A stretch of DNA of 57,837 nt, from positions 1 to 57,837 of the forward strand of contig JAISCI010000116.1 of NCBI GenBank assembly GCA_031265685.1, in the 5' to 3' direction. Both the position numbers and the translations under genes were made by a program. Below, piece by piece: positions 1-57,837 of the stretch. How positions within the stretch are numbered: position 1 is the stretch's first letter; each line of letters opens with the position of its first letter. Origin of the DNA: Clostridiales bacterium (GTDB lineage Bacteria; Bacillota; Clostridia; Lachnospirales; WRAX01). The notes beneath the pieces are model-generated. The model was not told the origin of the DNA, did no database searches, and saw nothing but the letters and a program-made list of their open reading frames with translations.

Positions 1-117
1 CGATATAATTAAAATCACCCACCCCCAAAACGAAGACCGCTTAAATTCGCGCTTTGTTTTGGGGGTGGGTGATTTTTCAATTATATTGGGTGGGTGATTT
101 TTCAGTTGACATTTACA
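1..117. repeat. Long hairpin palindrome at the window start. The stem is AAAATCACCCACCCCCAAAAC / GTTTTGGGGGTGGGTGATTTT with a 26-nt loop, followed by GGGTGGGTGATTTTTCA subrepeats.
   Basis: Read directly. Positions 56-117 are identical to 57776-57837. The loop CGAAGACCGCTTAAATTCGCGCTTTG is the reverse complement of the loop in the copy at the window end. Confidence 0.85.
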
Positions 118-223
118 CACGCCCCGCGAATTGGTGGAGACGCTCATAGATAAGATTCTCGTGTTCCCCGGCGACAGGCTTGAAATACAATGGAAGATAG
201 CTGACTTTTCAATGGTTGGATAA
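110..223 (+). pseudogene. 3' fragment of a large serine recombinase gene (C-terminal tail only)
   Basis: The frame reads ...RELVETLIDKILVFPGDRLEIQWKIADFSMVG*. This resembles the C-terminal tail of Clostridial transposon large serine recombinases. It starts abruptly at the edge of the palindrome, and no upstream coding part is present. Confidence 0.4.
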
Positions 224-227
224 GGAC

Positions 228-261
228 AAAGCGCGGTAATCCTTGATGATTGCCGCGCTTT
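228..261 (+). terminator. Hairpin AAAGCGCGG...CCGCGCTTT just after the recombinase-tail stop codon
   Basis: A 9-bp GC-rich stem followed by TTT. It lies 5 nt downstream of the TAA at 221-223. Confidence 0.35.
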
Positions 262-326
262 CTCGTAGCTCAAATGTGCTGTTCGTCAATATGTGCAAAA
301 CCACAAGGCGAACGTCGGCAAATTTT

Positions 327-728
327 CTACATCAAAATTTTTATTCCGTTCTTGCAATTAGCATCTTTGACGATGACGCAGTTGGCGATTCCGGCCTCAA
401 TGTCGGCCATCATTTCCTTGAATGCGGGGCGGTCGAAGATGACGCCGGAAACGCCGTCGTCGTCGTAGTGCCGGAACGGGGTATAGCCGTGTTCCTTGCA
501 ATGTCTCTCCAAAATCTTCTTTTGGTTCACTATGCTGTTGCTTTCGCCCTCGTTCCTGTCATCTTGGGAAAGCCGCTCATAGCAAGCGGTAAGGCCCTCC
601 GGCTCGTCCTGCGCCGATGTAGGCTCTTTAGCGTAAAACGGCAGGATATTGGCGCGGGTCTGTTCGCTCATGGGCGCGGTGTTCGTTATCCGCCGGAACG
701 GCAGCGGCGCGGCGGTTGTGTTCGTCAT
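327..728 (-). pseudogene. Large serine recombinase, N-terminal resolvase domain only (truncated)
   Basis: YERLSQDD... carries the catalytic Ser context, followed by SNSIVNQKKILERHCKEHGY and YDDDGVSGVIFDRPAFKEMMADIEAGIANCVIVKD. Similarity ends after VIVKD (about nt 366), where LSRLGR would normally follow. The recombinase and zinc-ribbon domains are absent. Confidence 0.7.
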
Positions 729-854
729 GCCCGCTCACCGCCTTTCGGAAGTGAGCGGCAGAATGCCGCCATGACTGCATGGAGCGGTTCGGCGCGCCCG
801 CCGTCATTCAGGCTGACGATCTCCGCGCCGCAAGACTTTATCCAATCCGCAAAC

Positions 855-1367
855 TCAATAAATGGGATAAAACCCCGCGCTATGCGCGACGTGTCTTTTC
901 AATCTGTCTCTTTGCCCCGCCGCCGCGCCGTAATGAGTGTAATCATGTATCAGCGGCTCTAAGCAGCTTTGCAGCCGGCGGGTATAGTACATTGACAGAT
1001 AAAACAGGAAATTCGGCGTGCCCTTATGACGGTAAGTCCTCGCCATATCAATTACCGTCGTGAGCATCGCCTGTTTTATATCTTGTTTGGATACGCCCTT
1101 GAACAGTCTGTGAATATAGTCAGCCGCATTCTCAACGCGCTGCGCATAATTGTTTGCTTTGCCCAGCAATTTCAGGTTGCCGGCTTTAATAACGCTTTTG
1201 TTTGAGTAATGACCTATAAATCTAGCCCATATGTAGTCGCCGGTTCGGCCTAACGCGCCGTTTACCATGGTTTCATACACAGGTTCTATGTATTGCCATA
1301 CGCCGTCTATCAGCGCTTGGCTAGATCCGGGCTTGCCGAGCCTATAGCCAAAGTACAAGGCTTCCAC
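855..1367 (-). CDS. Hypothetical protein, probably cargo of the same mobile-element remnant
   Basis: A 170-aa ORF directly upstream of the recombinase fragment on the same strand. I recognise no family. The start codon is uncertain because the frame stays open upstream. Confidence 0.45.
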   Translation of the reverse strand: MEALYFGYRLGKPGSSQALIDGVWQYIEPVYETMVNGALGRTGDYIWARFIGHYSNKSVIKAGNLKLLGKANNYAQRVENAADYIHRLFKGVSKQDIKQAMLTTVIDMARTYRHKGTPNFLFYLSMYYTRRLQSCLEPLIHDYTHYGAAAGQRDRLKRHVAHSAGFYPIY

Positions 1368-1437
1368 GCGCTCATTCTCGGCTTTCCTGTTCGCGCCGTC
1401 CCGCGTAATCCCTATTGAAAAATAATTACGCCGGCCA

Positions 1438-1466
1438 TTGAAAATTTCCAGCTATCCTGTTAAAAT
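1438..1466 (+). promoter_or_regulatory. Sigma-70-like promoter candidate (TTGAAA, 17 nt, TAAAAT)
   Basis: The hexamers are at 1438-1443 and 1461-1466 with a 17-nt spacer, upstream of the HlyD-family gene. A second TATAAT lies at 1475-1480. Confidence 0.4.
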
Positions 1467-1653
1467 AAAGACGATATAATATAGTAAGCGGGTTTGAGAA
1501 CGTTGGAGCAGGCTCTCAAACAATTCCCGAAAACAAGAATGTCGGTCAAAACGCTATGGTTTTCGGGCGTTTTCGCTATACTAACGCGGAACAACAACCG
1601 GCGTAAGCCTCGACGTGATAGAAAAGCGAAAAAGGACTGAGAAGAGGGACCGT

Positions 1654-3237
1654 ATGAAAAAAAGCGTGAAGATAGCGATCGCCGTGATTATCGCGGTTGC
1701 GGCTGCGGTCGGCGGGTTAGTCTATGTCAACCTTCCGGCGGATCTGGCCGCCGTTCGGCTGGAGCCGCGCGCAGCCAGCGAATACTTTATAGAGGAAGGT
1801 TCCGTCAAGCAGCAGGAGTCCGTCTCCGTGTACTCGTTCGTGTCGGGGCGGGTGGAGACGATCGGAACCGCCGAGGGCGCGGATGTATCCGCCGGTGATA
1901 TTATTTGTGTCGTGGATTCGATGGATTACCGGAACGGTCTTGATCAGGCGCTCGCCGCGCTTGAGGGGTACGCGGCGCAGAAGGACAACTTGGACGAGCA
2001 GCGGCGTCAGCGCGCGGATGAACTGAACGCCAGCCGCCGCGATGTCGTGAGCCAGCGGCGCAGCGTAGCGGCGCAGGAGAGCGACTACCTTCGCCAGACC
2101 GCCGACGCCACGAGATCCGCGAACGACGCCATAGCGAAGCAAAATGAGACCGTAGCGGCGGCGGACGCTCAGATCGAAACTCAGCTGTCGCTGCAACGCA
2201 TATTGATCGCGCAGTCCGAGGCGACGCTTGAGACGGCGGAGGATAACGCGCGCGACGCGCGGATTCTCTATGACAACGGAGCTATACCGAAGAGCGAGTA
2301 CGACGCTGTAATAAAAGGGCGCGACGACGCGGAAAAAGCGCTGGACGCCGCGGTGGCCCAGCTCGATGTTATTGAGGCGGCGCGTATCACGCCGACCGAT
2401 CTGGAGGACGTGAAGAGCTACACCGAGTATTACGAGAGCGCCAAGGCCGCTCTGGACGACAAGATAGCCGTAATCGACGCGCAGCTTGCCGCCGATTACA
2501 CCAGCTCCACGCGAAAGTATTACGACACGCTGATCGCGGGGCAGACGGCGTCAGTCGCGGCGCTGCGGAAAAATATAGCGGACTGCTCCGTCGCGGCGCC
2601 GGTTTCGGGGAAGGTGTCGAAGCTTTATGTGAAGGATTCCAACGCCGTAAGCGCTCAGTCGCCGATAGCCGTTATTGAAACGAAGCGTTCGAGCGATATA
2701 GAAGTATATGTAAGCACGCAGGACTATGCGGACGTCGCCGTCGGCGATAAGGTGGAGATAACGCAGGCGGCGTCCGCCGGGGATATTGTATTCGGCGGGA
2801 CGGTCGCGGAGATAGACGACAAGGCGGTAAGCCGTCTCAGCCCGCTCGGCGTCTCGGAGAATGTCGTGAAGGTTACCGTGACGCCGGACTCGCCTGAAAA
2901 TTCCGCGCTGATACCCGGGTTTACGTTTGACGTGAAGTTCTTTACGTATTACGCCGAGGGGCGGATCCTGGTGCCGAAAACCGCCGTGTTTAAGTACAGC
3001 GCGGACAAGGCCGGGGACGGCGTCCTCTGGGCGGGAGAGAACCTGACGGGCAGGACCGTTGAGGACCTTGACATGGTTTACGACGTTACGGACGGTACGG
3101 CCCGTATGCGGCAGGTGCTGCTGGGGCGCGAGCTTCGGTCGGATTACGTAGTTATATCGGGCTTGGAACCGGGGAGCGCCGTTATCAAGGACGCTTCGGA
3201 TGAAAGAGCCAGGCAGGGCGTCAAAGTGAGGGTATAA
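1654..3237 (+). CDS. HlyD-family / efflux periplasmic adaptor (membrane fusion) protein
   Basis: It has an N-terminal TM helix (VKIAIAVIIAVAAAVGGLVYV), a long coiled-coil region, lipoyl-like hairpin motifs (GDIICVVDS, VSGKVSKLYVKD) and a beta-barrel C-terminus. The ATG at 1654 follows a GAAGAGGGA RBS. The ORF-track start at 1615 is a GTG further upstream. Confidence 0.8.
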   Translation: MKKSVKIAIAVIIAVAAAVGGLVYVNLPADLAAVRLEPRAASEYFIEEGSVKQQESVSVYSFVSGRVETIGTAEGADVSAGDIICVVDSMDYRNGLDQALAALEGYAAQKDNLDEQRRQRADELNASRRDVVSQRRSVAAQESDYLRQTADATRSANDAIAKQNETVAAADAQIETQLSLQRILIAQSEATLETAEDNARDARILYDNGAIPKSEYDAVIKGRDDAEKALDAAVAQLDVIEAARITPTDLEDVKSYTEYYESAKAALDDKIAVIDAQLAADYTSSTRKYYDTLIAGQTASVAALRKNIADCSVAAPVSGKVSKLYVKDSNAVSAQSPIAVIETKRSSDIEVYVSTQDYADVAVGDKVEITQAASAGDIVFGGTVAEIDDKAVSRLSPLGVSENVVKVTVTPDSPENSALIPGFTFDVKFFTYYAEGRILVPKTAVFKYSADKAGDGVLWAGENLTGRTVEDLDMVYDVTDGTARMRQVLLGRELRSDYVVISGLEPGSAVIKDASDERARQGVKVRV

Positions 3238-3255
3238 CGCCGGAAATCTTTTTGG

Positions 3256-3283
3256 TGAATTTGCCCTGAACCCGGCAAATTCA
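3256..3283. repeat. REP-like hairpin unit TGAATTTGCC-CTGAACCC-GGCAAATTCA
   Basis: A perfect 10-bp stem, 19 nt after the HlyD-family stop codon. It belongs to the dispersed family described in the findings. Confidence 0.8.
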
Positions 3284-3674
3284 TTGATTCCGCCGCGTTC
3301 GTCTCACAAACGCGCCAACGCCCGCCAAACATGTTGCCGCGCGGAATGTGCCGCAATATCTGTCCTGCCCTGAACAGATGCCGCAGGCGCATGGCTAAGC
3401 GGGGCGGGGCGCCATAAATTACATCTTTTCGCCGCTTCAGTACATGAAATCATTGAAATATCCATGGCTTTAGCGGCCGGTGTATGTTATAATACAAGTT
3501 TACCGGAAGAGCCGTCTCCATACCCGCGCAAGAGCGTTCGCTCGGTGTCCGAGCTTCCGCGGATCGCCCGCTCTCTTGGATAACGCGGGAAGTTTATGAA
3601 ATGAACGTATGATTTCGTAATTTCGCAAAAAACACTGGATTTTCGGATCACGGTGTGCTACAATATCTCGTCAA

Positions 3675-3733
3675 TGAATTTGCCGGGTTCAAGGCAAATT
3701 CACAATGAATTTGTCGGGTTCAGGACAAATTCA
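3675..3733. repeat. Two tandem REP-like hairpin units (GAATTTGCC-GGGTTCAA-GGCAAATTC and GAATTTGTC-GGGTTCAG-GACAAATTC)
   Basis: Read directly. The loops are the reverse complement of the CTGAACCC loop seen elsewhere. The second stem differs by a compensated pair. Confidence 0.8.
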
Positions 3734-3760
3734 CCAATCGAAACGAGAGGAGCAACGCAT

Positions 3761-5119
3761 TTGTCCGCGAACATAGAGAATGTCGGCGTCAACACCGCCA
3801 AGCTTACGCTCGCCATCCCGCCCGAGACGCTCGAGGCAGCAGCCGATAAAGTATTCCAAAGGAACCGTGGCCGCTTCAGCGTCCCCGGCTTCCGCCCGGG
3901 CAAGGCCCCTAGAAAATTCGTGGAGCGGTTCTATGGAGCCGGGATACTGCGCGAAGAAGCCGCCGAGGAGTCCGCCCGTAAAGCGCTGTACGATTTCCTC
4001 GAAAACGCCGAGTTGGACGTGATTTCATATTCGGACGTAAAGATCGGCGAGACCGTCTCGGACGGCGAACTCCCCGTTACTGTCACTCTGTACCTGCGGC
4101 CCGACGTGTCCATAGTGGATTACAAGGGGCTCAAATACCCCAAACACCCCGCCGACGTCTCCGATGAGGATATCGCGGCGGCAATCGACCGCGACCGCGA
4201 GGAGAACGCCCGCGTGGTTTCCGTGGACGACCGCCCCGCCCGGCTCGGCGACAAGGCGGTCATTGATTTCGAGGGCTTCGTCTACAACACGGCGTTCCCC
4301 GGCGGCAAGGCCGAGGACTATTCTATCAAGCTGGGTTCGGGCACGTTCATCGCCGGATTCGAGGATCAGATCGTCGGACACGAGATAGGCGACAGCTTCG
4401 ATATACTCGTCAAGTTCCCGGACGATTACGGCAAAGGCGGTCCCAGCGAGGATCTGGCCGGCAAACCCGCCCGGTTCGAGACGCGTCTCAAGGCCTTATC
4501 CTACGACGAGCTGCCCGAGCCGGACGACGACTTCGCGCGGGATATATCCGAATTCGACACCTTCGCGGAATACCGTGACAGTGTCCGCGCGAGGCTGCAA
4601 AAAGACAAGGACGATCATGCCCGCGAGCACACCGAGCGGCGCCTGATGCGGACGCTCGTCGAAAAGACCCAGTTCGAGGTGCCGCCGGATATGGTCATGC
4701 GGCAGGCCGAGTCCGAAGATGAGAGTTTTCGGGGCAGGCTCGCGAATCAGGGCATGACGCCCGAAATGTTCTATAAGTCTACCGGGACGTCCGAGGAGAC
4801 GGTTCGCCGCGCGCGGATAGGGGACGCTTATGAGCGCGTCAAGTCCGCGTTTATACTCAGCCTTATCGCCGAAGCGGAGGGCATAGGCGTCACGGACGAG
4901 GAACTGAGCGATCATCTGGACGAATTGGCCGCCGCCAACGGCATGACGCGCAAGCGCGTTGAGGAGGGCCTCAAGGAAGACGATTACGACGCCATACGCG
5001 ATATGCTGAAAAACCGCAAGGCTATGGACGCGGTTCTCTCCTGCGCGGAGGAGACCGACGAGATATTGGGCGACGAAGATTCAGACGGCCACGACCATGG
5101 AGAGGAAGAGAACGAGTGA
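3761..5119 (+). CDS. tig: Trigger factor
   Basis: The N-terminal ribosome-binding region contains [16 protein letters not shown], followed by a PPIase-like middle and a C-terminal arm. The gene sits in the conserved tig-clpP-clpX order. TTG at 3761 is preceded by GAGAGGAG. The ORF-track start at 3653 would translate through REP hairpins. Confidence 0.93.
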
Positions 5120-5709
5120 GCCTTGTTCCGATAGTAGTAGAGAACACCAACAGGGGCGAACGCTCCTATGACATCTATTCCCGTCTGCTGAAAGACCGCA
5201 TCATCTTTCTGGGCGAAGAGGTGAACGACGTTACGGCGAGCCTTGTCGTGGCGCAGCTCCTGTTTTTGGACGCGGAGGATCCCGGCAAAGACATCAGTCT
5301 TTACATCAACAGCCCGGGCGGCTCCGTCTCGGCTGGTTTCGCGATTTACGACACGATGCGGTTTGTCCGGTCGGACGTATCGACCATCTGCATCGGGCTG
5401 GCGGCCAGCATGGGCGCTTTCCTGCTCTCGGGCGGGACTAAGGGCAAACGCTACGCTCTGCCCAACGCCGAGATAATGATACACCAGCCGATCGGCGGCG
5501 CGCGCGGTCAAGCCACCGACATCAAAATTCAGGCGGAGCAGATCGTTAAGATAAAACGCCGCCTGAACGAAATGCTTTCAGAGGATACCGGGCAGCCGCT
5601 GGAGCGGGTTGAGCGCGACACAGACCGCGACAACTACATGACGGCGGAGGAAGCGAAATCATACGGCATAATCGACGATGTGATCAAGCGCCTGCCCGAC
5701 AAGAAATAG
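5116..5709 (+). CDS. clpP: ATP-dependent Clp protease proteolytic subunit
   Basis: [30 protein letters not shown] and the catalytic context [11 protein letters not shown] are present. The start overlaps the tig stop codon. Confidence 0.96.
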
Positions 5710-5723
5710 GGGGGATTGTTCAA

Positions 5724-7031
5724 ATGGCTCCGAAGTCCGACAACAAGCCGCCGCTCCACTGTTCTTTCTGCGGAAAGACTCAGGAGCAGGTCCGAAAGTT
5801 CATCGTTGGGCCGAGCGCGTATATTTGCAACGAGTGCGTGGATCTGTGCTACGACATAATCTTGGAAGATATGGACGAGCGGCGCGAGGAATACGCACCA
5901 GCCGAGGGGCGCGTGCTAAAGCCCGCCGACATCATGGATTTCCTCGATCAGTATGTAATCGGGCAGTCCGACGCGAAAAAGGCGCTCTCTGTCGCGGTGT
6001 ATAACCACTACAAGCGGATACGCTCCGCCGAGGACTACTACAGCGAGGTCGAGCTTCAGAAGAGTAACATCCTGATCATCGGTCCCACGGGCGTCGGCAA
6101 GACGTTTCTCGCGCAGACGCTGGCGCGGATGCTTAACGTGCCGTTCGCGATCGCGGACGCCACGAGCATGACCGAGGCCGGGTATGTCGGCGAGGACGTG
6201 GAGAATATCCTGCTTCGCCTTATCCAGGCGGCGGACGGCGACGTCGCTCGGGCGGAGAAAGGAATCATATATATTGATGAAATCGACAAAATAAGCCGAA
6301 AATCGGATAATCCGTCGATAACGCGGGACGTCTCGGGCGAGGGCGTGCAGCAGGCGATCCTGAAGATTCTGGAAGGGACGATAGCGTCGGTGCCGCCGCA
6401 GGGCGGCCGCAAACACCCTCACCAGGAGTTCATCCAGATAGATACGAGTCATATTCTGTTCATATGCGGAGGCGCGTTCGACGGGCTTGATAAGATGATC
6501 GAGCAGCGGCTCAACAAAAAGGTGATAGGCTTCGACCGCGACCAGAAGCTGCGCGAGAAGATCTTCCAGGACGAGGTCCTCAAGTCCGTGCTGCCGCGGG
6601 ACCTTCATAAATACGGCCTTATCCCGGAGCTGATCGGCCGCCTGCCGATAGTCGTGACGCTTGAGAGCCTGGACGAGAAAGCTCTCATAGATATACTGAC
6701 AGTGCCGAAGAACGCGCTGACAAAGCAGTATAAGTATCTCTTTGAGCTGGACGACGTGCTTCTCGAGTTCGAGGACGACGCTCTGGCCGCCATAGCCCAC
6801 AGGGCGATTGACCGGGGCACGGGCGCGAGGGGTCTTCGCGCTATAGTAGAGGGATTCATGCGCGATATTATGTTTGAGATACCTTCCAACGAGACGATTG
6901 AGAAGTGCGTTATCACGCGGGATGTGGTCGAGAACGGCGCGAAGCCGGCGCTGATACTAAATGATAATCGGCAGCCGCTGGTTCTCCGGAGGCGGAAGCC
7001 CCTGAAGCCACGCAGAAGTTCTGCGGGCTGA
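5724..7031 (+). CDS. clpX: ATP-dependent Clp protease ATP-binding subunit ClpX
   Basis: The N-terminal zinc-binding motif is CSFCGK...CNECV. Walker A is [17 protein letters not shown] and the IGF-type loop region are present. Confidence 0.97.
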
Positions 7032-7040
7032 ATTAAAAAG

Positions 7041-7210
7041 GCGGCTTGAACGTGCCATGAACCCGGCGCATTCAAGCCGCCCCGCCGCGTTTCGCGCGGC
7101 GGCGAAATGGTGGGGGTAACCCCCGTCAATGAATTTTGCTTGATTCACACAAAAATATCGGCTCGAACGCGCCGGACTGAATTCGCGCTTGCTCCGCACG
7201 CGAATCCCCG
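7041..7210. repeat. Cluster of REP-like hairpins downstream of clpX
   Basis: GCGGCTTGAA...TTCAAGCCGC is a 10-bp outer stem around an ATGAACCC loop at 7041-7080. A GAATTTTG...CAAAAAT unit follows at about 7131-7156. GAATTCGCG...CGCGAATC lies at 7179-7206. Confidence 0.7.
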
Positions 7211-7269
7211 GCACATTCAAAAGCCGATCAAGATGGATCATTGCTAGTACGCCGCCGCGACATTAAGCC

Positions 7270-7521
7270 TCAGCGCCATTGCGCGGAGACCCGCCGAAGC
7301 GACCTCGCGACGTCCTCATCGAGCTTTCTCGATTGCTCGCGGAGCTTTCTCGCGGTCTCTCTCTGCCAGCTGTAGTCACGAAGGCCTGCCTGCGCTTCCT
7401 CAAGGGAATCCATAAACTCAAGCATTTCCGTCTCCTTGTGACTCAGTACACCTTCTGGCACAGCATCAACTTCCTCCCGTATTTGAGTGCGACCGTTCTC
7501 TTTGTTGCTTTTGTCCAACAT
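7270..7521 (-). CDS. Small charged helical protein (hypothetical)
   Basis: An 83-aa ORF 72 nt downstream of, and on the same strand as, the 485-aa protein. I recognise no family. Confidence 0.5.
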   Translation of the reverse strand: MLDKSNKENGRTQIREEVDAVPEGVLSHKETEMLEFMDSLEEAQAGLRDYSWQRETARKLREQSRKLDEDVARSLRRVSAQWR

Positions 7522-7593
7522 TGCACCCCCCAGCGCCCGCTCAATTTATATTTTATGTTGAGAAGGCTTCGATAGTGCTAATATAACAGCATT

Positions 7594-9051
7594 TTATACT
7601 ATTTCTCTCGCGGTGTCAATATTTTTTTGTTTTCCCGCTTCGGTTAACCTGTCCATAGGAGTACGGCTCAACCCTATGAACATCCCCGGGAACCGGAGCG
7701 GAATCCCAGCCCCCTCTACAGGGTGAGTCGGATCGAAAACAATCGAAAGCGTATAGTCCCTGCAACAAAATTCGGAAAAGTAGACGAATTCAGTCAAATC
7801 GGATTCCAGCAACTTCTCTAACTTATCGTTGTGCCTGTCAAACGGGTGCTTAGACGACACGCGCAGACTGTTAAGCCGAAACTTGGCTTCGGAATTGCGG
7901 ATCAGCACCGTTTTGTAATCCCCGGCCTCGCCGATGGTTTTTTTGACCGTATCGCGCTGTTTGTCAAGGTAGCAGCTCAAATTTCCGTAATGATTCACCG
8001 CGTTCACAAAAACCTTGGGGTATCGAATTACGACCATTACGGCATTGGCCTTGACGGTTTCACCATTTTCATCTATTGTATCGTCAAAAAGCTCCTTTTC
8101 CGTTAGAAGATTCGCGAAGTGGCTGTTCCTGTGGAGTATACTGAAAACAAAATACCCCGACTCATCGTACACAAGGTATTTATCCGGTTTTCCGTTCGCC
8201 GCGCGAGTACATCCGAACACAACCAAAGCGTGCCCGTTCCTGCACACAATGACAGGCAGACCGCTTTCAATATTGACATCGAGAATCAATTTATTCTTGC
8301 TCGACGCGTCTTCCGACGCCACCGATTTATCAACGACAAAAGGAAAAACATGTATACGGTTTCTGGTTAAAATTTCAAGGATCTTTTCGTAAGACTCCCC
8401 TTCCGTCGGAACAAGATGGATGTTATCGCTGAGTATGTCGGTAACATCCGTATGCGGGGTATTGTATTTGTGATGCATGTAAAAACTTACCATAAGCATG
8501 GCCGAGTGGCAACAGCATAAATAAACCTGCTCTTGGCTGTAGAACGGGGCGACTTCGGTATTATATGTAAAACCATTGATATTAACCTTGCGTTTATATG
8601 TCATAACATACGCCGTCTCGCCGCCAAGCTTCAGCACATTCCAATTCGGCATAACCATAGACAGCATTTTATCATAATCGGGCACCGGCCTGAGAGTTAC
8701 AAACCCGATATATTTATCGTCGGCGTCATTGGCCGGCACAAGACTGCTCTTTTTGACATTATCCGACGCGCCCCAAAGGTGAACGCGAAAAAGTTTATTA
8801 CTCTTCGCGTAAGTAGTCTGGGAATAATGAAGACTGTACAGTTCCGACCACACGCTGTCCGTGTATTCGGATTCCACAAGCATCCACACGGCGCTGTCCC
8901 ACATAGGCCAAAATCGCTTAATCAACATCTCCTTGAAATCCGACACCATGTCGTCCACAATAGCCGTGCCGTTCATGTCCGCCATGATTTTGCTGTTCAA
9001 AAGTACTTTCAGGAGTTCTCTCTCATCCTTTTTTGTCAATTCCAGCGCCAT
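7594..9051 (-). CDS. Uncharacterised protein with a putative papain-like (C39-like) cysteine peptidase core
   Basis: The 485-aa ORF lies in a stretch that is clearly more AT-rich than its flanks. Q-x5-C (QEQVYLCCCHSAMLMV), then GHALVVFG and YDES match the Gln/Cys/His/Asp order of papain-fold peptidases. There is no signal peptide. Confidence 0.6.
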   Translation of the reverse strand: MALELTKKDERELLKVLLNSKIMADMNGTAIVDDMVSDFKEMLIKRFWPMWDSAVWMLVESEYTDSVWSELYSLHYSQTTYAKSNKLFRVHLWGASDNVKKSSLVPANDADDKYIGFVTLRPVPDYDKMLSMVMPNWNVLKLGGETAYVMTYKRKVNINGFTYNTEVAPFYSQEQVYLCCCHSAMLMVSFYMHHKYNTPHTDVTDILSDNIHLVPTEGESYEKILEILTRNRIHVFPFVVDKSVASEDASSKNKLILDVNIESGLPVIVCRNGHALVVFGCTRAANGKPDKYLVYDESGYFVFSILHRNSHFANLLTEKELFDDTIDENGETVKANAVMVVIRYPKVFVNAVNHYGNLSCYLDKQRDTVKKTIGEAGDYKTVLIRNSEAKFRLNSLRVSSKHPFDRHNDKLEKLLESDLTEFVYFSEFCCRDYTLSIVFDPTHPVEGAGIPLRFPGMFIGLSRTPMDRLTEAGKQKNIDTAREIV

Positions 9052-9080
9052 GTCGGCAATCCCCTTGCGTTAGTATATTA

Positions 9081-9383
9081 TCAGCCTTTTTTAATCTCGC
9101 TTTTCGCGGCAGTGTACAGCATGGCGGCGCCGCCGAGCACACACAGCAATCCGGGCGTAACGATACCCGCTATCTCAACATCCTTCAGCTTAAGGACAAA
9201 ATCAGCCGCCGACAACCCGTTGAACACCGAGAAAACTATAACGGACAGCACCACCCAAGCCAATCCTATGTAAATCATACGCTCGCCGCGCGTCAAGAGC
9301 CTGTTCAGATACGCCAGCGCGCGCTTAAACTCTTCGGGCGTGGTATATGACAGCGACGCTTTAACTTTTTCGTTTTTATCCAT
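9081..9383 (-). CDS. Small two-TM membrane protein (hypothetical)
   Basis: A 100-aa ORF with two hydrophobic helices (IYIGLAWVVLSVIVFSVF and GIVTPGLLCVLGGAAMLY). Confidence 0.55.
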   Translation of the reverse strand: MDKNEKVKASLSYTTPEEFKRALAYLNRLLTRGERMIYIGLAWVVLSVIVFSVFNGLSAADFVLKLKDVEIAGIVTPGLLCVLGGAAMLYTAAKSEIKKG

Positions 9384-9541
9384 AACAATCCAACCCTCCG
9401 AACTGTTTCAGTCAGATTATACTGGATTAGATGTGATTTGTCAATATATACTTATATTACAAACCGAGCGCTTCTGTGCGGTTTTGACGGCGGTGAGCCG
9501 AGCGCGGCGTCATTCCTGATCGACGTTTTCATTTGTCTAAG

Positions 9542-10075
9542 CTACCGCTTAGACAAATGAAATCCATCTTCTTTGTCGTCCCCGTGTTTCCCGCGCGAGA
9601 CAAACCGGTTAACCAGCACCGCCACGACAACCCCCGCCGCCGTCTCGGCCATCCGCACCAGCGCGTAGATAAACACCTCGCCCGTGCTGTGGTACGCCGC
9701 CAGCGATATGACCGTAACGGTTATCGCGCAGATCGATGCGGCTTCGGGCTTTTTAAGCGCGACGCAACTCACCACCGCGATGATAATGCCCGCCGTCGTC
9801 AGCGGTATCTTGATTATGTCATACGGCGCGGCCAGATAAACCCACAGGAGAATTATGCCGATGACGCCGCCGATCAGCGTGCCGATCACGCGGGCGAATC
9901 CGGTTACGAAAGACTTCTCCGGCGTGTCCTGCAGGCAGACAATGGAGGCGACACACGCGAATACGGGCCAGTCGTAATGGAATACGAACGCGAGGGTAAG
10001 ACAGATAAACACGCAAAGCCCGGTTTTAAGCGTCCGCATACCGGGCATCAGTTTAGGGAAGAACTTTTTCACCAT
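9542..10075 (-). CDS. ArAE/FUSC-like (YgaE-like) membrane protein
   Basis: The N-terminus reads MRTLKTGLCVFICLTLAFVF, followed by 4-5 TM helices typical of aromatic-acid-exporter-family N-terminal domains. The start may instead be the internal Met at 10048 or 10039, which avoids overlap with ispD. Confidence 0.55.
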   Translation of the reverse strand: MVKKFFPKLMPGMRTLKTGLCVFICLTLAFVFHYDWPVFACVASIVCLQDTPEKSFVTGFARVIGTLIGGVIGIILLWVYLAAPYDIIKIPLTTAGIIIAVVSCVALKKPEAASICAITVTVISLAAYHSTGEVFIYALVRMAETAAGVVVAVLVNRFVSRGKHGDDKEDGFHLSKR

Positions 10076-10751
10076 ATCCGCTCCTGATTATCAGCTCGGA
10101 AAACTCAAGGTCGCCCGGGTACGTTATCTTGAAATTCTCCGGCGTGTTCGGGGAAACCGCCGGGAAACCGCCTCCGAAGTCGATAAACAGGCTGCCGTCG
10201 TCTGTGAAGTCGGTTATTCCGGCCGCCGCGGCTCTCTCGTGCGCGGCGATTATGTCCGTCAGCGCGAAGCTTTGCGGCGTAGCGGCGGCGAACAAGCCCG
10301 CGCGCGGAATGACAGACCGCAACGCGGCCCCGTCCGACAGGTACAGCGTATCGGCGACGGGCGACGCCGTTACCGCCGCGCCGTGCCGCCGAGCGGCGGA
10401 TATGTTCGCCGCGATTGTCGCGGGAGAAACGAGCGGGCGGGCGGCGTCGTGAATTACGGCGATTTCCGCGCCGTATTCCCGAGCGGCGATCAGGCCGCCG
10501 TAAACGGACGACTGCCGCGTATCCCCGCCCGGAACCACCGTCAGCGGCTTGCTCCCGCCCATCCCGCGGATCTGCACGGCGCGCTCCGGCGCGGAGACCA
10601 CGACGATCTCATCCACGTCCGCCGCGCCCTCAAACGCCGCGAGCGTCCACGCCAGCACGGTTTTGCCCGCCAGATCCGCGAACTGCTTCGGAACGCCGCC
10701 GCCGAAACGGTTCCCGCGGCCGCCGGCGGCGATAACGGCTATAACCCTCAC
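10053..10751 (-). CDS. ispD: 2-C-methyl-D-erythritol 4-phosphate cytidylyltransferase
   Basis: The N-terminus VIAVIAAGGRGNRFGGGVPKQF and a length of 232 aa are typical of IspD. Confidence 0.9.
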   Translation of the reverse strand: MRVIAVIAAGGRGNRFGGGVPKQFADLAGKTVLAWTLAAFEGAADVDEIVVVSAPERAVQIRGMGGSKPLTVVPGGDTRQSSVYGGLIAAREYGAEIAVIHDAARPLVSPATIAANISAARRHGAAVTASPVADTLYLSDGAALRSVIPRAGLFAAATPQSFALTDIIAAHERAAAAGITDFTDDGSLFIDFGGGFPAVSPNTPENFKITYPGDLEFSELIIRSGYGEKVLP

Positions 10752-12643
10752 AGCGACAGCGCCCGCGACATAAGCGCGTTCGCGCGGTCGATGAAGGCGG
10801 CCATGGCGTCGTTTGTCAGCGGCTTGTGCGAGAGCAGCGCCAGATCGTACACCATCCCCGCGACCAGCGCCGCGTCCCCGGCCTTATCCTCGTCGCCCGC
10901 TATCTCGGACAGCTTCTTTATAATCGGGTTGGCGCGGTTGAGCGCCAGCGTCTCCCCGCCGCCGTACTCCGGGAACGCGCCGCTGCCCATCATGCGGGCG
11001 ATCTCGCCCATGCGGCGGTTCTGCTCAGCCAGCAGTATCACCGCCGGAACGCTCTCGGACTTTAGCGTCTCGGTTCGGACGGTCAGCTTGTCGTCCCCGG
11101 CCGCCCGGACGAACAGCTCCACCAGCGCGCCGTCGCCGCCGGATTCGCCGTCGGTTTTGACCGCGCCCGAGAGTTCCGCATCTATGCGGGAAAACTTGAG
11201 CTTGTCGTCGTAACTCTCCAAGTACGTCATGTAGGGCATATCGAGCCGCGTACCCATGACGGCGGCCTCGACGCCCTGATCGGCAAACAGCTTGACGTAC
11301 CGCGCCTGCCGCGCCGTATCGGTGACGTAAATGACGCGACCGTCGGTCTTCTCGCCGAACCGCTCGAGGTATTCCGCCGCCGTGACGCTGCCTCCGTCCG
11401 TCAGCTTGAAAAGCAGCGCTTCCTTCGCTTTGTCAAAGAACTGCCTGTCTTTGACGACGCCGTACTTGATGAACTGATTTATATCCTCCCAGTAACCGTT
11501 GTAGGCCTCGCGCGAGTCCTTCCACAGCTCGACCAGCTTGTCGGCGATTTTCTTCGTTATATAACCGCTCATCCTCGAAACCGTGCCGTCGTTTTGCAGG
11601 AAGCTTCTGGAGACGTTCAGCGGCACGTCCGGGCAGTCGAGACAGCCTTTTAGAAGCAGCAGAAACTCCGGGATCACTTCCTTGATGTTGTCCGCGACGA
11701 ATACCTGGTTCGAGAACAGCTTCACCTGCCCCTCGATTGTGTCCAGCTCTCGCTTCAGCTTCGGGAAATACAGTATCCCCTTGAGCCGGAACGGGTAGTC
11801 CATGTTCAGGTGGATCCAGAAGAGCGGATCCTCAAAATCCATGAACACCTCGTGGAAGAACTCGATATATTCCGCGTCTCCGACGTCGGACGGATTTTTG
11901 AGCCACAGCGGCGACGGGTTGTTTACCGGCGCGTCCCCGTGATCATGGCCGTGATCGTGTTCATGCTCATGGTCGTGATCATGATCGTGAGCGCGAGGCG
12001 CGTCGAAATAAATCGGGTACGGAACGAAAGCGCAGTATTTGCGCAGTATAGATCTCAGACGGAACTCGTCGAGGAAGTCCGAAGCGTCCTCGGAGACGAA
12101 CAGCGTGACAGCCGTGCCGCGCTCCGTCCTGCCGCCCGCCGTCAGCGTGTATTCGGCTTCGCCGTCGGACTCCCATGTGACGGCGTCCGCGCCTTCGCGG
12201 TACGACAGCGAGTCGATGCGGACGCGCTCGGCGACCATGAACGCCGAATAGAAGCCCAGCCCAAAATGACCGATGATGTCGTTCGCGCCCTCGGCCTCGT
12301 ATTTGGACAGGAAATCCGCCGCGCCCGAGAAAGCGATCTGGTTGATATATTTGCGCACCTCGTCGGCGTCCATCCCGACGCCGTCGTCGGAGACGGTTAT
12401 CGTCCGCGCGTCCTTATCGAGAGCGACGCGTATAGCGAACGGCGTGTCAGCGTTAATTCCGCCCGGTTCGCGCGAAATATCGGCGCCGCCCGCCGCGACG
12501 AGCCTTTTCAGCTTCGATATGGCGTCGGCGGCGTTCGAGACGAGTTCCCGCAGGAATATATCCGAGTCCGAATACATCCATTTTTTGATAATCGGCATTA
12601 TATTCTCGCTGCTGATTGTAAGTTCGCCTTTTTCGTCGATCAT
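10748..12643 (-). CDS. htpG: Molecular chaperone HtpG (Hsp90 family) with a His/Asp-rich insertion
   Basis: The GHKL N-domain motifs are FLRELVSNAADAISKL and GHFGLGFYSAF. The length is 631 aa. An unusual HDHDHDHEHEHDHGHDHG tract lies at about nt 11933-11989. Confidence 0.95.
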   Translation of the reverse strand: MIDEKGELTISSENIMPIIKKWMYSDSDIFLRELVSNAADAISKLKRLVAAGGADISREPGGINADTPFAIRVALDKDARTITVSDDGVGMDADEVRKYINQIAFSGAADFLSKYEAEGANDIIGHFGLGFYSAFMVAERVRIDSLSYREGADAVTWESDGEAEYTLTAGGRTERGTAVTLFVSEDASDFLDEFRLRSILRKYCAFVPYPIYFDAPRAHDHDHDHEHEHDHGHDHGDAPVNNPSPLWLKNPSDVGDAEYIEFFHEVFMDFEDPLFWIHLNMDYPFRLKGILYFPKLKRELDTIEGQVKLFSNQVFVADNIKEVIPEFLLLLKGCLDCPDVPLNVSRSFLQNDGTVSRMSGYITKKIADKLVELWKDSREAYNGYWEDINQFIKYGVVKDRQFFDKAKEALLFKLTDGGSVTAAEYLERFGEKTDGRVIYVTDTARQARYVKLFADQGVEAAVMGTRLDMPYMTYLESYDDKLKFSRIDAELSGAVKTDGESGGDGALVELFVRAAGDDKLTVRTETLKSESVPAVILLAEQNRRMGEIARMMGSGAFPEYGGGETLALNRANPIIKKLSEIAGDEDKAGDAALVAGMVYDLALLSHKPLTNDAMAAFIDRANALMSRALSL

Positions 12644-14088
12644 AGCCCCAATTCCTCCCGCAAAACTTGGAGTATTTTTGTTTTGTCCTCAATCCGCGCC
12701 AAATATCCCAGTATTCTCCCGCCCATACCAAGCTCCATCAGATCCGAGCCGAAGAGCGTCGCGTCGCGGAGTATCTCCTCCGGACGCTTCGCGCGAAGCT
12801 CGTTAAGCCTTGGGTCCGGGCTGAGATTCTCCAGCGGCTCGCGCAGGTAGCGCAGCCATCCGGCGATAGCCAGCGGTATACCGATAAGCTCCGACTGGCG
12901 GCCATTCGCGGCGTGCGCCTTTATCGTCTCGCCGAAACGGATACCCACTTTCTGGCTCGTATCCGTCGCGATACGCGCGGGAACGTCCGGAATATAGGGG
13001 TTCGGCAGGCGCTCGCCAATGACCTCGTCAAGGAAGGCTTTGGGTTCGATAATGCCGGGACGCGTCACTACAGGCAGGCCCTCGCCGTACCCGATCCGCC
13101 GGACCAGCGCCGAAAGCTCCGGCGATTCCATCTCGCTCCATATCGAGCCGTATCCCAGCAGGCAGCCGTAGACGGCCAGCGCCGTATGCAGCGGGTTAAG
13201 GCACGCCGTTACTTTCATGCGCTCGGCCTTGCCCACCGTATCGCGGTCGGCGAGGATTACCCCGGCCGCGTCAAGCGGCGGGCGGCCGTTCGGGAAGTCG
13301 TCCTCAATCACGAGGTACTGGGCGGCTTCGGCGTTCACGAAAGGCGCGATAAACGTGCCCTTCCCCGTCGTAACGGGGTCGATCCCCGTGAAGCCGTCCG
13401 CCGCCAGCGCGTCGCGGACACGGCTGTCCGGACGCGGTGTTATCTTATCAATCATCGTCCACGGGAACGAGACGTTCGCGCGGATCCATCCGGCGAGCGC
13501 CTCGTCCGCGCCCGCCGCCTCAAGAACGCCCGCCTTGAGTATATCGCCGTTTTTCGAGCAGTTGTCCATGCTGACCAGCGCCAGCGGGGCGCCGCAAGCC
13601 TCGCGGCGTTCCCGGAGCAGCGCGGCGAGCGTGAACGGCAGCGAGCCGGGCCGCGGCGCGTAACCCTTTTCCGTTATCGTGAAGCTGACCATCTGGAGGG
13701 CCGGATCGCGGAAATACCCCGCCAGCGCGTCATAGTCCGCGCCGGCGGCCGTCAGTCCTCTCGCGACGGACGCGACCACGCGGCGCGAGGCCGAGCCGTT
13801 CGCGCGCAATGTAACTACAAGCGCAAGACAATCATGCGGATCGTAAATCTTTTCGATTATCTCCGGGTCGAAACTTTCCGCGGCGATTATCCCCGCGTCC
13901 GCGTACCCGGCTTCCAGCAGGTCGTCGGCCAGGGCCGCGACGTACCCTCGGAAGATGTTGCCCGCGCCAAAGTGTATCCAGCGCGGACTGGCGATCGTCC
14001 GCGCGCGCGCGGCGGCGACGTCGTACCGGGGCAGACGCGCGCCCGCCCAGCCGTCCCCGGCAAGCGATTCAAGGTTCAGTGCCGGCAT
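12640..14088 (-). CDS. Mannitol dehydrogenase family oxidoreductase (UxuB/UxaB-like)
   Basis: An N-terminal Rossmann motif WIHFGAGNIFRG, a length of 482 aa and a C-terminal helical domain fit the family. The ATGA stop/start overlap with htpG is at 12640-12643. Confidence 0.7.
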   Translation of the reverse strand: MPALNLESLAGDGWAGARLPRYDVAAARARTIASPRWIHFGAGNIFRGYVAALADDLLEAGYADAGIIAAESFDPEIIEKIYDPHDCLALVVTLRANGSASRRVVASVARGLTAAGADYDALAGYFRDPALQMVSFTITEKGYAPRPGSLPFTLAALLRERREACGAPLALVSMDNCSKNGDILKAGVLEAAGADEALAGWIRANVSFPWTMIDKITPRPDSRVRDALAADGFTGIDPVTTGKGTFIAPFVNAEAAQYLVIEDDFPNGRPPLDAAGVILADRDTVGKAERMKVTACLNPLHTALAVYGCLLGYGSIWSEMESPELSALVRRIGYGEGLPVVTRPGIIEPKAFLDEVIGERLPNPYIPDVPARIATDTSQKVGIRFGETIKAHAANGRQSELIGIPLAIAGWLRYLREPLENLSPDPRLNELRAKRPEEILRDATLFGSDLMELGMGGRILGYLARIEDKTKILQVLREELGL

Positions 14089-14089
14089 G

Positions 14090-15784
14090 TCAATCCCCTT
14101 TCGGCGTCTCCGCCTTGTATCCGCTCTTCAGCGGAACCACCCTGTTAAACACCGTCCGCTCCGGCGTAGTCAGCTTGTAGTCCACGCAGAAATACCCGTT
14201 CCGCATAAACTGCACGCTCTGACCGGGTTTCGCGGCTGCCGCGAACGGCTCCGCCACAGCTGACACCTCCGTCAGCGTGACCGGGTTTTTCGTGACGCCC
14301 GCCTCGCTCGCCGGATCGTCATACACAAGATAATCCAGCAGCCGCGCCGTAACCGGGACTGCCGCCGCCGTGCTGACCCAGTGAATCGTGCCTTTGGGCC
14401 TGCGCTCCGCGAATCCGCTTCCGGACTTTGTCGCCGGGTCGTATGTCGCGTGGACGGCCAGCAACTCGCCGTCCGCGCCGTAATCGGCGTGCGTCGCGGT
14501 GACGAAATACGCGCCTTTGAGCCGTACCTCGCGCCCCGGGGACAGCCGGAAGAACTTCCTCGGCGCGTCCTCCATGTAGTCCCCGCGCTCGATAAAAAGC
14601 TCCCGCGAGAACACCGTCTCACGCATACCCATGGACGCGTCCCCGGGATGGTTGTCTAATGTTACCGTTTCGGACTGTCCCTCCGGGTAATTGTCGATTA
14701 TCAGTTTAACCGGATCCAGCACGGCCATGACGACCGGCGCTTTCGCCTTCAGGCCCTCGCGGACGAAATGCTCGAGCTGGGATATGTCCGTGCGGCTGTC
14801 GGCCTTGGCGTATCCGACGGAATAGCAGAAGTTCCGGATCGCTTCGGGCGTGTACCCGCGCCGCCTCATGCCGGAAAGCGTCGCCAGGCGCGGGTCGTCC
14901 CAGCCGTCTACCTCGCCGCTCATCACCAGCTCGCGCATATAGCGCTTGCCCATAATCGTGTTCGTAAGCCGCAGCTTCGCGAACTCGGTCTGAACGGGCC
15001 GCGCGGGCAGTTCCGCGTTTGCCGCGACCCAATCGTACAGCGGGCGGTGATCCTCGAACTCCAGAGTGCAGAGCGATGTCGTGACGCCCTCTACAGCGTC
15101 CTCCAGCGGATGCGCGTAGTCATACATCGGGTAGACCGACCATTTATCTCCGGCGCGGTGGTGCGTGGCGCGGGCGATCCGGTATATCACCGGGTCGCGC
15201 ATATTTATGTTGGGCGACGCCATGTCGATCCTCGCGCGCAGCGTCATCGCGCCGTCCGGGAAATCCCCGGCACGCATCCGCGCGAAAAGTTCCAGGCTTT
15301 CGGCGGCCGGCCTGTCGCGGAAGGGCGACGGAATGCCCGGAGCTGACAGCGTTCCGCGGTATTCCCGCATTTTCTCGGCGGGCAGCTCGCAGACATACGC
15401 CAGACCTTTCTCGATCAGCCGGACGGCGCGGTCATAGAAAATATCGAAGTAGTCCGACGCGAAGAACAGCCTGTCGCCGTAATCGAATCCCAGCCATTTG
15501 ACGTCCGCGAGGATCGACTCGACGTATTCGCCGTCCTCCTTGGCGGGGTTCGTGTCGTCGAAGCGCATGTTGCAGACGCCTCCGTACAACCGCGCCATTC
15601 CGAAGTTAAGGCAGATACTCTTCGCGTGGCCGATATGCAGACAGCCGTTCGGCTCGGGTGGGAAGCGCGTGACAATTTTCGTCAGATCCGAACCCACGGT
15701 ATCTTTTATAACGGCATGGATAAACCCGGCGGTCTCCGCGAGCGCGGTATGGTCGAGGTTGGGCAAGAGATCATATCCTTTCAT
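14090..15784 (-). CDS. glnS: Glutamine--tRNA ligase
   Basis: The class I motifs are HIGH (PNGCLHIGHAK) and VMSGEV. GWDDPRLATLSGMRRRGYTPEAIRNFC is typical of GlnRS. ATG at 15784 is preferred over the TTG at 15820, because that TTG is the first three bases of a TTGACA box. Confidence 0.93.
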   Translation of the reverse strand: MKGYDLLPNLDHTALAETAGFIHAVIKDTVGSDLTKIVTRFPPEPNGCLHIGHAKSICLNFGMARLYGGVCNMRFDDTNPAKEDGEYVESILADVKWLGFDYGDRLFFASDYFDIFYDRAVRLIEKGLAYVCELPAEKMREYRGTLSAPGIPSPFRDRPAAESLELFARMRAGDFPDGAMTLRARIDMASPNINMRDPVIYRIARATHHRAGDKWSVYPMYDYAHPLEDAVEGVTTSLCTLEFEDHRPLYDWVAANAELPARPVQTEFAKLRLTNTIMGKRYMRELVMSGEVDGWDDPRLATLSGMRRRGYTPEAIRNFCYSVGYAKADSRTDISQLEHFVREGLKAKAPVVMAVLDPVKLIIDNYPEGQSETVTLDNHPGDASMGMRETVFSRELFIERGDYMEDAPRKFFRLSPGREVRLKGAYFVTATHADYGADGELLAVHATYDPATKSGSGFAERRPKGTIHWVSTAAAVPVTARLLDYLVYDDPASEAGVTKNPVTLTEVSAVAEPFAAAAKPGQSVQFMRNGYFCVDYKLTTPERTVFNRVVPLKSGYKAETPKGD

Positions 15785-15791
15785 TTGATAT

Positions 15792-15820
15792 AGTATAGAT
15801 GGTCGCCGGTGGAATGTCAA
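15792..15820 (-). promoter_or_regulatory. Near-consensus promoter (TTGACA, 17 nt, TATACT) ending 7 nt from the glnS ATG
   Basis: On the minus strand, TTGACA is at 15820-15815 and TATACT at 15797-15792. The ATG is at 15784-15782. There is no Shine-Dalgarno sequence between them. Confidence 0.45.
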
Positions 15821-15882
15821 GAGCCGGCTCGGCGGCCCCTCGCCGTGGTAAATATGCGGGAATTAAATGATCTTGTGAGGGT

Positions 15883-15908
15883 AATTTTCGCCTGAACCCG
15901 CGAAAATT
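15883..15908. repeat. REP-like hairpin unit AATTTTCGC-CTGAACCC-GCGAAAATT
   Basis: Read directly. Confidence 0.75.
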
Positions 15909-16167
15909 CGTATCGCCATCAATCATCTTAACCGCGCTCGCCGTGTTCAACAACGATCCGTGGGACATCGAGAAAGGCAAACGCTGTATCGACCTTATCA
16001 TAGGCCACAAGTCCAGGGACGTCGGGGAGCGGGTTTGCCCGCTTAGATAAGCTGACGGCAACCGATGGTCGCGAGGTGACTCGGCTGGAGGTCGCCTTGG
16101 ATTTCGACCGCTGGGTAAGTTATGAATACCCAGTTAAATCCATGCCCTACATGTTCGATAAGCCAAT

Positions 16168-16193
16168 GAATTTTGCCTGAACCCGCAAAAGTC
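16168..16193. repeat. REP-like hairpin unit GAATTTTGC-CTGAACCC-GCAAAAGTC
   Basis: Read directly. Confidence 0.75.
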
Positions 16194-16202
16194 CATATTG
16201 CT

Positions 16203-16760
16203 TCATCGACGGAGATTTCGGGAGGCCATTTTCAAACTCTCCGGCTGCAAAGCCTGGAACGATAACGATCTGGCCAACGACACCGGAGTTGACTACCTGA
16301 TGTAAAAATGCGCCGACGCCGAACAATACAAGAACTACCGCGAATGAATTTTGCTTGGTTCAAAGCATTTTTACATGGACGAAGTCTGCGTGACAGAAGT
16401 TTGCGTGAACCAAGCAAACTTCGGCCAAGCAAACTTCGGCCAAGCAAACTTCTGTCACGCGAAAATGCTTTGAACCAAGCGAAATTCAATAGGCGTCGTA
16501 ACAGCGCTATGCGCGGCCAGATAAGCCGCCCTACCCATATTGCTGGGTTCTTCGAGTTTAGCGTTATTATACCATGGCAGTCAAATGCTACGATACTTAT
16601 CGCCAGCGGCGTGAACATCGCTTCGGTAAGCAAGCGGTTGAGCCACGCAAAGATAGCAACGACTATTGGCAGATATACCCACGCGATTGACAGCAGGGAC
16701 GCGACCGCCGCCGGCATGTTGGATGATGTGTTCTCTAAGAATCGCAAACGTGATATATAA
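16203..16760 (+). pseudogene. Tyrosine recombinase / phage-type integrase remnant, interrupted by a composite palindromic element
   Basis: The C-terminal catalytic region is recognisable (NATILIASGVNIASVSKRLSHAKIATTIGRYTHAI, covering the HxxR-to-Tyr region) at about 16570-16760. A possible upstream piece (KAWNDNDLANDTG) lies at about 16240-16300. The nested palindrome at 16343-16490 lies between them. There is no intact N-terminus. Confidence 0.55.
16343..16490. repeat. Composite nested palindrome (MITE-like) built from REP-family words, with a 3x15-bp tandem core
   Basis: The outer arms are GAATTTTGCTTGGTTCAAAGCATTTT / GAAAATGCTTTGAACCAAGCGAAATTC. The inner arms are GCGTGACAGAAGTTTGC / GCAAACTTCTGTCACGC. 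The centre is CCAAGCAAACTTCGG repeated three times. Confidence 0.8.
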
Positions 16761-16860
16761 AGTGAATCGTAATTTGTCGGTATTTATTCAAGTCTGTCAG
16801 AGCCTGTTAAAATAAATTATCCGCATAGTACCCAGAAGCACCATTTTTCTGGGCGGCGCA

Positions 16861-16899
16861 AAAAATAAAAAGCCCCGTAAACCGGATGTTTACGGGGCT
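16861..16899 (-). terminator. Rho-independent terminator (12-bp stem AGCCCCGTAAAC/GTTTACGGGGCT followed by a U-tract on the minus strand)
   Basis: A perfect hairpin followed on the minus strand by TTTTATTTTT. It lies directly 3' of the tRNA fragment. Confidence 0.75.
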
Positions 16900-16907
16900 T
16901 TTCACCG

Positions 16908-16956
16908 AGCGCGAGACGAGATTCGAACTCGCGAACCTCGGCTTGGGAAGCCGGGG
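16908..16956 (-). pseudogene. 3' half of a tRNA-Gly(CCC): anticodon arm, T-arm and acceptor 3' strand. The 5' half is missing.
   Basis: The minus strand reads CCGGC-TTCCCAA-GCCGA (anticodon CCC), then GCGAG-TTCGAAT-CTCGT (T-arm), then CTCGCGC plus discriminator T. The sequence 5' of the anticodon stem has no D-arm and no complementary acceptor strand. Confidence 0.5.
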
Positions 16957-17482
16957 GTTAGCTTATTCGCATATATCATTCTCTGTTGAAAATCCCGTAT
17001 TAAGCGTTTTAATTTCCTGCTCCTGTTATAGTTTGTTGTCTATTATCGGAGATTTTTGAACAGTTGTCCCCCATTTTGTCCCCCCCCCCATATCTGACTA
17101 TATCTGCTTACAGCGTCAAATATATTTGTATTGATAGTGTTTAACTATTATACGGAGATGCCAATAGAGAAATAACGAGTATTAACTTGAAGTGATAAAA
17201 CTGCGAGAAACAATAGTTTATCCCAACGACAAACTGATCGAGTATCTGAACTATCCGCGGATTAAAAGCTTGGACGATGAATCGAGCCAAGTATTCGCTC
17301 GCGGCGGTTTTAGAAAGAGTTCAGCGGTATCCGCGGACGGTGCGCTCTATGTGACATATGGCTGTGGCGACAGGTGATATCTGAACGTTACGTTTATCGA
17401 CGACGGCGCTCGGGCTGCTTTCTTGATTTCGCTATTGAAAGCCGAATATATTTATGGTATTCTATGCTTGAGGGTGAGGACT

Positions 17483-18121
17483 ATGAAAAAGGCCTTATTA
17501 CCAATTCTGACATGCGTTATACTGGCGTCCGGGTGCGGCGCTGTTGTTTCGGAACCGGCGGGCGCGGTCGTTACCAGCGCTCCCGATTTGAATGATAACA
17601 AGACCGCTTCGCCGGAGCCAGCTTATTATACCGGCGACATAAATATTGATTATCTTATGCGCAGACTGCGCCATATAGTGAAATACGTCAACACGGACGT
17701 GTCCAACGAGCCGTCGCGGCTGGACGCTTACAATCAGGAGATTGACGCCTCTTTCGCGAACGATTATTTAGCAGGGCAGTTTACCGGCTGCTATACGTTT
17801 ATACAAGAGGGCATGCGAATCATCATTGACGGCTGCAATATAACCATAAAAACGGTTATCGTTTCGCCCGGCGGCGAGCGGAAGAGCGCGGATTACGGGC
17901 TTGTGACGTACAAGCCCCGCTCCGATATCATCTATAGCCTGGTATCGGCGGATATATATGACGATACTCGCAACCAAAGCGCCGTTATCCTGACGATTGA
18001 CGGAGTAGATCTCTATGAACCTTGGTATACGGTGAATAACAACGGCGTTGTGAGATACAGCCTGGAAGACCCGCTTCCCGGCGACTGGGCCGCGGGGTGG
18101 CGGGGTGGCGGGGCACACTGA
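17483..18121 (+). CDS. Lipoprotein (hypothetical)
   Basis: MKKALLPILTCVILASGCG contains the lipobox LASGC. A GAGGGTGAGGA RBS precedes the ATG at 17483. The region is low in GC. Confidence 0.65.
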   Translation: MKKALLPILTCVILASGCGAVVSEPAGAVVTSAPDLNDNKTASPEPAYYTGDINIDYLMRRLRHIVKYVNTDVSNEPSRLDAYNQEIDASFANDYLAGQFTGCYTFIQEGMRIIIDGCNITIKTVIVSPGGERKSADYGLVTYKPRSDIIYSLVSADIYDDTRNQSAVILTIDGVDLYEPWYTVNNNGVVRYSLEDPLPGDWAAGWRGGGAH

Positions 18122-18150
18122 CTAATTTGCATTCGGAGAACAATGACAAT

Positions 18151-18696
18151 ATGTTTATTGGCATACACAAATGCATTGTATCAGGCGGCACGGCATATGT
18201 CGTGGTGACTTACTGCCATGTCAGCGATACGTTTGTTTATAACCTCGCGGATAAGACGGGATACTGGATGTCCGGCGCCGAAGAGTTAGGCGAGTTCTAT
18301 CAATCCGAAATAGCCGCGCTGCGGGAACTGAAAGACAGATACGACGTATTATACGGCTATCATAACTTCAATCTCATTACAATCTCCGCGGAACATGGAT
18401 TCGTTTTGCTGCATCGCTCGCTGTATCCGAGCACGATTGAGGGCCAGTATATTATGCGCAATCTCGCTACAGGCGAAGAAACCGTTATATGCGGCAGTTA
18501 CATGAGAGACCGCGACCGTATAGTCTCGTTTATGGAGGAGGCGTTCAAATGGCTGGACGCCGATACCTTACGTCTTGGAGTGTGCAGCAATACCACCGAC
18601 GGATGGGCGACTACGTACGACGCGGTTTATAACGGCGAGGAATGGGTGGTTACAGAGGTCGCTATACCAATAGGCGTGTGGAATACCGCTGATTAA
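18151..18696 (+). CDS. Hypothetical protein
   Basis: The ORF follows the lipoprotein gene. The ATG at 18151 has a GGAGA RBS. I recognise no family. Confidence 0.5.
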   Translation: MFIGIHKCIVSGGTAYVVVTYCHVSDTFVYNLADKTGYWMSGAEELGEFYQSEIAALRELKDRYDVLYGYHNFNLITISAEHGFVLLHRSLYPSTIEGQYIMRNLATGEETVICGSYMRDRDRIVSFMEEAFKWLDADTLRLGVCSNTTDGWATTYDAVYNGEEWVVTEVAIPIGVWNTAD

Positions 18697-18777
18697 TATC
18701 GCGGGTCGAGAATGAGCCGAGCGCGTACTCAGCTCATTCTTGATGTTATAAGGCCATATGGCGGATATTGATTTTGC

Positions 18778-19665
18778 CTAGTCCTGCCCGTTCCAGTCAC
18801 ACGAATTGGATACGGAAGTGTACAAGGCAATCTGACAGTAAACAGATTCAGTTGCGTCCGCGCTTCTGTGCGCGGTATTTCCGGATTCTTTGAATTGGAC
18901 TTTACCGCTATGTCCGCCGTCTATTAAAAGTACTTTTGTGCAACTCATACTTTTCATAACTGCGTATAATTCAAACACGGTCAAACCGTTGGTAAAACCG
19001 ACGCTGCCATCTGTTCCCGGACTGTTTGTATTAAAGAACGTACCGAAGATTAGCTCTGAACCCTTATACGCGATAACGGAACGCACCGAGCGATTAGCAT
19101 ATCCCGGTAACCATTGAGTGGTTATATTACCGGTATAGTTAGGGGGCGTTCCGGTGCTGAACCGATTGTTAAGAGCGGCCGCGAGGGCATTGGAATCAGC
19201 GTATGTTGTGCCGCTGTCCACCATCAAGTCGAATCCGCCGATCGCCCAGCCGATTGTCGAACCGGAAGGGGCGGTTGGTAAAGTGGCGGTTCTCTGCTGC
19301 AATCCAAGCGCGTATGAATACCCATTGGATGAGGGCACGTAAGTCTTCACGCAATACAAGCAATCCATTCTGGTGGCATTATTGCCCTGTTCGGCTACAT
19401 TAGTATTACCGCCGTTTCTGACAGCCTCGCCGTCCTAGATATGGAAAGCCGTCATTGCGCTGGCGCTCGCGAAGAACGATGCGTTCGTGCCAAATCGTTA
19501 CCAGTCTGGAGCTTTGGTGGTACCAACATTAAGAATCTCAATGTCCCATGGATTACACCGATAATAATACCCGTAGAACGTATGAGTATTATTTGTTGAT
19601 GCCAGAAGCGGCGCATTTGATGCGCTGAACGTCTTGCCTTTGACAAATATTGCTATTCCAATCAT
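18778..19665 (-). pseudogene. Phosphodiester glycosidase (NAGPA/DUF2233-like) gene with two in-frame stop codons
   Basis: One reading frame runs from the ATG at 19665 to the TAG at 18778. It is broken by TAA (19500-19498) and TAG (19437-19435). The read-through translation ...KAPDW*RFGTNASFFASASAMTAFHI*DGEAVRNGGN... continues into the 196-aa ORF that contains LLIDGGHSG. Confidence 0.55.
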
Positions 19666-19800
19666 CTCATTTTGTTATATACACTGAAACGCCGAACATG
19701 TCATTCATATTTTCTTGCTACCGTACTCTCCGGATCTTAACTGTTGCGCCGTAACAGTTTTATAGTTTTTCTGCAAATGACATACGCGCCCCCGCGGAAT

Positions 19801-19830
19801 GACCGCGCCAAGAACGCAATTGGCGCGGTC
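19801..19830 (-). terminator. 11-bp perfect hairpin (GACCGCGCCAA/TTGGCGCGGTC) 28 nt after the last gene of the 28-kb array
   Basis: Read directly. There is no clear U-tract, so its function as a terminator is uncertain. Confidence 0.35.
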
Positions 19831-19857
19831 TGGTATTTACGCCCTCGATCACGCGTT

Positions 19858-20265
19858 TCATCTTATTTCTTCTTTTCTGACAGGGGTTACGGGTTCCCCG
19901 CAGAACGGGCAGAATCTACTCTTGGCTGACATCCGCTTTCCACATTTGGCGCAGAACACAGCCGCCGAGGACGTAGTCTCGGAGTCAGCTGAATCAGCGG
20001 TCTTTTTTTTACCGAGCTTAAGCTTCGTCAGTTTATTAATGATTTCCTTTCGATATTTGGCCGCAAGCAAAATCCAAAAGAGTGCCAGAACCACGCTCGC
20101 GAGACATACTGGGCGATAACTGACGGCGTATATATTGCCAAGCGTCGAGTTCATATAGAACAGAGCGTCGCCGGACACCGCTTTCAGCATAACCGCGGCG
20201 GCAATTACCACGATGGCCGTAAGCGCGGCTAACACAAGTAATGTTATCTTAATCGGCTTTTTCAT
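19858..20265 (-). CDS. Two-TM membrane protein with a C-terminal zinc ribbon
   Basis: The TM helices are ITLLVLAALTAIVVIAAAVML and CLASVVLALFWILLAA. The C-terminal motif is CAKCGKRMSAKSRFCPFCG. The gene overlaps the upstream gene by 17 nt. Confidence 0.7.
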   Translation of the reverse strand: MKKPIKITLLVLAALTAIVVIAAAVMLKAVSGDALFYMNSTLGNIYAVSYRPVCLASVVLALFWILLAAKYRKEIINKLTKLKLGKKKTADSADSETTSSAAVFCAKCGKRMSAKSRFCPFCGEPVTPVRKEEIR

Positions 20266-21751
20266 CGGGCTTTGCCCCCTTTACCTTCTTATTCAGGAAC
20301 GCGTACCACGCGGCAAGCAGAATGAACGCCGCGCCCGGCGCGACGTATACCGTCCAATCGCCGAGAGCGTTTGTACGCTCCGCGGTTATGGTCTTAACGC
20401 TCTTGTTCCCCGCAAGGTCGTAAGCGGCGACTGATATGGGGTTCACGCCGTTTTCCAAGGCGAGTTTGGCCATAAAACCGCCCAGGCCGAGTTCCTGCTC
20501 TACGCCGTTAATCGCAACTACGGCGTTAGGCTCGGTACTGCCTTCAATGACAAGACTGCCGGCCGCGGTCGTAACGCTGTCAGGATTGTTAAGGTTCACG
20601 ACAGGCGGAGTCTTATCCACTGTTATAGACTTAGAGAACGTTTTCATGCTGCCGTTTGTGTCTTTGACGAACGCGACGACCTCGTGAGCGCCCTCGGATA
20701 GATTTAAGTCGTAATCCCCCGCGCTTGCGTCGTCAAGCACGAGCGTTCCGTCAAGATATATGCCCGCCGTTGTATCTATGGGACAATCGACCTTAACCGC
20801 GACTAAACTTTCGCGGGTTGACGAGTAATCGGGGAAGACGATCCTGCCTGCCGGGGCGGAACGTACAATTTCGTAAACGTCAAACTCGCCGTAAGCGCTG
20901 CCGCCGTCCTCGGCGGCGGAAAACTTTACCTTATCAATTTCGTCCGCAAGAGCGATCTGATAGAAATTGCTGTCGGTCCGCTCCGTCTTGATAACGGCGA
21001 GCGTTTCGCGGTCATAGAGCGTGACCATATATGAGTTATTTGCGCGCGCGTCCCAAACCGCGAACATCTCGCCGTCAATACTGCCGACCTTAACGCCTTC
21101 CAGTTTAGCGGGCGCGTTCGACTGTTTCACATAGATAGGTTCGTCCGCGGACAGGGTATATTGCTCATTGCCGTCATATACCTGAATGGAGAAGCTGTAC
21201 AGCCCTGTCAGCAGCTCGTCCGCCGACACGCTTGCCGCGCCGCGCCCGCTCGCCGAATAGTCGTTCCAAACGGCACGGCTGCCGTAATCGCCGAACCCCG
21301 CCGCGTTAATGGTCACGTTGACTGTATCCCGCTCCGCCGTTACGTCCCACTTGAAGTTTATGTATCCGCCGGACGCCTCCGCGTCAAAACTCCGAACCGC
21401 GTTGTACTGTGCCGCCGAGCTTTTGCTTCCGCCGCTGATATTGATTGCGCCGAGGCTTTCTCCAGTCACATACACAGTCCAGTAGCCGGATTTCGCCGGA
21501 CCTACGCTGACGCTCATTCCGCCTTTGCGGTATTCCGCGTTCCGTTCGTTCGTCTCAATCTCCGCGCCGTCGGGGTCTTTTATTTTTACGACCGCGTTTT
21601 GCTTCGCGTTCTCCCAGCTTACGAGGAACACGCAGTCCGCGTAATCGCGGTAGAGATAAACGCTCACTTCACGGGCGGCGCTCTCCGCGTTCGCGGTGAT
21701 TATGGGCGTGAACGCCAGCGCTGTCAGCAATGCCAAAACGAACCTTCTCAT
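20249..21751 (-). CDS. Type I membrane protein with extracellular Ig-like / beta-sandwich repeats
   Basis: The signal peptide is MRRFVLALLTALAFTPIITANA. The body is beta-rich and includes an Ig-like segment (TPPVVNLNNPDSV...LAGNKSVKTITAER). A C-terminal TM helix is followed by a basic tail. There is no LPXTG motif. Confidence 0.75.
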   Translation of the reverse strand: MRRFVLALLTALAFTPIITANAESAAREVSVYLYRDYADCVFLVSWENAKQNAVVKIKDPDGAEIETNERNAEYRKGGMSVSVGPAKSGYWTVYVTGESLGAINISGGSKSSAAQYNAVRSFDAEASGGYINFKWDVTAERDTVNVTINAAGFGDYGSRAVWNDYSASGRGAASVSADELLTGLYSFSIQVYDGNEQYTLSADEPIYVKQSNAPAKLEGVKVGSIDGEMFAVWDARANNSYMVTLYDRETLAVIKTERTDSNFYQIALADEIDKVKFSAAEDGGSAYGEFDVYEIVRSAPAGRIVFPDYSSTRESLVAVKVDCPIDTTAGIYLDGTLVLDDASAGDYDLNLSEGAHEVVAFVKDTNGSMKTFSKSITVDKTPPVVNLNNPDSVTTAAGSLVIEGSTEPNAVVAINGVEQELGLGGFMAKLALENGVNPISVAAYDLAGNKSVKTITAERTNALGDWTVYVAPGAAFILLAAWYAFLNKKVKGAKPDEKAD

Positions 21752-24700
21752 TGTCCGTAATCCTCCGCATAAGTATTGAATCCGTCGTCGGGGTTGACGC
21801 TGCCCGTGACGGCGGCGTTGTAGCTAAGGGTTTCTCCGCCGCAGGTCAGGGTAACCGGAACGGCGGTCCCCGCCGACGCGCCGCGCGGTAACTGAACGGT
21901 TATATTCACTTTGCCGTCGTGTTTGACTCCATAAAAGGCGTTGTCCAGATGCCCGTCAACGTCAATGTTCAGTTCAATCCACCGGTCGCTTACGGTCGCC
22001 GTACCGCTGATTTCGCCGCCCAAGTCGGAGCCGAACAGCGAAAGCTCATCAACACAGCTTATCGGAACGACCACCGCGCCGCCCGCGAACTTGACGTACT
22101 GGCTCGGATTGGCGGCGTCGTAGGCTTTGATACCATTAGCGCTCCAGTCGCCGGCGCATATGAACTCTATCTTGTCGCATTTCAGCGAAACATCGGCTAA
22201 CAATGACGAGACCTGCCCTCTATACGGCTCGTCGATTATTGAAAGCGGATAGTTGACCGTAATCGCCGCGTCAAGCGCTTTTTGCGGCGCGCCGCTTGTA
22301 AAGCACTCGCTAAGCCCGCTCGCGTCAATAGACAGTCCGGTGGCGCGAAGCGTCAGGCGCTCCGGATACAAACCATTTGAAGTGATCGCGAACGGCGTTT
22401 GTCCGTCAATCCTCAATAAGTTTTGAGAGTTATTAAATTTCGCCGTGCCGGACAGCTCGTACATTGAATCGGCGTTGTTCGTGTCAATCGTCAGCTTGCC
22501 GTCCGCAACCTCAATCAAGCCAAGATAGCCGCCGACCGTCCCCGCGCCGGCCACGCTCGCGAAGTCTTTCCGAATAGTAACCGTCAGGCTTTCAGCCCGC
22601 GCGTACAACCCGTTCCCGCCGTACCCCTCGAGCCGGTTCCGCGGCGAATAGCCTGTTATCATCTGAACGGCGCCGCTCATCCCGTTTTGCGGCAGCGGAA
22701 TACCGTTCAGCGCGTAATTGAGGTTGTTTTGAAGATCCGCCAGCGCACAGCCGTCGTTTATATTGTAAATCAGCTCCGAACCGTTGAACCGCGCGTCTCC
22801 GTACACGTCTCCGAAACCCGGCAGCGTCAGCGCCGCGCCGGAGTAACTGAGACTTACCGAATACTCGTCGAAGTAGAAACCGAACGAATCCAAGACTTTC
22901 ACGCTTCCTCCGCCGAACGCCGTCAGCCCGTAATTCGCGGCCGCGTCTTTGGACGCGGGGAAATCCGCGTAAGCCGCGCCGCCGCCCGTTATTGAACCGC
23001 CGCTCAGAGTTATACGCCCCGCGCTTGACGATATTGGGGAGTTAGATTGCACTGCCACCGTGGAATTTGTGCGGATAAATCCATTCAGCGCTACATTGCC
23101 GCTCAGTTTGAGGGTGTAATCGTCTTTTTGCTCCACGTTATCGGCGTAGAGCGTGTTACCGTTCCTGCCCAGGGCGATCGTCTGTCCGGCAAGTTTTTTA
23201 CCGGCAGTTCCGCCGACCGTCAGCAGCTTATCCGAGCTTTTCGATGTGCCGTCGGTGAGTTTGACTGTGACATTCAGCGCGCCCGGATTATACTTACCGC
23301 TCAACGTGAACGCGATCGCCGAATCGCCGGCGGTCTTAACGCCGCTTACCTCGCCGCCGTTGACAAACACTTTCGCGCCGTCAGTCACTCCCGCCGCGCT
23401 GACGAATATCGGAACTCCGAGTTCCGCGTCCTTGACGGACACAACGGACGGCTCGGCGCGCAGCAGCCGAAGCGCTCCCGATTCGGCGCGGGTAACGCAG
23501 CTGCCATCCTTCGTCAGCACAAGCCCGCCGTAGGCGTACGCGCGCGAGCTGCTGATCTCGTAATCCGCAAGCCCAATTGTGAGTACGCGCGGATTGGATT
23601 CGCCGTCTTGCTCGACCGTGTACTCGAAACAGTAGTTGTTCACGATGTAGTTTTGGAGCGCGGTGTATACGTTGATTAACTCGGCGTCCGTCACCGCCTC
23701 CATATAAGAGCCGCCCGTCTGATCGGCTATGTTCTCCATATACTCGCGGTTGCCGCCGCCCGTGCTGACGGTAAACACAGCCACGTTTTCTTCCTGAGCC
23801 GCCTCAATAGCGCCCGGCATTTCGCCCTCGTTGCCGTCTTCGCCGTCGGTCATAAGAATTATAGCCTTCGTGCCAACGGCGTCTTTAAGCGATTCAATGC
23901 CGCCGAGAAGGCCAATCGGGATATTCGTCCCTCCGTCGGCCACGATTCTTTCCGCGCCTGAACGCAGTTTAGAAATATCGTTCGTCAACGGGGACAGAAT
24001 CTCAACAGCGTCGTCATACATTATTACGGACAGTTCCTGGGTTTGCGCCGCGAGATTGTTTATGCAGGCTTCCACGGCGCGGCGGGCGTTCTCGATGCGG
24101 TCGCCCTGCATACTGCCGCTGCCGTCTATAACGAGCGCGATGGAGATATAGTTGCTGGTATCGTCCATTATGCGCGTTACTTTCTCGTTTGAGACCGCAA
24201 AGCCATTGTCGGCAAACGTGAAGTCCCCGACCGCGAAATCATTCGCCAGTTCTTCCACGCCGTCTTTCCTGCCGTTTACGTTGAGGTAGGCGCGGACGGT
24301 CGGGTAGCTGCCGGCGTTCACGCGGCTGACGAATATGGACATCCGCTCATATTTGAGAAGGTTGTTCAGAAACCGCGAATAGCCGCGGCTCAGAACGGAA
24401 TCCGGCAGGAACGCGTCCGCCCGCAGTACCGCGCCGATAGCCGCGGCTATGTCGCTATCCGAGGCGGAAGCGTCGTGATAAACCGCGCCGAGTTCCGCTA
24501 TCGCCGACTTTATGGAAGATTCGCCGCTGATTTTATCCTCGCGTTTGATGAGGCCAATCAGGATTTCACGCGCTTTGGCTTCGTCGCCGGACGCGGCGTA
24601 GAGCTTGGATAGCTGCAATTCAATAACGCCGCCGCTGTCGCCGAATATCGGCGTTTGCGCGGTCAGCCAGTTGATTATCCGCTTTGCCTTGACTCCGTTG

Positions 24701-25641
24701 GCTTGTTCGCGGTAATCGCCGGCTTTCGCGAGGTTCTCGGCGCGGCGCGGATTGTTCTCGCCGTAGTTGCCGGCGGCTTCCTCCGCGCTTTCCGCTTTCT
24801 TCAGCAGAGCTGATATTTCATTGTCGCTTTCATCGTAAACGGTTATATCCATGTCGTTAATCAGCTTCTGCGCGATAACGTCGGTATAAAGGACGATATT
24901 GTCCGCCGATTTGCCCGTTTCAAGCAATTTTCGGGCGTTTTCCTCCGCGGCGTCAAGACCGCCCGCCGCGTTGTAATATTTGACTGAATATCGGAGCAGC
25001 TCCCTGTCGTTCGGCGTTTCCAGGAGCATTTCGGAGAGCGTCCGCGGGTCGGTCTCGTAGAAGTTATCGCTGTTCAGCATACGGTCGCGCTTAAATCCGG
25101 ACAAAAACTCTACCTCGCTCCTTTCGTTGATTTTGAGCAGGGCAAAACAGTCGTCAGTTATTTCCGACAGTTTTTCGCGGGCTTCATCGTCGGTCGGGAT
25201 ACCGCCCTCCAAACCCGTCATTTGGCGCGACAGCGCGTATATCTTGTCCGCCTGCGCCAGCAAGCCGCCGCCCAGTCCGCCGCTGTTTTTAAGGTCGTCG
25301 GCGCCTATGAACGCGCTTGCGTAATTGCCGCGCCAGCAGTCGGCAAGCAAGGAAATCACATCGGAATGAGGGTTTTGAACTTTAGAGGCGTTCTCCGCCG
25401 CTTTATCAATGTTACCTTCCAGAAGATAGCTGTACGCGTTATAAAGCGTTCTCGCGGAGGTGTCCGCGTTTTGGGCGGCGCTCAAAACGCCGGCGGCGCC
25501 GCTCGCGAGCGTGAGGACGCACAGCGCCGCCAAACTTATATTGCGCGGCGCGGCGCGTTTGACCGTGAACAGCTTAGCCGTGAGTATATCCACCGCGATG
25601 AACACCGCGAATACCGCCGCTAATAACAGGAATACATTCAC
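21748..25641 (-). CDS. 1297-aa membrane-anchored protein: N-terminal TM helices, helical (TPR-like) region, vWA domain, large beta-rich C-terminal region
   Basis: The TM helices are at residues 1-60. The vWA domain has the MIDAS motif DGSGS (ALVIDGSGSMQGDRIENARRAV), plus ILMTDGEDG and a GGTNI segment. The C-terminal ~600 aa is Gly/Ser/Thr/Asn-rich and beta-like. An ATGA overlap with the downstream gene lies at 21748-21751. Confidence 0.85.
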   Translation of the reverse strand: MNVFLLLAAVFAVFIAVDILTAKLFTVKRAAPRNISLAALCVLTLASGAAGVLSAAQNADTSARTLYNAYSYLLEGNIDKAAENASKVQNPHSDVISLLADCWRGNYASAFIGADDLKNSGGLGGGLLAQADKIYALSRQMTGLEGGIPTDDEAREKLSEITDDCFALLKINERSEVEFLSGFKRDRMLNSDNFYETDPRTLSEMLLETPNDRELLRYSVKYYNAAGGLDAAEENARKLLETGKSADNIVLYTDVIAQKLINDMDITVYDESDNEISALLKKAESAEEAAGNYGENNPRRAENLAKAGDYREQANGVKAKRIINWLTAQTPIFGDSGGVIELQLSKLYAASGDEAKAREILIGLIKREDKISGESSIKSAIAELGAVYHDASASDSDIAAAIGAVLRADAFLPDSVLSRGYSRFLNNLLKYERMSIFVSRVNAGSYPTVRAYLNVNGRKDGVEELANDFAVGDFTFADNGFAVSNEKVTRIMDDTSNYISIALVIDGSGSMQGDRIENARRAVEACINNLAAQTQELSVIMYDDAVEILSPLTNDISKLRSGAERIVADGGTNIPIGLLGGIESLKDAVGTKAIILMTDGEDGNEGEMPGAIEAAQEENVAVFTVSTGGGNREYMENIADQTGGSYMEAVTDAELINVYTALQNYIVNNYCFEYTVEQDGESNPRVLTIGLADYEISSSRAYAYGGLVLTKDGSCVTRAESGALRLLRAEPSVVSVKDAELGVPIFVSAAGVTDGAKVFVNGGEVSGVKTAGDSAIAFTLSGKYNPGALNVTVKLTDGTSKSSDKLLTVGGTAGKKLAGQTIALGRNGNTLYADNVEQKDDYTLKLSGNVALNGFIRTNSTVAVQSNSPISSSAGRITLSGGSITGGGAAYADFPASKDAAANYGLTAFGGGSVKVLDSFGFYFDEYSVSLSYSGAALTLPGFGDVYGDARFNGSELIYNINDGCALADLQNNLNYALNGIPLPQNGMSGAVQMITGYSPRNRLEGYGGNGLYARAESLTVTIRKDFASVAGAGTVGGYLGLIEVADGKLTIDTNNADSMYELSGTAKFNNSQNLLRIDGQTPFAITSNGLYPERLTLRATGLSIDASGLSECFTSGAPQKALDAAITVNYPLSIIDEPYRGQVSSLLADVSLKCDKIEFICAGDWSANGIKAYDAANPSQYVKFAGGAVVVPISCVDELSLFGSDLGGEISGTATVSDRWIELNIDVDGHLDNAFYGVKHDGKVNITVQLPRGASAGTAVPVTLTCGGETLSYNAAVTGSVNPDDGFNTYAEDYGQ

Positions 25642-25651
25642 ATAACCCGCC

Positions 25652-26503
25652 TCACATTCCCGCGTTGCCGCTTACGTCTATGTACGGCGGACCCGCGTTT
25701 TTTATAGCCGTGGCATCGCCGAGTTTGTTGTTCGCCAGATACAGCAGCCGCAGACTGCCGCCTATGCCCGGAACGGACGTGATTTGGTTGTCCGACAGGT
25801 GCAGATACTTCAAGCCGTCAAGAGCGAACAGCGCATCGGCGTTCGTTATCTTGTTGCCGCGCAGACCTATATATTCGAGCGAACGCAATCCCGCCAGCGG
25901 CGATACGTCCGCGATGGCGTTGTTCGCGGCATAGAACTTTTTGAGCGTCGCGAGCTTGGCGACCGCGCCGATGTCCGTTATGCCGTTGCCGGAGACGTCA
26001 AGCCGCTCCAAATTAGTGAACTCAGACAACGCGGCCATATCCGCGTCCGTCAGTCCGCAGTCGCGCAGGACGAGTTCGGCTATGTCGGCTTGATAGCTCC
26101 GCCCGGCGATCTCAACAGCCGCCGCATCCGAAACCGCCGGCAAATCCGCCGCGCCGCCGTCGCGGGCAAGCTCGGTAAGCTCTCGCTCAATCACGGCGCT
26201 GTTTGTGGCTCCGTAGCCGCTTTCAAGCGTTTCGCGGGCGGTGTCAATGTCGCCCATATAGCGGTAGGCTTTCGCCAACGCGAGATACGCCTCCGTATTG
26301 TTCGGCTCGACCGTTATGACGTGTTCAAGCGCGGCGGTCGCCTGTTCGTAGTTGAGTTCGGCAAGATACTTTTCGCCTATGCTCAGCCGCGTGGCGTTGA
26401 CAGCCAAAGCCGCGCCGCCGCGCGGGAAATACGCGTATGCGCCGAACCCCGCGGCGGCTGTGACTATCGCGGCTATCGCCAAGATTATGGCGCGGGTTTT
26501 CAC
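25652..26503 (-). CDS. Membrane-anchored TPR plus leucine-rich-repeat (internalin-like LRR) protein
   Basis: It has an N-terminal TM helix and a TPR segment related to the lipoprotein family (IGEKYLAELNYEQA). It then has 5 or more LRRs (LERLDVSGNGITDIGAV, LKKFYAANNAIADVSPL, LEYIGLRGNKITNADAL, LKYLHLSDNQITSV). Confidence 0.8.
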   Translation of the reverse strand: MKTRAIILAIAAIVTAAAGFGAYAYFPRGGAALAVNATRLSIGEKYLAELNYEQATAALEHVITVEPNNTEAYLALAKAYRYMGDIDTARETLESGYGATNSAVIERELTELARDGGAADLPAVSDAAAVEIAGRSYQADIAELVLRDCGLTDADMAALSEFTNLERLDVSGNGITDIGAVAKLATLKKFYAANNAIADVSPLAGLRSLEYIGLRGNKITNADALFALDGLKYLHLSDNQITSVPGIGGSLRLLYLANNKLGDATAIKNAGPPYIDVSGNAGM

Positions 26504-26550
26504 AACATCAACCCCTTAGCGCAAATAATAAAAAGAAGTTTTGTGTTTAT

Positions 26551-27357
26551 TCACTGATCCGCCTGTTCATTAATCCATTCGCCGTCGTATCGGCGCGTAC
26601 TTGTACCGTCAAACGTAATTAGCTGCTCCGTCTCGCCGAATTCATCATATATTCGGAAGTTTGAGCCGAGCTGGCCGTCAGTGGTAAACGAATCGAACCA
26701 ATGCGTTCTCCCGTCTTCAAGCTTTACCCCAATGGAGCAGCTGGAAAACCCCTCTTCCAAATTCCATTCAGGAGAGTTTTCCATTGGAATATAGCGCAGT
26801 TTCCAAATGCCGGAATTGTCCGACTTATAGATTATATCGGTTCCGCTTGAAACCTCCGCGCAGAGCGAGCGAAACTCCCGGGAATTTGCCAACTCGTAAG
26901 CGACCGCGTAGTCCGCCGCTAAAACCGCCGTCTCAATCGGTTCAAGCACGCCAAACTGCTCGCTTGTCAATACTATATCAACGGAAACCGGCGTCAGTTC
27001 GGATGTTGGTTCGGGCGTCAGTTCGGGCGCGGGCAGCAATTCATCCAGCATAGCCGCGATCTCAGCGCTATCCGGCAGCTGTGCCCGCCCCCGGCGCAGC
27101 GCCTCAACCGCCCTGTCGGTATCGCCAATCCCAACGTAGGCTTCCGCCAAGCCCGTGTATCCGCGCGGATTTTTCGGCTCAATTTCGATGAGCCTTGTGA
27201 ATTGTACGATGGCCTGTTCGTAATCCAGCTCCAGCAGATACTTTTCGCCGAGATCAAGCAGTTCGGCGGCGGTGAGTTCGCGGGCGGGAGCCGCGCAGGC
27301 GGCGAATATCGTTAGCGCAAGCGCGAGTATTGTCAATTTTGACGCAACGCGTTTCAT
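26551..27357 (-). CDS. Lipoprotein, shared N-terminal TPR module with unique C-terminal domain (paralog 1)
   Basis: The lipobox is IFAAC. The module is TAAELLDLGEKYLLELDYEQAIVQFTRLIEIEPKNPRGYTGLAEAY, followed by a Pro/Glu/Thr linker and an unrelated C-terminus. Confidence 0.8.
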   Translation of the reverse strand: MKRVASKLTILALALTIFAACAAPARELTAAELLDLGEKYLLELDYEQAIVQFTRLIEIEPKNPRGYTGLAEAYVGIGDTDRAVEALRRGRAQLPDSAEIAAMLDELLPAPELTPEPTSELTPVSVDIVLTSEQFGVLEPIETAVLAADYAVAYELANSREFRSLCAEVSSGTDIIYKSDNSGIWKLRYIPMENSPEWNLEEGFSSCSIGVKLEDGRTHWFDSFTTDGQLGSNFRIYDEFGETEQLITFDGTSTRRYDGEWINEQADQ

Positions 27358-27373
27358 TCTGAATCATCCTAAT

Positions 27374-28129
27374 CTATTCGAGGTTGCCGCCGTCAGTTAT
27401 CGCTGTTTGTCGGTGTACGCGCGGCGCGCCGTCCCACTCGCCGCTCCACGGATGAGAAAAACCGTCCTGAAACCATTTTGGCATGCTACCGTCGCTTGGC
27501 GTTTCGCCGCAGTCAGTACAGCGCAGCCCCGCCCAATAGTGCGGCGCGACCTCCCATTCGCTCCAATCATCTTCCGCGGACTGGCGGTGGCTCATGTATG
27601 CCATTATCGTTTCAGTAATTGTTCCATTGATGTTGCTTACCTCGCTTGTCCCCATCGGCTGAGGTATTCCGTCAACAAGATATAGTTTGTACCTCATAAG
27701 CTCGCTGGTTGTAATGTATTCCCCTTGAAGCAAATCGGCGTTCGGCGTCGGTTCGGCAGCGGGCGGAACCGAAGTGGATTCCGGCTCCGGCGCTGTTTCC
27801 GGCTCCGACAACCCGGCCAGCATCGCCGCGATCTCAGCGTTATCCGGCAGCTGTTCCAATCCCTGCCGCAGCGCCTCTATAGCTTTGCCGGTATCGCCAA
27901 GTCCGATATGAGCTTCCGCCAAACCCGTGTATCCGCGCGGATTTTTCGGCTCAATTTCGATGAGCTTCGTAAATTGCACTATCGCCTGTTCGTAATTAAG
28001 CTCCAGCAGATACTTTTCGCCGAGGTCGAGCAGTTCGGCGGCGGTAAGCTCACGCGCGGGAGCCGCGCAAGCGGCGAATATCGTCAGCGCAAGCGCGAGT
28101 GTTGCAAATTTTACCGCAACGCGTTTCAT
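27374..28129 (-). CDS. Lipoprotein, shared N-terminal TPR module with unique C-terminal domain (paralog 2)
   Basis: The first ~100 aa are nearly identical to paralog 1. The 5' DNA and the upstream leader repeat with a 772-bp period. The C-terminus is unrelated. Confidence 0.8.
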   Translation of the reverse strand: MKRVAVKFATLALALTIFAACAAPARELTAAELLDLGEKYLLELNYEQAIVQFTKLIEIEPKNPRGYTGLAEAHIGLGDTGKAIEALRQGLEQLPDNAEIAAMLAGLSEPETAPEPESTSVPPAAEPTPNADLLQGEYITTSELMRYKLYLVDGIPQPMGTSEVSNINGTITETIMAYMSHRQSAEDDWSEWEVAPHYWAGLRCTDCGETPSDGSMPKWFQDGFSHPWSGEWDGAPRVHRQTAITDGGNLE

Positions 28130-28145
28130 TCCGAATCATCCTAGT

Positions 28146-28301
28146 CTATTTGAGATTTCCGCCGTATTCCTCGTTCAGTTTGCGGCGCAGACGCCTCCGG
28201 CTGCCCGCCAGCACGGCAATTACGATGACTGCCGCCACAACGACGACCGCCATCCCGGCTATGCCGCCGTAAAAGAGCATTTCACCCGGTGTTAAGCTCA
28301 T
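28146..28301 (-). CDS. Unannotated 51-aa single-TM protein (MSLTPGEMLFYGGIAGMAVVVVAAVIVIAVLAGSRRRLRRKLNEEYGGNLK)
   Basis: It falls below the ORF-track length cutoff. ATG at 28301 is preceded by a GGAGGG RBS and lies 10 nt after the kinase stop codon. It has a hydrophobic helix followed by a basic stretch. The last codons (GGNLK*) and the downstream leader are duplicated at the end of paralog 2 (GGNLE*). Confidence 0.5.
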   Translation of the reverse strand: MSLTPGEMLFYGGIAGMAVVVVAAVIVIAVLAGSRRRLRRKLNEEYGGNLK

Positions 28302-28311
28302 TTTCGCCCTC

Positions 28312-30444
28312 CTAATCAATCCATTTATTGGCTCGCAGCTGCTCGATTATCGTATCAAGCTGCCGCATTTCCGGGTCTGATTCACCCGATTTGACGTTAG
28401 CGTTGTACAGCTCGGCGGCGCTGTCATAGTATTGCTTAGTCATAGAGTAGTCCCGGCTCTCGTTCTGGATTTTCGACTGCCTGTCGGCCTCAAGGTACGC
28501 TTGACGCATAGGTACGCGATAATCGTTCGGGAACAGATCCGCCATCTTATTAAGAAGGTCCGCGGCGCGGTCAAACTGGCCCGCGTTTTGGAGGAGTATA
28601 ACTAAGTTTTGCAATATGTGGAACTGTGCCGCTCCGCTCTCGGCCAGCCGCTCAAACAACGCGATCGCGCTTTCATAATCGCCGCATTTGACATACGCGT
28701 CCGCGAGCCGCTCCGTCATTTCGGGCGCTCGATTAAGCGGAATCCGGCTGATCGCGCCTGACAGCAGTTCGACGGAACGCTCGGGCTGTCCTTTCAGCCT
28801 GAAAACCTCATCGGACGTGTGGTACGCGCGGTAACGCAGATAGTCGTCGCTCGTCAGCGCGATAACCTCGCCGAAATAATCAACCGCGCTGTCGTATTCC
28901 CGCTTAGCGAAGTCAATCTCCCCGTTGATCAGATTCAGCGAGTCGGCGTCAAGATTCAGTACCCGCGCCTTTTCAAGCGCTCTCTCCGCTTCCGCTACCT
29001 CACCGATCCTCGCTAAGGCGACGGCGTAGTCGCGGTAATAAACTGGGTTGTCTTTAACGTACCGCACGGCAATCTCGAAATTGCCCATCGCCGTGAAGTA
29101 ATCAGGCTCGCCGGATTGATAGTAGTAACAGTCACCGAGAATATAGTAGATGTCGCCAAAGCTTCGCGCCGCTTCCGGCGCGGCCCTGAACTCCGCGATA
29201 TTGCCGAGGCTCGACTCTATATAGTCGCGGCAGACATCCAAATCGCCGTCGTCCCAAAGCCGCTCCGCCATAGCGCGGTACGGGTCGATCCTGTCCCAGA
29301 ACATCGCGAGGGCTTCATCATACGAGCCTTTCGGATCGGCTCCGTTCTCAATATCGTAAACGGCGGCGTAGTAGCGCTCCTCTTTCTCCTGAGCCATCAC
29401 GCCGCGTCCGAACAGCGCGGTTCCCGCGAACAGCGCGAACGCGAGCGGCAGGATAATCGCCGCCGCGATTTTCTTTGACTGTGATACTTTCCAGCGCGTG
29501 TCATGTTTGTGGATATTGCGGACGGCTTCGGCGAGAACCGCGGCCGACGCAAACCGCTCGTCCGGCGCAAAGCGCATCGACTGCTCGATCACATAAACTA
29601 TGCCCTCGCTGAAACGCCCGGCCTTTGAGATCGGCTTCAGCCCGGATGGTTCTTTGGGCGGACGGACGCCGCTCAAAAGGTGATACATTGTCGCGCCAAG
29701 ACTGTAAATATCCGAACGTTTCCAGTCGATGGCGGTATTATCAATACCGCGGACAGATTCCGCGGCGCGCGTATCCGGGTCAACAAGCTCCGTCGCCTCG
29801 GTATCCACGCTTTCGGTCGCGTCCGTCGCTTCAGCCTGAACGCTTGAGCCGCCATACCTGATTGGCGCGGAAGCGCGCGAAAACTCGCCGCGCTTGTATT
29901 TTTCATAAATCCCGTACTGCTCCGGGGAACAGTAACCCAAGCTGCGGCTGATCAGCTGAACGTCATTCCCCGCGACAAGCGCGGCGTTGAAGTCAATCAG
30001 GCATACATCGTCATTTGGGAGCAGCATTATGTTTCCGGGTTTGATGTCGCGGTGGCAGACGTTCTGTTTATGCAGCACCGTAAGCGCGGACGACAGCTGA
30101 CCGTACCATTTGACGACTTGGGCCTGTGTAAACCTTCCGCCGCGTTCCAGCAGCTTATCAAGGCTCTGCCCCTCGACAAACTCCATTACCGTGTAGGTTT
30201 GACCGTTTTCATTCAAGAAGTCATAGACCTGCGGCAAATGCTCGCTCTTTACGTTCTTCAGCGCGTCGCGTTCCTGTTCGCTCCCCGCGGCGTTGAACAG
30301 CGTCTTTATAACTACCGCCTTTTGCAGATTTGAGTCCCACGCCTTATATACCGCGCCGCCGCCGCCCTCGCCGAGCTTTTGCTCAACGCGGTAGCGCGGG
30401 GCGGACAGGATTGGAAATGAATCAGTTTGCATATTCTCCCCCAT
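28312..30444 (-). CDS. Hanks-type Ser/Thr protein kinase with one TM helix and an extracellular TPR domain
   Basis: The Gly loop is GEGGGGAVY, the VAIK-type Lys is in AVVIKTL, and the catalytic loop is HRDIKPGN. DFN replaces DFG, and SPEQ stands in the APE position. The TM helix is IAAAIILPLAFALFAGTALFG, followed by about 350 aa of TPR-like repeats. Confidence 0.9.
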   Translation of the reverse strand: MGENMQTDSFPILSAPRYRVEQKLGEGGGGAVYKAWDSNLQKAVVIKTLFNAAGSEQERDALKNVKSEHLPQVYDFLNENGQTYTVMEFVEGQSLDKLLERGGRFTQAQVVKWYGQLSSALTVLHKQNVCHRDIKPGNIMLLPNDDVCLIDFNAALVAGNDVQLISRSLGYCSPEQYGIYEKYKRGEFSRASAPIRYGGSSVQAEATDATESVDTEATELVDPDTRAAESVRGIDNTAIDWKRSDIYSLGATMYHLLSGVRPPKEPSGLKPISKAGRFSEGIVYVIEQSMRFAPDERFASAAVLAEAVRNIHKHDTRWKVSQSKKIAAAIILPLAFALFAGTALFGRGVMAQEKEERYYAAVYDIENGADPKGSYDEALAMFWDRIDPYRAMAERLWDDGDLDVCRDYIESSLGNIAEFRAAPEAARSFGDIYYILGDCYYYQSGEPDYFTAMGNFEIAVRYVKDNPVYYRDYAVALARIGEVAEAERALEKARVLNLDADSLNLINGEIDFAKREYDSAVDYFGEVIALTSDDYLRYRAYHTSDEVFRLKGQPERSVELLSGAISRIPLNRAPEMTERLADAYVKCGDYESAIALFERLAESGAAQFHILQNLVILLQNAGQFDRAADLLNKMADLFPNDYRVPMRQAYLEADRQSKIQNESRDYSMTKQYYDSAAELYNANVKSGESDPEMRQLDTIIEQLRANKWID

Positions 30445-32315
30445 TATTCCGCGAGATAAGCTATCGCTTCGTCATATGACACAGCTAAGGCCTTGGGCAT
30501 CAAAGCGCGCTCAAAACCGTGTTTCTGCCACAGCGACGGCGGTTCTCCGTTGAAATTATCGAACCACACGTTTTCCGCTTTGCTTAGGGCGCGGCGTATC
30601 GCGTCCTCGAAAGCCTCGCGCGTTAATTCCGTCCCGCTGATTGACTGACCGCCCACTGCCGTCCAGTCGTCCTCGCCGCCAAACCAGTACGCGTAATAAT
30701 CGTACCAAGGCGAGTCATCCGGGGTGTCGTATTTGTACTGTTCATAATACTTTGAGTAAGCGCCGAAACTCCCGTCGGCGTTGACGCCCCAAATATCCCA
30801 CCAAATCGTCCCGTCTCCGGACGTATGATAAATCCAAAACTCGTCGTCGCTCGTCGTAAACGCGAGCAGACACATCGTTCCGTAATCGGCGGATGGAGAT
30901 TCGATTCGGCGCGCCGCGTGGGATTTGACGTCATACGTCCAAACAGTCAGTCCGTGATTTGAGAGATACAGCAATTCCGGCGTATCGTCTCCGAACCAGT
31001 CCGCTACCGCGATTTTGCCCGAATCAGTTCCATCGTTTGACCAGCTGAATTTGAAGTTTTCGATTTCGGACTTATGGAAAGATAACAGCTCTCTGTACGT
31101 CTCTTGCCAGCTATTGGGAGAAGAGGCGAAGGGCGCTCTCACCAGGTCAAACCGGAAATACGGGATCACTAATTCGCTTGACCCGGCCGCGTAGTAGAAC
31201 GTATACTGCTCGAAATAGATGTGCACTCCGTCTTCGGCAAGCCAGAAAACCGCATTCTCGCCGCATTGCTCTTTTACGGACTCAACGAAATATTTGTTGT
31301 AACTGCCGCTGTACAGCTGCCCGTCATAACCCTGCGCGAAAATGTCATACCCGTCTCCGAGCGCGGCGTGATACGACAAGTACTCTTGATAGAGCGTATC
31401 GGCCAAATTATCGGCGCCGACCGACAAAACGTCGGATATACTCAATGATTCACCCGTCTCGCAATCGAAAGTATGGCCCAAATATTCAAACCCGCCGTGA
31501 GGGCCAAGACCGTCCCATTCCGAACTGCCGACGAAAGAGATGTATTGATTCTTGCGCCAGCTCTCTTCCCACGTCACGGCGGAACCGCCGACTCTGCCGT
31601 CGTTAGCTTCTTCATACGTGTACCCCTCGCGGCTGTAATACGACTCCAGCAGCCAATCCGAATCGCCGTTCGTGCTTCCCGCGGGTATCTCGCTTGCGAA
31701 CACCGCGTTCATTTTCCTGATTCGCGCGCCGTCTCCGGCAAATACGGGCTGACTGCTTTCGTCGCGCCAAATCAAAACCCCGTCGTCGGCGCGGAGTTCG
31801 TCATAATATGTTTGCTCAATGTCGTATTCGGGCACTATTAGGTCATAATAGCGTTCCGCGATTCTCTTGTCGTCCAGCTTATTAAGGCCGCGCCGTAAAA
31901 TTTCCGCTGACTTATTTTCGTCGCCAAGAGCGGCGTACACGTCCGCAAGCCCAAGATACGCGTCCGCGTTCGCGGGCGTTTCGTCGATTATCTCATTGTA
32001 GAGCTTCGTCAGATCTTCAAGGAAGGCCGTGTCGCCGGACAATTCATCAAAGCCTTTCCGCATAATCTCAACAGCGCGGTCAACTTCGCCGCGCGCGGCG
32101 TATACTTCTGCCAAGCCCGTGTAGCCTCGCGGATTGCGCGGCTCAATCTCAATCAGTCTGTCAAAACAGACGATCGCCTGCTCGTAGTCCATTTCGAGCA
32201 GGTATTTCTCGCCGAGGCCGAGAAGCTCGGCGGCGGTCATCGCGCTTATCGGCTTGGCGCAGGCGGCAAACAATAACGCCGTCAGCGCAAGCGCGAGCGG
32301 GATTGCGCGGCTCAT
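30444..32315 (-). CDS. Lipoprotein, shared N-terminal TPR module with a large C-terminal region that includes a DUF3298/RsiV-like segment (paralog 3)
   Basis: ATG at 32315 follows an AAGGGGGA RBS. The ORF-track start at 32546 would overlap the upstream gene. The lipobox is LFAAC, and the module is TAAELLGLGEKYLLEMDYEQAIVCFDRLIEIEPRNPRGYTGLAEVY. LGPHGGFEYLGHTFDCETGESLSISDVL resembles the DUF3298 signature, which is a tentative call. A TAATG stop/start overlap with the kinase gene lies at 30442-30446. Confidence 0.8.
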   Translation of the reverse strand: MSRAIPLALALTALLFAACAKPISAMTAAELLGLGEKYLLEMDYEQAIVCFDRLIEIEPRNPRGYTGLAEVYAARGEVDRAVEIMRKGFDELSGDTAFLEDLTKLYNEIIDETPANADAYLGLADVYAALGDENKSAEILRRGLNKLDDKRIAERYYDLIVPEYDIEQTYYDELRADDGVLIWRDESSQPVFAGDGARIRKMNAVFASEIPAGSTNGDSDWLLESYYSREGYTYEEANDGRVGGSAVTWEESWRKNQYISFVGSSEWDGLGPHGGFEYLGHTFDCETGESLSISDVLSVGADNLADTLYQEYLSYHAALGDGYDIFAQGYDGQLYSGSYNKYFVESVKEQCGENAVFWLAEDGVHIYFEQYTFYYAAGSSELVIPYFRFDLVRAPFASSPNSWQETYRELLSFHKSEIENFKFSWSNDGTDSGKIAVADWFGDDTPELLYLSNHGLTVWTYDVKSHAARRIESPSADYGTMCLLAFTTSDDEFWIYHTSGDGTIWWDIWGVNADGSFGAYSKYYEQYKYDTPDDSPWYDYYAYWFGGEDDWTAVGGQSISGTELTREAFEDAIRRALSKAENVWFDNFNGEPPSLWQKHGFERALMPKALAVSYDEAIAYLAE

Positions 32316-32379
32316 TCTTTCGTTTCCCCCTTTCAGTTTTCGAGATTGTTTATTTATGCTAATCCCAAAGGAAAGGCGT

Positions 32380-32844
32380 TTACAGTTTTTGTCCGCACGA
32401 ACCGCAGAATACGGCTCCATTTTCCAGTTCCTCGCCGCAATGAGCGCAGAGCCGGACTTCAGGCGCGGTTGGTTCTGTCCGAGCTTCCGGTGTTTCGACT
32501 TTAGAGCCGCATTTGCCGCAAAACACGGCGGTGAGCGGAAGGTCAAACCCGCAGTTGGGGCAGCGCTTCACCCCTTTAACAAGCTGAATCTCTGACTGCA
32601 GCTTCTCAATTTGCTCCGTTGCCGCGGTTATCGCAGCGCACAACTCATCAAACGGCGGTTCGGCGTCCTCGCGGCGCCGTTCATAGTACAACTTGCCGAT
32701 TTGCGAATATAAGCTTCCGATTTTTCGTTGTTCCTCTGAAATCCGCGAGTTGAGCCGAGCCGTTTCGGCGAATTCTTTCGTCGCTTTTACAGCGCCCTGT
32801 GTTGTGTCGGCGACTTTCTTTTTTATATCGTCGAACAAAGCCAT
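32380..32844 (-). CDS. Cytoplasmic coiled-coil protein with a double zinc ribbon
   Basis: CPNCGFDLPLTAVFCGKCG and CAHCGEELENGAVFCGSCG follow an N-terminal helical region. There is no TM helix. Confidence 0.75.
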   Translation of the reverse strand: MALFDDIKKKVADTTQGAVKATKEFAETARLNSRISEEQRKIGSLYSQIGKLYYERRREDAEPPFDELCAAITAATEQIEKLQSEIQLVKGVKRCPNCGFDLPLTAVFCGKCGSKVETPEARTEPTAPEVRLCAHCGEELENGAVFCGSCGQKL

Positions 32845-32884
32845 CTTAGCACCTCCGGTGTATTTTGTGAATTGTTCCTAAATC

Positions 32885-34042
32885 TCAAAAAAGCCCGACA
32901 GCTTCATATGGTCTGTGGATCTCCCATTCCGTATCGCCGGCGGGTCTTGTATTAGGCAGAACCGAATCGGGCGTTCCCCAAGTTCCGCTCACAAACGCGG
33001 CGTAGGGTATGTTTCCCTCGGCGTCCGCCGCGCCGAGCGGCTGTAAGATACCGTCGGCGTACCTTGACATCCACGTATCAACCTGTTGTTCGATTCCCTC
33101 ATACACGCTGTGCCTTTCCTCGAAGACGTCGCCTTCATAAAACCCGTCAATTACATTGCCGGACTGGACTTGCCAGTAATATGAGAAAATATCTCCGCTT
33201 TGCGGGTTGAACGCGTAGCGCTTGAACGCGCCTGTCGCTTTGCCGTCCTGGTATGTTAAGTCCTCCCAAGTGAACTGACGCGCATCGCCGTTATACTGAT
33301 GAGTCCACGCTATATGATAGACGAATCCATTCTCTCGTTTTCCATATTGCGCCATCAGATTTCTCTCTCCGGGTTCATTCCGGCTTAACTGATGTTCAAG
33401 CGTCAGCCGCGGTTCTGACTCCGAATCACTTCTGAAGTAGTAAAACATAGCGTGATAATAATAATCGTCGTAATCTTCGCGCTCACTGCTGCTGACATGC
33501 CCGGATCCGGCGTTGTAATATATGTCTGTTTTATGGTCGAGCTGACTGAACCAGGAGTGAGCGTTTTCATCTGTCATCAAGTTGTACGCAAGGTTCATAT
33601 CGCCGCTGACGAAGGCGTTATACAGATCTTCCATGTATGACGCGATGTTATCCGGCAACACAAAACCGCCGGACGCCGTGTCCGCATTGATGTTATCATT
33701 TGAATTCCGCGGAGGCTCGCTCAGTTTGTCCAATTCACTCAATTTATCGCGGATTCCCGCGTCGTCCGGCAGCCTCTCTAAGCCGCGCTTCAGCACCTCT
33801 TTTGCCTTATCAGGCTGCCCCAAGCCGGCATATGCGTCCGCCGCGCCCGTATAGCCGCGCGGATTCTTCGGCTCAATCTCAATCAGCCTGCCAAAATAGA
33901 CGACCGCCTGCTCGTAGTTCATTTCGAGCAGGTATTTCTCGCCGAGGTCGAGAAGCTCGGCGGCGGTCATCTCATTAAGCGGCTTTGAGCAGGCGGTAAG
34001 CATTGCCATCAGCGCGAGCGCGAGTGAAATTACGCGTCTCAT
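32885..34042 (-). CDS. Lipoprotein, shared N-terminal TPR module with unique C-terminal domain (paralog 4)
   Basis: The lipobox is LTAC. The module is TAAELLDLGEKYLLEMNYEQAVVYFGRLIEIEPKNPRGYTGAADAY. The C-terminus is rich in aromatic residues and unrelated to the other paralogs. Confidence 0.8.
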   Translation of the reverse strand: MRRVISLALALMAMLTACSKPLNEMTAAELLDLGEKYLLEMNYEQAVVYFGRLIEIEPKNPRGYTGAADAYAGLGQPDKAKEVLKRGLERLPDDAGIRDKLSELDKLSEPPRNSNDNINADTASGGFVLPDNIASYMEDLYNAFVSGDMNLAYNLMTDENAHSWFSQLDHKTDIYYNAGSGHVSSSEREDYDDYYYHAMFYYFRSDSESEPRLTLEHQLSRNEPGERNLMAQYGKRENGFVYHIAWTHQYNGDARQFTWEDLTYQDGKATGAFKRYAFNPQSGDIFSYYWQVQSGNVIDGFYEGDVFEERHSVYEGIEQQVDTWMSRYADGILQPLGAADAEGNIPYAAFVSGTWGTPDSVLPNTRPAGDTEWEIHRPYEAVGLF

Positions 34043-34051
34043 TGAGTCCTC

Positions 34052-34321
34052 CTATCCGGCGTGTCCGAGTGCAACCTTGCCGCGTCGGCTGTCAGCGTAT
34101 GACGTCCACTCGCTCTTGCCGGCATAAATGTTTTCGTCTTTCGGCGCGTCCGGCCACTTAACCTGAACTCGGGCTAAATGGCCGGAGACGTAACGCTCGC
34201 GGCGCGGCGGCTTGGAGCAATCGGCCAAATCGACCCCGCAAACGCGAACAGCGGAAACGGAGCCGGTAATCTTCTCATATACCTCACCAATACAGCCATT
34301 TGGGCAGTCGGTCCGCATCAT
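34052..34321 (-). CDS. Hypothetical small protein (about 89 aa)
   Basis: ATGATG at 34321 follows an AGGAAGG RBS and overlaps the 3' end of the upstream gene by about 37 nt. I recognise no family. Confidence 0.4.
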   Translation of the reverse strand: MMRTDCPNGCIGEVYEKITGSVSAVRVCGVDLADCSKPPRRERYVSGHLARVQVKWPDAPKDENIYAGKSEWTSYADSRRGKVALGHAG

Positions 34322-34607
34322 TATACGCGCCTTCCTGCGCTTTTTGATAAACATCCGCGCAGGCGGTAAGGCTCTCGCCGAACTTTTTCAGCGATTCGCG
34401 GAACCGCACGGTGGTGGAATTGTTATCGTCCACGCCTTCCCATTTGCGGCCAAACTCCTGCGCGTCAAACCCGAGCCAGTCGGCGGAGAGCATAGACTTA
34501 ACGTCGGAATCAGCCGACCGCATTTCCCTGTCCTGAGCGGAGCAGTATGCGGTCACCGCCGCCGCGACGTCGCGCAGCGCCTTGTGATTAACCTCAATAA
34601 CCGCCAT
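34284..34607 (-). CDS. WXG100-like small helical protein
   Basis: It is about 107 aa, with a central W-x-G (SADWLGFDAQEF) between two predicted helices. ATG at 34607 follows a GAGGTG RBS. Confidence 0.6.
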   Translation of the reverse strand: MAVIEVNHKALRDVAAAVTAYCSAQDREMRSADSDVKSMLSADWLGFDAQEFGRKWEGVDDNNSTTVRFRESLKKFGESLTACADVYQKAQEGAYNDADRLPKWLYW

Positions 34608-34617
34608 TTCGCGCACC

Positions 34618-34917
34618 TCACTTGAATTTGTCCGCCAGCTTCGTATTGACCGTCTCGGCGCTGGTATAGCCGGGATTCACCTGCTGTTCAAGCATATTGA
34701 CGTAGTTCTGGAGAATCGCCTGCCGCGCTTCGCTGTTCTTGAACAGCTGGTACATTGTCGTCTTCGCGGTCTCTCCCGCCGGGCTTTTCCAATTGCTGTC
34801 AAGCTGCCGCGCCTTGTCCTGTAGCGCGCGGAACTCGTTGTTGATATTGTTGTTTACCGCGCGCAGTCTGTTCGCCGAAGAAGCTATCCGATCGGTATTG
34901 ACGACCTGCTTCGCCAT
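34618..34917 (-). CDS. WXG100-family (EsxA-like) protein, second copy
   Basis: It is 99 aa with a helix-turn-helix layout and a central NWKSPAGE. The C-terminus KLADKFK parallels QLADAFK in the copy at 38325-38627. Confidence 0.7.
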   Translation of the reverse strand: MAKQVVNTDRIASSANRLRAVNNNINNEFRALQDKARQLDSNWKSPAGETAKTTMYQLFKNSEARQAILQNYVNMLEQQVNPGYTSAETVNTKLADKFK

Positions 34918-34928
34918 AGTGCCGCCCC

Positions 34929-35141
34929 CTAATTCTTGCCCATAATCCAGTCGGCGAGCCGATTGGAGTTCACGCGGCTCAGCCGCGCCAGAACGCCGTC
35001 GTATTTATCGGCAATCTTGTCAATGCAGTCGCCGCACAGCTGCTCTCCGATACCCGTAAAATCGCGGCGGACGCTCCACTCGATATCGCGAAGCTCTCCT
35101 ATTATGGAACGCATTTCGCTCCTGCACTCCGAGAGGTTCAT
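34929..35141 (-). CDS. 70-aa helical protein directly downstream of the lipase/CHAP protein (candidate chaperone or immunity factor)
   Basis: The ORF starts 12 nt after the effector stop codon. I recognise no family. Confidence 0.5.
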   Translation of the reverse strand: MNLSECRSEMRSIIGELRDIEWSVRRDFTGIGEQLCGDCIDKIADKYDGVLARLSRVNSNRLADWIMGKN

Positions 35142-35153
35142 ACAATTTTCCTC

Positions 35154-37553
35154 CTACTTTTTCCGATAGCCGTTGGTGATGTATGACATCGGGACGCTTC
35201 TTATTCTTGGACTCGAGGGATTTTGTTCTAATATCTGAACATTGCCGTTTTTGTCCGGGTTCGATACCACAACAAAAGTGTGGCCTGAGTTTGGCGGATT
35301 GATAGCAAATCCAATGTCGCCCGCCGCGTACGGCCCGCCCGATACGTCCGCCATTCTGCTTTTTTCGGAGAAATTCACCGCTGGGGCGGTTCCCGCGTTG
35401 TTCCACGCGCTCAGGCCCACGCTATTGACTCCGTACATTTCCATGAACCACTTTTTGGAGATGTCGGCGCACTGCTCTCCGTAAGCGTTGTCAACGTCAA
35501 TGCCGCCAGCCGCCCCTCCCGCGTGGTCCGTCCAGTTGTTTGTGTCAAGACACCAATTCTTGAAACTATCGAGCTTTGCCGCGTCCGCCCCGCCGCCCGA
35601 CGTCGCCCCCTCGGCAGGCGCGGCGCTCCCGTCTGAAGACGAGCTTCCGCTGGAACCAGCGCCGCCGCCAGACGAGCTTCCCGAGCTGCCGTCTCCGGAA
35701 CCGCCGCCAGACGAGCTTCCCGAACTGCCGCCGCCGGACGAGCTTCCCGAGCTTCCGCCTCCGGACGACGGCGTCGAATAACTTATACCGCCGTCCGCGT
35801 ATCCGCGAGCCTTGCTTTCGGCGGTTTCAAAGCGGTCGGCGGTATTGTTCAAGTACGACCTGACCTGATTCAGCGTCGGGCTGCCGCTGGTCAGAAGGTT
35901 GGCGCACAGTATATCCCAAATGTCGAGCAAGCCCACCTGCCAGTACAGCCCGCGCAAGCCGCTGTCAAGGTTTCGTAAGCGTTGGTTGACTCTGTCTATC
36001 CGCGACGCGTAACCGCGCAGTTTCGCGGTGTCCACCTTGAAGTAAGGGTTGGAGTTGACGTAGCGGACGCCGGAGTCGAACGTATTGCGCAGCCATTGGG
36101 CGATTTTGCCGATAGCGTTCTTGATGGCGTTGAACGCCTGAATGATAGCTTCTTTCGCCTTGTTCGCAAGCCACGAGACGCCTTGGACGATACGAATAAC
36201 GGCATCCGCAAAAATGCCGATAACGGCGACCACGGTGACGATAGGGACTATGATCGGCGACAGAATCGCCAAGCCGACGCAAATGCCAGCGAACTGCCAC
36301 GGATTCTCCTTAATCCAATTTTCAACCGCCACGTCAATGCCAAGCTCATGGATAACGGCGTCAATGTCTTCGGGGTGGGTCAACGCCGTTTCCAACAAAA
36401 TGGGAAGAGCGGTAACAAGCGCGGCAGGTATATCTATATTTTTCCAATCAAACCCAAACTCGCCGTTCTCAAATGTAACGCCTTGAGCTATGGCTTGCAA
36501 AGCTTTTTCGCGAACTTCCGGCGGATAACTGTTGAAGTGGCGTATTAAATCTTCAATCGCCTCCGCCGCGGGACGGTCTATGCCTGATTCCTGAAGCAGC
36601 GGAGTGATTTTACCGGGATTATCCGCTAACAGCTCGACAATCACAGGAACAAGCGTTTCCTTAAAGTCCTCGAAGTCCTTCGCGGTTATGGCGTCTTTTA
36701 TCGGTTCATTCGCTCCGACGTAATTTTCCGCGAACTTCATCGCTATCTCCGCGGCGCGCTGCCGCTTGTCTTCAGGCAGTTCGTTGATCTTGGCGACAAG
36801 CTGTCTTACAAACTGACGAAACTCGCTTTCCTGTAAATTACCGTCGCCAACGTTCAGATTGCCGTTCTCATCCAGCATCCATTGAACGGCGTGATACGTA
36901 AACATTATGTTATCGTTTGGGCCTTTTGGGGGAGTAGCCACAAAGGTGATGTGACCATTCGGGACAATCTCAACTTGACCCTGCGGGCTGACATAATCCG
37001 ACTGACCGTAGTAAGCCCAAATCTTGCCGCGCTGACGCTCGTAGTACGATTCGCCGTACAGCGCGATTGATTCCTCGACGAACTGATTGGAGAATCCCGG
37101 CCCGTCGAGCGTAACGCAGGCCGATATATAGTCCGCGTACGGCGAGCGTATTGTCACATACTGAGCGTTGTTGCCGCCCTGCGAATGCCCGGTGACATAG
37201 AGGTTCCCATCCGATTTGCCCTCGTAATGCCCAGCTATCGAATCGTTAAAATAAGACAGCGACCACTCTTGTATCGGAGACGGCGGTCCTCCGTAGGCGA
37301 CTGAGTTATAGCCCCAGTTTCCGTCCCCGGTTCCGTTGAAATGGACGTAGACGTTACCGCCGGCGTCTTTGACGGTTATCGCTTTCGCGTATGTTTCGCC
37401 CGTTTCGCGCGTATACATACCGACGCTCACAAGCTCGTACCCCTCGAGACCGTTTATATCTTTTATAGGGCCGTAACTTCGATTCTTGTCGGTCAGCCTG
37501 GAAAAGCTCGCTTCCAGTATCGCGCCGACATTTGCCGTACCGCGGTTTTCCAT
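35154..37553 (-). CDS. Multidomain candidate T7SS effector: N-terminal DUF2974/lipase-like alpha/beta hydrolase, helical region, TM segment, helical region, Gly/Ser linker, C-terminal CHAP domain
   Basis: The nucleophile elbow is VTGHSQGG (about nt 37180-37195) in a lipase-class-3-like N-domain. The hydrophobic segment is WQFAGICVGLAILSPIIVPIVTVVAVIGIF. The CHAP motifs are YGEQCADISKKW, SGHTFVVV and LEQN (Cys codon about 35469-35471). Confidence 0.85.
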   Translation of the reverse strand: MENRGTANVGAILEASFSRLTDKNRSYGPIKDINGLEGYELVSVGMYTRETGETYAKAITVKDAGGNVYVHFNGTGDGNWGYNSVAYGGPPSPIQEWSLSYFNDSIAGHYEGKSDGNLYVTGHSQGGNNAQYVTIRSPYADYISACVTLDGPGFSNQFVEESIALYGESYYERQRGKIWAYYGQSDYVSPQGQVEIVPNGHITFVATPPKGPNDNIMFTYHAVQWMLDENGNLNVGDGNLQESEFRQFVRQLVAKINELPEDKRQRAAEIAMKFAENYVGANEPIKDAITAKDFEDFKETLVPVIVELLADNPGKITPLLQESGIDRPAAEAIEDLIRHFNSYPPEVREKALQAIAQGVTFENGEFGFDWKNIDIPAALVTALPILLETALTHPEDIDAVIHELGIDVAVENWIKENPWQFAGICVGLAILSPIIVPIVTVVAVIGIFADAVIRIVQGVSWLANKAKEAIIQAFNAIKNAIGKIAQWLRNTFDSGVRYVNSNPYFKVDTAKLRGYASRIDRVNQRLRNLDSGLRGLYWQVGLLDIWDILCANLLTSGSPTLNQVRSYLNNTADRFETAESKARGYADGGISYSTPSSGGGSSGSSSGGGSSGSSSGGGSGDGSSGSSSGGGAGSSGSSSSDGSAAPAEGATSGGGADAAKLDSFKNWCLDTNNWTDHAGGAAGGIDVDNAYGEQCADISKKWFMEMYGVNSVGLSAWNNAGTAPAVNFSEKSRMADVSGGPYAAGDIGFAINPPNSGHTFVVVSNPDKNGNVQILEQNPSSPRIRSVPMSYITNGYRKK
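35636..35770. repeat. Tandem imperfect ~30-nt repeats encoding the (SSGGGSSGS)n linker of the effector
   Basis: GCCGCCRGACGAGCTTCCCGARCTKCC recurs at least three times on the plus strand. The long plus-strand PPDELPEL ORFs here are its antisense shadow. Confidence 0.75.
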
Positions 37554-37556
37554 AAG

Positions 37557-38261
37557 CTACTCCTTTCCCAGCCACTCTGTCCGCAACTCGCCGTCAAGCC
37601 ACGTTATTGACGCGCATTCAACAAATTGCCGCGAAGGAATTCGCTCGTTGAGCGACTTGCGGTCAAGAGCGCCGTAAACGTCGTCATCTACTGCCACAAG
37701 CGTAAGATAGAAACCCGCGCTGCGCTCCGCGATGAGCTTAGCCACTTTTTCGGCTTGTTCCCTGGACGAAAGGTCGCTTGCTTTTACTTCAATCATAACC
37801 CCGAGCGGGACGCGAGTATCCGCCAGAAACTCGTCAAACGACGCGTCAGCCGGCAAACTGGACGATAACCCGTCATTGGCGGCCTCGTAGAATATCGTCG
37901 CCCGCCCGAATACCTCAACCGCGCAATCGTTTACAAAATCCGCGGTCTGCTGACGATACTTAACCGCCAAATAGTTGTCGCGGAAAACCTTGTCATCCCG
38001 CTTATAGTTCTCAATCTGAACGACAATTTCTTGCCCGGGCAGGCTCGCGCACGACACAATCAGCTCATGCGTGCCGGACATACTGTTCCCCCACGGAGCG
38101 GCGTACTCGAACTCCTCGCCGTACTTTTGTTCCATATACGACAGCGCGGCGTCGTTGATGTTCCGCGCGGGTTCATTCCGAACAGGATCGTTTTGCATGC
38201 ATCCATACCCTCCCAGAAGCAGCACGGCAAACAGAATTGCCGGAATAATGGCTCGTTTCAC
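37557..38261 (-). CDS. Lipoprotein (hypothetical), a candidate immunity protein for the adjacent effector
   Basis: The signal is MKRAIIPAILFAVLLLGGYGC, ending in the lipobox Cys. The stop codon lies 3 nt from the effector start. I recognise no family. Confidence 0.65.
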   Translation of the reverse strand: MKRAIIPAILFAVLLLGGYGCMQNDPVRNEPARNINDAALSYMEQKYGEEFEYAAPWGNSMSGTHELIVSCASLPGQEIVVQIENYKRDDKVFRDNYLAVKYRQQTADFVNDCAVEVFGRATIFYEAANDGLSSSLPADASFDEFLADTRVPLGVMIEVKASDLSSREQAEKVAKLIAERSAGFYLTLVAVDDDVYGALDRKSLNERIPSRQFVECASITWLDGELRTEWLGKE

Positions 38262-38324
38262 CGTCAGCCCTCCTAAGCCGCCCCCTCGCGGCGAACCGCA
38301 AGGGAGCGGTCTGCCCCGCGTGTT

Positions 38325-38627
38325 TTACTTGAAAGCGTCCGCGAGCTGAACGTTAACCTGCTCGGTCTGCTCGTACTGCGCCGCCACGTTGTTGCGCAGA
38401 AACTTGACGTACTGCTCGAGGACGTCGTAGTACGTCTGGAAATACTTTCCCGCGAACGATTCGTAGGAAGCGCGGGTCTCGTCCGAGGCCCTGCCCGCCC
38501 AGTTGGAGGAAAGGGCGTCCACACTCGCCTTGCTGTCGTCCAGCAGCTGCTGAAGCTGATGATTGTCGCTTTCTATTTGCGACGCGATAGCCAGCACTTG
38601 CTCGCTGTCCAGCGTGATTTGCGTCAT
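38325..38627 (-). CDS. esxA: WXG100 protein (EsxA-like)
   Basis: It is 100 aa with a central NWAGRASDE WXG motif, a helical hairpin layout and a QLADAFK C-terminus. It lies next to the YukD and EssC genes. Confidence 0.85.
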   Translation of the reverse strand: MTQITLDSEQVLAIASQIESDNHQLQQLLDDSKASVDALSSNWAGRASDETRASYESFAGKYFQTYYDVLEQYVKFLRNNVAAQYEQTEQVNVQLADAFK

Positions 38628-38641
38628 TTCTCTTTCCTCCT

Positions 38642-38938
38642 TTAATTAACCAGCTGCTTCGAGCCGCTGATATTGTTGTCGCGGGTGGTTTCGTAGTTCA
38701 CCGCTTGCTGTTCCAGAGCCGCGGCGGCTTGTTCCAGATGCGACGTCATCGCTTTTAGGTCGTCGCAGAAGCCTGTGATCTGCTCCACGAAAGCGAGATT
38801 GTCCGCGGCTTTCCACGCGTCGCCCATAGTGCTTGCCGTGTTGATCAGGCGAGTGTGCACGCTGGCGTAGTCGCCCGCCAACTGGGCGAACTTCCCAGAC
38901 GCCTTGCGCAGCTCGGGTGGGTCTACAGCGAATTTCAT
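38642..38938 (-). CDS. WXG100-superfamily partner protein (EsxB-like, degenerate W-x-A motif)
   Basis: It is 98 aa and helical, with a central GDAWKAADN. It sits immediately upstream of the EsxA-like gene. Confidence 0.65.
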   Translation of the reverse strand: MKFAVDPPELRKASGKFAQLAGDYASVHTRLINTASTMGDAWKAADNLAFVEQITGFCDDLKAMTSHLEQAAAALEQQAVNYETTRDNNISGSKQLVN

Positions 38939-38991
38939 AGTCTTTTGCCTCCCGTAAAAAATTTTTTATCTTCAACGCCGGAGCGTTAAAT

Positions 38992-39243
38992 TCAAATAAG
39001 TATCAGCTTGGACGCGTTGCGTATTCCCGCGTCGCGCACCGTGATACCGCGCTCGTACGGCTCCCCGCTGTCCGCGTCCAGCAAGACCGAATCGGCCGTA
39101 CCCTTATAACTGCCTCCCGACAGAGATTCGGCTATGCTGACAAGCAGCCGCGTGGCTTCTCCGATTTGCTTTCCGCTCGGCAGATAAGCGTCGTAGTGTT
39201 TCCCCGCCGCGGGGAGATGAACGTCCACAAGATATTTTTTCAT
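38992..39243 (-). CDS. esaB: YukD/EsaB-like ubiquitin-fold protein
   Basis: It is 83 aa. The beta-grasp-like pattern (KYLVDVHL...YDAYLP...IGE...VRDAGIRNASKLILI) fits the family, and it sits in the canonical position just downstream of essC. Confidence 0.7.
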   Translation of the reverse strand: MKKYLVDVHLPAAGKHYDAYLPSGKQIGEATRLLVSIAESLSGGSYKGTADSVLLDADSGEPYERGITVRDAGIRNASKLILI

Positions 39244-39257
39244 CCGATTTTCCTCCG

Positions 39258-42200
39258 TTATCGCAAAAACTTAACGAGCGTCGCGGCTGCGCCCGCAACG
39301 ACAAACCCGAAGTCCGATTCAAGCTCCGCCGAGTAGTCCCGCGGTTTTTTGCTCACGGTCAAACGGTATTGCGCGTTGATCCCGCCGCCGACCCAAATTC
39401 CGTCATTACCGTTTATATGAGCCTTGTACCAATTCTCAACCGTAAGCGGCGTGAGCGAGTTCAGGCTCTCGGCTACCACAAAGTGGACATTGTACGCTTT
39501 ATCGCACTTCGCCATAGCGAGGTGAAGCCTGTTAAGCGGCGTGTCGTCGGCGGCGTCCTTTTTCACTTTTTCCGCGGGGTTATAGCGTTCAAGCATGGTT
39601 TTGAGCAGCGACATCGACTGAATGACCACAAACAGCGGCTCAAACCGCGGTATCCGGCCGCCTTCGGCCAGTCTGTCCTTGTACTCGTTGTTTCGGCTGA
39701 GGACTATGCCGAATATATCGCGAACAGCGTTCACGCAGCCGTTGGTATCGTTAAACACCTGGAGATTCTCGGAGCTTGACTGAATGAGCGTTTTGCCCGT
39801 AGGCGCGAGAACTATCGTCTTCACGCCGCAGCGCGAAGCGACCAAAGCGCCGAGAGCGTTTGTGAAATCCTGCCACTCCTGATTCACGGAGAGCACGAGA
39901 TTGACGGCGCTAGCCGTGAAGTTGCAGTAAGCTATCTCCAGCGTGGCTTTCTCAACGCCTATCGGCACACGGCTAAGGTCTCCATCCCGGACGTATGGCG
40001 ACAGGAACCGCTCCGTCACTTTCTCCGGCAGAACAGGAACGCTCATCGCCCCGGCTCCGGAGTATTTGGCCGACATCCTTTTGACGAACCCGCGTATGAA
40101 CCCATACGGCGGGTCTTCCGCCGTAATACTCGCCGTCTGAAATTCGAGCAAGCCGTCCTTGTCCCGCCGGAATATGCCCCTGCCTTTCATTTTGTCGGGA
40201 AGCATACCCTCCGTCTTGCCGACGACTGTCGCGTAATCGTCCGTATTGTTAAGCTGCAGACAGTACAACAGCTTAAAGTTCTGGAGCAGACTGAACTTAA
40301 CGTTGTTTACCCCCGTACAGGTAAGAATGAAGTAAATCCCGTACTTCGTCCCCTCGCGGGTCAGATAGCTGATTTCGGCGGACTTCTCCTCAAAGAGTTC
40401 CGTGAACGCCGCATAGTTGTTTATCACTACTACCAGACTCGGCTCCGGCACATCCGCTTGCTTGTTGTACTGAACCATACTGCCGCCAAACTGGGATAGC
40501 AGTTTCTTGCGGGTTTCGAGCTTGCCGATAATCAACTTGAACAGATTATTGACTTTTTCCGTTTCATAGGAAAGGATCACGTCGCCGACGTGCGGGGCGC
40601 CCGCGAACGCCGTCAGCGTTTCCGCGCCGAAGTCCATTATGTATATGTTTACTTCCCGCGGCGTATGCTCGTTCATCAGTGAATAGCACATCGACTCGAT
40701 GAACATCGCCTTGCCGTTGCCCGCCGAGCCGTATACTATGACGTTGCCGTCGCTCGTTACCGGAACGCGGAGTATGCCCTGTGACTGACGAGCGGGGTCG
40801 TCGAACTCGCCGGCTATCGGATTGAGGACAAATCGCTCCGCAGCCGACTTGCCGTATTTGTCGGCAAGCCCGTCAGCGTAAATCAGCGCGGGTATCGGGT
40901 CAAGCCACATCTTCCAGCGCTTGACATGTTCTTCTTCGCAAACCTTGCTGATGTAGCCCGTCACAACGTCAAGCTGCTTCGGCGGGTCTTTTACCATCGC
41001 GAACCTGTCAATGTTGGCTTCCGCGATTACCCGGCCGTTCGTGTTTATCACCGACACCGCGTCGTCGCGGTCTTTAATGACTTTGGCGGACGGGTAGTAG
41101 GGCGCGCCGGCCCAAGCGGACTGACCGATTTCAAACAGCTCGTTATAGCCGACTTGCAGATAGAACCGCCCGGTATCAACAAGCGCCGCCGCCTCCGGGC
41201 GGCCGAGCATTTCCGTACTGTCGCCGACGTCCTGCACTTTCAGACACACGCGGAATCGGCTGTTGCTGCGGATCTGATCGTCCACAACGCCGCCGGGCTT
41301 CTGCGTGGCGAGAATCAGGTGAACGCCCAAGCTGCGCCCGACGCGCGCCGTGCTGGTCAGCTCGGTCATAAAGTCGGGCTGTTCTTTCTTTAACTCCGCG
41401 AATTCATCGGAGATAATGAACAGGTGGGGGAGCGGCTCGCTTACCTTGCCCTCGCGGTAGAGCTTCTGATATTTGTAAATATCAATGTTGCTGACATTGT
41501 GCCTCCGCGAGGTGTCGCGGAATATGCGCTCGCGGCGATGCAGTTCGCTCCGCATGGAAGCGAGCGACCGCTTTATGCCGTTGCCGTCAAGGTTTGTGAT
41601 AATCCCCGCCGTATGCGGTATATTCTCAAACGATTTCGCCATACCGCCGCCTTTGTAATCAATCAGAATAAACGCGACTTCGTAGGGATGGAACGATACC
41701 GCCATCGAGAGAATGTAGGCAATAATAAACTCGCTCTTGCCGGATCCGGTCATACCCGCGACAAGCCCGTGCGGACCGTGCGCCCGCTCGTGCAGGTCAA
41801 GCTTGAACGGCTCTCCGTATTTATCAACCCCGACAGCCGCCGCGAGCGATTTGGCGGGATCGTTGGCGGACCAGTTATCGGCAAGGTTCAAATGCTCAAT
41901 CATGCCGATATCAAGCATTTCAAAGAAGGTATACTTCTTCGGCAGCGTGAAATTAGAGCCGCTGACGTCCACAAACGTGTTAGCGAGAACTCCCGTGGCG
42001 CGCTGAATGAACTTTGCCTGGTTCGCGCAAAATTCAGCGTCAATCCGCTGAGGCGCGTCAATATTGAACGGAATCGGCGGGTCGCTTACGTCGCCTATCA
42101 GAGTTAAATTTCCGTTTGAACCGCCGCGCAGCTCGACGACGGCGGCGCACTCCTTTGGAAGGTCGGCAAGCCGCTCGAACATAGACAGCACGGAGAATTT

Positions 42201-43946
42201 GATATTCTTCTTGTGTTCGAGCGCGCGGCGGACACATTCCGTTTTTGAGGCGAGTTCCTTATCCAAACAGATAATGACAAAGTACGGCGCTTCGTCGTCA
42301 AGCCTGCTTTCGCTCAATCCCTTGCGGTACTCTATGACGGAATCGAGGGCCTGCGACAGTTCTTTCGCTTCCTCCGAGTTCGTCGCGATGTAGCGAACCG
42401 TCCGCTCGTTGTTCATCGTATGAGGCAGCCACCGGGCAAAGCCGAAATCGGCTCCGCCGCTCTCGTCATATATAAGCGCGAGCTTAACCTCGTCGTAGCT
42501 GTGGAGGGCCGCGATCTGGATTATCAGGTTTTTCGCGTAAGAGAACAGGATGTCGCGGCCGGCGTACAGTCCGCTGACGAACCGCTCCGCGATGGGCAGA
42601 CAAACCGGAACATCGCGCAGCCAGCGTTTTGTCTCTCCAAACTGATACATCATCTCGGTCAAATTGTCCTTCTCGACCGTGAATCTGCGCTCCGAATACT
42701 GAATATTGGCTTTAAGCGGCAGATTGCCGCTGCCAAGCCGCAGAGACAGAAAATCGGTATGCTTCGGGGTGCGCTCCCAAATCCGCGGGTTCGGCGACAG
42801 AACGCGGCTCACGCAAGTCTCGGTATCGACGTCGTTATCGCGCAGGATTTGCTCCTGACGGGCGGTTTCGCTGGCGATAAGCGTCTGCATTTGCGCGAGA
42901 TATTCCTTATAAGTTTCCTGCCGCTTCGTTTCTTTGCGCTCGCGCAGTCTTTTTTGGAAAGTCTTTGTAATAAGAGGCCACATCAGCGTACCGAGTAGCA
43001 TACTCAGGCACATAACTATCGACGGGATAGCCGAGGTAATATCTCCGCGACCGATAGCGCTTGTAACCGCGAACACGCCGCTCGCCGCCGAAGCCATACC
43101 CATAGTCAGGGACGGACCGATCAGCATAATCATCGGCACCTCGTCATTGTCCTGATTATTAGGCGGCGCGTCTATTTTAAGCTCGAAAACACCGACGTCG
43201 CGCTTGAAACGCGGGGCGCGGTAATAATAGTCGGACTGAACGTCCTCGAAATCGTCGTCGGCATCGTAATCGTCGGGGGCGTTCTTGGTTTGCGGCGCGT
43301 GATACTCGCGGAGTCCGCCGCTCTGCACCTTAACGTTCCCGTCGGGATTGTTGAGAAATATTCCCCGGTTGGTTACTATAATCCGCAGTCCCAATATGTA
43401 AATAACGTCGCCTACGCTGAGCCGCCGCTGCCGCGTTACCGCTTTACCGTTGACATAAGTATTGTTTGTGCTGCCCAAGTCGCGCACAATTATCCCGTCG
43501 GGTGAAATGGTCAGTTCGGCGTGGTTTCTGGAAGCGAAATTATTTGAATAGCAAATGTTGTTCTCCGAGTTCAGCCCAATCGTCAGCACCGTCCGCGTGT
43601 CCGTAAGCTCGTAACCGCGGTACCTCTTGCGATCAGCGCTGAGCGGCTCGGTATACAGCACGAATTTATGCGCCCCGTCCGCGCTTTGTATTCTGTATAA
43701 CTCAAGCGGACTCAACGGCACGCTCTGCAAGATGTTGTTGGATTTGTCACGAATTTTGAAGCGGCGGTTCGACTTCATAATCCACTGGGACGCGCCTCCG
43801 CTCTCCGCGGAGCGCAGCGCCTCTACGGAAACCACGTCCGACAGCTTGCCGTCGGCGTTTCTGCCGCGCACCCAATAATGCCCCGCGTATTTTTCCGGCA
43901 AGGTCATACTGGTGTATTCCTGTTTTGAAAGAAGCGTCAGTTTCAT
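39258..43946 (-). CDS. essC: Type VII secretion FtsK/SpoIIIE-family ATPase EssC/YukB
   Basis: It is 1562 aa with two N-terminal FHA-like domains (second one: SRNHAELTI...GSTNNTYVNG) and two TM helices. Three P-loop ATPase modules follow (D1 GMTGSGKSE, D2 GSAGNGKAM, D3 with a degenerate Walker A). Confidence 0.95.
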   Translation of the reverse strand: MKLTLLSKQEYTSMTLPEKYAGHYWVRGRNADGKLSDVVSVEALRSAESGGASQWIMKSNRRFKIRDKSNNILQSVPLSPLELYRIQSADGAHKFVLYTEPLSADRKRYRGYELTDTRTVLTIGLNSENNICYSNNFASRNHAELTISPDGIIVRDLGSTNNTYVNGKAVTRQRRLSVGDVIYILGLRIIVTNRGIFLNNPDGNVKVQSGGLREYHAPQTKNAPDDYDADDDFEDVQSDYYYRAPRFKRDVGVFELKIDAPPNNQDNDEVPMIMLIGPSLTMGMASAASGVFAVTSAIGRGDITSAIPSIVMCLSMLLGTLMWPLITKTFQKRLRERKETKRQETYKEYLAQMQTLIASETARQEQILRDNDVDTETCVSRVLSPNPRIWERTPKHTDFLSLRLGSGNLPLKANIQYSERRFTVEKDNLTEMMYQFGETKRWLRDVPVCLPIAERFVSGLYAGRDILFSYAKNLIIQIAALHSYDEVKLALIYDESGGADFGFARWLPHTMNNERTVRYIATNSEEAKELSQALDSVIEYRKGLSESRLDDEAPYFVIICLDKELASKTECVRRALEHKKNIKFSVLSMFERLADLPKECAAVVELRGGSNGNLTLIGDVSDPPIPFNIDAPQRIDAEFCANQAKFIQRATGVLANTFVDVSGSNFTLPKKYTFFEMLDIGMIEHLNLADNWSANDPAKSLAAAVGVDKYGEPFKLDLHERAHGPHGLVAGMTGSGKSEFIIAYILSMAVSFHPYEVAFILIDYKGGGMAKSFENIPHTAGIITNLDGNGIKRSLASMRSELHRRERIFRDTSRRHNVSNIDIYKYQKLYREGKVSEPLPHLFIISDEFAELKKEQPDFMTELTSTARVGRSLGVHLILATQKPGGVVDDQIRSNSRFRVCLKVQDVGDSTEMLGRPEAAALVDTGRFYLQVGYNELFEIGQSAWAGAPYYPSAKVIKDRDDAVSVINTNGRVIAEANIDRFAMVKDPPKQLDVVTGYISKVCEEEHVKRWKMWLDPIPALIYADGLADKYGKSAAERFVLNPIAGEFDDPARQSQGILRVPVTSDGNVIVYGSAGNGKAMFIESMCYSLMNEHTPREVNIYIMDFGAETLTAFAGAPHVGDVILSYETEKVNNLFKLIIGKLETRKKLLSQFGGSMVQYNKQADVPEPSLVVVINNYAAFTELFEEKSAEISYLTREGTKYGIYFILTCTGVNNVKFSLLQNFKLLYCLQLNNTDDYATVVGKTEGMLPDKMKGRGIFRRDKDGLLEFQTASITAEDPPYGFIRGFVKRMSAKYSGAGAMSVPVLPEKVTERFLSPYVRDGDLSRVPIGVEKATLEIAYCNFTASAVNLVLSVNQEWQDFTNALGALVASRCGVKTIVLAPTGKTLIQSSSENLQVFNDTNGCVNAVRDIFGIVLSRNNEYKDRLAEGGRIPRFEPLFVVIQSMSLLKTMLERYNPAEKVKKDAADDTPLNRLHLAMAKCDKAYNVHFVVAESLNSLTPLTVENWYKAHINGNDGIWVGGGINAQYRLTVSKKPRDYSAELESDFGFVVAGAAATLVKFLR

Positions 43947-44770
43947 ACTTTTCTCCGTTTTCCGAATTTATTCGCGATCCCGTGAATGAACGCTATCCGC
44001 GGGATTGCCGCGTCAGCCACAACGATTGTCACATTGTCCCTTCCGCCGTTATCTAACGCCGATTTAAGCAAGTAATCGGCGGCGGCGGCGGTTTTAACGG
44101 AACTTTTTAACGCGTCTTCGATTTCGGCGCGGCTTACCATATCGGTCAATCCGTCGGAACAAATCAGGATCCGGCATTTTCCGCGTATAGGCGGATAACT
44201 CTCCGCGGCGCGCGTTTCGCCGATTCCTATGCACCGCGTAAGTTTGTGCCTGTCTTTTTCGAGCCGCGCCCGCTCCGCCGTTATTAAGCCGCTCCGAACT
44301 TTCTCTGCCGCCAAAGTATGGTCGTTTGTCACTTGCGCGAGAGCGCCTTCTGTTAAACTATAAATTCGCGTATCTCCTATGCTGAAACAGTATACGCCGC
44401 TTTCCGCGACTATTGCCAGCGCGAGCGTTGTGCCGACCCGGCAGGCGGGGTTTCCCGAGCGTATCGCCTTATTTGCCGCGCTGACGTAGGCCTGCGCGCC
44501 GCGCTCAAATTCCGCGGGCGAACACGATTTAATCCGTTCGCTGTATTGCGCCAGCAGGGAAACCGCTGTCAGCGAAGCGATCTCGCCGTCGTTCTCGCCG
44601 CCCATCCCGTCGCAGACCGCTAAAATTACAGGCGCGCGCGAACTGCCGTCAATGGCGAACGGACGTTCGCGTGTTTCGGAGGTAAGCGTCACACCGTCCG
44701 CAAACAGGTTATCCTCGTTTTTATCCCGAACCCTACCAACGTGAGAACGGGCCGAATACGCCACATCCAT
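43943..44770 (-). CDS. PP2C-family Ser/Thr phosphatase (Stp/PrpC-like)
   Basis: The motifs RVRDKNEDN, AVCDGMGGENDGEIAS, ICSDGLTDMV and GGRDNVTIVV are present. An ATGA overlap with essC lies at 43943-43946. Confidence 0.92.
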   Translation of the reverse strand: MDVAYSARSHVGRVRDKNEDNLFADGVTLTSETRERPFAIDGSSRAPVILAVCDGMGGENDGEIASLTAVSLLAQYSERIKSCSPAEFERGAQAYVSAANKAIRSGNPACRVGTTLALAIVAESGVYCFSIGDTRIYSLTEGALAQVTNDHTLAAEKVRSGLITAERARLEKDRHKLTRCIGIGETRAAESYPPIRGKCRILICSDGLTDMVSRAEIEDALKSSVKTAAAADYLLKSALDNGGRDNVTIVVADAAIPRIAFIHGIANKFGKRRKV

Positions 44771-44781
44771 AGCCCGTACCC

Positions 44782-46350
44782 TTAAAATATGGACTCGGTT
44801 TTACTGCCGCCGGGCGACTTTTCCGGTTCGCGCGGATGGGCGGGCGCCCCAAGCGACTGAATATAATCTATATGTAACGACTCCCGTCCGAATTTCAGCG
44901 TACAGCCGGATTGCAGAGGAGAACTTCCCGTGATATTTACGCCGTTCAAAAACGTCTTGTTTGTCCGGCTCAAATGAACGACGATCAGCCCCGCGCCCTG
45001 AGCGGCGATTTTGCACTGCTCGCGCGAAACGCTCTTATCGTCAAGCCGAATGGCGCAATATTCGGCGCGGCCGATTACCAATTCGCCGTTTATGGGAAGG
45101 ATCCAGTTTTTGCCTGGATTATCGGGGTTACTAAGCTTAATTGTAAACTGCGCTCCCGAAAAATCCGCCTCGCCGACAAACTCGGTCTTTTCGTAGTAAT
45201 TACCTCCGCCTGACACTATTTCATTCGGCGCGCTGTATTCGGAAGTCCGCTTTTTCTTTTTCCCGCGGGTAACGGCGACGGCTATAATCACCGCGATAAG
45301 TATAATGAGCAAAACACCCGCGCCTATAAAAACAACCAGAGTATAGTCCCCGAACACGGAAGTTATAGACTCGGTCGATTCAGGCTCGTATTCTACCGGC
45401 GATACCGTCGGTTTCGGCGCCGCGGTTATTTCAGGCGCGGCCGGCGGCTCGGCTGTCTCGGCTGAGGGAGCGTCAAAAACAGAAACTTTCATATCGAACT
45501 GAACGGAATTAACTCCGTCCGAAATGTCCACCTGCCGAGTCGAACCGTCTAACAACGCGCTCGGGAGTACGGCTCTGAGCCAAAACACCCCGCCGGAAGC
45601 GAGACTCGAAGAAAGTTCCGGAATGTCGGATTCAGGATATAGATTCACATATCTGCCGCCGCTCATCCGGGTCAGCGCGGATAACTCTTTTTCAGGCTCC
45701 GTTTGTTTCGATCCGCTGACCGCGACGACGTCAACGGGATAGGCGTCGGCCTGAAGCTTCAGATAAAGCTCCTCTTTGGTCACGCCGCTCGCGGTATCGT
45801 CTATACCGTCCGTGATAACAATCGTGCGGTAGTAGCAGGGTTTGTCCTCAATCGGCTGAACCTTCGGAATCGTGTTGTAAATCGCGTCATAAATCCTGCT
45901 CTGCTGACCGTTAAACTCGATTTTCGCCGCGGCGCCGGCAAGGTCGTACCGGTCGGATGTGAAATCCTGTAATACGGTAAGCCGCTCGCCGAAAGTCACA
46001 ATCTTGAATTGCTCGTTCTTCGCGATACGCTCAATCATGGCGTCAATATAAGCCTTAATATCCGCCCGGGCTTCCGGCGGCATGGAAGTGGAAATATCAA
46101 GCAGAACCGTGGCGCGAACCGTCACGTCTTTGTCCGACAGAAAACCGCCGTCCGTAATCTCCGCCGTTTGATTGGACACCTTGACGATAAGGTTATCAGC
46201 GTCCATTTCACCCGCTACAAACACATCCATGTTACGTTCCCACACATATGCCTGCGACAAGGAGGCGCCGTCCGCGCGGCACACGGCCAGCGGCGCCATG
46301 AGGGCTGATACTAATACAAAGACAAACGTAAACAGCTTCTTGGTCAGCAT
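44782..46350 (-). CDS. Bitopic protein with an extracellular vWA domain, one TM helix and a cytoplasmic FHA domain
   Basis: It has an N-terminal signal/anchor. The vWA domain has the MIDAS motif DISTS (VLLDISTSMPPEARADIKAYID...VITDGIDD). The TM helix is LVVFIGAGVLLIILIAVIIAVAV. The C-terminal FHA domain reads LVIGRAEYCAIRLDDKSVSREQCKI...SRTNKTFLNG. Confidence 0.88.
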   Translation of the reverse strand: MLTKKLFTFVFVLVSALMAPLAVCRADGASLSQAYVWERNMDVFVAGEMDADNLIVKVSNQTAEITDGGFLSDKDVTVRATVLLDISTSMPPEARADIKAYIDAMIERIAKNEQFKIVTFGERLTVLQDFTSDRYDLAGAAAKIEFNGQQSRIYDAIYNTIPKVQPIEDKPCYYRTIVITDGIDDTASGVTKEELYLKLQADAYPVDVVAVSGSKQTEPEKELSALTRMSGGRYVNLYPESDIPELSSSLASGGVFWLRAVLPSALLDGSTRQVDISDGVNSVQFDMKVSVFDAPSAETAEPPAAPEITAAPKPTVSPVEYEPESTESITSVFGDYTLVVFIGAGVLLIILIAVIIAVAVTRGKKKKRTSEYSAPNEIVSGGGNYYEKTEFVGEADFSGAQFTIKLSNPDNPGKNWILPINGELVIGRAEYCAIRLDDKSVSREQCKIAAQGAGLIVVHLSRTNKTFLNGVNITGSSPLQSGCTLKFGRESLHIDYIQSLGAPAHPREPEKSPGGSKTESIF

Positions 46351-46365
46351 AACTTATCTCCTTAT

Positions 46366-46392
46366 GAATTTTCGCGGATTCAGGCGAAAATT
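46366..46392. repeat. REP-like hairpin unit GAATTTTCGC-GGATTCAG-GCGAAAATT inside the gene array
   Basis: Read directly. It fills most of the 62-nt gap between two co-directional genes. Confidence 0.75.
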
Positions 46393-46412
46393 ACTTTTAT
46401 TCCGCGCTTCTG

Positions 46413-46736
46413 TCAGGTAAGCGGAATACCGCATTTTTCGCAGAACGCCCCGGTTTTCTTGGTCGCCTTTCCGCATTTGGGGCAGAGCGTTTGGCCGGGG
46501 GACATCGCGCCGAGTTCGCGTTTCGCCCGCATTTCGCTGATTTTACGCCCCGCCGCGTCCACTCCCGCGTTAACGGCGTTCTCCAGCGCTTTCTCAATGA
46601 CTATTATGATAAACACACCCGCCGCGCTGACCGCGACGCCCGCGATTATACCTATTCCTAAGCCAAACTGACCCCCGGCAAGAATGCCGAGCAATATGCC
46701 GAAAACAACCCCGTAATGGGCGTATGTCCTGCGCAT
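46413..46736 (-). CDS. Membrane protein (2-3 TM helices) with a C-terminal zinc ribbon
   Basis: The N-terminal half is Gly-rich and hydrophobic. The C-terminal motif is CPKCGKATKKTGAFCEKCG. Confidence 0.7.
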   Translation of the reverse strand: MRRTYAHYGVVFGILLGILAGGQFGLGIGIIAGVAVSAAGVFIIIVIEKALENAVNAGVDAAGRKISEMRAKRELGAMSPGQTLCPKCGKATKKTGAFCEKCGIPLT

Positions 46737-46749
46737 AGCGTTATCCCCC

Positions 46750-47076
46750 CTAATATCCCGCGCTGTAAGCCGCGTTCATAAACCAATTCGCCAGTTCCAT
46801 ATCTCCAATCGGCCTGCCGTTAATTTCAGCGTAGACCACAACGTATTCGCCGTCATAAACGCCGTACTGATCCGAAAACTGAATCAGCGCCTTGTCGCCG
46901 CCCGATGTTTCCCCGGTAAACTCAACCACTTGGGAATAGGCGCTTGAGGTGAACTTATCCCACTTTCCGCCCTTACAGAACCCGTCAAGCAACTGCCCGC
47001 AAGTGATATTGACGCCAACGCTCGCAAGCCCGGCGCCGGTGTTTTTGACCTTCTCAATCTCAGAACCTGTATTCAT
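46750..47076 (-). CDS. Hypothetical 108-aa protein, possibly the detached C-terminal part of the upstream zinc-ribbon/TM gene
   Basis: The first ATG clear of the repeat element is at 47076 and has no obvious RBS. The ORF-track N-terminal extension translates the palindromic element at 47148-47238. Confidence 0.45.
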   Translation of the reverse strand: MNTGSEIEKVKNTGAGLASVGVNITCGQLLDGFCKGGKWDKFTSSAYSQVVEFTGETSGGDKALIQFSDQYGVYDGEYVVVYAEINGRPIGDMELANWFMNAAYSAGY

Positions 47077-47147
47077 AGATGGAATCGACGTCTTTTCGGC
47101 TGATTTCCCGTCGTTGATCGACGTTTGATGTTGTCTTAGACAACATC

Positions 47148-47238
47148 TGAATTTTGCTTGGCGAATTTTGCATCGCATTATCGTTTGAACCACACGATAA
47201 TGCTTCGAACCACGCGAAATTCCATCACGCAAAATTCA
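47148..47238. repeat. Composite nested palindrome (MITE-like) of REP-family words
   Basis: GAATTTTGC...GCAAAATTC form the outer arms. GCATTATCGT...ACGATAATGC form the inner arms. The element lies between two co-directional ORFs. Confidence 0.75.
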
Positions 47239-47258
47239 TCAAGCCATCTTCTTCATCG

Positions 47259-47582
47259 TCAGCCAAAAACTTGCGTACTCTCTGAGTACGCAGCGTTTTC
47301 CGCTTCCTCGCCCGGCGGAAAATCATCGCGCAAATCCGCCGATTCCACTAATGAATACAGGTTCTCCGCGCCATCCGCGACTTTTACGGCGATGAAGATA
47401 ATCAGCGCGATAACCGCGATTATGACAACCCCGGCCATGTTCCGCTTGCTCGCTCCCGCGGTCTTACGGGCGACCGCCCGCTGAACAGCGGCGTCTATGT
47501 CCGGATCCAGTTTCGCGCCGCAGCCCGCGCAGAACTTGGACGCTTGGGCATTGTCTTTGCCGCAGAATTTACACTCTCTCAT
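47259..47582 (-). CDS. N-terminal zinc-ribbon protein with one TM helix
   Basis: The zinc ribbon is CKFCGKDNAQASKFCAGCG. The TM helix is MAGVVIIAVIALIIFIAV, followed by a short extracytoplasmic tail. Confidence 0.7.
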   Translation of the reverse strand: MRECKFCGKDNAQASKFCAGCGAKLDPDIDAAVQRAVARKTAGASKRNMAGVVIIAVIALIIFIAVKVADGAENLYSLVESADLRDDFPPGEEAENAAYSESTQVFG

Positions 47583-47594
47583 TCCGCGGCCCTC

Positions 47595-48104
47595 CTATGA
47601 AACCGCCGAGACGGTTATCTTTACGCGCGGATCCGCGGACGACGCCAGCGCCTTCAGCGTTTCCGTCAGCTCGGCCATCTCTTTAGCGTACGGACAAACG
47701 CCGTCGCTCTGCGTCCATGAGATGAAATTGAACACGGCGGCGGTGGCGCCGTTCGCCTCCGTGAACCTCATTCCCGCTTTAACGTGGGGAATAACCCCGC
47801 TCGCGTACTTGAAATCGACGACCCCGTAGGCAAAACCCAGCGTGTCTCCGTTCCGGACGCATATCCAGCCGCTTTTCCAGGCAAGCCGGGAGTTTGTCTC
47901 GGGGAAATGGTTCTTGACCCTTGTGATCAAGGCCTCCTTTCCGACCGACGACTCGAACTTCCACACCTGCCCCGTCATTTCCTTTTCGCGCCTGTAGCTG
48001 CCTCCCGATATAATCCGGTTCGCTCCGCGCCTGATCACGCGCATAACATAGTAAATAACTAAGCTCGCCGCGGCGAGTCCGGCGATGATGAGAAACTGCT
48101 GCAT
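47595..48104 (-). CDS. Single-TM protein (hypothetical), first gene of the array
   Basis: ATG at 48104 follows a GAGGGGG RBS. The N-terminal TM helix is FLIIAGLAAASLVIYYV. I recognise no family. Confidence 0.65.
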   Translation of the reverse strand: MQQFLIIAGLAAASLVIYYVMRVIRRGANRIISGGSYRREKEMTGQVWKFESSVGKEALITRVKNHFPETNSRLAWKSGWICVRNGDTLGFAYGVVDFKYASGVIPHVKAGMRFTEANGATAAVFNFISWTQSDGVCPYAKEMAELTETLKALASSADPRVKITVSAVS

Positions 48105-48140
48105 AATATGTACCCCCTCGGTCAAATCCGCCGTTCGTCT

Positions 48141-48320
48141 CAATGTAACACAATCTCCAGACTGTTACATTACCATTATATCGGGTGTCCGCGCGGTTAT
48201 CCGAGGAGGCAATCCGCCCCGCGAGGCGTCAGAATCAAATGGCGCAGGGCTGAAAAGCCGATAAATAAACAATAAAAACGCCAAAGTAACAGTCTGGAGA
48301 GCCTGTTACTTTGGCGTTTT
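48141..48320. promoter_or_regulatory. Candidate invertible promoter segment: 14-bp perfect inverted repeats flanking 117 bp that carries a TATAAT box, plus an 18-bp-stem hairpin
   Basis: The inverted repeats are CTCCAGACTGTTAC (48155-48168) and GTAACAGTCTGGAG (48286-48299). The minus-strand TATAAT (48180-48175) points into the 28-kb array. The hairpin AAAACGCCAAAGTAACAG/CTGTTACTTTGGCGTTTT (48275-48320) overlaps the right repeat. Confidence 0.4.
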
Positions 48321-48344
48321 CATACCCCAAAGGAGGATACCATT

Positions 48345-48917
48345 ATGTCAGCCGCCCAACCCATCCGCAACAAGCGTCAAGTCCGCGAACTCGCGGAATA
48401 CTATCTTAAACTCGGTGAAATCCGCAACCACGTCCTTATCGTTGTGGGCGTTCATACCGCTCTGCGTATCAGCGACCTGCTGCGTCTGACCTGGGACGAC
48501 GTTTACGACTTTACCCGCAATCGCGTCCGCGGCAGCGTAACTATCATTGAGCAAAAAACAGGTAAAAGCAAAACCATCGCGCTCAACGACCGCGTTCGTT
48601 CGGCCCTCTCTCTGTACGCGCCCATCGCCAAAAGCGGCGAATACCTCGTCAAGAGCCGCAAAGGCAGGAACAAGGCCATCAGCCGTATCCAAGCCTACCG
48701 TATCATCCGCGCCGCCGCCGAAGCCTTGGAGCTTGAGCGCGTATCCTGCCATTCACTCCGCAAGACCTTCGGCTATCACGCTTGGAAGTCCGGCGTCTCC
48801 CCCGCCGTCATAATGAAAATATACAATCACACCTCGCTCGCTGTTACCCAGCGCTATCTCGGCGTTACGCAGGACGACTTGGACGATTGCTACCGCAGAC
48901 TCGCGAACGTGATTTAG
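48345..48917 (+). CDS. Small tyrosine recombinase (catalytic domain only, 190 aa)
   Basis: The catalytic residues appear as ALRISDLLRL (Arg), HSLRKTF (HxxR) and HTSLAVTQRYL (His/Tyr). A GGAGGA RBS is present. The gene is divergent from the array and lies directly beside the inverted repeats. Confidence 0.85.
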   Translation: MSAAQPIRNKRQVRELAEYYLKLGEIRNHVLIVVGVHTALRISDLLRLTWDDVYDFTRNRVRGSVTIIEQKTGKSKTIALNDRVRSALSLYAPIAKSGEYLVKSRKGRNKAISRIQAYRIIRAAAEALELERVSCHSLRKTFGYHAWKSGVSPAVIMKIYNHTSLAVTQRYLGVTQDDLDDCYRRLANVI

Positions 48918-49328
48918 ACCATGCGGACATACCGCATTCAAACATTCGCCCTGAGAGCGAATGTCTTAAACTCGTTTGGACACGGCTTCGCCGCGGAGAC
49001 GCATACCGCCTTCACGGAGCGCCGGGCCGAGCGATGTTTCCGCGCCTGCCGCGCCGTGAAACACGGCGATATCTCCGCCCTCGAGACCATATTATTCCAC
49101 GTTTACCGTAACGCGGCCAGTCGTTCCGCATAGCCGCGATTTCCGACAGAGAACGACCTCACATTCTAATTCCTTCTAAAATATACACCAAATCCGCCGC
49201 CATGTCAATAGGCGGATCTTTATTTTCGCGGAATATTTTTGCCGCGGGTCGTTCGGCGCATCTCGGTCAGCTATATTATTTCGGAGCCGGCGCGGCATAA
49301 TTTTGCGCTCCCTTATTTTTTTTACCGC

Positions 49329-49357
49329 TTGATTCGATAAATGTAATGTGGTAATAT
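49329..49357 (+). promoter_or_regulatory. Promoter candidate (TTGATT, 17 nt, TGgTAATAT extended -10) upstream of trxA
   Basis: The hexamers are at 49329-49334 and 49352-49357, with TG at 49349-49350. Confidence 0.5.
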
Positions 49358-49418
49358 GTACGGAACGGTCGACGTATTACTTTATCGACGGAAGCGACGA
49401 TTAATGGAGGGAACGACT

Positions 49419-49739
49419 ATGGCAAAGGTTATATCCGGGTCCGAGTTTGAAACCGAGGTTCTGCGGTCCGAACTGCCCGTTATGGTCGACTTTTACGCGG
49501 AATGGTGCGGCCCCTGCAAGATGCTGGCCCCCGCCGTTGAGGAGCTTTCCCGCGAAAACGAGGGTAAAGTCAAGATCGTGAAGGTGGACATCGACCAGTC
49601 GTCGAACGTCGCCTACCAATACAACATCCGCAGCGTCCCGACGCTGATGTTCTTTAAGAACGGCGAACCGGTGGACCGCGTCATCGGCGCGGTGCCGAAA
49701 GCGGCGCTGGAGGAGAGAATAAACGTCATAAGGGGGTAA
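49419..49739 (+). CDS. trxA: Thioredoxin
   Basis: The WCGPC active site (FYAEWCGPCKMLAP) is present. The protein is 106 aa from the ATG at 49419, which follows a GGAGGGA RBS. Confidence 0.93.
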   Translation: MAKVISGSEFETEVLRSELPVMVDFYAEWCGPCKMLAPAVEELSRENEGKVKIVKVDIDQSSNVAYQYNIRSVPTLMFFKNGEPVDRVIGAVPKAALEERINVIRG

Positions 49740-49745
49740 CCTATC

Positions 49746-50156
49746 ATGCCGACAGCCATACAGCCGGTCATAGCGGCGGAGGGCGGGGCGCTCCGCTTCG
49801 GTGATTACACGGTCAAGGAAAAACAGAAGAAGGACGGGTTCGAGTTTGGCGGCGAGACGTACAGCGTCAAGACGCACGACTTGGTGACGAGGCTGGAGCG
49901 CGGCGGGATTCTTGCCGTCGAAACCGTTCCCGGGACGGCCGTGAGCGGGTATCGCGCCGACGCGGATTCGGTCGTGTTTGAAGCCGAGGGTACGGGCGAC
50001 ACGCAGATAACGCTGGGCCTTGCCCAATCCGCGACATACGAGCTTTTCTCCGACGGCGAGTCGATGGGTATGACGAAAACGAACCGCTCGGGCAAGGCGA
50101 TATTCTCCGTCGATCTGTCGGAGGGATCTAAAAAGATCGAGGCCAGACTGATCTAA
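49746..50156 (+). CDS. Hypothetical protein
   Basis: A 136-aa ORF 6 nt after trxA. I recognise no family. Confidence 0.55.
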   Translation: MPTAIQPVIAAEGGALRFGDYTVKEKQKKDGFEFGGETYSVKTHDLVTRLERGGILAVETVPGTAVSGYRADADSVVFEAEGTGDTQITLGLAQSATYELFSDGESMGMTKTNRSGKAIFSVDLSEGSKKIEARLI

Positions 50157-50289
50157 TACTGATTCTGTATCAGATTTTTAGTTGAAAAGGTCCGGCAGAA
50201 GCGGGGTTAGTTCAGCTGACCCCGCTAAAGATAATGAAGTGAAGGCGATTTTTTTGTGTGAGGAGAAAGAGGAAAAAAAGGAAAACAAG

Positions 50290-51744
50290 ATGGGCGTCGT
50301 AAACGTCCATAAACTGCTCGTCAGTATGGCCGCGCCGATGGTGCTGTCCATGCTCGTTCAGGCGCTGTACAATGTCGTGGATTCAATCTTCGTCGCCCAA
50401 CTCCCGCGCGGGGAGGAGGCGCTGACGGCAGTGTCGCTGGCTTTCCCGGCGCAGAATCTCATGATCGGCCTGGCGGTGGGCACGAGCGTCGGCGTCAACG
50501 CGTATCTCGCGCGGAACCTTGGCGCCAAAAACTATTCCGTGGTCAACCGTTCCGCCGGTAACGGCATACTGCTGTCCGTCATTTGCTTCGCGGTGTTCGC
50601 CATGTTGGGCGCGGCGTTCTCGGAGGCGTTTTTCGCCGTGCAGACTGACGTCGCGCTAATCGTAAGCTACGGAAAGGATTATCTTTCGATATGCACGATA
50701 TTCTCGCTCGGCATATTCGTCGGGATCATGTGCGAGAGGCTGCTGACGGCCACCGGCCGCACCACCCTTGCCATGGTATCCCAGATGGCTGGCGCGATCA
50801 CGAACATAATACTGGATCCGATCATGATCTTCGGCTGGTTCGGCTGTCCGGAACTCGGCGTGGCCGGCGCGGCATGGGCGACCGTCATCGGGCAGTGGGT
50901 GAACTGCGCCCTCGGGCTTACGTTTAACCTGCTGCTGAATAAGGAGATCCGTATACGTATCCGCGACCTTCGCCCGAATTTTGATATAATAAGGAATATA
51001 TACCGCGTCGGCTTCGCTACCATCGCCATGAACTCTACCGGATCGTTCATGGTGTACGCGTTCAATCAGATACTTATCGGCTTCACCGAAATCGCCGCCG
51101 CCGTATTCGGCGTATATTTCAAGCTGCAAAGCTTCGTGTTTATGCCCGTGTTCGGGCTTAACAACGCCATGACGCCTATAATAGCTTATAACTACGGCGC
51201 GCGGCGCAAGGACAGGATCATCGCGACGCTGCGGCTGGCCGTCTGCTACGCCTCGGGTATTATGCTGCTCGGCCTTGCCGTGTTCCAGATATTCCCGGAG
51301 GCGCTGCTGGGGTTCTTCAACGCGTCGCGGGACGTGATGGTCATAGGCGTGCCGGCGCTTAGGATAGTCAGTCTGCATTTTATCATCGCGGGCTTCTCGG
51401 TCATATCCATCTCGACGTTCCAGGCGCTTAACGACGGCGGCAAGAGCCTTATCGTGTCGCTGCTGCGTCAGCTCGGGCTGCTGCTGCCCGTCGCGTGGCT
51501 GCTGTCGCTCACGCGTGTGCTCGAGAGCGTCTGGTGGTCGATCCCGATCGCGGAACTCGGCTGCGCCGCGCTGACGGTTTTCTTCCTTATAAAGATATAC
51601 CGCCAGAAGATAAAGCCGCTTGGCGGCGAAACGACGACGCCTGAAACCGGCGCGTTTGAAATGTGCTCCGAAACGTGCCCTGAAGCCGGCACGTTTGACA
51701 CCGGCGCATTTGAAAAGAGAGTTTGCAATGATACTGGCGGTTGA
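50290..51744 (+). CDS. MATE-family efflux transporter
   Basis: The N-terminus LLVSMAAPMVLSMLVQALYNVVDSIFVA and 12 TM helices are typical of MATE transporters. The C-terminal ~30 aa (ETGAFE/EAGTFD/TGAFE) are translated from REP-like hairpin units. Confidence 0.9.
   Translation: MGVVNVHKLLVSMAAPMVLSMLVQALYNVVDSIFVAQLPRGEEALTAVSLAFPAQNLMIGLAVGTSVGVNAYLARNLGAKNYSVVNRSAGNGILLSVICFAVFAMLGAAFSEAFFAVQTDVALIVSYGKDYLSICTIFSLGIFVGIMCERLLTATGRTTLAMVSQMAGAITNIILDPIMIFGWFGCPELGVAGAAWATVIGQWVNCALGLTFNLLLNKEIRIRIRDLRPNFDIIRNIYRVGFATIAMNSTGSFMVYAFNQILIGFTEIAAAVFGVYFKLQSFVFMPVFGLNNAMTPIIAYNYGARRKDRIIATLRLAVCYASGIMLLGLAVFQIFPEALLGFFNASRDVMVIGVPALRIVSLHFIIAGFSVISISTFQALNDGGKSLIVSLLRQLGLLLPVAWLLSLTRVLESVWWSIPIAELGCAALTVFFLIKIYRQKIKPLGGETTTPETGAFEMCSETCPEAGTFDTGAFEKRVCNDTGG
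51628..51715. repeat. REP-like hairpin units (for example AAACGTGCC-CTGAAGCC-GGCACGTTT) overlapping the MATE 3' end
   Basis: Read directly. The architecture is the same as other REP units (stem, CTGAAsCC loop, stem), but the stem sequences differ. Confidence 0.65.
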
Positions 51745-53641
51745 CGGCATAACCAAATCATTCGGCGATGTACAGGTGCTTTCGGGCGTCAGCTTTACGC
51801 TGCGGGACGGTGAGAAAGCCGCGATCGTCGGGGTTAACGGCGCGGGCAAGACGACGCTGCTGCGCGTAATAACGGGCGAAGAGACGGCGGACTCGGGCAC
51901 GGTCAGCGCGCGCAAAGGCGCGAGCGTCGGATATCTGCGCCAGCGCGACGGTCTTGACCCGGCTTCGACGATAGAAGCCGAGCTGACGGCGGTCTTCGCG
52001 GATGTCGTCGCGGCGGAGGACCGAATGCGCGGCATTGAGCGCGATATGCACGCGCGCTCGGGCGCTGAGTACGAACGCGCCGCCGCCGAATACGACCGCC
52101 TGACGCGATATGTCGAGAGCAACCGCGGCTATGAGCGCGAGAGCCTTGTGCGCGGCGTGATCAAGGGCATGGGCTTCACGCCGGACGAGCTTGCCGGCCG
52201 GATCTCGCGTCTGTCCGGCGGGCGCAAGAGCCGCGTCGCCTTGGCCAAACTGTTGCTGACAAAGCCCGATCTGCTGCTGCTGGACGAACCTACCAATCAT
52301 CTGGACATACCGTCCGTAGAGTGGCTGGAGGACGTGTTCCTAAAAGGCTATCCGGGGACGGTGCTCATCGTGTGTCACGACAGATATTTTTTGGATAAAA
52401 CCGTTACAAAAATCATAGAAATAGAACGCGGCGTCTCGACCGCGACGGAGGGCAACTACACGCTGTTCGCCGTCCGTAAGGCCGACGCGCGGGACGCCGC
52501 CGAACGCGCGTATCAGAATCAAGCGCGCGAGCGCGGGCGTCAGGAAGCGGTCATAGCGAAGTTGCGCCAATTCAACCGTGAAAAGTCGATCAAGCGCGCG
52601 CGCAGCCGCGAGAAGGCTTTGGCGCGTCTGCCCGAGGCGATCCGACCGCAGCTGCCGCCGCGTCCCATCCGCGTCTCTCTCAAACCATCCGTCCAGTCCG
52701 GCGAGGACGTACTGTCCGTTCGGGGACTGTCGAAGTCCTTTGGAGGGCGCGTGGTTTTTTCGGGCGTATCGTTCGAGCTGAGGCGCGGAACGGTGACCGC
52801 CGTGCTGGGCGCGAACGGCGTCGGCAAGACGACCTTGGCGCGGATCATAATGGGCGAGCTGCTTCCGGACGCGGGCCGGGCGCGTTTTGGCGCGAACGTG
52901 CGCGCGGCGTATTTCGACCAGGAGCGCGAGAGGCTTTCGGACGCGAAAACGGCGCTTGCCGAGATAACCGACGCCTACCCGCGCAAGACCCAGACCGAGA
53001 TACGCTCCGCGCTGGCGGCGTTCCGCTTTACCGGCGACGACGTTTTCAAGGCAATCGGAAATCTTTCCGGCGGCGAGAAGCGGCGGCTCGCGCTCCTGAA
53101 ACTGATACTCGCGGGCGCGAATTTTATCGTGCTGGACGAGCCGACGAACCATCTGGATATGGATTCCAAGGAAGCTCTGGAGGAAGCCGTTTTGGCGTAT
53201 GAAGGCACCGTGCTGTATATCTCGCACGACAGGTATTTCATCAACGCCACCGCCGACCGCGTAATTGAGATGACGCCGGGCGGCGCGGTCGTCTACGAGG
53301 GGGATTTCGATTATTACCGAGAGAAGAAGCGCGAGGCCGAGGATGAAGCGCGGCGGGAGCGGACGGCGAAACCCGACGCCAAGCCCGCCGCGCGCCCCGG
53401 CAGAAACGCCGAAAAGAAGCGCTCCGCGCTTACACGGAAGCTGGAATCCGCGATAGCCGAAGCGGAGCGTGAGCGGGCGCGATTGGACGAGCGCCTGGCG
53501 GATCCGGCCATATACGCGGATTATCAGGCGGCGCGGGATCTGGCCGTCGAGCGGTCGGCGGCGGAGGCGCGTCTGGCGGAATTATACGAGGAATGGATGA
53601 ATATAAACGAAGAAGAGGATGATTTCTCCATCAGCCCTTAA
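51728..53641 (+). CDS. ABC-F family ATPase (two ABC domains, no TM region)
   Basis: There are two Walker A motifs (GVNGAGKTT, GANGVGKTT) and two signature motifs (LSGGRKSR, LSGGEKRR). An inter-domain linker and a charged C-terminal coiled coil are present. Confidence 0.92.
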   Translation: MILAVDGITKSFGDVQVLSGVSFTLRDGEKAAIVGVNGAGKTTLLRVITGEETADSGTVSARKGASVGYLRQRDGLDPASTIEAELTAVFADVVAAEDRMRGIERDMHARSGAEYERAAAEYDRLTRYVESNRGYERESLVRGVIKGMGFTPDELAGRISRLSGGRKSRVALAKLLLTKPDLLLLDEPTNHLDIPSVEWLEDVFLKGYPGTVLIVCHDRYFLDKTVTKIIEIERGVSTATEGNYTLFAVRKADARDAAERAYQNQARERGRQEAVIAKLRQFNREKSIKRARSREKALARLPEAIRPQLPPRPIRVSLKPSVQSGEDVLSVRGLSKSFGGRVVFSGVSFELRRGTVTAVLGANGVGKTTLARIIMGELLPDAGRARFGANVRAAYFDQERERLSDAKTALAEITDAYPRKTQTEIRSALAAFRFTGDDVFKAIGNLSGGEKRRLALLKLILAGANFIVLDEPTNHLDMDSKEALEEAVLAYEGTVLYISHDRYFINATADRVIEMTPGGAVVYEGDFDYYREKKREAEDEARRERTAKPDAKPAARPGRNAEKKRSALTRKLESAIAEAERERARLDERLADPAIYADYQAARDLAVERSAAEARLAELYEEWMNINEEEDDFSISP

Positions 53642-53676
53642 ATGAGGCGGCAGAACAGCTTATCAGCTCCCCTAAG

Positions 53677-53766
53677 AATTTTGCTCGGATGTAGTTTGCT
53701 TGGTTCGAAGCATTTTCGCTTGGTTCACGCGAAAATGCGACGCAAACTTCTGTCACGCAAAATTCA
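53677..53766. repeat. Composite nested palindrome (MITE-like) of REP-family words downstream of the ABC-F gene
   Basis: The arm pairs are GAATTTTGC...GCAAAATTC, GTAGTTTGC...GCAAACTTC and GCATTTTCGC...GCGAAAATGC. Confidence 0.75.
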
Positions 53767-54118
53767 TTGCCTTTATCATAAAAACCGCACGAAGGAATGT
53801 TAACGAAGCCGAACGATGACTTACGCAGGAGGTGTGATAGGGTGAGTTTTGTGATAAGCGTCAGCTAATGTTAAAGCAAAACCGGGCGACTAGGGCGTTG
53901 CGGCTAAAACCGCGCCGCAACGCTGTCATTAATTATGGCGTGTAAGCTTCCGCGCCGTCAATGTCGGGTAGTATTTTCCGCAAAGAGCGCGGGAAATCTC
54001 CACCCTTCTATTAATCGTGTCTGATTACGCCATGACTGATGAAAAATAAACTTAAATCGTGCGAAATCACGAGATAATTGGAGCTTTGGCTTCAAAATAA
54101 GAGATAGGAGGAAAAAGA

Positions 54119-54685
54119 ATGAAGAAAGTATTGGCGGTCAACGGCAGCCCGCGCGCCGACGGCAACACGGCGCATATGCTGGCGGCGGTACTGGAAGTGT
54201 GCGGGGCGGCGGGGTTTGACACCGAGATATATCAGGCCGGCGGGCGGGCGGTCCGCGGATGCGTCTCCTGCGGAGGTTGCCAGCGCCACAAAGGACGCTG
54301 CGCGATCGACGACTGGATGAATGAGCTGTACCCCAAGACGGCGTCGGCGGACGCGATTGTGATCGGAACGCCTACTTATTTTGCCGACCTGACGCCGGAG
54401 GTTAAGGCGATTATTGACAGAATAGGCTATGTTTCCCGGCAGGATGGTATGCGCCTGAGCCGCAAAGTCGGAGCGGGCGTGTGCGCCGTCCGCCGGGCGG
54501 GCAGTATCCACGCGCTGGATTCGATTAACCATTTCTTCCTTATTAATGATATGGTTGTTCCAGGCAGTTATTATTGGAACATGAGCCTCGCCCGCGTCCC
54601 CGGCGATTACGAGCGGGACGGCGAGGGCGCCGAGACGATGCGCCGGCTTGGGGAGAACATCGTTTGGCTGCTGGAAAAGCTGTAA
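54119..54685 (+). CDS. Flavodoxin-like / NADPH-dependent FMN reductase family protein (iron-sulfur flavoprotein-like)
   Basis: The motifs are MKKVLAVNGSPRADGNT, a Cys cluster CVSCGGC and ADAIVIGTPTYFADL. A GGAGGA RBS is present. The long minus-strand ORF 54092-54784 is its shadow. Confidence 0.85.
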   Translation: MKKVLAVNGSPRADGNTAHMLAAVLEVCGAAGFDTEIYQAGGRAVRGCVSCGGCQRHKGRCAIDDWMNELYPKTASADAIVIGTPTYFADLTPEVKAIIDRIGYVSRQDGMRLSRKVGAGVCAVRRAGSIHALDSINHFFLINDMVVPGSYYWNMSLARVPGDYERDGEGAETMRRLGENIVWLLEKL

Positions 54686-54930
54686 TACTAATTCCGAGAG
54701 TATTGCGCAAAAGTCATACCATGATATAAAGGACACGCGGGTGCGCCGGGTCGGCGCGGTAATATGGTTGGGCGGAGACCCCAACTAGATAAAGTTTAGC
54801 GAACAGCCGATACCAAGCCTTGGGGCCGAAGCCGCGAGGTCAGGTTTCAGTTCGATTGTGAGATTCGGAACAGTGACAAAGAGAACGTTTTTTCTGGTCA
54901 TACAGGTCGCTGTGTCCAGAACCGTGGCAA

Positions 54931-54975
54931 TGCGAAATTCGTCCATGCGAAAATGCTTCGAACAACACAAAATTC
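54931..54975. repeat. Half-copy of the REP-family composite element
   Basis: GCGAAATTCGTCCATGCGAAAATGCTTCGAAC...CAAAATTCC shares words with the copies at 55258-55370 and 57011-57035. Confidence 0.6.
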
Positions 54976-55257
54976 CTTATGTGTCCTACCGGCGCCCGGT
55001 GTGCCGATCAGGATAATGTTCTCTTGTTTGTCAATAAACCGCCTCGTTTCCAATTGTTGAAATTTCGACGCAAACGTGGGCTCATACTCGCTCCGCTAGA
55101 AATCTATCAGATATTTCTTTATCGGGAATCGATGCGCCGCTCGAGTTCGCCGGCTAGCAGCGCCGCCAAGAAATCCGCGCAGTCCTGGCAGGTGTGCCGA
55201 GCCTCGTGAGCCAGCGTTTCGGCGTTATCCCGTATGTATGTCAGCTTCAGAACCGAC

Positions 55258-55370
55258 AGAATTTTGCTTGGGCGAAGTTTGCGTCGCGTTTTCGCATCGC
55301 GTTTTCGCGTGATGGAAGTTCGCTTGAACCGCGCGAACTTCGTCCAAGCGAAAATGCGATGCGAAAATTC
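55258..55370. repeat. Composite nested palindrome (MITE-like) of REP-family words
   Basis: The arm pairs are GAATTTTGC...GCGAAAATTC, GAAGTTTGCG...CGCGAACTTC and GCGTTTTCGC/GCGAAAATGC. Confidence 0.75.
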
Positions 55371-55721
55371 CACCCGGCTGCAAAACGTCCTGAAGAACAC
55401 CAACTGACAGGAAGCGAAAAGGCGAAGAATCCCGCAGTACAGCCATTCTGAAACGATTGCGGACATTTTGACATATACACTGGAGATGTATAAAGAGCAT
55501 ATTTATACATTTTGCCTCGATCGGCTCCTCGGATGGATTTCTAAATTTCGGCGTTTAGAAAATTTAGTTTCGGCCAAAGAAGTTTAGGAGAAGTTCATAA
55601 ATGCCATCAAGCGGCGTAATACTGCCATCTTAAGTTTCAGGAGAATGAATTATTAACACACGTATATATTAGACCTGTCCTAAAGCCTTGGCAAACCGTG
55701 CAGAATAGTGTATAAAGCGGC

Positions 55722-55905
55722 ATGGACAACAAGATGCGAATCGACGATTTGCCCGAAGCGAAATATCAAGTGTTATTCGGAGTACGCAAAGCGACGTTTG
55801 ACGCAATGCTCGCAATTCTCGCTCGCGCATACGAGAAAATGCGCAAAAAAAGGCGGACGGAAGCGGAAACTCAGTGTGCTTGATATGCTTGTAAGTTTGT
55901 TAAAA
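55722..55905 (+). pseudogene. N-terminal HTH fragment of an IS5-group (DDE_Tnp_4 / HTH_Tnp_4-like) transposase, frameshifted and truncated
   Basis: MDNKMRIDDLPEAKYQVLFGVRKATFDAMLAILARAYEKMRKK is followed, after a shift at an A-run, by GGRKRKLSVLDMLV. No DDE domain follows. Confidence 0.45.
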
Positions 55906-56690
55906 AAGCGCTCGGCGAAGCGCGCTCCTTGTACTGAGCAAGGCCGAGTCCGTTCCTTTCTGTGGAATGAGAGGCGTCGCCCTGATAGAATTTATCAAAA
56001 ACATGAGCCTTTACTTCTTCGGTCATACCATGACCCGAATCCTTTACCTTGATAATAATATAGCCGCCCTCTTTTCGGAATGTCAATTCTATTTTGCCGT
56101 TAGGCTCGGTAAATTTAACGGCATTGGAAATCAAATTATTCCAAACAATCTCTAATAAGGATTCGTCATAGCTCACAATTACGTCTTCAACATCAATATT
56201 GAAATCGATATTCTTGCTTTGCCATTGCTCCATAAATTGCAAGGCGCACCGCCGCAACTGCTCGCCAAGCTGAAAAGGCGTTGCCGTAGGATATATCTCC
56301 TGATTTTCAAGTTTATTGAGCTTCAATATATTTGTTATCATTGAAGTCCTCGACCAACACTTCAATTTCGTCCTTTTTACCATCCTTGCGCAACGGCTCA
56401 ATCCTGACGCTGAAATCACCTCTGGCAATCTGTCGAGCGGCTTTAGCAATTTTACGTAACGGGTTGCCGTAGAAATATCTTTGGGCGACTTCTAAAATGA
56501 CGGTAACGGTTATGACCGACAGCAAAATGTGGCGGATCAACACGGCATAAAAAAGCATAGAGTCTCCGAGAGTTCGTTGCAATAAAAAGTAATATCCGAT
56601 TAACATGGCGTTGATAAATAACCAGACGACAAGATAATGCTTGAACGAAATCATTCCGGCGTTTATGCGTCTGTCTTTTTCACGCTTCAT
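55871..56690 (-). pseudogene. Sensor histidine kinase remnant: TM plus HAMP in one frame, HATPase_c in another, H-box region missing
   Basis: ORF 56313-56690 gives TM helices and a HAMP domain (PLRKIAKAARQIARGDFSVRIEP...EIEVLVEDFN). ORF 55871-56449 gives LLEIVWNNLISNAVKF and KDSGHGM...NGLGL. The frames differ, there is no HELKTPL-type H-box, and the C-terminal end diverges. Confidence 0.65.
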
Positions 56691-56990
56691 TTCACCACTG
56701 CCTTATAACCGAATCCATACACGGTACGGTCAGCGTTACGCGCGATCTGTCGCGGCTGTATCTGCTGACGGCGCGAAACGGCGGGGAATATCTGGAATAT
56801 CCGTACTCCTCGACGATCGGTCAGGCGCGGGTCACGGTCTCCGATGGCTGGACGATTGCGCGCCGGCAGCAGGAGATATTCCATTGCAAACTGATCGGCG
56901 GCACGATGATCGTGCTTTCGGCTATGATCTCGCCCGTGGACGCGACGGTAGGCACGCTGACGCGCGGCACAACCCGTCACCGAATCCAGT
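56690..56990 (-). pseudogene. OmpR-family response regulator remnant (C-terminal winged-helix traces only)
   Basis: ...TVYGFGYK ends the ORF just upstream of the kinase remnant. The upstream winged-helix motifs are spread over several frames. The receiver domain is absent, and a REP-family word sits at 57011-57035. Confidence 0.35.
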
Positions 56991-57149
56991 TCTACGCCGT
57001 ACAAACAAACTCCGTCCATGCGAAAATTCATGGCGGCCGATTTCAATTATATTGCTATGCCGATTTTTTCGGGTAAGAAATCCGGCAAGCTCTAATACAA
57101 AAGCCCCGGAAACCATCCCGGAGCTCAGCAAAGATTTTTTTGACTCCTA

Positions 57150-57566
57150 TCACTTGCCTGATTTTCTGAAATTAATCCCTATCATACCGCCAAGCCCGCC
57201 GCCCGCTACCGACAACGCTATAATCGTAGCCATGCGGGCATCCGGGGAAAAACTCTTTGTAAAGAGGATCCCGAACAGGATCCATAGTACCGCGTAAATA
57301 CCACCGGCAATCATGCCCCAGAACCATCCGCCGCCGTTAGCACCCTTTGCCGCGTCGAACCCGGCGACAAGCACAGCTACGACGCTGGTAATCGTAACGA
57401 AAAGCGGAACACTGTCTTCTGAAAATCCAGTAAATCTTAGCATTACCGCGCAAACCACGAACGCTATACATGTAATCGCATAGGCGATGAGCGTTCCGAA
57501 AAACAACGCCTTAATCGGCACGGCGCTTTCCCTCGGCGGCGCGTCGGCTTCAATGCGCATAATCAT
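57150..57566 (-). CDS. Small multi-TM membrane protein (TIGR04086-like)
   Basis: The 138-aa protein has 4 hydrophobic helices and Gly-rich motifs (GANGGGWFWGMIAGGIYA, AGGGLGGMIG). Confidence 0.65.
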   Translation of the reverse strand: MIMRIEADAPPRESAVPIKALFFGTLIAYAITCIAFVVCAVMLRFTGFSEDSVPLFVTITSVVAVLVAGFDAAKGANGGGWFWGMIAGGIYAVLWILFGILFTKSFSPDARMATIIALSVAGGGLGGMIGINFRKSGK

Positions 57567-57664
57567 ACCTCCCCGAGAATGTACATATTATATATTACTG
57601 TTCCCAAGAGACCGGTATGACAAGAACGGCAGAATCTTGGATCTGTTGAGCGCCGTGTAACATT

Positions 57665-57837
57665 TGTAAATGTCAACTGAAAAATCACCCACCCAATATA
57701 ATTGAAAAATCACCCACCCAATATAATTGAAAAATCACCCACCCCCAAAACAAAGCGCGAATTTAAGCGGTCTTCGTTTTGGGGGTGGGTGATTTTTCAA
57801 TTATATTGGGTGGGTGATTTTTCAGTTGACATTTACA
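57665..57837. repeat. Long hairpin palindrome at the window end (about 60-80 bp arms, 26-nt loop, one extra 25-bp unit on the left arm)
   Basis: The left arm is TGTAAATGTCAACTGAAAAATCACCCACCC(AATATAATTGAAAAATCACCCACCC)x2..CCAAAAC. The right arm is GTTTTGGGGGTGGGTGATTTTTCAATTATATTGGGTGGGTGATTTTTCAGTTGACATTTACA. The right arm is identical to 56-117. Confidence 0.9.

Follow-up and report, generated by a model that had tools for sequence, protein, structure and literature searches.

The window (the whole 57,837-nt stretch analysed here), part of the genome of an uncultured, Oscillospiraceae-like member of the Clostridia, carries a tight minus-strand gene array of 28 kb (19858–48104), in which the ORF layout gave 25 credible genes. 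A divergently oriented recombinase gene lies upstream. The features, in array order, were as follows (TM, transmembrane segment).

48345–48917, plus strand: tyrosine recombinase, 190 aa, Phage_integrase family, FimB/FimE size (PF00589, E 1.6e-25)
48141–48313: promoter cassette, two 31-nt sites (48141–48171, 48283–48313) around 111 nt
47595–48104, minus: g01, 169 aa, N-terminal TM, first gene downstream of the promoter
47259–47582, minus: g02, 107 aa, zinc ribbon and single TM (Pfam DZR/Zn_Ribbon_1, below cut-off)
47077–47258: 182-nt intergenic gap, tandem repeats (14 nt x2, 20 nt x2) and inverted repeats
46750–47076, minus: g03, 108 aa, no family match
46413–46736, minus: g04, 107 aa, two TM and C-terminal zinc ribbon (Pfam, topology)
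44782–46350, minus: g05, signal peptide, extracellular vWA, TM, cytoplasmic FHA (topology; Pfam FHA 49.7 bits, VWA_2 31.2 bits)
43943–44770, minus: g06, PP2C/PPM Ser/Thr phosphatase, TseF equivalent (Pfam PP2C_2, 47.9 bits)
39258–43946, minus: g07, EssC (TseC clade), 1562 aa (TIGR03928, 974 bits; cutoff 778)
38992–39243, minus: g08, 83 aa, YukD/EsaB-like, TseB equivalent (ortholog matches to YukD)
38642–38938, minus: g09, WXG100, TseA1-like, weak PPE similarity (Pfam WXG100, 37.3 bits)
38325–38627, minus: g10, WXG100, TseA2-like, 'pore-forming ESAT-6' subfamily (Pfam WXG100, 40.9 bits; NF035934, E 8e-16)
37557–38261, minus: g11, 234-aa lipoprotein (lipobox and signal peptide)
35154–37553, minus: g12, 799 aa, candidate substrate (Pfam Mbeg1-like 37 bits, CHAP 23.8 bits)
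34284–35141, minus: g13 (70 aa), g14 (99 aa) and g15 (110 aa), helical, WXG100-like, Lap-like partners (weak WXG100 matches; g14, NF035934, E 2.6e-12)
32885–34042, minus: g16, TPR lipoprotein, 385 aa, shared-N-terminus family (family matches, topology)
32380–32844, minus: g17, 154 aa, soluble double zinc ribbon (Pfam Zn_Ribbon_1, 50.6 bits)
30444–32315, minus: g18, TPR lipoprotein, 623 aa from MSRAIPL... (ORF, family matches)
28312–30444, minus: g19, cytoplasmic Ser/Thr kinase, TM, extracellular TPR, TseD equivalent (Pfam Pkinase, 118 bits)
28146–28301, minus: g19b, 51 aa, single-TM, TseH-like (conservation)
26551–28129, minus: g20 (251 aa) and g21 (268 aa), TPR lipoproteins (family matches)
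25652–26503, minus: g22, membrane-anchored TPR and LRR (Pfam LRR_4, 77 bits)
21748–25641, minus: g23, 1297 aa, vWA (Pfam VWA, 64 bits)
20249–21751, minus: g24, signal peptide, Ig-like domains, C-terminal TM (Pfam Glucodextran_B 36 bits, Big_13)
19858–20265, minus: g25, TM and cytoplasmic C-terminal zinc ribbon, TseK-like (Pfam Zn_Ribbon_1, 28 bits)
19801–19830: likely array terminator, GC-rich hairpin with 11-bp stem just past the last stop codon (consensus scan only)

Array layout and upstream region

Re-analysis reproduced the count of 27 minus-strand ORFs in the earlier note, comprising the 25 credible genes, the 51-aa single-TM ORF g19b and a doubtful 100-aa ORF (34052–34354) that overlapped g15 and showed neither a Pfam match nor a homolog in 100 related loci. 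Intergenic spacing was 64 nt or less throughout, with the 182-nt gap at 47077–47258 as the exception, joined by a second of 241 nt (34043–34283) if the doubtful ORF is excluded. The stop/start overlaps reported previously, ATGA at 43943–43946 and 21748–21751 and TAATG at 30442–30446, were verified in the sequence. The composite repeat described in the 182-nt gap was also found (47148–47238), made up of tandem and inverted repeats; a larger 37-nt inverted-repeat pair (47062–47098 and 47329–47365) encloses this gap, which matched no Rfam family. The long g18 ORF with a TTG start, reaching 32546, is probably over-extended.

The two 31-nt cassette sites are inverted repeats flanking a promoter, whose perfect TATAAT (48180–48175, minus strand) lies in the 111-nt interior and faces the array. 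The same layout was present in two related loci, L001 and L023, which were 98% identical to each other across 439 nt ending exactly at the promoter-proximal site. The recombinase was 70% identical to the L001 integrase at the same position, and L023 retained a partial copy. A single cassette orientation was observed; the cassette may act as an invertible switch or as a pair of operators. Transcription of the array would most likely start from the TATAAT at about 48.18 kb, within this inverted-repeat-flanked cassette beside the recombinase.

The first gene, g01, starts at ATG 48104 behind a GAGGGGG Shine-Dalgarno sequence. It had no Pfam or NCBIfam match and no homolog in 100 related loci, and is not a conserved system component. 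Likewise, g03 had neither a family match (Pfam, NCBIfam) nor a homolog among related loci, and matches of g02 elsewhere were restricted to its zinc-ribbon part; g01–g04 were not conserved among related loci.

Secretion core and its partner genes

Homology shows a predicted secretion core of the EssC/TseC membrane ATPase, the 83-aa YukD-like protein and a WXG100 pair. EssC shared 77% identity with Desulfitobacterium hafniense WP_208926621.1, and its N-terminal 740 aa matched the TseC representative best (38% identity, 497 bits), versus 22–29% for TsdC, TsiC, TsjC, TsfC and S. aureus EssC. Two FHA domains and three FtsK modules had been proposed for this protein; one FHA domain (residues 122–184) and FtsK_SpoIIIE modules were detected by HMM, and a second FHA and third ATPase module are suggested by the full-length EssC match only. 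Although g08 itself had no Pfam match, six of nine orthologs matched YukD (best E 7e-6), which bears out its earlier assignment. Its predicted model showed a beta-beta-alpha-beta-beta order (pLDDT 76), and a Foldseek search with this single-sequence model did not recover the YukD fold. As for the four WXG100-like proteins first noticed, two exceeded the Pfam cut-off and two were weak.

Domain calls for the vWA, Ig-like, TPR-LRR, kinase, PP2C, vWA-TM-FHA, zinc-ribbon and TPR-lipoprotein neighbours were confirmed with Pfam and NCBIfam, including four zinc-ribbon proteins and four TPR lipoproteins. The polymorphic TPR lipoproteins have one N-terminal module common to the family; g20 and g21 were 84% identical over their N-terminal 105 aa and unrelated in their C-terminal parts, and the TPR module of g22 was homologous to the family N-terminus (cross-matches). 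The g23 protein comprises two N-terminal TM, a helical region, a vWA domain (MIDAS DGSGS) and a beta-rich C-terminal half. It had 28 homolog clusters, and its C-terminal 617 aa was found in just 31 of 1.84e9 representatives. The g23 model (pLDDT 79) matched vWA domains and pilus-tip adhesins in Foldseek, and the protein is predicted to be extracellular and adhesin-like.

No array ORF matched EssB/YukC, EsaA or EssA in Pfam (all array ORFs, E<=0.01) or NCBIfam (20 array ORFs, E<=0.1), and fold comparison gave no match to EsaA, EssA or EssB, in line with their reported absence. The possibility that g23 is a disguised EsaA was rejected, as its Foldseek matches were vWA adhesins and not EsaA. Whereas T7SSb uses EsaA/EssA/EssB as membrane parts, conserved co-occurrence shows that an eight-gene accessory module (g05, g06, g19, g19b and g22–g25) stands in their place here.

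Conservation and classification

The core order g05-g06-EssC-g08-g09-g10 was found in six related loci (L001, L002, L004, L005, L009 and L010; 38–88% identity), with g05 directly upstream of PP2C-EssC and the phosphatase beside EssC as a conserved arrangement. Kinase, TM51 and TPR proteins followed downstream in L002 and in L010/L018. The D. hafniense WP_208926621.1 locus had the same core gene order as the window together with the kinase, TM51 and TPR proteins; g22–g25 were absent, and these four genes are not universally required. In Thermoclostridium caenicola, the eight accessory genes (43–79% identical) were contiguous in another gene order and adjoined a second EssC lineage (33–35% identical). 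Loci of this type with the whole module (L014–L017, L020 and L021) carried it directly after YukD-EssC-WXG genes with overlapping stops and starts, and EssB, EsaA and EssA were likewise not found there. Across L014–L020, identities were 66–79% for g19b, which always immediately followed the kinase, 69–71% for g22, 60% for g24 and 52–57% for g25. The kinase-TM51-TPR set of L019 had no EssC within 10 kb, and a g17 homolog adjoined its kinase module. Because the eight-gene module recurs beside a second EssC lineage, the vWA/kinase/TPR genes are not accidental neighbours. The EssC partners conserved in this way, partly reordered between loci, are the vWA, kinase, PP2C, FHA, TPR-LRR, Ig-like and zinc-ribbon genes; they include the TPR-LRR protein and the 1297-aa vWA protein, the latter rare.

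Garrett, Higginson & Palmer 2024 (PMC11217815) defined T7SSc-j, systems with EssC, WXG100 and YukD that have kinases, PPM phosphatases, FHA proteins, and Ig-like and zinc-ribbon membrane proteins in place of the T7SSb parts. T7SSe is defined by an FHA-bearing EssC, a pair of WXG100 proteins and one YukD-like protein, together with a kinase, a phosphatase of the PPM type, one protein each with FHA, Ig-like and zinc-ribbon domains, and single-TM proteins (PMC11217815). Its components are TseA1/A2, B, C, D (kinase), F (PPM), H (one TM), I (signal peptide, Ig and C-terminal TM), J (FHA) and K (zinc ribbon and TM) (PMC11217815), and every one of them had a counterpart in the array. The suggestion of a variant T7SS with EsaA/EssA/EssB replaced thus stands, but not that of an undescribed system, since T7SSe was published in 2024 and the D. 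hafniense EssC (77% identity), whose locus has this same core, is already entered as TseC in Suppl. Data 5 (PMC11217815). Differences from the published class were that g05 takes the place of TseJ in both position and role but carries an extracellular vWA instead of DUF6382, the defining TseJ domain, which was absent by Pfam; that g24 is TseI-like but much shorter; and that the TPR ectodomain of g19 is as in TsjD. Novelty is confined to sub-variant features: an FHA protein whose ectodomain is a vWA, the TPR-LRR protein, the lipoproteins with the TPR handle and the vWA protein of 1297 aa. The extra conserved surface proteins of this T7SSe version are previously undescribed. Taken as a whole, the locus is best explained, with good probability, as an extended sub-variant of a T7SSe-class T7SS with the mechanism, cargo and transcription proposed here.

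Proposed mechanism and candidate cargo

The array probably serves T7 export, gated by phosphothreonine, with WXG100 proteins and a lipase-CHAP toxin as the exported products. For secretion by T7SSe, for what is phosphorylated and for what the extracellular proteins do, we infer the following model. The extracytoplasmic vWA, TPR, LRR and Ig proteins and the polymorphic TPR-handle lipoproteins would form a surface-sensing, cell-wall-spanning assembly, and ligand or contact signals would activate the kinase, whose catalytic residues were retained in most of 117 homologs (HRD 111, DFN 111, Lys 108). Phosphothreonine marks would be read by the g05 FHA domain, and in most relatives by that of EssC too; the EssC translocon would thereby be assembled or activated, with PP2C as the reset. 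The proposed logic resembles that of T6SS, which is controlled by threonine phosphorylation. In the FHA domain of g05 (vWA MIDAS motif DISTS), all 15 of 15 orthologs kept GR, S and N, with Gln substituting His. For the EssC FHA, 113 of 119 homologs had GR, 117 had S and all 119 had H; in the window's EssC, Leu takes the place of the phosphothreonine-binding Arg within the GR motif, and Thermoclostridium-type EssC lacks the FHA motifs altogether, so direct phosphothreonine control of EssC is not general.

Known T7 substrates include 'reverse' lipases with Lap partners. The cargo would comprise the WXG100 pair and g12, a 'reverse-arrangement' lipase toxin fused to a CHAP peptidoglycan hydrolase, whose export may be aided by the three small helical partners g13–g15. 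The order in g12 is an Mbeg1-like (DUF2974) lipase with GHSQG, a hydrophobic helical middle, a Gly/Ser linker and the C-terminal CHAP domain; orthologs of 513–557 aa cover only the first ~70%. The g13–g15 trio was conserved (45–80%) in L001, L003, L009, L010 and L012, and the whole cassette g11–g15 in L003, L009 and L010. In the latter three loci the lipoprotein g11 was co-conserved (36–37%) directly upstream of the lipase, and this candidate would likely serve as the immunity protein for the g12 lipase.

Layout and gene products of the array

The array is an unbroken run of minus-strand ORFs from 48104 down to 19858 (ORF listing and translation), and the gene numbers g01–g25 follow the direction of transcription. 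The stop/start overlaps reported in the earlier note proved exact when re-checked on the minus strand (ATGA at 43943–43946 and 21748–21751, and TAATG at 30442–30446), as did its statement that gaps are ≤64 nt throughout the array, with the sole exception of 47077–47258 (182 nt). Two tandem repeats (14 nt × 2 and 20 nt × 2) lie in this gap, as do inverted repeats at 47148–47238. Without the ORF for a 51-aa single-TM protein behind the kinase gene (g19b, or TM51; 28146–28301), which is small and easily missed in annotation, the array would have a second gap of 182 nt. The ORF at 34052–34354, which had been included in the first count, is probably spurious, because it overlaps g15 and has neither a family match nor a homolog. 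The array is flanked by housekeeping genes (trigger factor, ClpX, HtpG, GlnRS, thioredoxin, MatE, and ABC-F), so that it forms a bounded island of ~28 kb. An Rfam search of the window gave no match, and the counts from promoter and terminator scans were not above those of shuffled sequences; the regulatory signals used here are an end hairpin and a TATAAT element spotted by eye, with no other scan output. Two stretches of the window had a lower GC content (7594–9051 and 16000–19800; 0.48–0.50 vs. 0.55–0.62 in the rest), and the ORFs without Pfam matches in these stretches encode proteins of 485 aa (7594–9051) and of 232, 199, and 196 aa (17.4–19.4 kb).

The domain calls of the first, sequence-only reading were all confirmed using Pfam and NCBIfam. 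EssC (g07) scored 974 bits against TIGR03928 (cutoff 778) and contained two FtsK_SpoIIIE stretches and one FHA domain detectable by HMM (residues 122–184). The neighbouring g05 consists of a signal peptide, a vWA domain, a TM segment, and an FHA domain, and g06 is a PP2C phosphatase of the usual PPM type. Matches to WXG100 were obtained for g09 and g10 (37.3 and 40.9 bits, respectively; Pfam cutoff 27.3), while g14 and g15 resemble WXG100 only weakly. The kinase g19 comprises a Pkinase domain retaining HRD, Lys, and DFN, a TM segment, and TPR repeats. The remaining products include a TPR-LRR protein (g22), a 1297-aa vWA protein (g23), zinc-ribbon proteins (g02, g04, g17, and g25), TPR lipoproteins (g16, g18, g20, and g21), and an Mbeg1-like (DUF2974) lipase with a C-terminal CHAP domain (g12). 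According to hydropathy, the vWA, TPR, LRR, and Ig domains lie outside the cell, and the kinase, FHA, PP2C, and zinc-ribbon domains lie inside.

Assignment to the T7SSe class

To our knowledge, the classes T7SSc–j are known from genome comparison alone, and no member has been studied experimentally. They were defined from RefSeq neighbourhoods (Garrett, Higginson & Palmer 2024, Microlife 5:uqae013; PMC11217815) and combine EssC, WXG100, and YukD-like proteins with kinases, PPM phosphatases, and FHA proteins that replace EsaA, EssA, and EssB. The T7SSe definition, which is bioinformatic, comprises TseA1 (PPE-like), TseA2 ('pore-forming ESAT-6'-like), TseB, TseC (EssC with FHA), TseD (TM kinase), TseF (PPM), TseH (one TM segment), TseI (signal peptide, Ig-like, C-terminal TM), TseJ (DUF6382 and FHA), and TseK (one TM segment, best matches to zinc-ribbon proteins) (PMC11217815).

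The locus encodes an EssC-type FtsK/SpoIIIE membrane ATPase together with WXG100 proteins, the combination by which a T7SS is recognised. We retrieved 519 EssC relatives, including >100 clusters at 61–83% identity to the EssC of the window, and nearly all of them originated from MAGs or metagenomes, with the labels Oscillospiraceae, Clostridia, or Ruminiclostridium; a search of genome contigs with EssC gave seven loci, all from MAGs. One relative with 77% identity (P0010, WP_208926621.1) is encoded in a complete genome deposited as Desulfitobacterium hafniense and appears in the TseC sheet of Supplementary Data 5 (PMC11217815). Among the class representatives, whose N-terminal ~700 aa were typed from Fig. 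S2 of PMC11217815 at OCR quality so that identities are approximate, TseC matched the window EssC best (38% identity from residue 1, 497 bits), followed by TsdC and TsiC (29% each), TsjC (26%), TsfC (24%), and S. aureus EssC (22%). By sequence comparison, the window EssC can thus be placed in the TseC group, and its identity to a listed TseC together with its best representative match indicates that the locus belongs to the T7SSe class. The earlier note had proposed an undescribed system, which is untenable because T7SSe was already published with this close EssC relative in its TseC list. The observation behind that proposal, a T7SS-type core without recognisable EsaA, EssA, or EssB, was confirmed; the novelty of the kind of system was refuted, and the locus is a variant within the known T7SSe.

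Like the T7SSb of Staphylococcus aureus and Bacillus subtilis, the locus has an EssC that passes TIGR03928, a YukD/EsaB-like protein, and WXG100 substrates, and it shares with that class toxins of the LXG or 'reverse' type that come with Lap partners and immunity lipoproteins. The kinase has an EssB-like topology (cytoplasmic kinase fold, TM segment, and extracellular domain), and g23 and g24 (the Ig-like protein) are large and extracellular like EsaA, as would be expected if this were an ordinary T7SSb locus with diverged EssB, EsaA, and EssA hidden among the 'unknown' ORFs. Such an explanation is nevertheless highly improbable. At permissive thresholds, no array ORF matched EssB/YukC, EsaA, or EssA (Pfam for all ORFs, NCBIfam for 20 ORFs), and the EssC N-terminus is closer to TseC than to S. 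aureus EssC. The EssC of T7SSb lacks the pThr-binding FHA residues (Table S1, PMC11217815), whereas the clade of the window EssC keeps them. As a candidate for the EssB pseudokinase, g19, the only kinase-fold protein in the array, was ruled out by its catalytic HRD, Lys, and Asp, and an active-type kinase thus takes the place of the pseudokinase. As a candidate for EsaA, g23 was ruled out by the absence of a C-terminal TM bundle and by structure: the AlphaFold model of a family member (pLDDT 79) resembled vWA domains and the pilus-tip adhesins SpaC and Mfa5, not EsaA. The protein is rare: among 1.84 billion representative proteins, only 31 matched the C-terminal 617 aa of g23, and in each case the match formed the C-terminal end of a protein of ~1300 aa.

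The array resembles T7SSe well beyond EssC. Two non-identical WXG100 proteins, g09 and g10, match the TseA1/TseA2 pattern (PPE-like and 'pore-forming ESAT-6'-like, respectively), the TM Ser/Thr kinase g19 and the PPM phosphatase g06 correspond to TseD and TseF, and g05 is a separate FHA protein. DUF2974/'reverse' lipase substrates with small WXG-like partners are a further likeness. The TseB counterpart is g08, a small YukD-like protein that, as in T7SSe, is unrecognised by InterPro. The 83-aa protein itself had no family match, but six of its nine orthologs (60–84% identical) matched Pfam YukD (best E-value, 7e-6). A profile of the nine orthologs had no match in the PDB. A single-sequence model showed a plausible beta-beta-alpha-beta-beta order for which Foldseek found nothing significant; the YukD identity of g08 therefore follows from the Pfam matches of its orthologs and from its gene position. 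The features of TseI were found in g24 (Glucodextran_B/Big_13 matches, an N-terminal signal, and a C-terminal TM segment), which has a length of only 500 aa compared with ~1650 aa for TsdI, its T7SSd counterpart, no TseI length being published (PMC11217815). By architecture alone, g19b (51 aa, one TM segment) fits TseH, and g25, g02, and g04 (zinc ribbon and TM) fit TseK.

Several features differ from the published T7SSe. The published TseJ is a cytoplasmic DUF6382-FHA protein, whereas no DUF6382 was detected in g05, a type I membrane protein whose N-terminus consists of the signal peptide, an extracellular vWA domain, and the TM segment. Its MIDAS motif is DISTS, and all 15 orthologs compared keep the GR, Ser, and Asn of its FHA domain. 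The TPR-LRR protein, the 1297-aa vWA protein, and the family of lipoproteins with a common TPR 'handle' are conserved extras unlisted for T7SSe. The FHA motif of EssC is well kept across the clade (R in 113, S in 117, and H and N each in 119 of 119 homologs), but the EssC of the window reads GL, SxxH, and NN where GR, SxxH, and NG are expected. The phosphothreonine-contacting Arg is Leu at residue ~125 of EssC in this genome, with Ser, His, and Asn kept.

The kinase ectodomain consists of TPR repeats, as in TsjD of T7SSj (PMC11217815). T7SSj, which occurs in a few Clostridium species, also resembles the array in having PPM, FHA, Ig-like, and zinc-ribbon-type proteins and an EssC with FHA. The EssC N-terminus is, however, closer to TseC than to TsjC, and T7SSj has one WXG100 core protein and no TseH-like protein (PMC11217815), whereas the window encodes two WXG100 proteins and the 51-aa TM protein.

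Judged by this locus, the published description of T7SSe is too narrow. With its EssC abundant in uncultured Oscillospiraceae and Clostridia, the class would be under-sampled by a RefSeq-based survey. Culturable carriers also exist, namely Thermoclostridium caenicola and D. hafniense.

Conserved neighbourhoods, proposed sensing, and proposed cargo

Neighbourhoods were compared across related loci (L001–L023). The order g05-g06-EssC-g08-g09-g10 was kept in L001, L002, L004, L005, L009, and L010, and this core was followed by variable effector cassettes, then TPR lipoproteins, and then the kinase and TM51 genes (L002 and L010/L018). TM51 was 66–79% conserved in all kinase-containing relatives, directly behind the kinase. 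In T. caenicola and related bioreactor contigs (L014–L017, L020, and L021), eight genes were contiguous in the order g05, g19, g19b, g06, g22, g23, g24, and g25, directly downstream of YukD, EssC, and WXG100 genes. They were 43–79% identical to the window genes, and several had overlapping stops and starts. Chemotaxis and flagellar genes lay upstream of this locus, which contained no EssB, EsaA, or EssA. Its EssC was only 33–35% identical to that of the window and had an FHA-like N-terminus without GR/SxxH; the T. caenicola EssC (WP_149679316.1) was not in the TscC–TsjC accession lists (PMC11217815). The linkage of the accessory set to EssC therefore extends over two different gene arrangements and two lineages of EssC, which is strong evidence for functional coupling. 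The earlier suggestion that the vWA, kinase, PP2C, FHA, TPR-LRR, Ig, and zinc-ribbon genes are real partners of EssC is thus upheld by their recurrence in rearranged loci.

An independent envelope-signalling or adhesion module might instead merely adjoin a minimal T7SS (g05–g10 and effector cassettes). In the window, effector and lipoprotein genes stand between the two halves; the D. hafniense locus lacks g22–g25; and homologs of g23 (28 clusters) are far fewer than those of the kinase (310 clusters) or EssC (519). Moreover, L019, a 618-kb contig of an Oscillospiraceae MAG, encodes the kinase, TM51, and many TPR-handle proteins with zinc-ribbon proteins, a small FHA protein, and an FHA-ABC transporter nearby, and has no EssC within 10 kb. 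Its TPR-handle proteins carry varied C-terminal domains (DUF285, C-type lectin, and CarboxypepD_reg). We nonetheless consider mere adjacency unlikely. Two of the eight genes, those for the FHA protein and PP2C, lie beside EssC in the window, and the Thermoclostridium-type loci hold all eight in one overlapping-gene block immediately after EssC and WXG100 genes. The linkage persists through rearrangement and a change of EssC lineage, neither the window locus nor the Thermoclostridium-type locus encodes another candidate membrane apparatus, and the core of the published T7SSe already comprises kinase, PPM, FHA, Ig, and zinc-ribbon proteins (PMC11217815).

With the accessory proteins taken as partners of EssC, their predicted topology leads to a testable surface-gating model. 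The extracellular vWA, TPR, LRR, and Ig proteins would form the envelope part of the machine and its sensor, and the kinase would turn an outside signal into phosphothreonine marks. These marks would be read by the FHA domain of g05, and in most relatives also by that of EssC, and PP2C would reset the system. Threonine phosphorylation could in this way let signals at the cell surface control a Gram-positive secretion machine. In T6SS, threonine phosphorylation operates through the PpkA kinase, the PppA PP2C phosphatase, and Fha1, with Tag lipoproteins as sensors. The array shares with this pathway a membrane Ser/Thr kinase, a PP2C, and an FHA protein inside a secretion locus, the logic of post-translational gating, and the extracytoplasmic placement of a vWA domain and of lipoproteins. 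The machine is unrelated, however, the host is monoderm, the vWA domains are carried by the FHA protein and the giant protein and not by the kinase, and the likeness is one of genes alone. The T6SS pathway is mentioned in the discussion of PMC11217815, where phosphothreonine gating, known for T6SS, is suggested for T7SSe, T7SSf, and T7SSj.

The proposed cargo would be the WXG100 pair and g12, a 'reverse' lipase comparable to TslA and TslM of the S. aureus T7SSb, with g13–g15 acting as Lap-like partners. Shared features are a GxSxG lipase at the N-terminus with a helical region behind it, genes for small WXG100-like partners, and an adjoining membrane-anchored or lipoprotein immunity candidate. 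Differences are the Mbeg1-like/DUF2974 family of the lipase, the three partner genes, the strongly hydrophobic middle of g12, and a C-terminal CHAP domain that orthologs lack. The orthologs had lengths of 513–557 aa, and the CHAP domain was fused, via a Gly/Ser-rich linker, in the window only. The strongly hydrophobic segment of g12 (35154–37553) lies at residues ~430–448. The g13–g15 trio was 45–80% conserved and was also found beside different toxins in L001 and L012. The lipoprotein g11 is co-conserved with the lipase and is therefore likely its immunity protein.

The four other lipoproteins share a TPR 'handle' of ~100 residues (57–84% identical among paralogs) that is homologous to the N-terminus of g22, and their C-terminal domains are mutually unrelated. 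This comparison is based on BLAST local matches, which ended after about 75–150 residues; global-alignment identities of the C-terminal parts were not meaningful and were set aside. Multiple non-identical lipoprotein paralogs beside a T7 lipase toxin are typical of an immunity array, and in D. hafniense three TPR lipoproteins stand between the lipase and its partner genes. The lipoproteins could accordingly be an immunity 'raft' against the secreted lipase or CHAP toxin and not sensors, a reading we regard as rather unlikely. The paralogs have their TPR N-terminus in common with the conserved g22 and vary only in the C-terminal domains, and another lipoprotein, g11, is strictly co-conserved with the lipase. 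The TPR-handle pattern around the kinase also occurs in L001, L002, L009, L010/L018, and L019, in the last case with neither lipase nor EssC nearby.

Upstream cassette and inverted repeats

Three elements were found at the upstream end of the array.

48345–48917, plus strand: tyrosine recombinase of 190 aa, FimB/E-sized, diverging from the array
48141–48171 and 48283–48313, between the recombinase gene and g01: two 31-nt inverted sites of the form CAATGTAACA-N12-TGTTACATTG
47062–47098 and 47329–47365: inverted repeat with 37-nt arms that are 81% complementary and have a core of 15 nt without mismatch

The 31-nt sites are 84% complementary, their asymmetric spacers are inverted relative to one another, and they flank 111 nt containing a perfect TATAAT (48180–48175, minus strand) aimed at the array. 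The same cassette precedes g05 in L001 (6663–7462, recombinase gene included) and the YukD-EssC genes of the second lineage in L023 (1–439). Over 439 nt, covering the cassette and the 5' end of the integrase gene, L001 and L023 were 98% identical; the identity stopped exactly at the promoter-proximal (outer) site, after which different T7SS operons follow.

Fim switches consist of a tyrosine recombinase of ~190 aa (FimB/FimE) beside an invertible promoter segment flanked by inverted repeats. The cassette, with its recombinase beside a short inverted-repeat segment bearing an outward-facing -10 element, looks like a candidate fim-type invertible switch or a recombination site. It differs from fim switches in that all four copies had one orientation, the one additional contig found to carry this integrase being an identical copy, and in that each site is itself palindromic. 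Since the sites are palindromic, they may equally well be an operator pair. A true switch would add phase variation to T7SS regulation.

We tentatively propose, as a possible rather than a probable reading, that the eight-gene set is a portable sensing and envelope module coupled to two distantly related EssC lineages, one of them with degenerate FHA domains. It would then define a T7SS sub-type in which the extracellular parts (a TPR-LRR protein, a giant vWA protein, and swappable TPR-handle lipoproteins) are ones that the T7SSa–j catalogue lacks. The locus may also be switched by the FimB/E-like recombinase acting on the promoter cassette, which would make it a phase-variable or recombination-shuffled T7SS. 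The vWA domain on the FHA protein is new for T7SSe. The features that merit further work are the additional conserved proteins outside the cell, the eight-gene module as a portable unit, and the putative switch.

In the window, g01 (47595–48104), g03 (46750–47076), and two zinc-ribbon TM proteins lie between the promoter cassette and g05, while in L001 g05 directly follows the cassette. No family match was found for g01 or g03. Homologs of g01–g04 were not found in 100 related loci, and these genes are treated here as putative lineage-specific operon passengers and not as parts of the secretion system. The 37-nt repeat duplicates the g03 start codon and four codons, inverted, within the g02 coding region. 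The pair brackets the repeat-rich 182-nt gap and may constitute a second recombination or regulatory element.

Follow-up and report, generated by a model that had tools for sequence, protein, structure and literature searches.

A kinase, PP2C phosphatase, and FHA protein module within a T7SSe/T7SSj-like secretion locus of a Clostridiales bacterium

The window, a stretch of 57,837 nucleotides from a Clostridiales bacterium, carries a minus-strand island of ~28 kb (about 19.8-48.2 kb), which is an FHA-bearing, kinase-associated T7SS of the T7SSe/T7SSj-like kind. A single minus-strand array holds genes for a vWA-TM-FHA protein (termed adaptor here), a PP2C phosphatase, an EssC whose N-terminus bears FHA domains in tandem, and a Hanks kinase (STK-TM-TPR) that is intact. 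The features of these four genes are as follows.

44782..46350, minus strand: adaptor, vWA(out)-TM-FHA(in), 522 aa (Pfam, AF2, Foldseek, conservation)
Adaptor residues 2-21, signal-like helix; residues 30-288, beta plus vWA ectodomain
46084-46098: adaptor MIDAS D85xS87xS89 (D85-I-S87-T-S89)
45265-45342: single adaptor TM, residues 337-362, followed by KKKKR
45175-45189: K-T389-E-F-V in the disordered adaptor linker
44851-45150: adaptor FHA domain, residues 401-500, pocket R428, S442, N464
44785-44802: adaptor C-terminal tail K-T518-E-S-I-F (KTESIF)
43943..44770, minus strand: PP2C/PPM Ser/Thr phosphatase, 275 aa, no TM
39258..43946, minus strand: EssC/TsxC ATPase, 1562 aa (TIGR03928 EssC, 974 bits, cutoff 778)
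43302-43946: EssC tandem FHA, residues 1-215, canonical FHA2 at about residues 110-200
43572-43574: EssC Leu125, codon CTG (Arg in relatives)
28312..30444, minus strand: Hanks kinase, STK(in)-TM-TPR(out), 710 aa (Pfam Pkinase, E=6.5e-34)
29515-30393: kinase domain, K47, D133, N138, D151, E175
29716-29910: 65-aa kinase insertion between APE and helix F, with T210-E-S-V and T218-E-L-V

An 11-nt gap separates the adaptor gene from the PP2C gene downstream of it, and the adaptor protein matched Pfam VWA (residues 82-231) and FHA (residues 425-488). The N-terminal signal-like helix and the one TM followed by KKKKR place the vWA domain outside and the FHA domain inside. Among 99 homologous sequences, MIDAS residues S87 and S89 were invariant and D85 was kept in at least 90%; in the FHA domain, G427, R428, N464, and T466 were invariant and S442 was kept in at least 90%. 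The adaptor thus retains all three residues (Arg, Ser, and Asn) that bind phosphothreonine. In an AF2 model (pLDDT 84), the T389 linker and the tail were disordered and undocked. In Foldseek searches, the ectodomain matched ArnB (8s05/5a8j) as well as integrin I domains, and the FHA domain matched FhaA/GarA/OdhI; by NCBIfam, the TM plus FHA part resembled FhaB/FipA, below cutoff.

The phosphatase matched Pfam PP2C_2 (E=1.6e-12) as well as PP2C and, below cutoff, an NCBIfam Stp1/IreP-like model (E=1.2e-50). The motifs RDKNED, DGMGG, GDTR, SDGLTD, and GRDN are present, metal-binding motifs included, and the protein clusters with PP2C from 38 other EssC loci. Its gene ends in ...AAAGTATGA, and essC begins at that ATG; this 4-nt ATGA overlap was found only in the window's genome, relatives having gaps of 8-24 nt instead. 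The kinase gene starts 8.8 kb past the 3' end of essC and encodes G25xGGGG, K47 (VVIK), H131RDIKPGN138, D151-F-N, and S173PE, with one TM at about residues 326-344 and TPR repeats thereafter. DFN in place of DFG is common to 16 of 51 related kinases, and 49-50 of the 51 retain K47, D133, N138, and D151. Pfam recognized FtsK_SpoIIIE and only one FHA domain (residues 122-184) in EssC, and Foldseek matched an AF2 model of residues 1-262 (pLDDT 83) to the tandem-FHA N-termini of the EssC/YukB structures 5fwh, 9qks_H, and 1wv3. The initial annotation had described the ATGA overlap, an upstream gene for a MIDAS-containing vWA domain, one TM, and a cytoplasmic FHA domain, an intact Hanks kinase in the same array, and an EssC starting with FHA domains, all of which were recovered here.

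The canonical FHA2 phosphothreonine pocket (Arg/Ser/His/Asn) is kept across the clade of the window's EssC (G124 119/119, R125 113/119, S139 117/119, H142 119/119, N161 119/119); it is absent from classical T7SSb EssC (PMC11217815). At position 125, where 113 of the 119 relatives have the phosphate-binding Arg, the window's EssC has Leu, a replacement that appears to be new and is common to one 77%-identical relative. Direct phosphothreonine reading by the window's EssC is therefore doubtful, and judged from its sequence this protein may not read phosphothreonine at all. The phosphothreonine-binding FHA residues are thus preserved in the adaptor but not fully in FHA2 of this EssC, where the Arg is replaced.

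The remaining genes of the island are the following.

38992..39243, minus strand: TsxB, YukD/EsaB-like small ubiquitin-fold protein, 83 aa
38325..38938, minus strand: non-identical WXG100 pair, TsxA/TsxA2-like (98 aa, 38642-38938; 100 aa, 38325-38627)
34284..38261, minus strand: effector cassette (Pfam)
37557-38261, minus strand: cassette lipoprotein, candidate immunity protein
35154-37553, minus strand: cassette effector, 799 aa, Mbeg1-like lipase, helical targeting region, Gly/Ser linker, and CHAP
34618-34917 and 34284-34616, minus strand: two WXG-like partners in the cassette
25652..34042, minus strand: five paralogues, shared N-terminal TPR unit, variable C-termini (Pfam, lipobox/TM inspection)
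32885-34042, 30444-32315, 27374-28129, and 26551-27357, minus strand: four TPR lipoproteins
25652-26503, minus strand: TPR-LRR paralogue, TM-anchored N-terminus, no lipobox Cys
32380-32844, minus strand: cytoplasmic double Zn-ribbon protein
19858..25641, minus strand: distal accessory genes (Pfam)
21748-25641, minus strand: vWA-1297, 1297-aa membrane-anchored vWA protein
20249-21751, minus strand: Ig-500, 500-aa Ig-like protein, signal peptide and C-terminal TM
19858-20265, minus strand: 2-TM Zn-ribbon protein
46413-46736 and 47259-47582: further Zn-ribbon proteins

TsxB of the window had no direct Pfam match; its cluster directly follows essC in 66 of 81 loci, and other members match PF08817 YukD (E down to 1.6e-6). 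The WXG100 pair matched Pfam WXG100 (E=3.5e-9 and 2.6e-10) and the NCBIfam subfamily model ESAT6_2 with 58 bits, below the cutoff of 100. Clusters of the lipoprotein and the Mbeg1-like protein recur downstream of essC in relatives. A small recombinase flanks the island, which is also present in distant Clostridia.

Gene neighborhoods were compared for 81 EssC loci from different species. The proposed co-occurrence with essC was borne out: within 10 kb, PP2C was found in 39/81 and a kinase in 45/81 loci, almost always on the same strand, whereas the minimal 'Bacilli' EssC clade had neither (0/15 each; Fisher p=1.5e-5 and 7e-7). The linkage of PP2C and kinase to essC is not due to chance (P ~5e-32 against a generous background rate). 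Thirteen distinct loci of the window's clade have the vWA-TM-FHA gene just upstream of essC; a PP2C gene separates the two in 10 of these and is missing from that position in the other 3. The kinase is present in all six adaptor-essC loci with enough flanking sequence, and in L097/L098 its gene immediately precedes that of the adaptor. The best 120 EssC matches and the best 120 adaptor matches were linked by 24 contigs of exactly equal length. A contiguous seven-gene block (adaptor, kinase, PP2C, TPR-LRR, vWA-1297, Ig-500, Zn-ribbon) stands beside a second, FHA-less EssC lineage (type B loci), with vWA-1297, Ig-500, and Zn-ribbon coming after kinase/PP2C/TPR-LRR in L086, L090, and L107; in some type B loci PP2C was not seen within the available sequence. 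Thus, a kinase/phosphatase/FHA module within a Clostridial T7SS locus is real and widely conserved. Ter-type loci hold a vWA, PP2C, and kinase triad independent of T7SS, and a TerY-P-like surface or stress system might share the mobile island without any relation to secretion, as the flanking recombinase and the distribution among distant Clostridia would allow. Such hitch-hiking is highly improbable: the module adjoins essC in every long-enough contig across two EssC lineages and is interleaved on one strand with core T7SS genes. Moreover, the adaptor and TseJ are mutually exclusive among the loci compared, suggesting functional replacement within the secretion machine. Comparative genomics strongly supports a functional tie between EssC and the kinase, PP2C, and FHA proteins.

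The locus had been labeled T7SSb. Like T7SSb (EssC/YukB - EssB/YukC - EsaB/YukD; PMC12637312, PMC4925161), it has an EssC that passes the NCBIfam equivalog and shares the tandem-FHA fold (5fwh, 9qks, 1wv3), a YukD-like protein, WXG100 substrates, and an effector cassette of the LXG-like or 'reverse' lipase kind. However, Pfam/profile searches found no EssB, EsaA, or EssA in the window, the pseudokinase of T7SSb has a predicted active kinase as its counterpart, and the FHA2 pocket of the clade is lacking in T7SSb. The T7SSb assignment was therefore rejected, T7SSe/T7SSj being the closest class. Garrett, Higginson & Palmer (2024, Microlife; PMC11217815) described the types T7SSc-j, in which kinases occur along with PPM phosphatases and FHA proteins. 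Shared with T7SSe/T7SSj are YukD-like TsxB, the non-identical WXG100 pair, the PPM phosphatase, a separate FHA protein, a membrane Ser/Thr kinase (the TPR ectodomain matching TsjD), and the lack of EssB, EsaA, and EssA. The window's EssC shares 43-47% identity with that of Neobacillus/Bacillus loci, the gene content of which matches published T7SSe, and its clade was sister to these in an NJ tree. In contrast, PP2C lies upstream of essC rather than next to the kinase, sequence homologues of TseI, TseH, and TseK were not found at the locus, where vWA-1297, Ig-500, TPR-LRR, and Zn-ribbon proteins occur instead, and a membrane vWA-TM-FHA protein appears to stand in place of the cytoplasmic DUF6382-FHA partner (TseJ/TsjJ), which seems to be new.

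The kinase, the adaptor, and the vWA/Ig/TPR proteins might mainly form a membrane and envelope scaffold replacing EssB, EsaA, and EssA, with constitutive, phospho-independent FHA-kinase contacts as in T7SSb and with catalysis secondary or vestigial. The absence of these three proteins from the window fits this idea, as does the EssB-like kinase topology (kinase fold, one TM, ectodomain), noted for TscD (PMC11217815). T7SSb FHA2 contacts the EssB pseudokinase in cryo-EM and binds it without phosphorylation (PMC12637312), Ig-500 matches TsxI, a proposed envelope-spanning protein, in topology, and the locus looks intact although its EssC lacks the FHA Arg. A purely structural role is nevertheless unlikely, because the catalytic residues of kinase and PP2C and the phosphothreonine pockets are clearly conserved, and a phospho-independent scaffold gives a dedicated phosphatase no role.

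Candidate phosphothreonine sites recur in the module. In 97 of 99 adaptor sequences, Thr is kept at T389, inside an otherwise variable, disordered linker. The type of adaptor tail co-varies with EssC, T-E-S-[ILM]-F accompanying the FHA-bearing form and [TS]-x-F-[IV]-N-[IV] the FHA-less one. Kinases of adaptor-type loci carry an insertion of 62-162 aa. Eleven non-redundant inserts contained 39 T-[ED]-x-hydrophobic motifs (x = hydrophobic, Ser, or Tyr) versus 1.2 expected, a number reached in 0/2000 shuffles, the related sequences being non-independent so that shuffle statistics on this short motif overstate significance. T7SSe kinases, unlike that of the window, are without the insertion; there, the adjoining single-TM protein has T-x-hydrophobic-hydrophobic arrays (142 motifs versus 19.9 +/- 4.2 expected). 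The T-E-hydrophobic-hydrophobic motifs conserved in adaptor linker, adaptor tail, and kinase insertion thus appear to be new candidate ligands of FHA domains. GarA and OdhI, in which the FHA domain binds the protein's own phosphorylated N-terminal Thr, offer a model for T389.

Phospho-control of T7SS is already known as an idea: contrary to the novelty first claimed, threonine phosphorylation was proposed for T7SSe/f/j, with the T6SS precedent cited (PMC11217815), and a related Actinomycetales pathway has been described (PMC13622651). In Pseudomonas aeruginosa, H1-T6SS has the same domain set (Hanks kinase, PP2C, FHA, extracytoplasmic vWA) wired to a secretion ATPase/membrane complex, but the vWA domain of its PpkA/PppA/Fha1 system is on the kinase PpkA (PMC3224232), whereas the window has vWA fused to FHA and a TPR kinase ectodomain; the machines are unrelated, an analogy rather than homology of systems. 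Sulfolobus ArnB, the closest structural match of the adaptor ectodomain (vWA plus beta-sandwich), binds the FHA protein ArnA in a phosphorylation-dependent manner (PMC6509490) but is cytoplasmic, whereas the adaptor vWA is extracytoplasmic. The TM-linker-FHA layout resembles FipA of the mycobacterial FhaB/FipA pair. Unlike the adaptor, none of ArnA/ArnB, GarA/OdhI, and FhaB/FipA is T7SS-linked.

The Esx-linked Esr pathway of Actinomycetales (bioRxiv preprint, Sept 2026; PMC13622651) also combines vWA protein(s), Ser/Thr kinase, phosphatase, and FHA protein within T7SS operons, and its FHA protein EsrG1 undergoes kinase-dependent Thr phosphorylation in a disordered region beside FHA, where the adaptor has a candidate Thr. 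It belongs to another phylum and T7SS type, and its MoxR ATPase, beta-propeller sensor, and transglutaminase were not found in the window. This pathway (Esr1 of Schaalia) works at the transcriptional level. Likewise, the module could serve as a sensor of the envelope or of threats, its phosphorylated FHA protein altering gene expression or another response without gating EssC directly; the recurring Zn-ribbon proteins and the variable TPR/LRR lipoproteins, which resemble diversifying sensors, are consistent with this. We consider such an output quite improbable. The adaptor, unlike the Esr FHA protein, is membrane-anchored and without a DNA-binding domain, its tail type co-varies with EssC type, 113/119 relatives have a phosphothreonine-competent EssC FHA, and the module genes lie within the T7SS operon, with one start/stop overlap.

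A kinase/PP2C/FHA phospho-switch acting on the EssC machine is, on balance, the probable explanation of the whole. Its parts would be the membrane Hanks kinase (catalysis in, TPR out), the cytoplasmic PP2C, the type-I membrane adaptor (vWA/MIDAS outside, FHA inside), and the EssC tandem FHA. An envelope or cell-contact cue would act through the extracytoplasmic vWA, TPR, LRR, and Ig proteins to activate the kinase. We infer that threonines of T-E-hydrophobic-hydrophobic motifs, in its own insertion loop and at T389 and T518 of the adaptor, would then be phosphorylated, and that they would be bound by the adaptor FHA and, in most relatives, by EssC FHA2; type B loci retain adaptor and motif arrays with an FHA-less EssC, so EssC-FHA cannot be the universal reader. 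Binding would assemble or activate the EssC machine, as a phospho-dependent counterpart of the T7SSb EssB-pseudokinase/EssC-FHA2 contact, and PP2C would reset the system. The output of the module would thus be the gating of secretion.

The threonine kinase, PP2C and FHA genes lie together with essC in a single long gene array on the minus strand that spans the region.

Gene array of the window, in the direction of transcription
44782-46350, minus: vWA-TM-FHA protein, 522 aa (the adaptor)
43943-44770, minus: PP2C (PPM phosphatase), 275 aa
39258-43946, minus: EssC, 1562 aa
38992-39243, minus: YukD-like protein, 83 aa
38642-38938 and 38325-38627, minus: two WXG100 proteins, above the Pfam WXG100 gathering score
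37557-38261, minus: lipoprotein
35154-37553, minus: Mbeg1-like/CHAP protein, 799 aa
34618-34917 and 34284-34616, minus: two WXG-like proteins
32885-34042, minus: TPR lipoprotein
32380-32844, minus: Zn-ribbon protein
30444-32315, minus: TPR lipoprotein
28312-30444, minus: Hanks kinase with TM helix and TPR ectodomain, 710 aa
27374-28129 and 26551-27357, minus: two further TPR lipoproteins
25652-26503, minus: TPR-LRR protein
21748-25641, minus: vWA protein, 1297 aa
20249-21751, minus: Ig-like protein, 500 aa
19858-20265, minus: TM/Zn-ribbon protein

The island is chromosomal, since its flanks carry housekeeping genes (trigger factor, ClpX, IspD, HtpG, and GlnS). The PP2C stop overlaps the essC start as ATGA; this overlap, the adaptor MIDAS motif DISTS, the kinase VIK lysine, and the HRDIKPGN motif, all reported in the initial annotation, are present.

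EssC scored 974 bits against TIGR03928 (cutoff 778) and matched Pfam FtsK_SpoIIIE with E=2.6e-49. With its FtsK/SpoIIIE-type multi-P-loop ATPase and adjoining WXG100 genes, the locus is a T7SS. The initial annotation had labeled it T7SSb. This label does not fit because EssB/YukC, EsaA/YueB, and EssA/YueC had no Pfam match among the 26 ORFs scanned (18.8-48.9 kb), which include every long minus-strand ORF of the array. Moreover, the FHA of classical T7SSb EssC lacks the phosphothreonine consensus, whereas the clade of the window's EssC keeps G-R...S-x-x-H...S-x-N. The locus shares more with T7SSe as described by Garrett, Higginson & Palmer: its components correspond to TseB, to the pair TseA and TseA2, and to TseC, which has an FHA with the phosphothreonine motif, but the window's EssC carries the substitution R125L. 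The 83-aa TsxB had no direct Pfam match and was assigned via cluster members matching YukD. T7SSe also has a membrane kinase, TseD, and a PPM phosphatase, TseF, and the window's kinase and PP2C share clusters with those of Neobacillus/Bacillus T7SSe-type loci. In contrast, the cytoplasmic DUF6382-FHA protein TseJ, found at all T7SSe loci, has no counterpart, as DUF6382 occurs neither in the window nor at any vWA-TM-FHA locus; the two architectures were mutually exclusive across 97 loci. The 500-aa Ig-like protein has the topology of TseI (large Ig-like, signal peptide, C-terminal TM), yet its sequence is not similar to the Ig-727/1552 cluster. For comparison with the single-TM proteins TseH/TseK of T7SSe, the window has several small TM/Zn-ribbon proteins, none homologous to the TM-190 cluster. 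T7SSj is matched in the C-terminal TPR domain of its kinase but not in the DUF6382-FHA protein TsjJ, and TsjC clusters near T7SSf/b (PMC11217815). All three domain types of the TerY-P triad (vWA, PP2C, and Ser/Thr kinase) are present, but in place of a soluble TerY-type protein the vWA here lies outside the membrane, on one chain with TM-FHA. An Esr- or Kaur-type (MoxR-vWA-beta-propeller) system was rejected, as no MoxR AAA+ ATPase, beta-propeller sensor, or transglutaminase was found among the window ORFs scanned.

In the AlphaFold2 model of the adaptor (pLDDT 84), a signal-like helix is followed by an ectodomain of beta-sandwich and vWA, a Pro-rich linker, and a single TM helix with KKKKR after it. 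Next come a disordered stretch, an FHA of canonical type, and a tail that is again disordered. The nearest structures are ArnB and integrin I domains for the ectodomain and FhaA, GarA, and OdhI for the FHA. Docking of the Thr389 linker or of the tail on the adaptor's own FHA was not seen in this model, which is uninformative on the point since both are disordered (pLDDT below 50). Ser87, Ser89, Gly427, Arg428, Asn464, and Thr466 are invariant in 99 homologues; Asp85, Thr160, Asp181, and Ser442 are at least 90% conserved. For EssC, Pfam recognized one FHA, and AlphaFold2 of residues 1-262 (pLDDT 83) gave two beta-sandwiches, best matched by the tandem-FHA N termini of EssC/YukB (5fwh, 9qks_H, and 1wv3). 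Its FHA2 pocket is kept in the clade (Gly124, His142, and Asn161 in 119/119, Ser139 in 117/119, and Arg125 in 113/119). The phosphothreonine-binding residues expected of these FHA domains were thus borne out for the adaptor (Arg428, Ser442, and Asn464) and for the EssC clade but only in part for the window's own EssC: codon 125 (nt 43572-43574) reads CTG, Leu, one transversion from CGG, with Ser, His, and Asn kept. R125L is probably a real lineage variant rather than a sequencing error, because a 77%-identical relative (P0008) shares the Leu. The window's EssC may accordingly not be a phosphothreonine reader, and the adaptor FHA would then carry this function. The catalytic residues of kinase and PP2C are intact by sequence; the kinase DFG reads DFN, a lineage trait found in 16 of 51 related kinases. 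Beside these conserved catalytic and binding residues, we regard a mainly structural role of the proteins as unlikely, although the lost arginine of the window's EssC speaks for it.

Linkage to essC was evaluated in a scan with one genome per species, which yielded 80 EssC loci at 36-78% identity whose ORFs were called and searched with the window proteins. The proposed co-occurrence was corroborated: PP2C was found within 10 kb of essC in 39/81 loci and a kinase in 45/81, almost always on the same strand, and neither occurred in a minimal clade of 15 loci from uncultured Bacilli (Fisher p=1.5e-5 and 7e-7, respectively). Mere co-location of these genes with essC is very improbable. The pair is also not the housekeeping PrpC/PrkC, as it lacks PASTA domains, belongs in 39-45 loci to a T7SS operon whose strand it shares, and clusters with T7SSe TseF/TseD. 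A DUF6382-Zn-ribbon-FHA protein was found in 36 loci by clustering and Pfam. In Neobacillus/Bacillus the order is EssC, YukD-like, WXG, WXG, DUF6382-FHA, PP2C, kinase, single-TM protein, and large Ig-like protein, which is the arrangement of T7SSe (PMC11217815).

The clade of the window's EssC comprises Oscillospiraceae and other Clostridia (at least 119 90%-identity clusters, 61-83% identity) and was sister to the Bacillus/Neobacillus T7SSe group in an NJ tree. Grouping of two loci (L092 and L114) with the FHA-less EssC loci in this tree was treated as a tree or ORF-calling artefact, their gene content being that of loci with FHA-bearing EssC. At 13 distinct loci of the clade the gene immediately preceding essC, or the PP2C-essC pair, encodes the vWA-TM-FHA protein; PP2C lies between the two at 10 of these. 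At least 24 contigs of exactly equal length appeared among both the best 120 EssC and the best 120 adaptor matches, confirming co-location on a wider scale. One relative is a complete 5.6-Mb genome labeled Desulfitobacterium hafniense, from a different Clostridial order (L081; GCA_000944695.1, LK996017.1), with an EssC 77% identical to the window's and its genes arranged as in the window as far as the kinase. This locus suggests that the island may have spread horizontally, and it provides a cultured carrier usable for experiments.

The adaptor family extends to at least 287 clusters, and its distant members (45-56% identity) belong to a second locus type. There, YukD, an FHA-less EssC, and WXG genes precede a contiguous block of vWA-TM-FHA, kinase-TPR, (PP2C), TPR-LRR, ~1297-aa vWA, ~498-aa Ig-like, and Zn-ribbon genes. 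This type was seen at L084-L088, L090, L104, and L107; it may be related to the published T7SSc, with vWA TscE, kinase TscD, and PPM TscF (PMC11217815). Because all genes of the block recur in the window, on either side of the EssC core, the accessory genes form one conserved module that occurs with two EssC lineages. The pairing of this extracytoplasmic module of seven genes, kinase included, with different EssC lineages suggests that it is a portable sensor/regulator cassette, comparable by analogy to the threonine phosphorylation pathway of the T6SS.

FHA domains commonly prefer ligands in which the Thr has a hydrophobic residue at +3. In the disordered linker of the adaptor, K-T389-E-hydrophobic-hydrophobic is conserved, with Thr in 97/99 sequences. 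The C terminus of the adaptor differs with the EssC type of the locus: K-T-E-S-[ILM]-F where EssC bears FHA, [TS]-x-F-[IV]-N-[IV] where it has none. The kinases of all adaptor-containing loci carry an insertion of 62-162 residues between APE and helix F, where T7SSe kinases lack it and have 7 residues. Across eleven non-redundant inserts, the T-[ED]-x-hydrophobic motif (x is hydrophobic, Ser, or Tyr) was counted 39 times in total versus 1.2 expected from shuffles, a ratio that is indicative only, since the sequences are related; the window's insert has T210-E-S-V and T218-E-L-V. In T7SSe-type loci, the small single-TM protein encoded downstream of the kinase and adjoining it (TseK/TseH-like; L005-L057, e.g. 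L017 23480-24052) has instead a disordered cytoplasmic region with arrays of E-T-x-L-L / T-E-V-L motifs; its T-x-hydrophobic-hydrophobic arrays (142 observed, 19.9 +/- 4.2 expected) are subject to the same relatedness. This protein is a candidate for docking FHA domains at multiple sites. No description of the candidate phospho-site motifs was found in PMC11217815.

Further features of the array concern its envelope and effector genes. Five paralogous proteins at 25652-34042 have a near-identical N-terminal TPR unit (...AAELLDLGEKYLLE.NYEQA...IEPKNPRGYTGLAEAY...); four have a lipobox Cys and one is TM-anchored, and their C-terminal domains are unrelated, one being LRR. The pattern is that of a putative diversifying sensor or adaptor family, with three to four copies in relatives such as L081. 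Mechanical ORF calling gave 700 aa from a TTG start at 30444-32546. The true start is probably the internal Met at 32315 with a lipoprotein signal (MSRAIPLALALTALLFAAC), as the longer ORF would overlap the Zn-ribbon gene at 32380-32844. Coordinate 30444 is common to the 3' end of this gene and the kinase start, so that the two would overlap by a few nucleotides. The effector cassette at 34284-38261 has a 'reverse' layout, in which the lipoprotein, a candidate immunity protein, comes first and the two small WXG-like proteins last. Its 799-aa effector begins with an Mbeg1-like lipase (GHSQGG) and ends in a CHAP domain, with a helical targeting-like region in the centre and then a linker rich in Gly/Ser; relatives of ~510 aa are without the CHAP extension.

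Just upstream of the operon is a gene for a tyrosine recombinase of 190 aa; the proteins of the window and of L083, a related locus, are 70% identical.

Recombinase and site regions
48141-48313 and 48345-48917: window
7286-7462 and 6663-7259: L083
5629-5790 and 5025-5594: L096
1300-2070: L095

Two ~31-nt lox-like palindromic sites (core GTAACA...TGTTAC) with asymmetric spacers in inverted orientation adjoin the recombinase, 111-115 nt apart, and the arrangement is kept in three relatives. At the end of the intervening segment the window and L083 have TATAAT and L095 has TATAGT, each oriented toward the operon. The segment is possibly an invertible, phase-variable promoter. No flipped form was evident by eye in four assemblies, in sequence flanking the recombinase-proximal arm only.

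The best-supported reading of the locus, which we consider rather probable, is phospho-control of the EssC machine in four steps. The extracytoplasmic vWA, TPR, LRR, and Ig proteins would form an envelope complex controlling the kinase, which would phosphorylate the TE-hydrophobic threonines. The FHA of the adaptor, and of EssC in most relatives, would bind these, leading to assembly or activation, and PP2C would reset the state. A transcriptional or other output is improbable. The proposed phospho-control would mirror PpkA/PppA/Fha1 of the T6SS, where the extracellular vWA is PpkA's own (PMC3224232), and would be a phospho-dependent version of the T7SSb contact between EssC-FHA2 and the EssB pseudokinase seen by cryo-EM (PMC12637312). 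Only tentatively, a wider combination can be drawn. The T-E-hydrophobic-hydrophobic arrays, borne by the kinase insertion in the window and, in T7SSe, by the single-TM protein beside the kinase, might be autophosphorylated, multivalent phosphothreonine docking platforms recruiting the EssC and adaptor FHA domains, with adaptor Thr389/Thr518 as intramolecular or intermolecular switches. An ancestral phospho-dependent form of the EssB-pseudokinase/EssC-FHA2 pair would thereby be preserved, an extracellular vWA/MIDAS ligand (target cell or envelope) would trigger firing, and an invertible promoter under recombinase control would bring in phase variation as a further layer.

T7SSc-j, as defined by Garrett, Higginson & Palmer (Microlife 2024), often include kinases, PPM phosphatases, and FHA proteins, T7SSj kinases having a TPR ectodomain as in the window; TseC, TsfC, and TsjC keep the phosphothreonine motif absent from T7SSb EssC, and phosphorylation control was suggested with T6SS as precedent (PMC11217815). 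A September 2026 preprint on Schaalia describes an Esx-linked vWA/kinase/phosphatase/FHA pathway that phosphorylates an FHA protein on Thr (PMC13622651). The regulation of EssC by kinase, PP2C, and FHA inferred in the initial annotation is thus reasonable and supported in part, and the linkage is observed, but the idea is no longer new because these two reports precede it. The supplements of PMC11217815 gave no match for Desulfitobacterium, Oscillospiraceae, or Neobacillus, and the clade may still be in their accession lists. Three features appear to be new: the vWA-TM-FHA adaptor, the arrays of threonine motifs, and the seven-gene module common to both EssC lineages.

With the window locus and its relatives, the published hypothesis of phosphorylation control becomes specific: there are now candidate acceptors (adaptor Thr389/Thr518 and kinase Thr210/Thr218) and candidate readers (adaptor Arg428 and, in relatives, EssC Arg125), and the window's EssC offers a natural R125L variant. 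Kinase/phosphatase/FHA variants of the T7SS are widespread in gut and environmental Bacillota, and how secretion is switched on is a general question for the T7SS.
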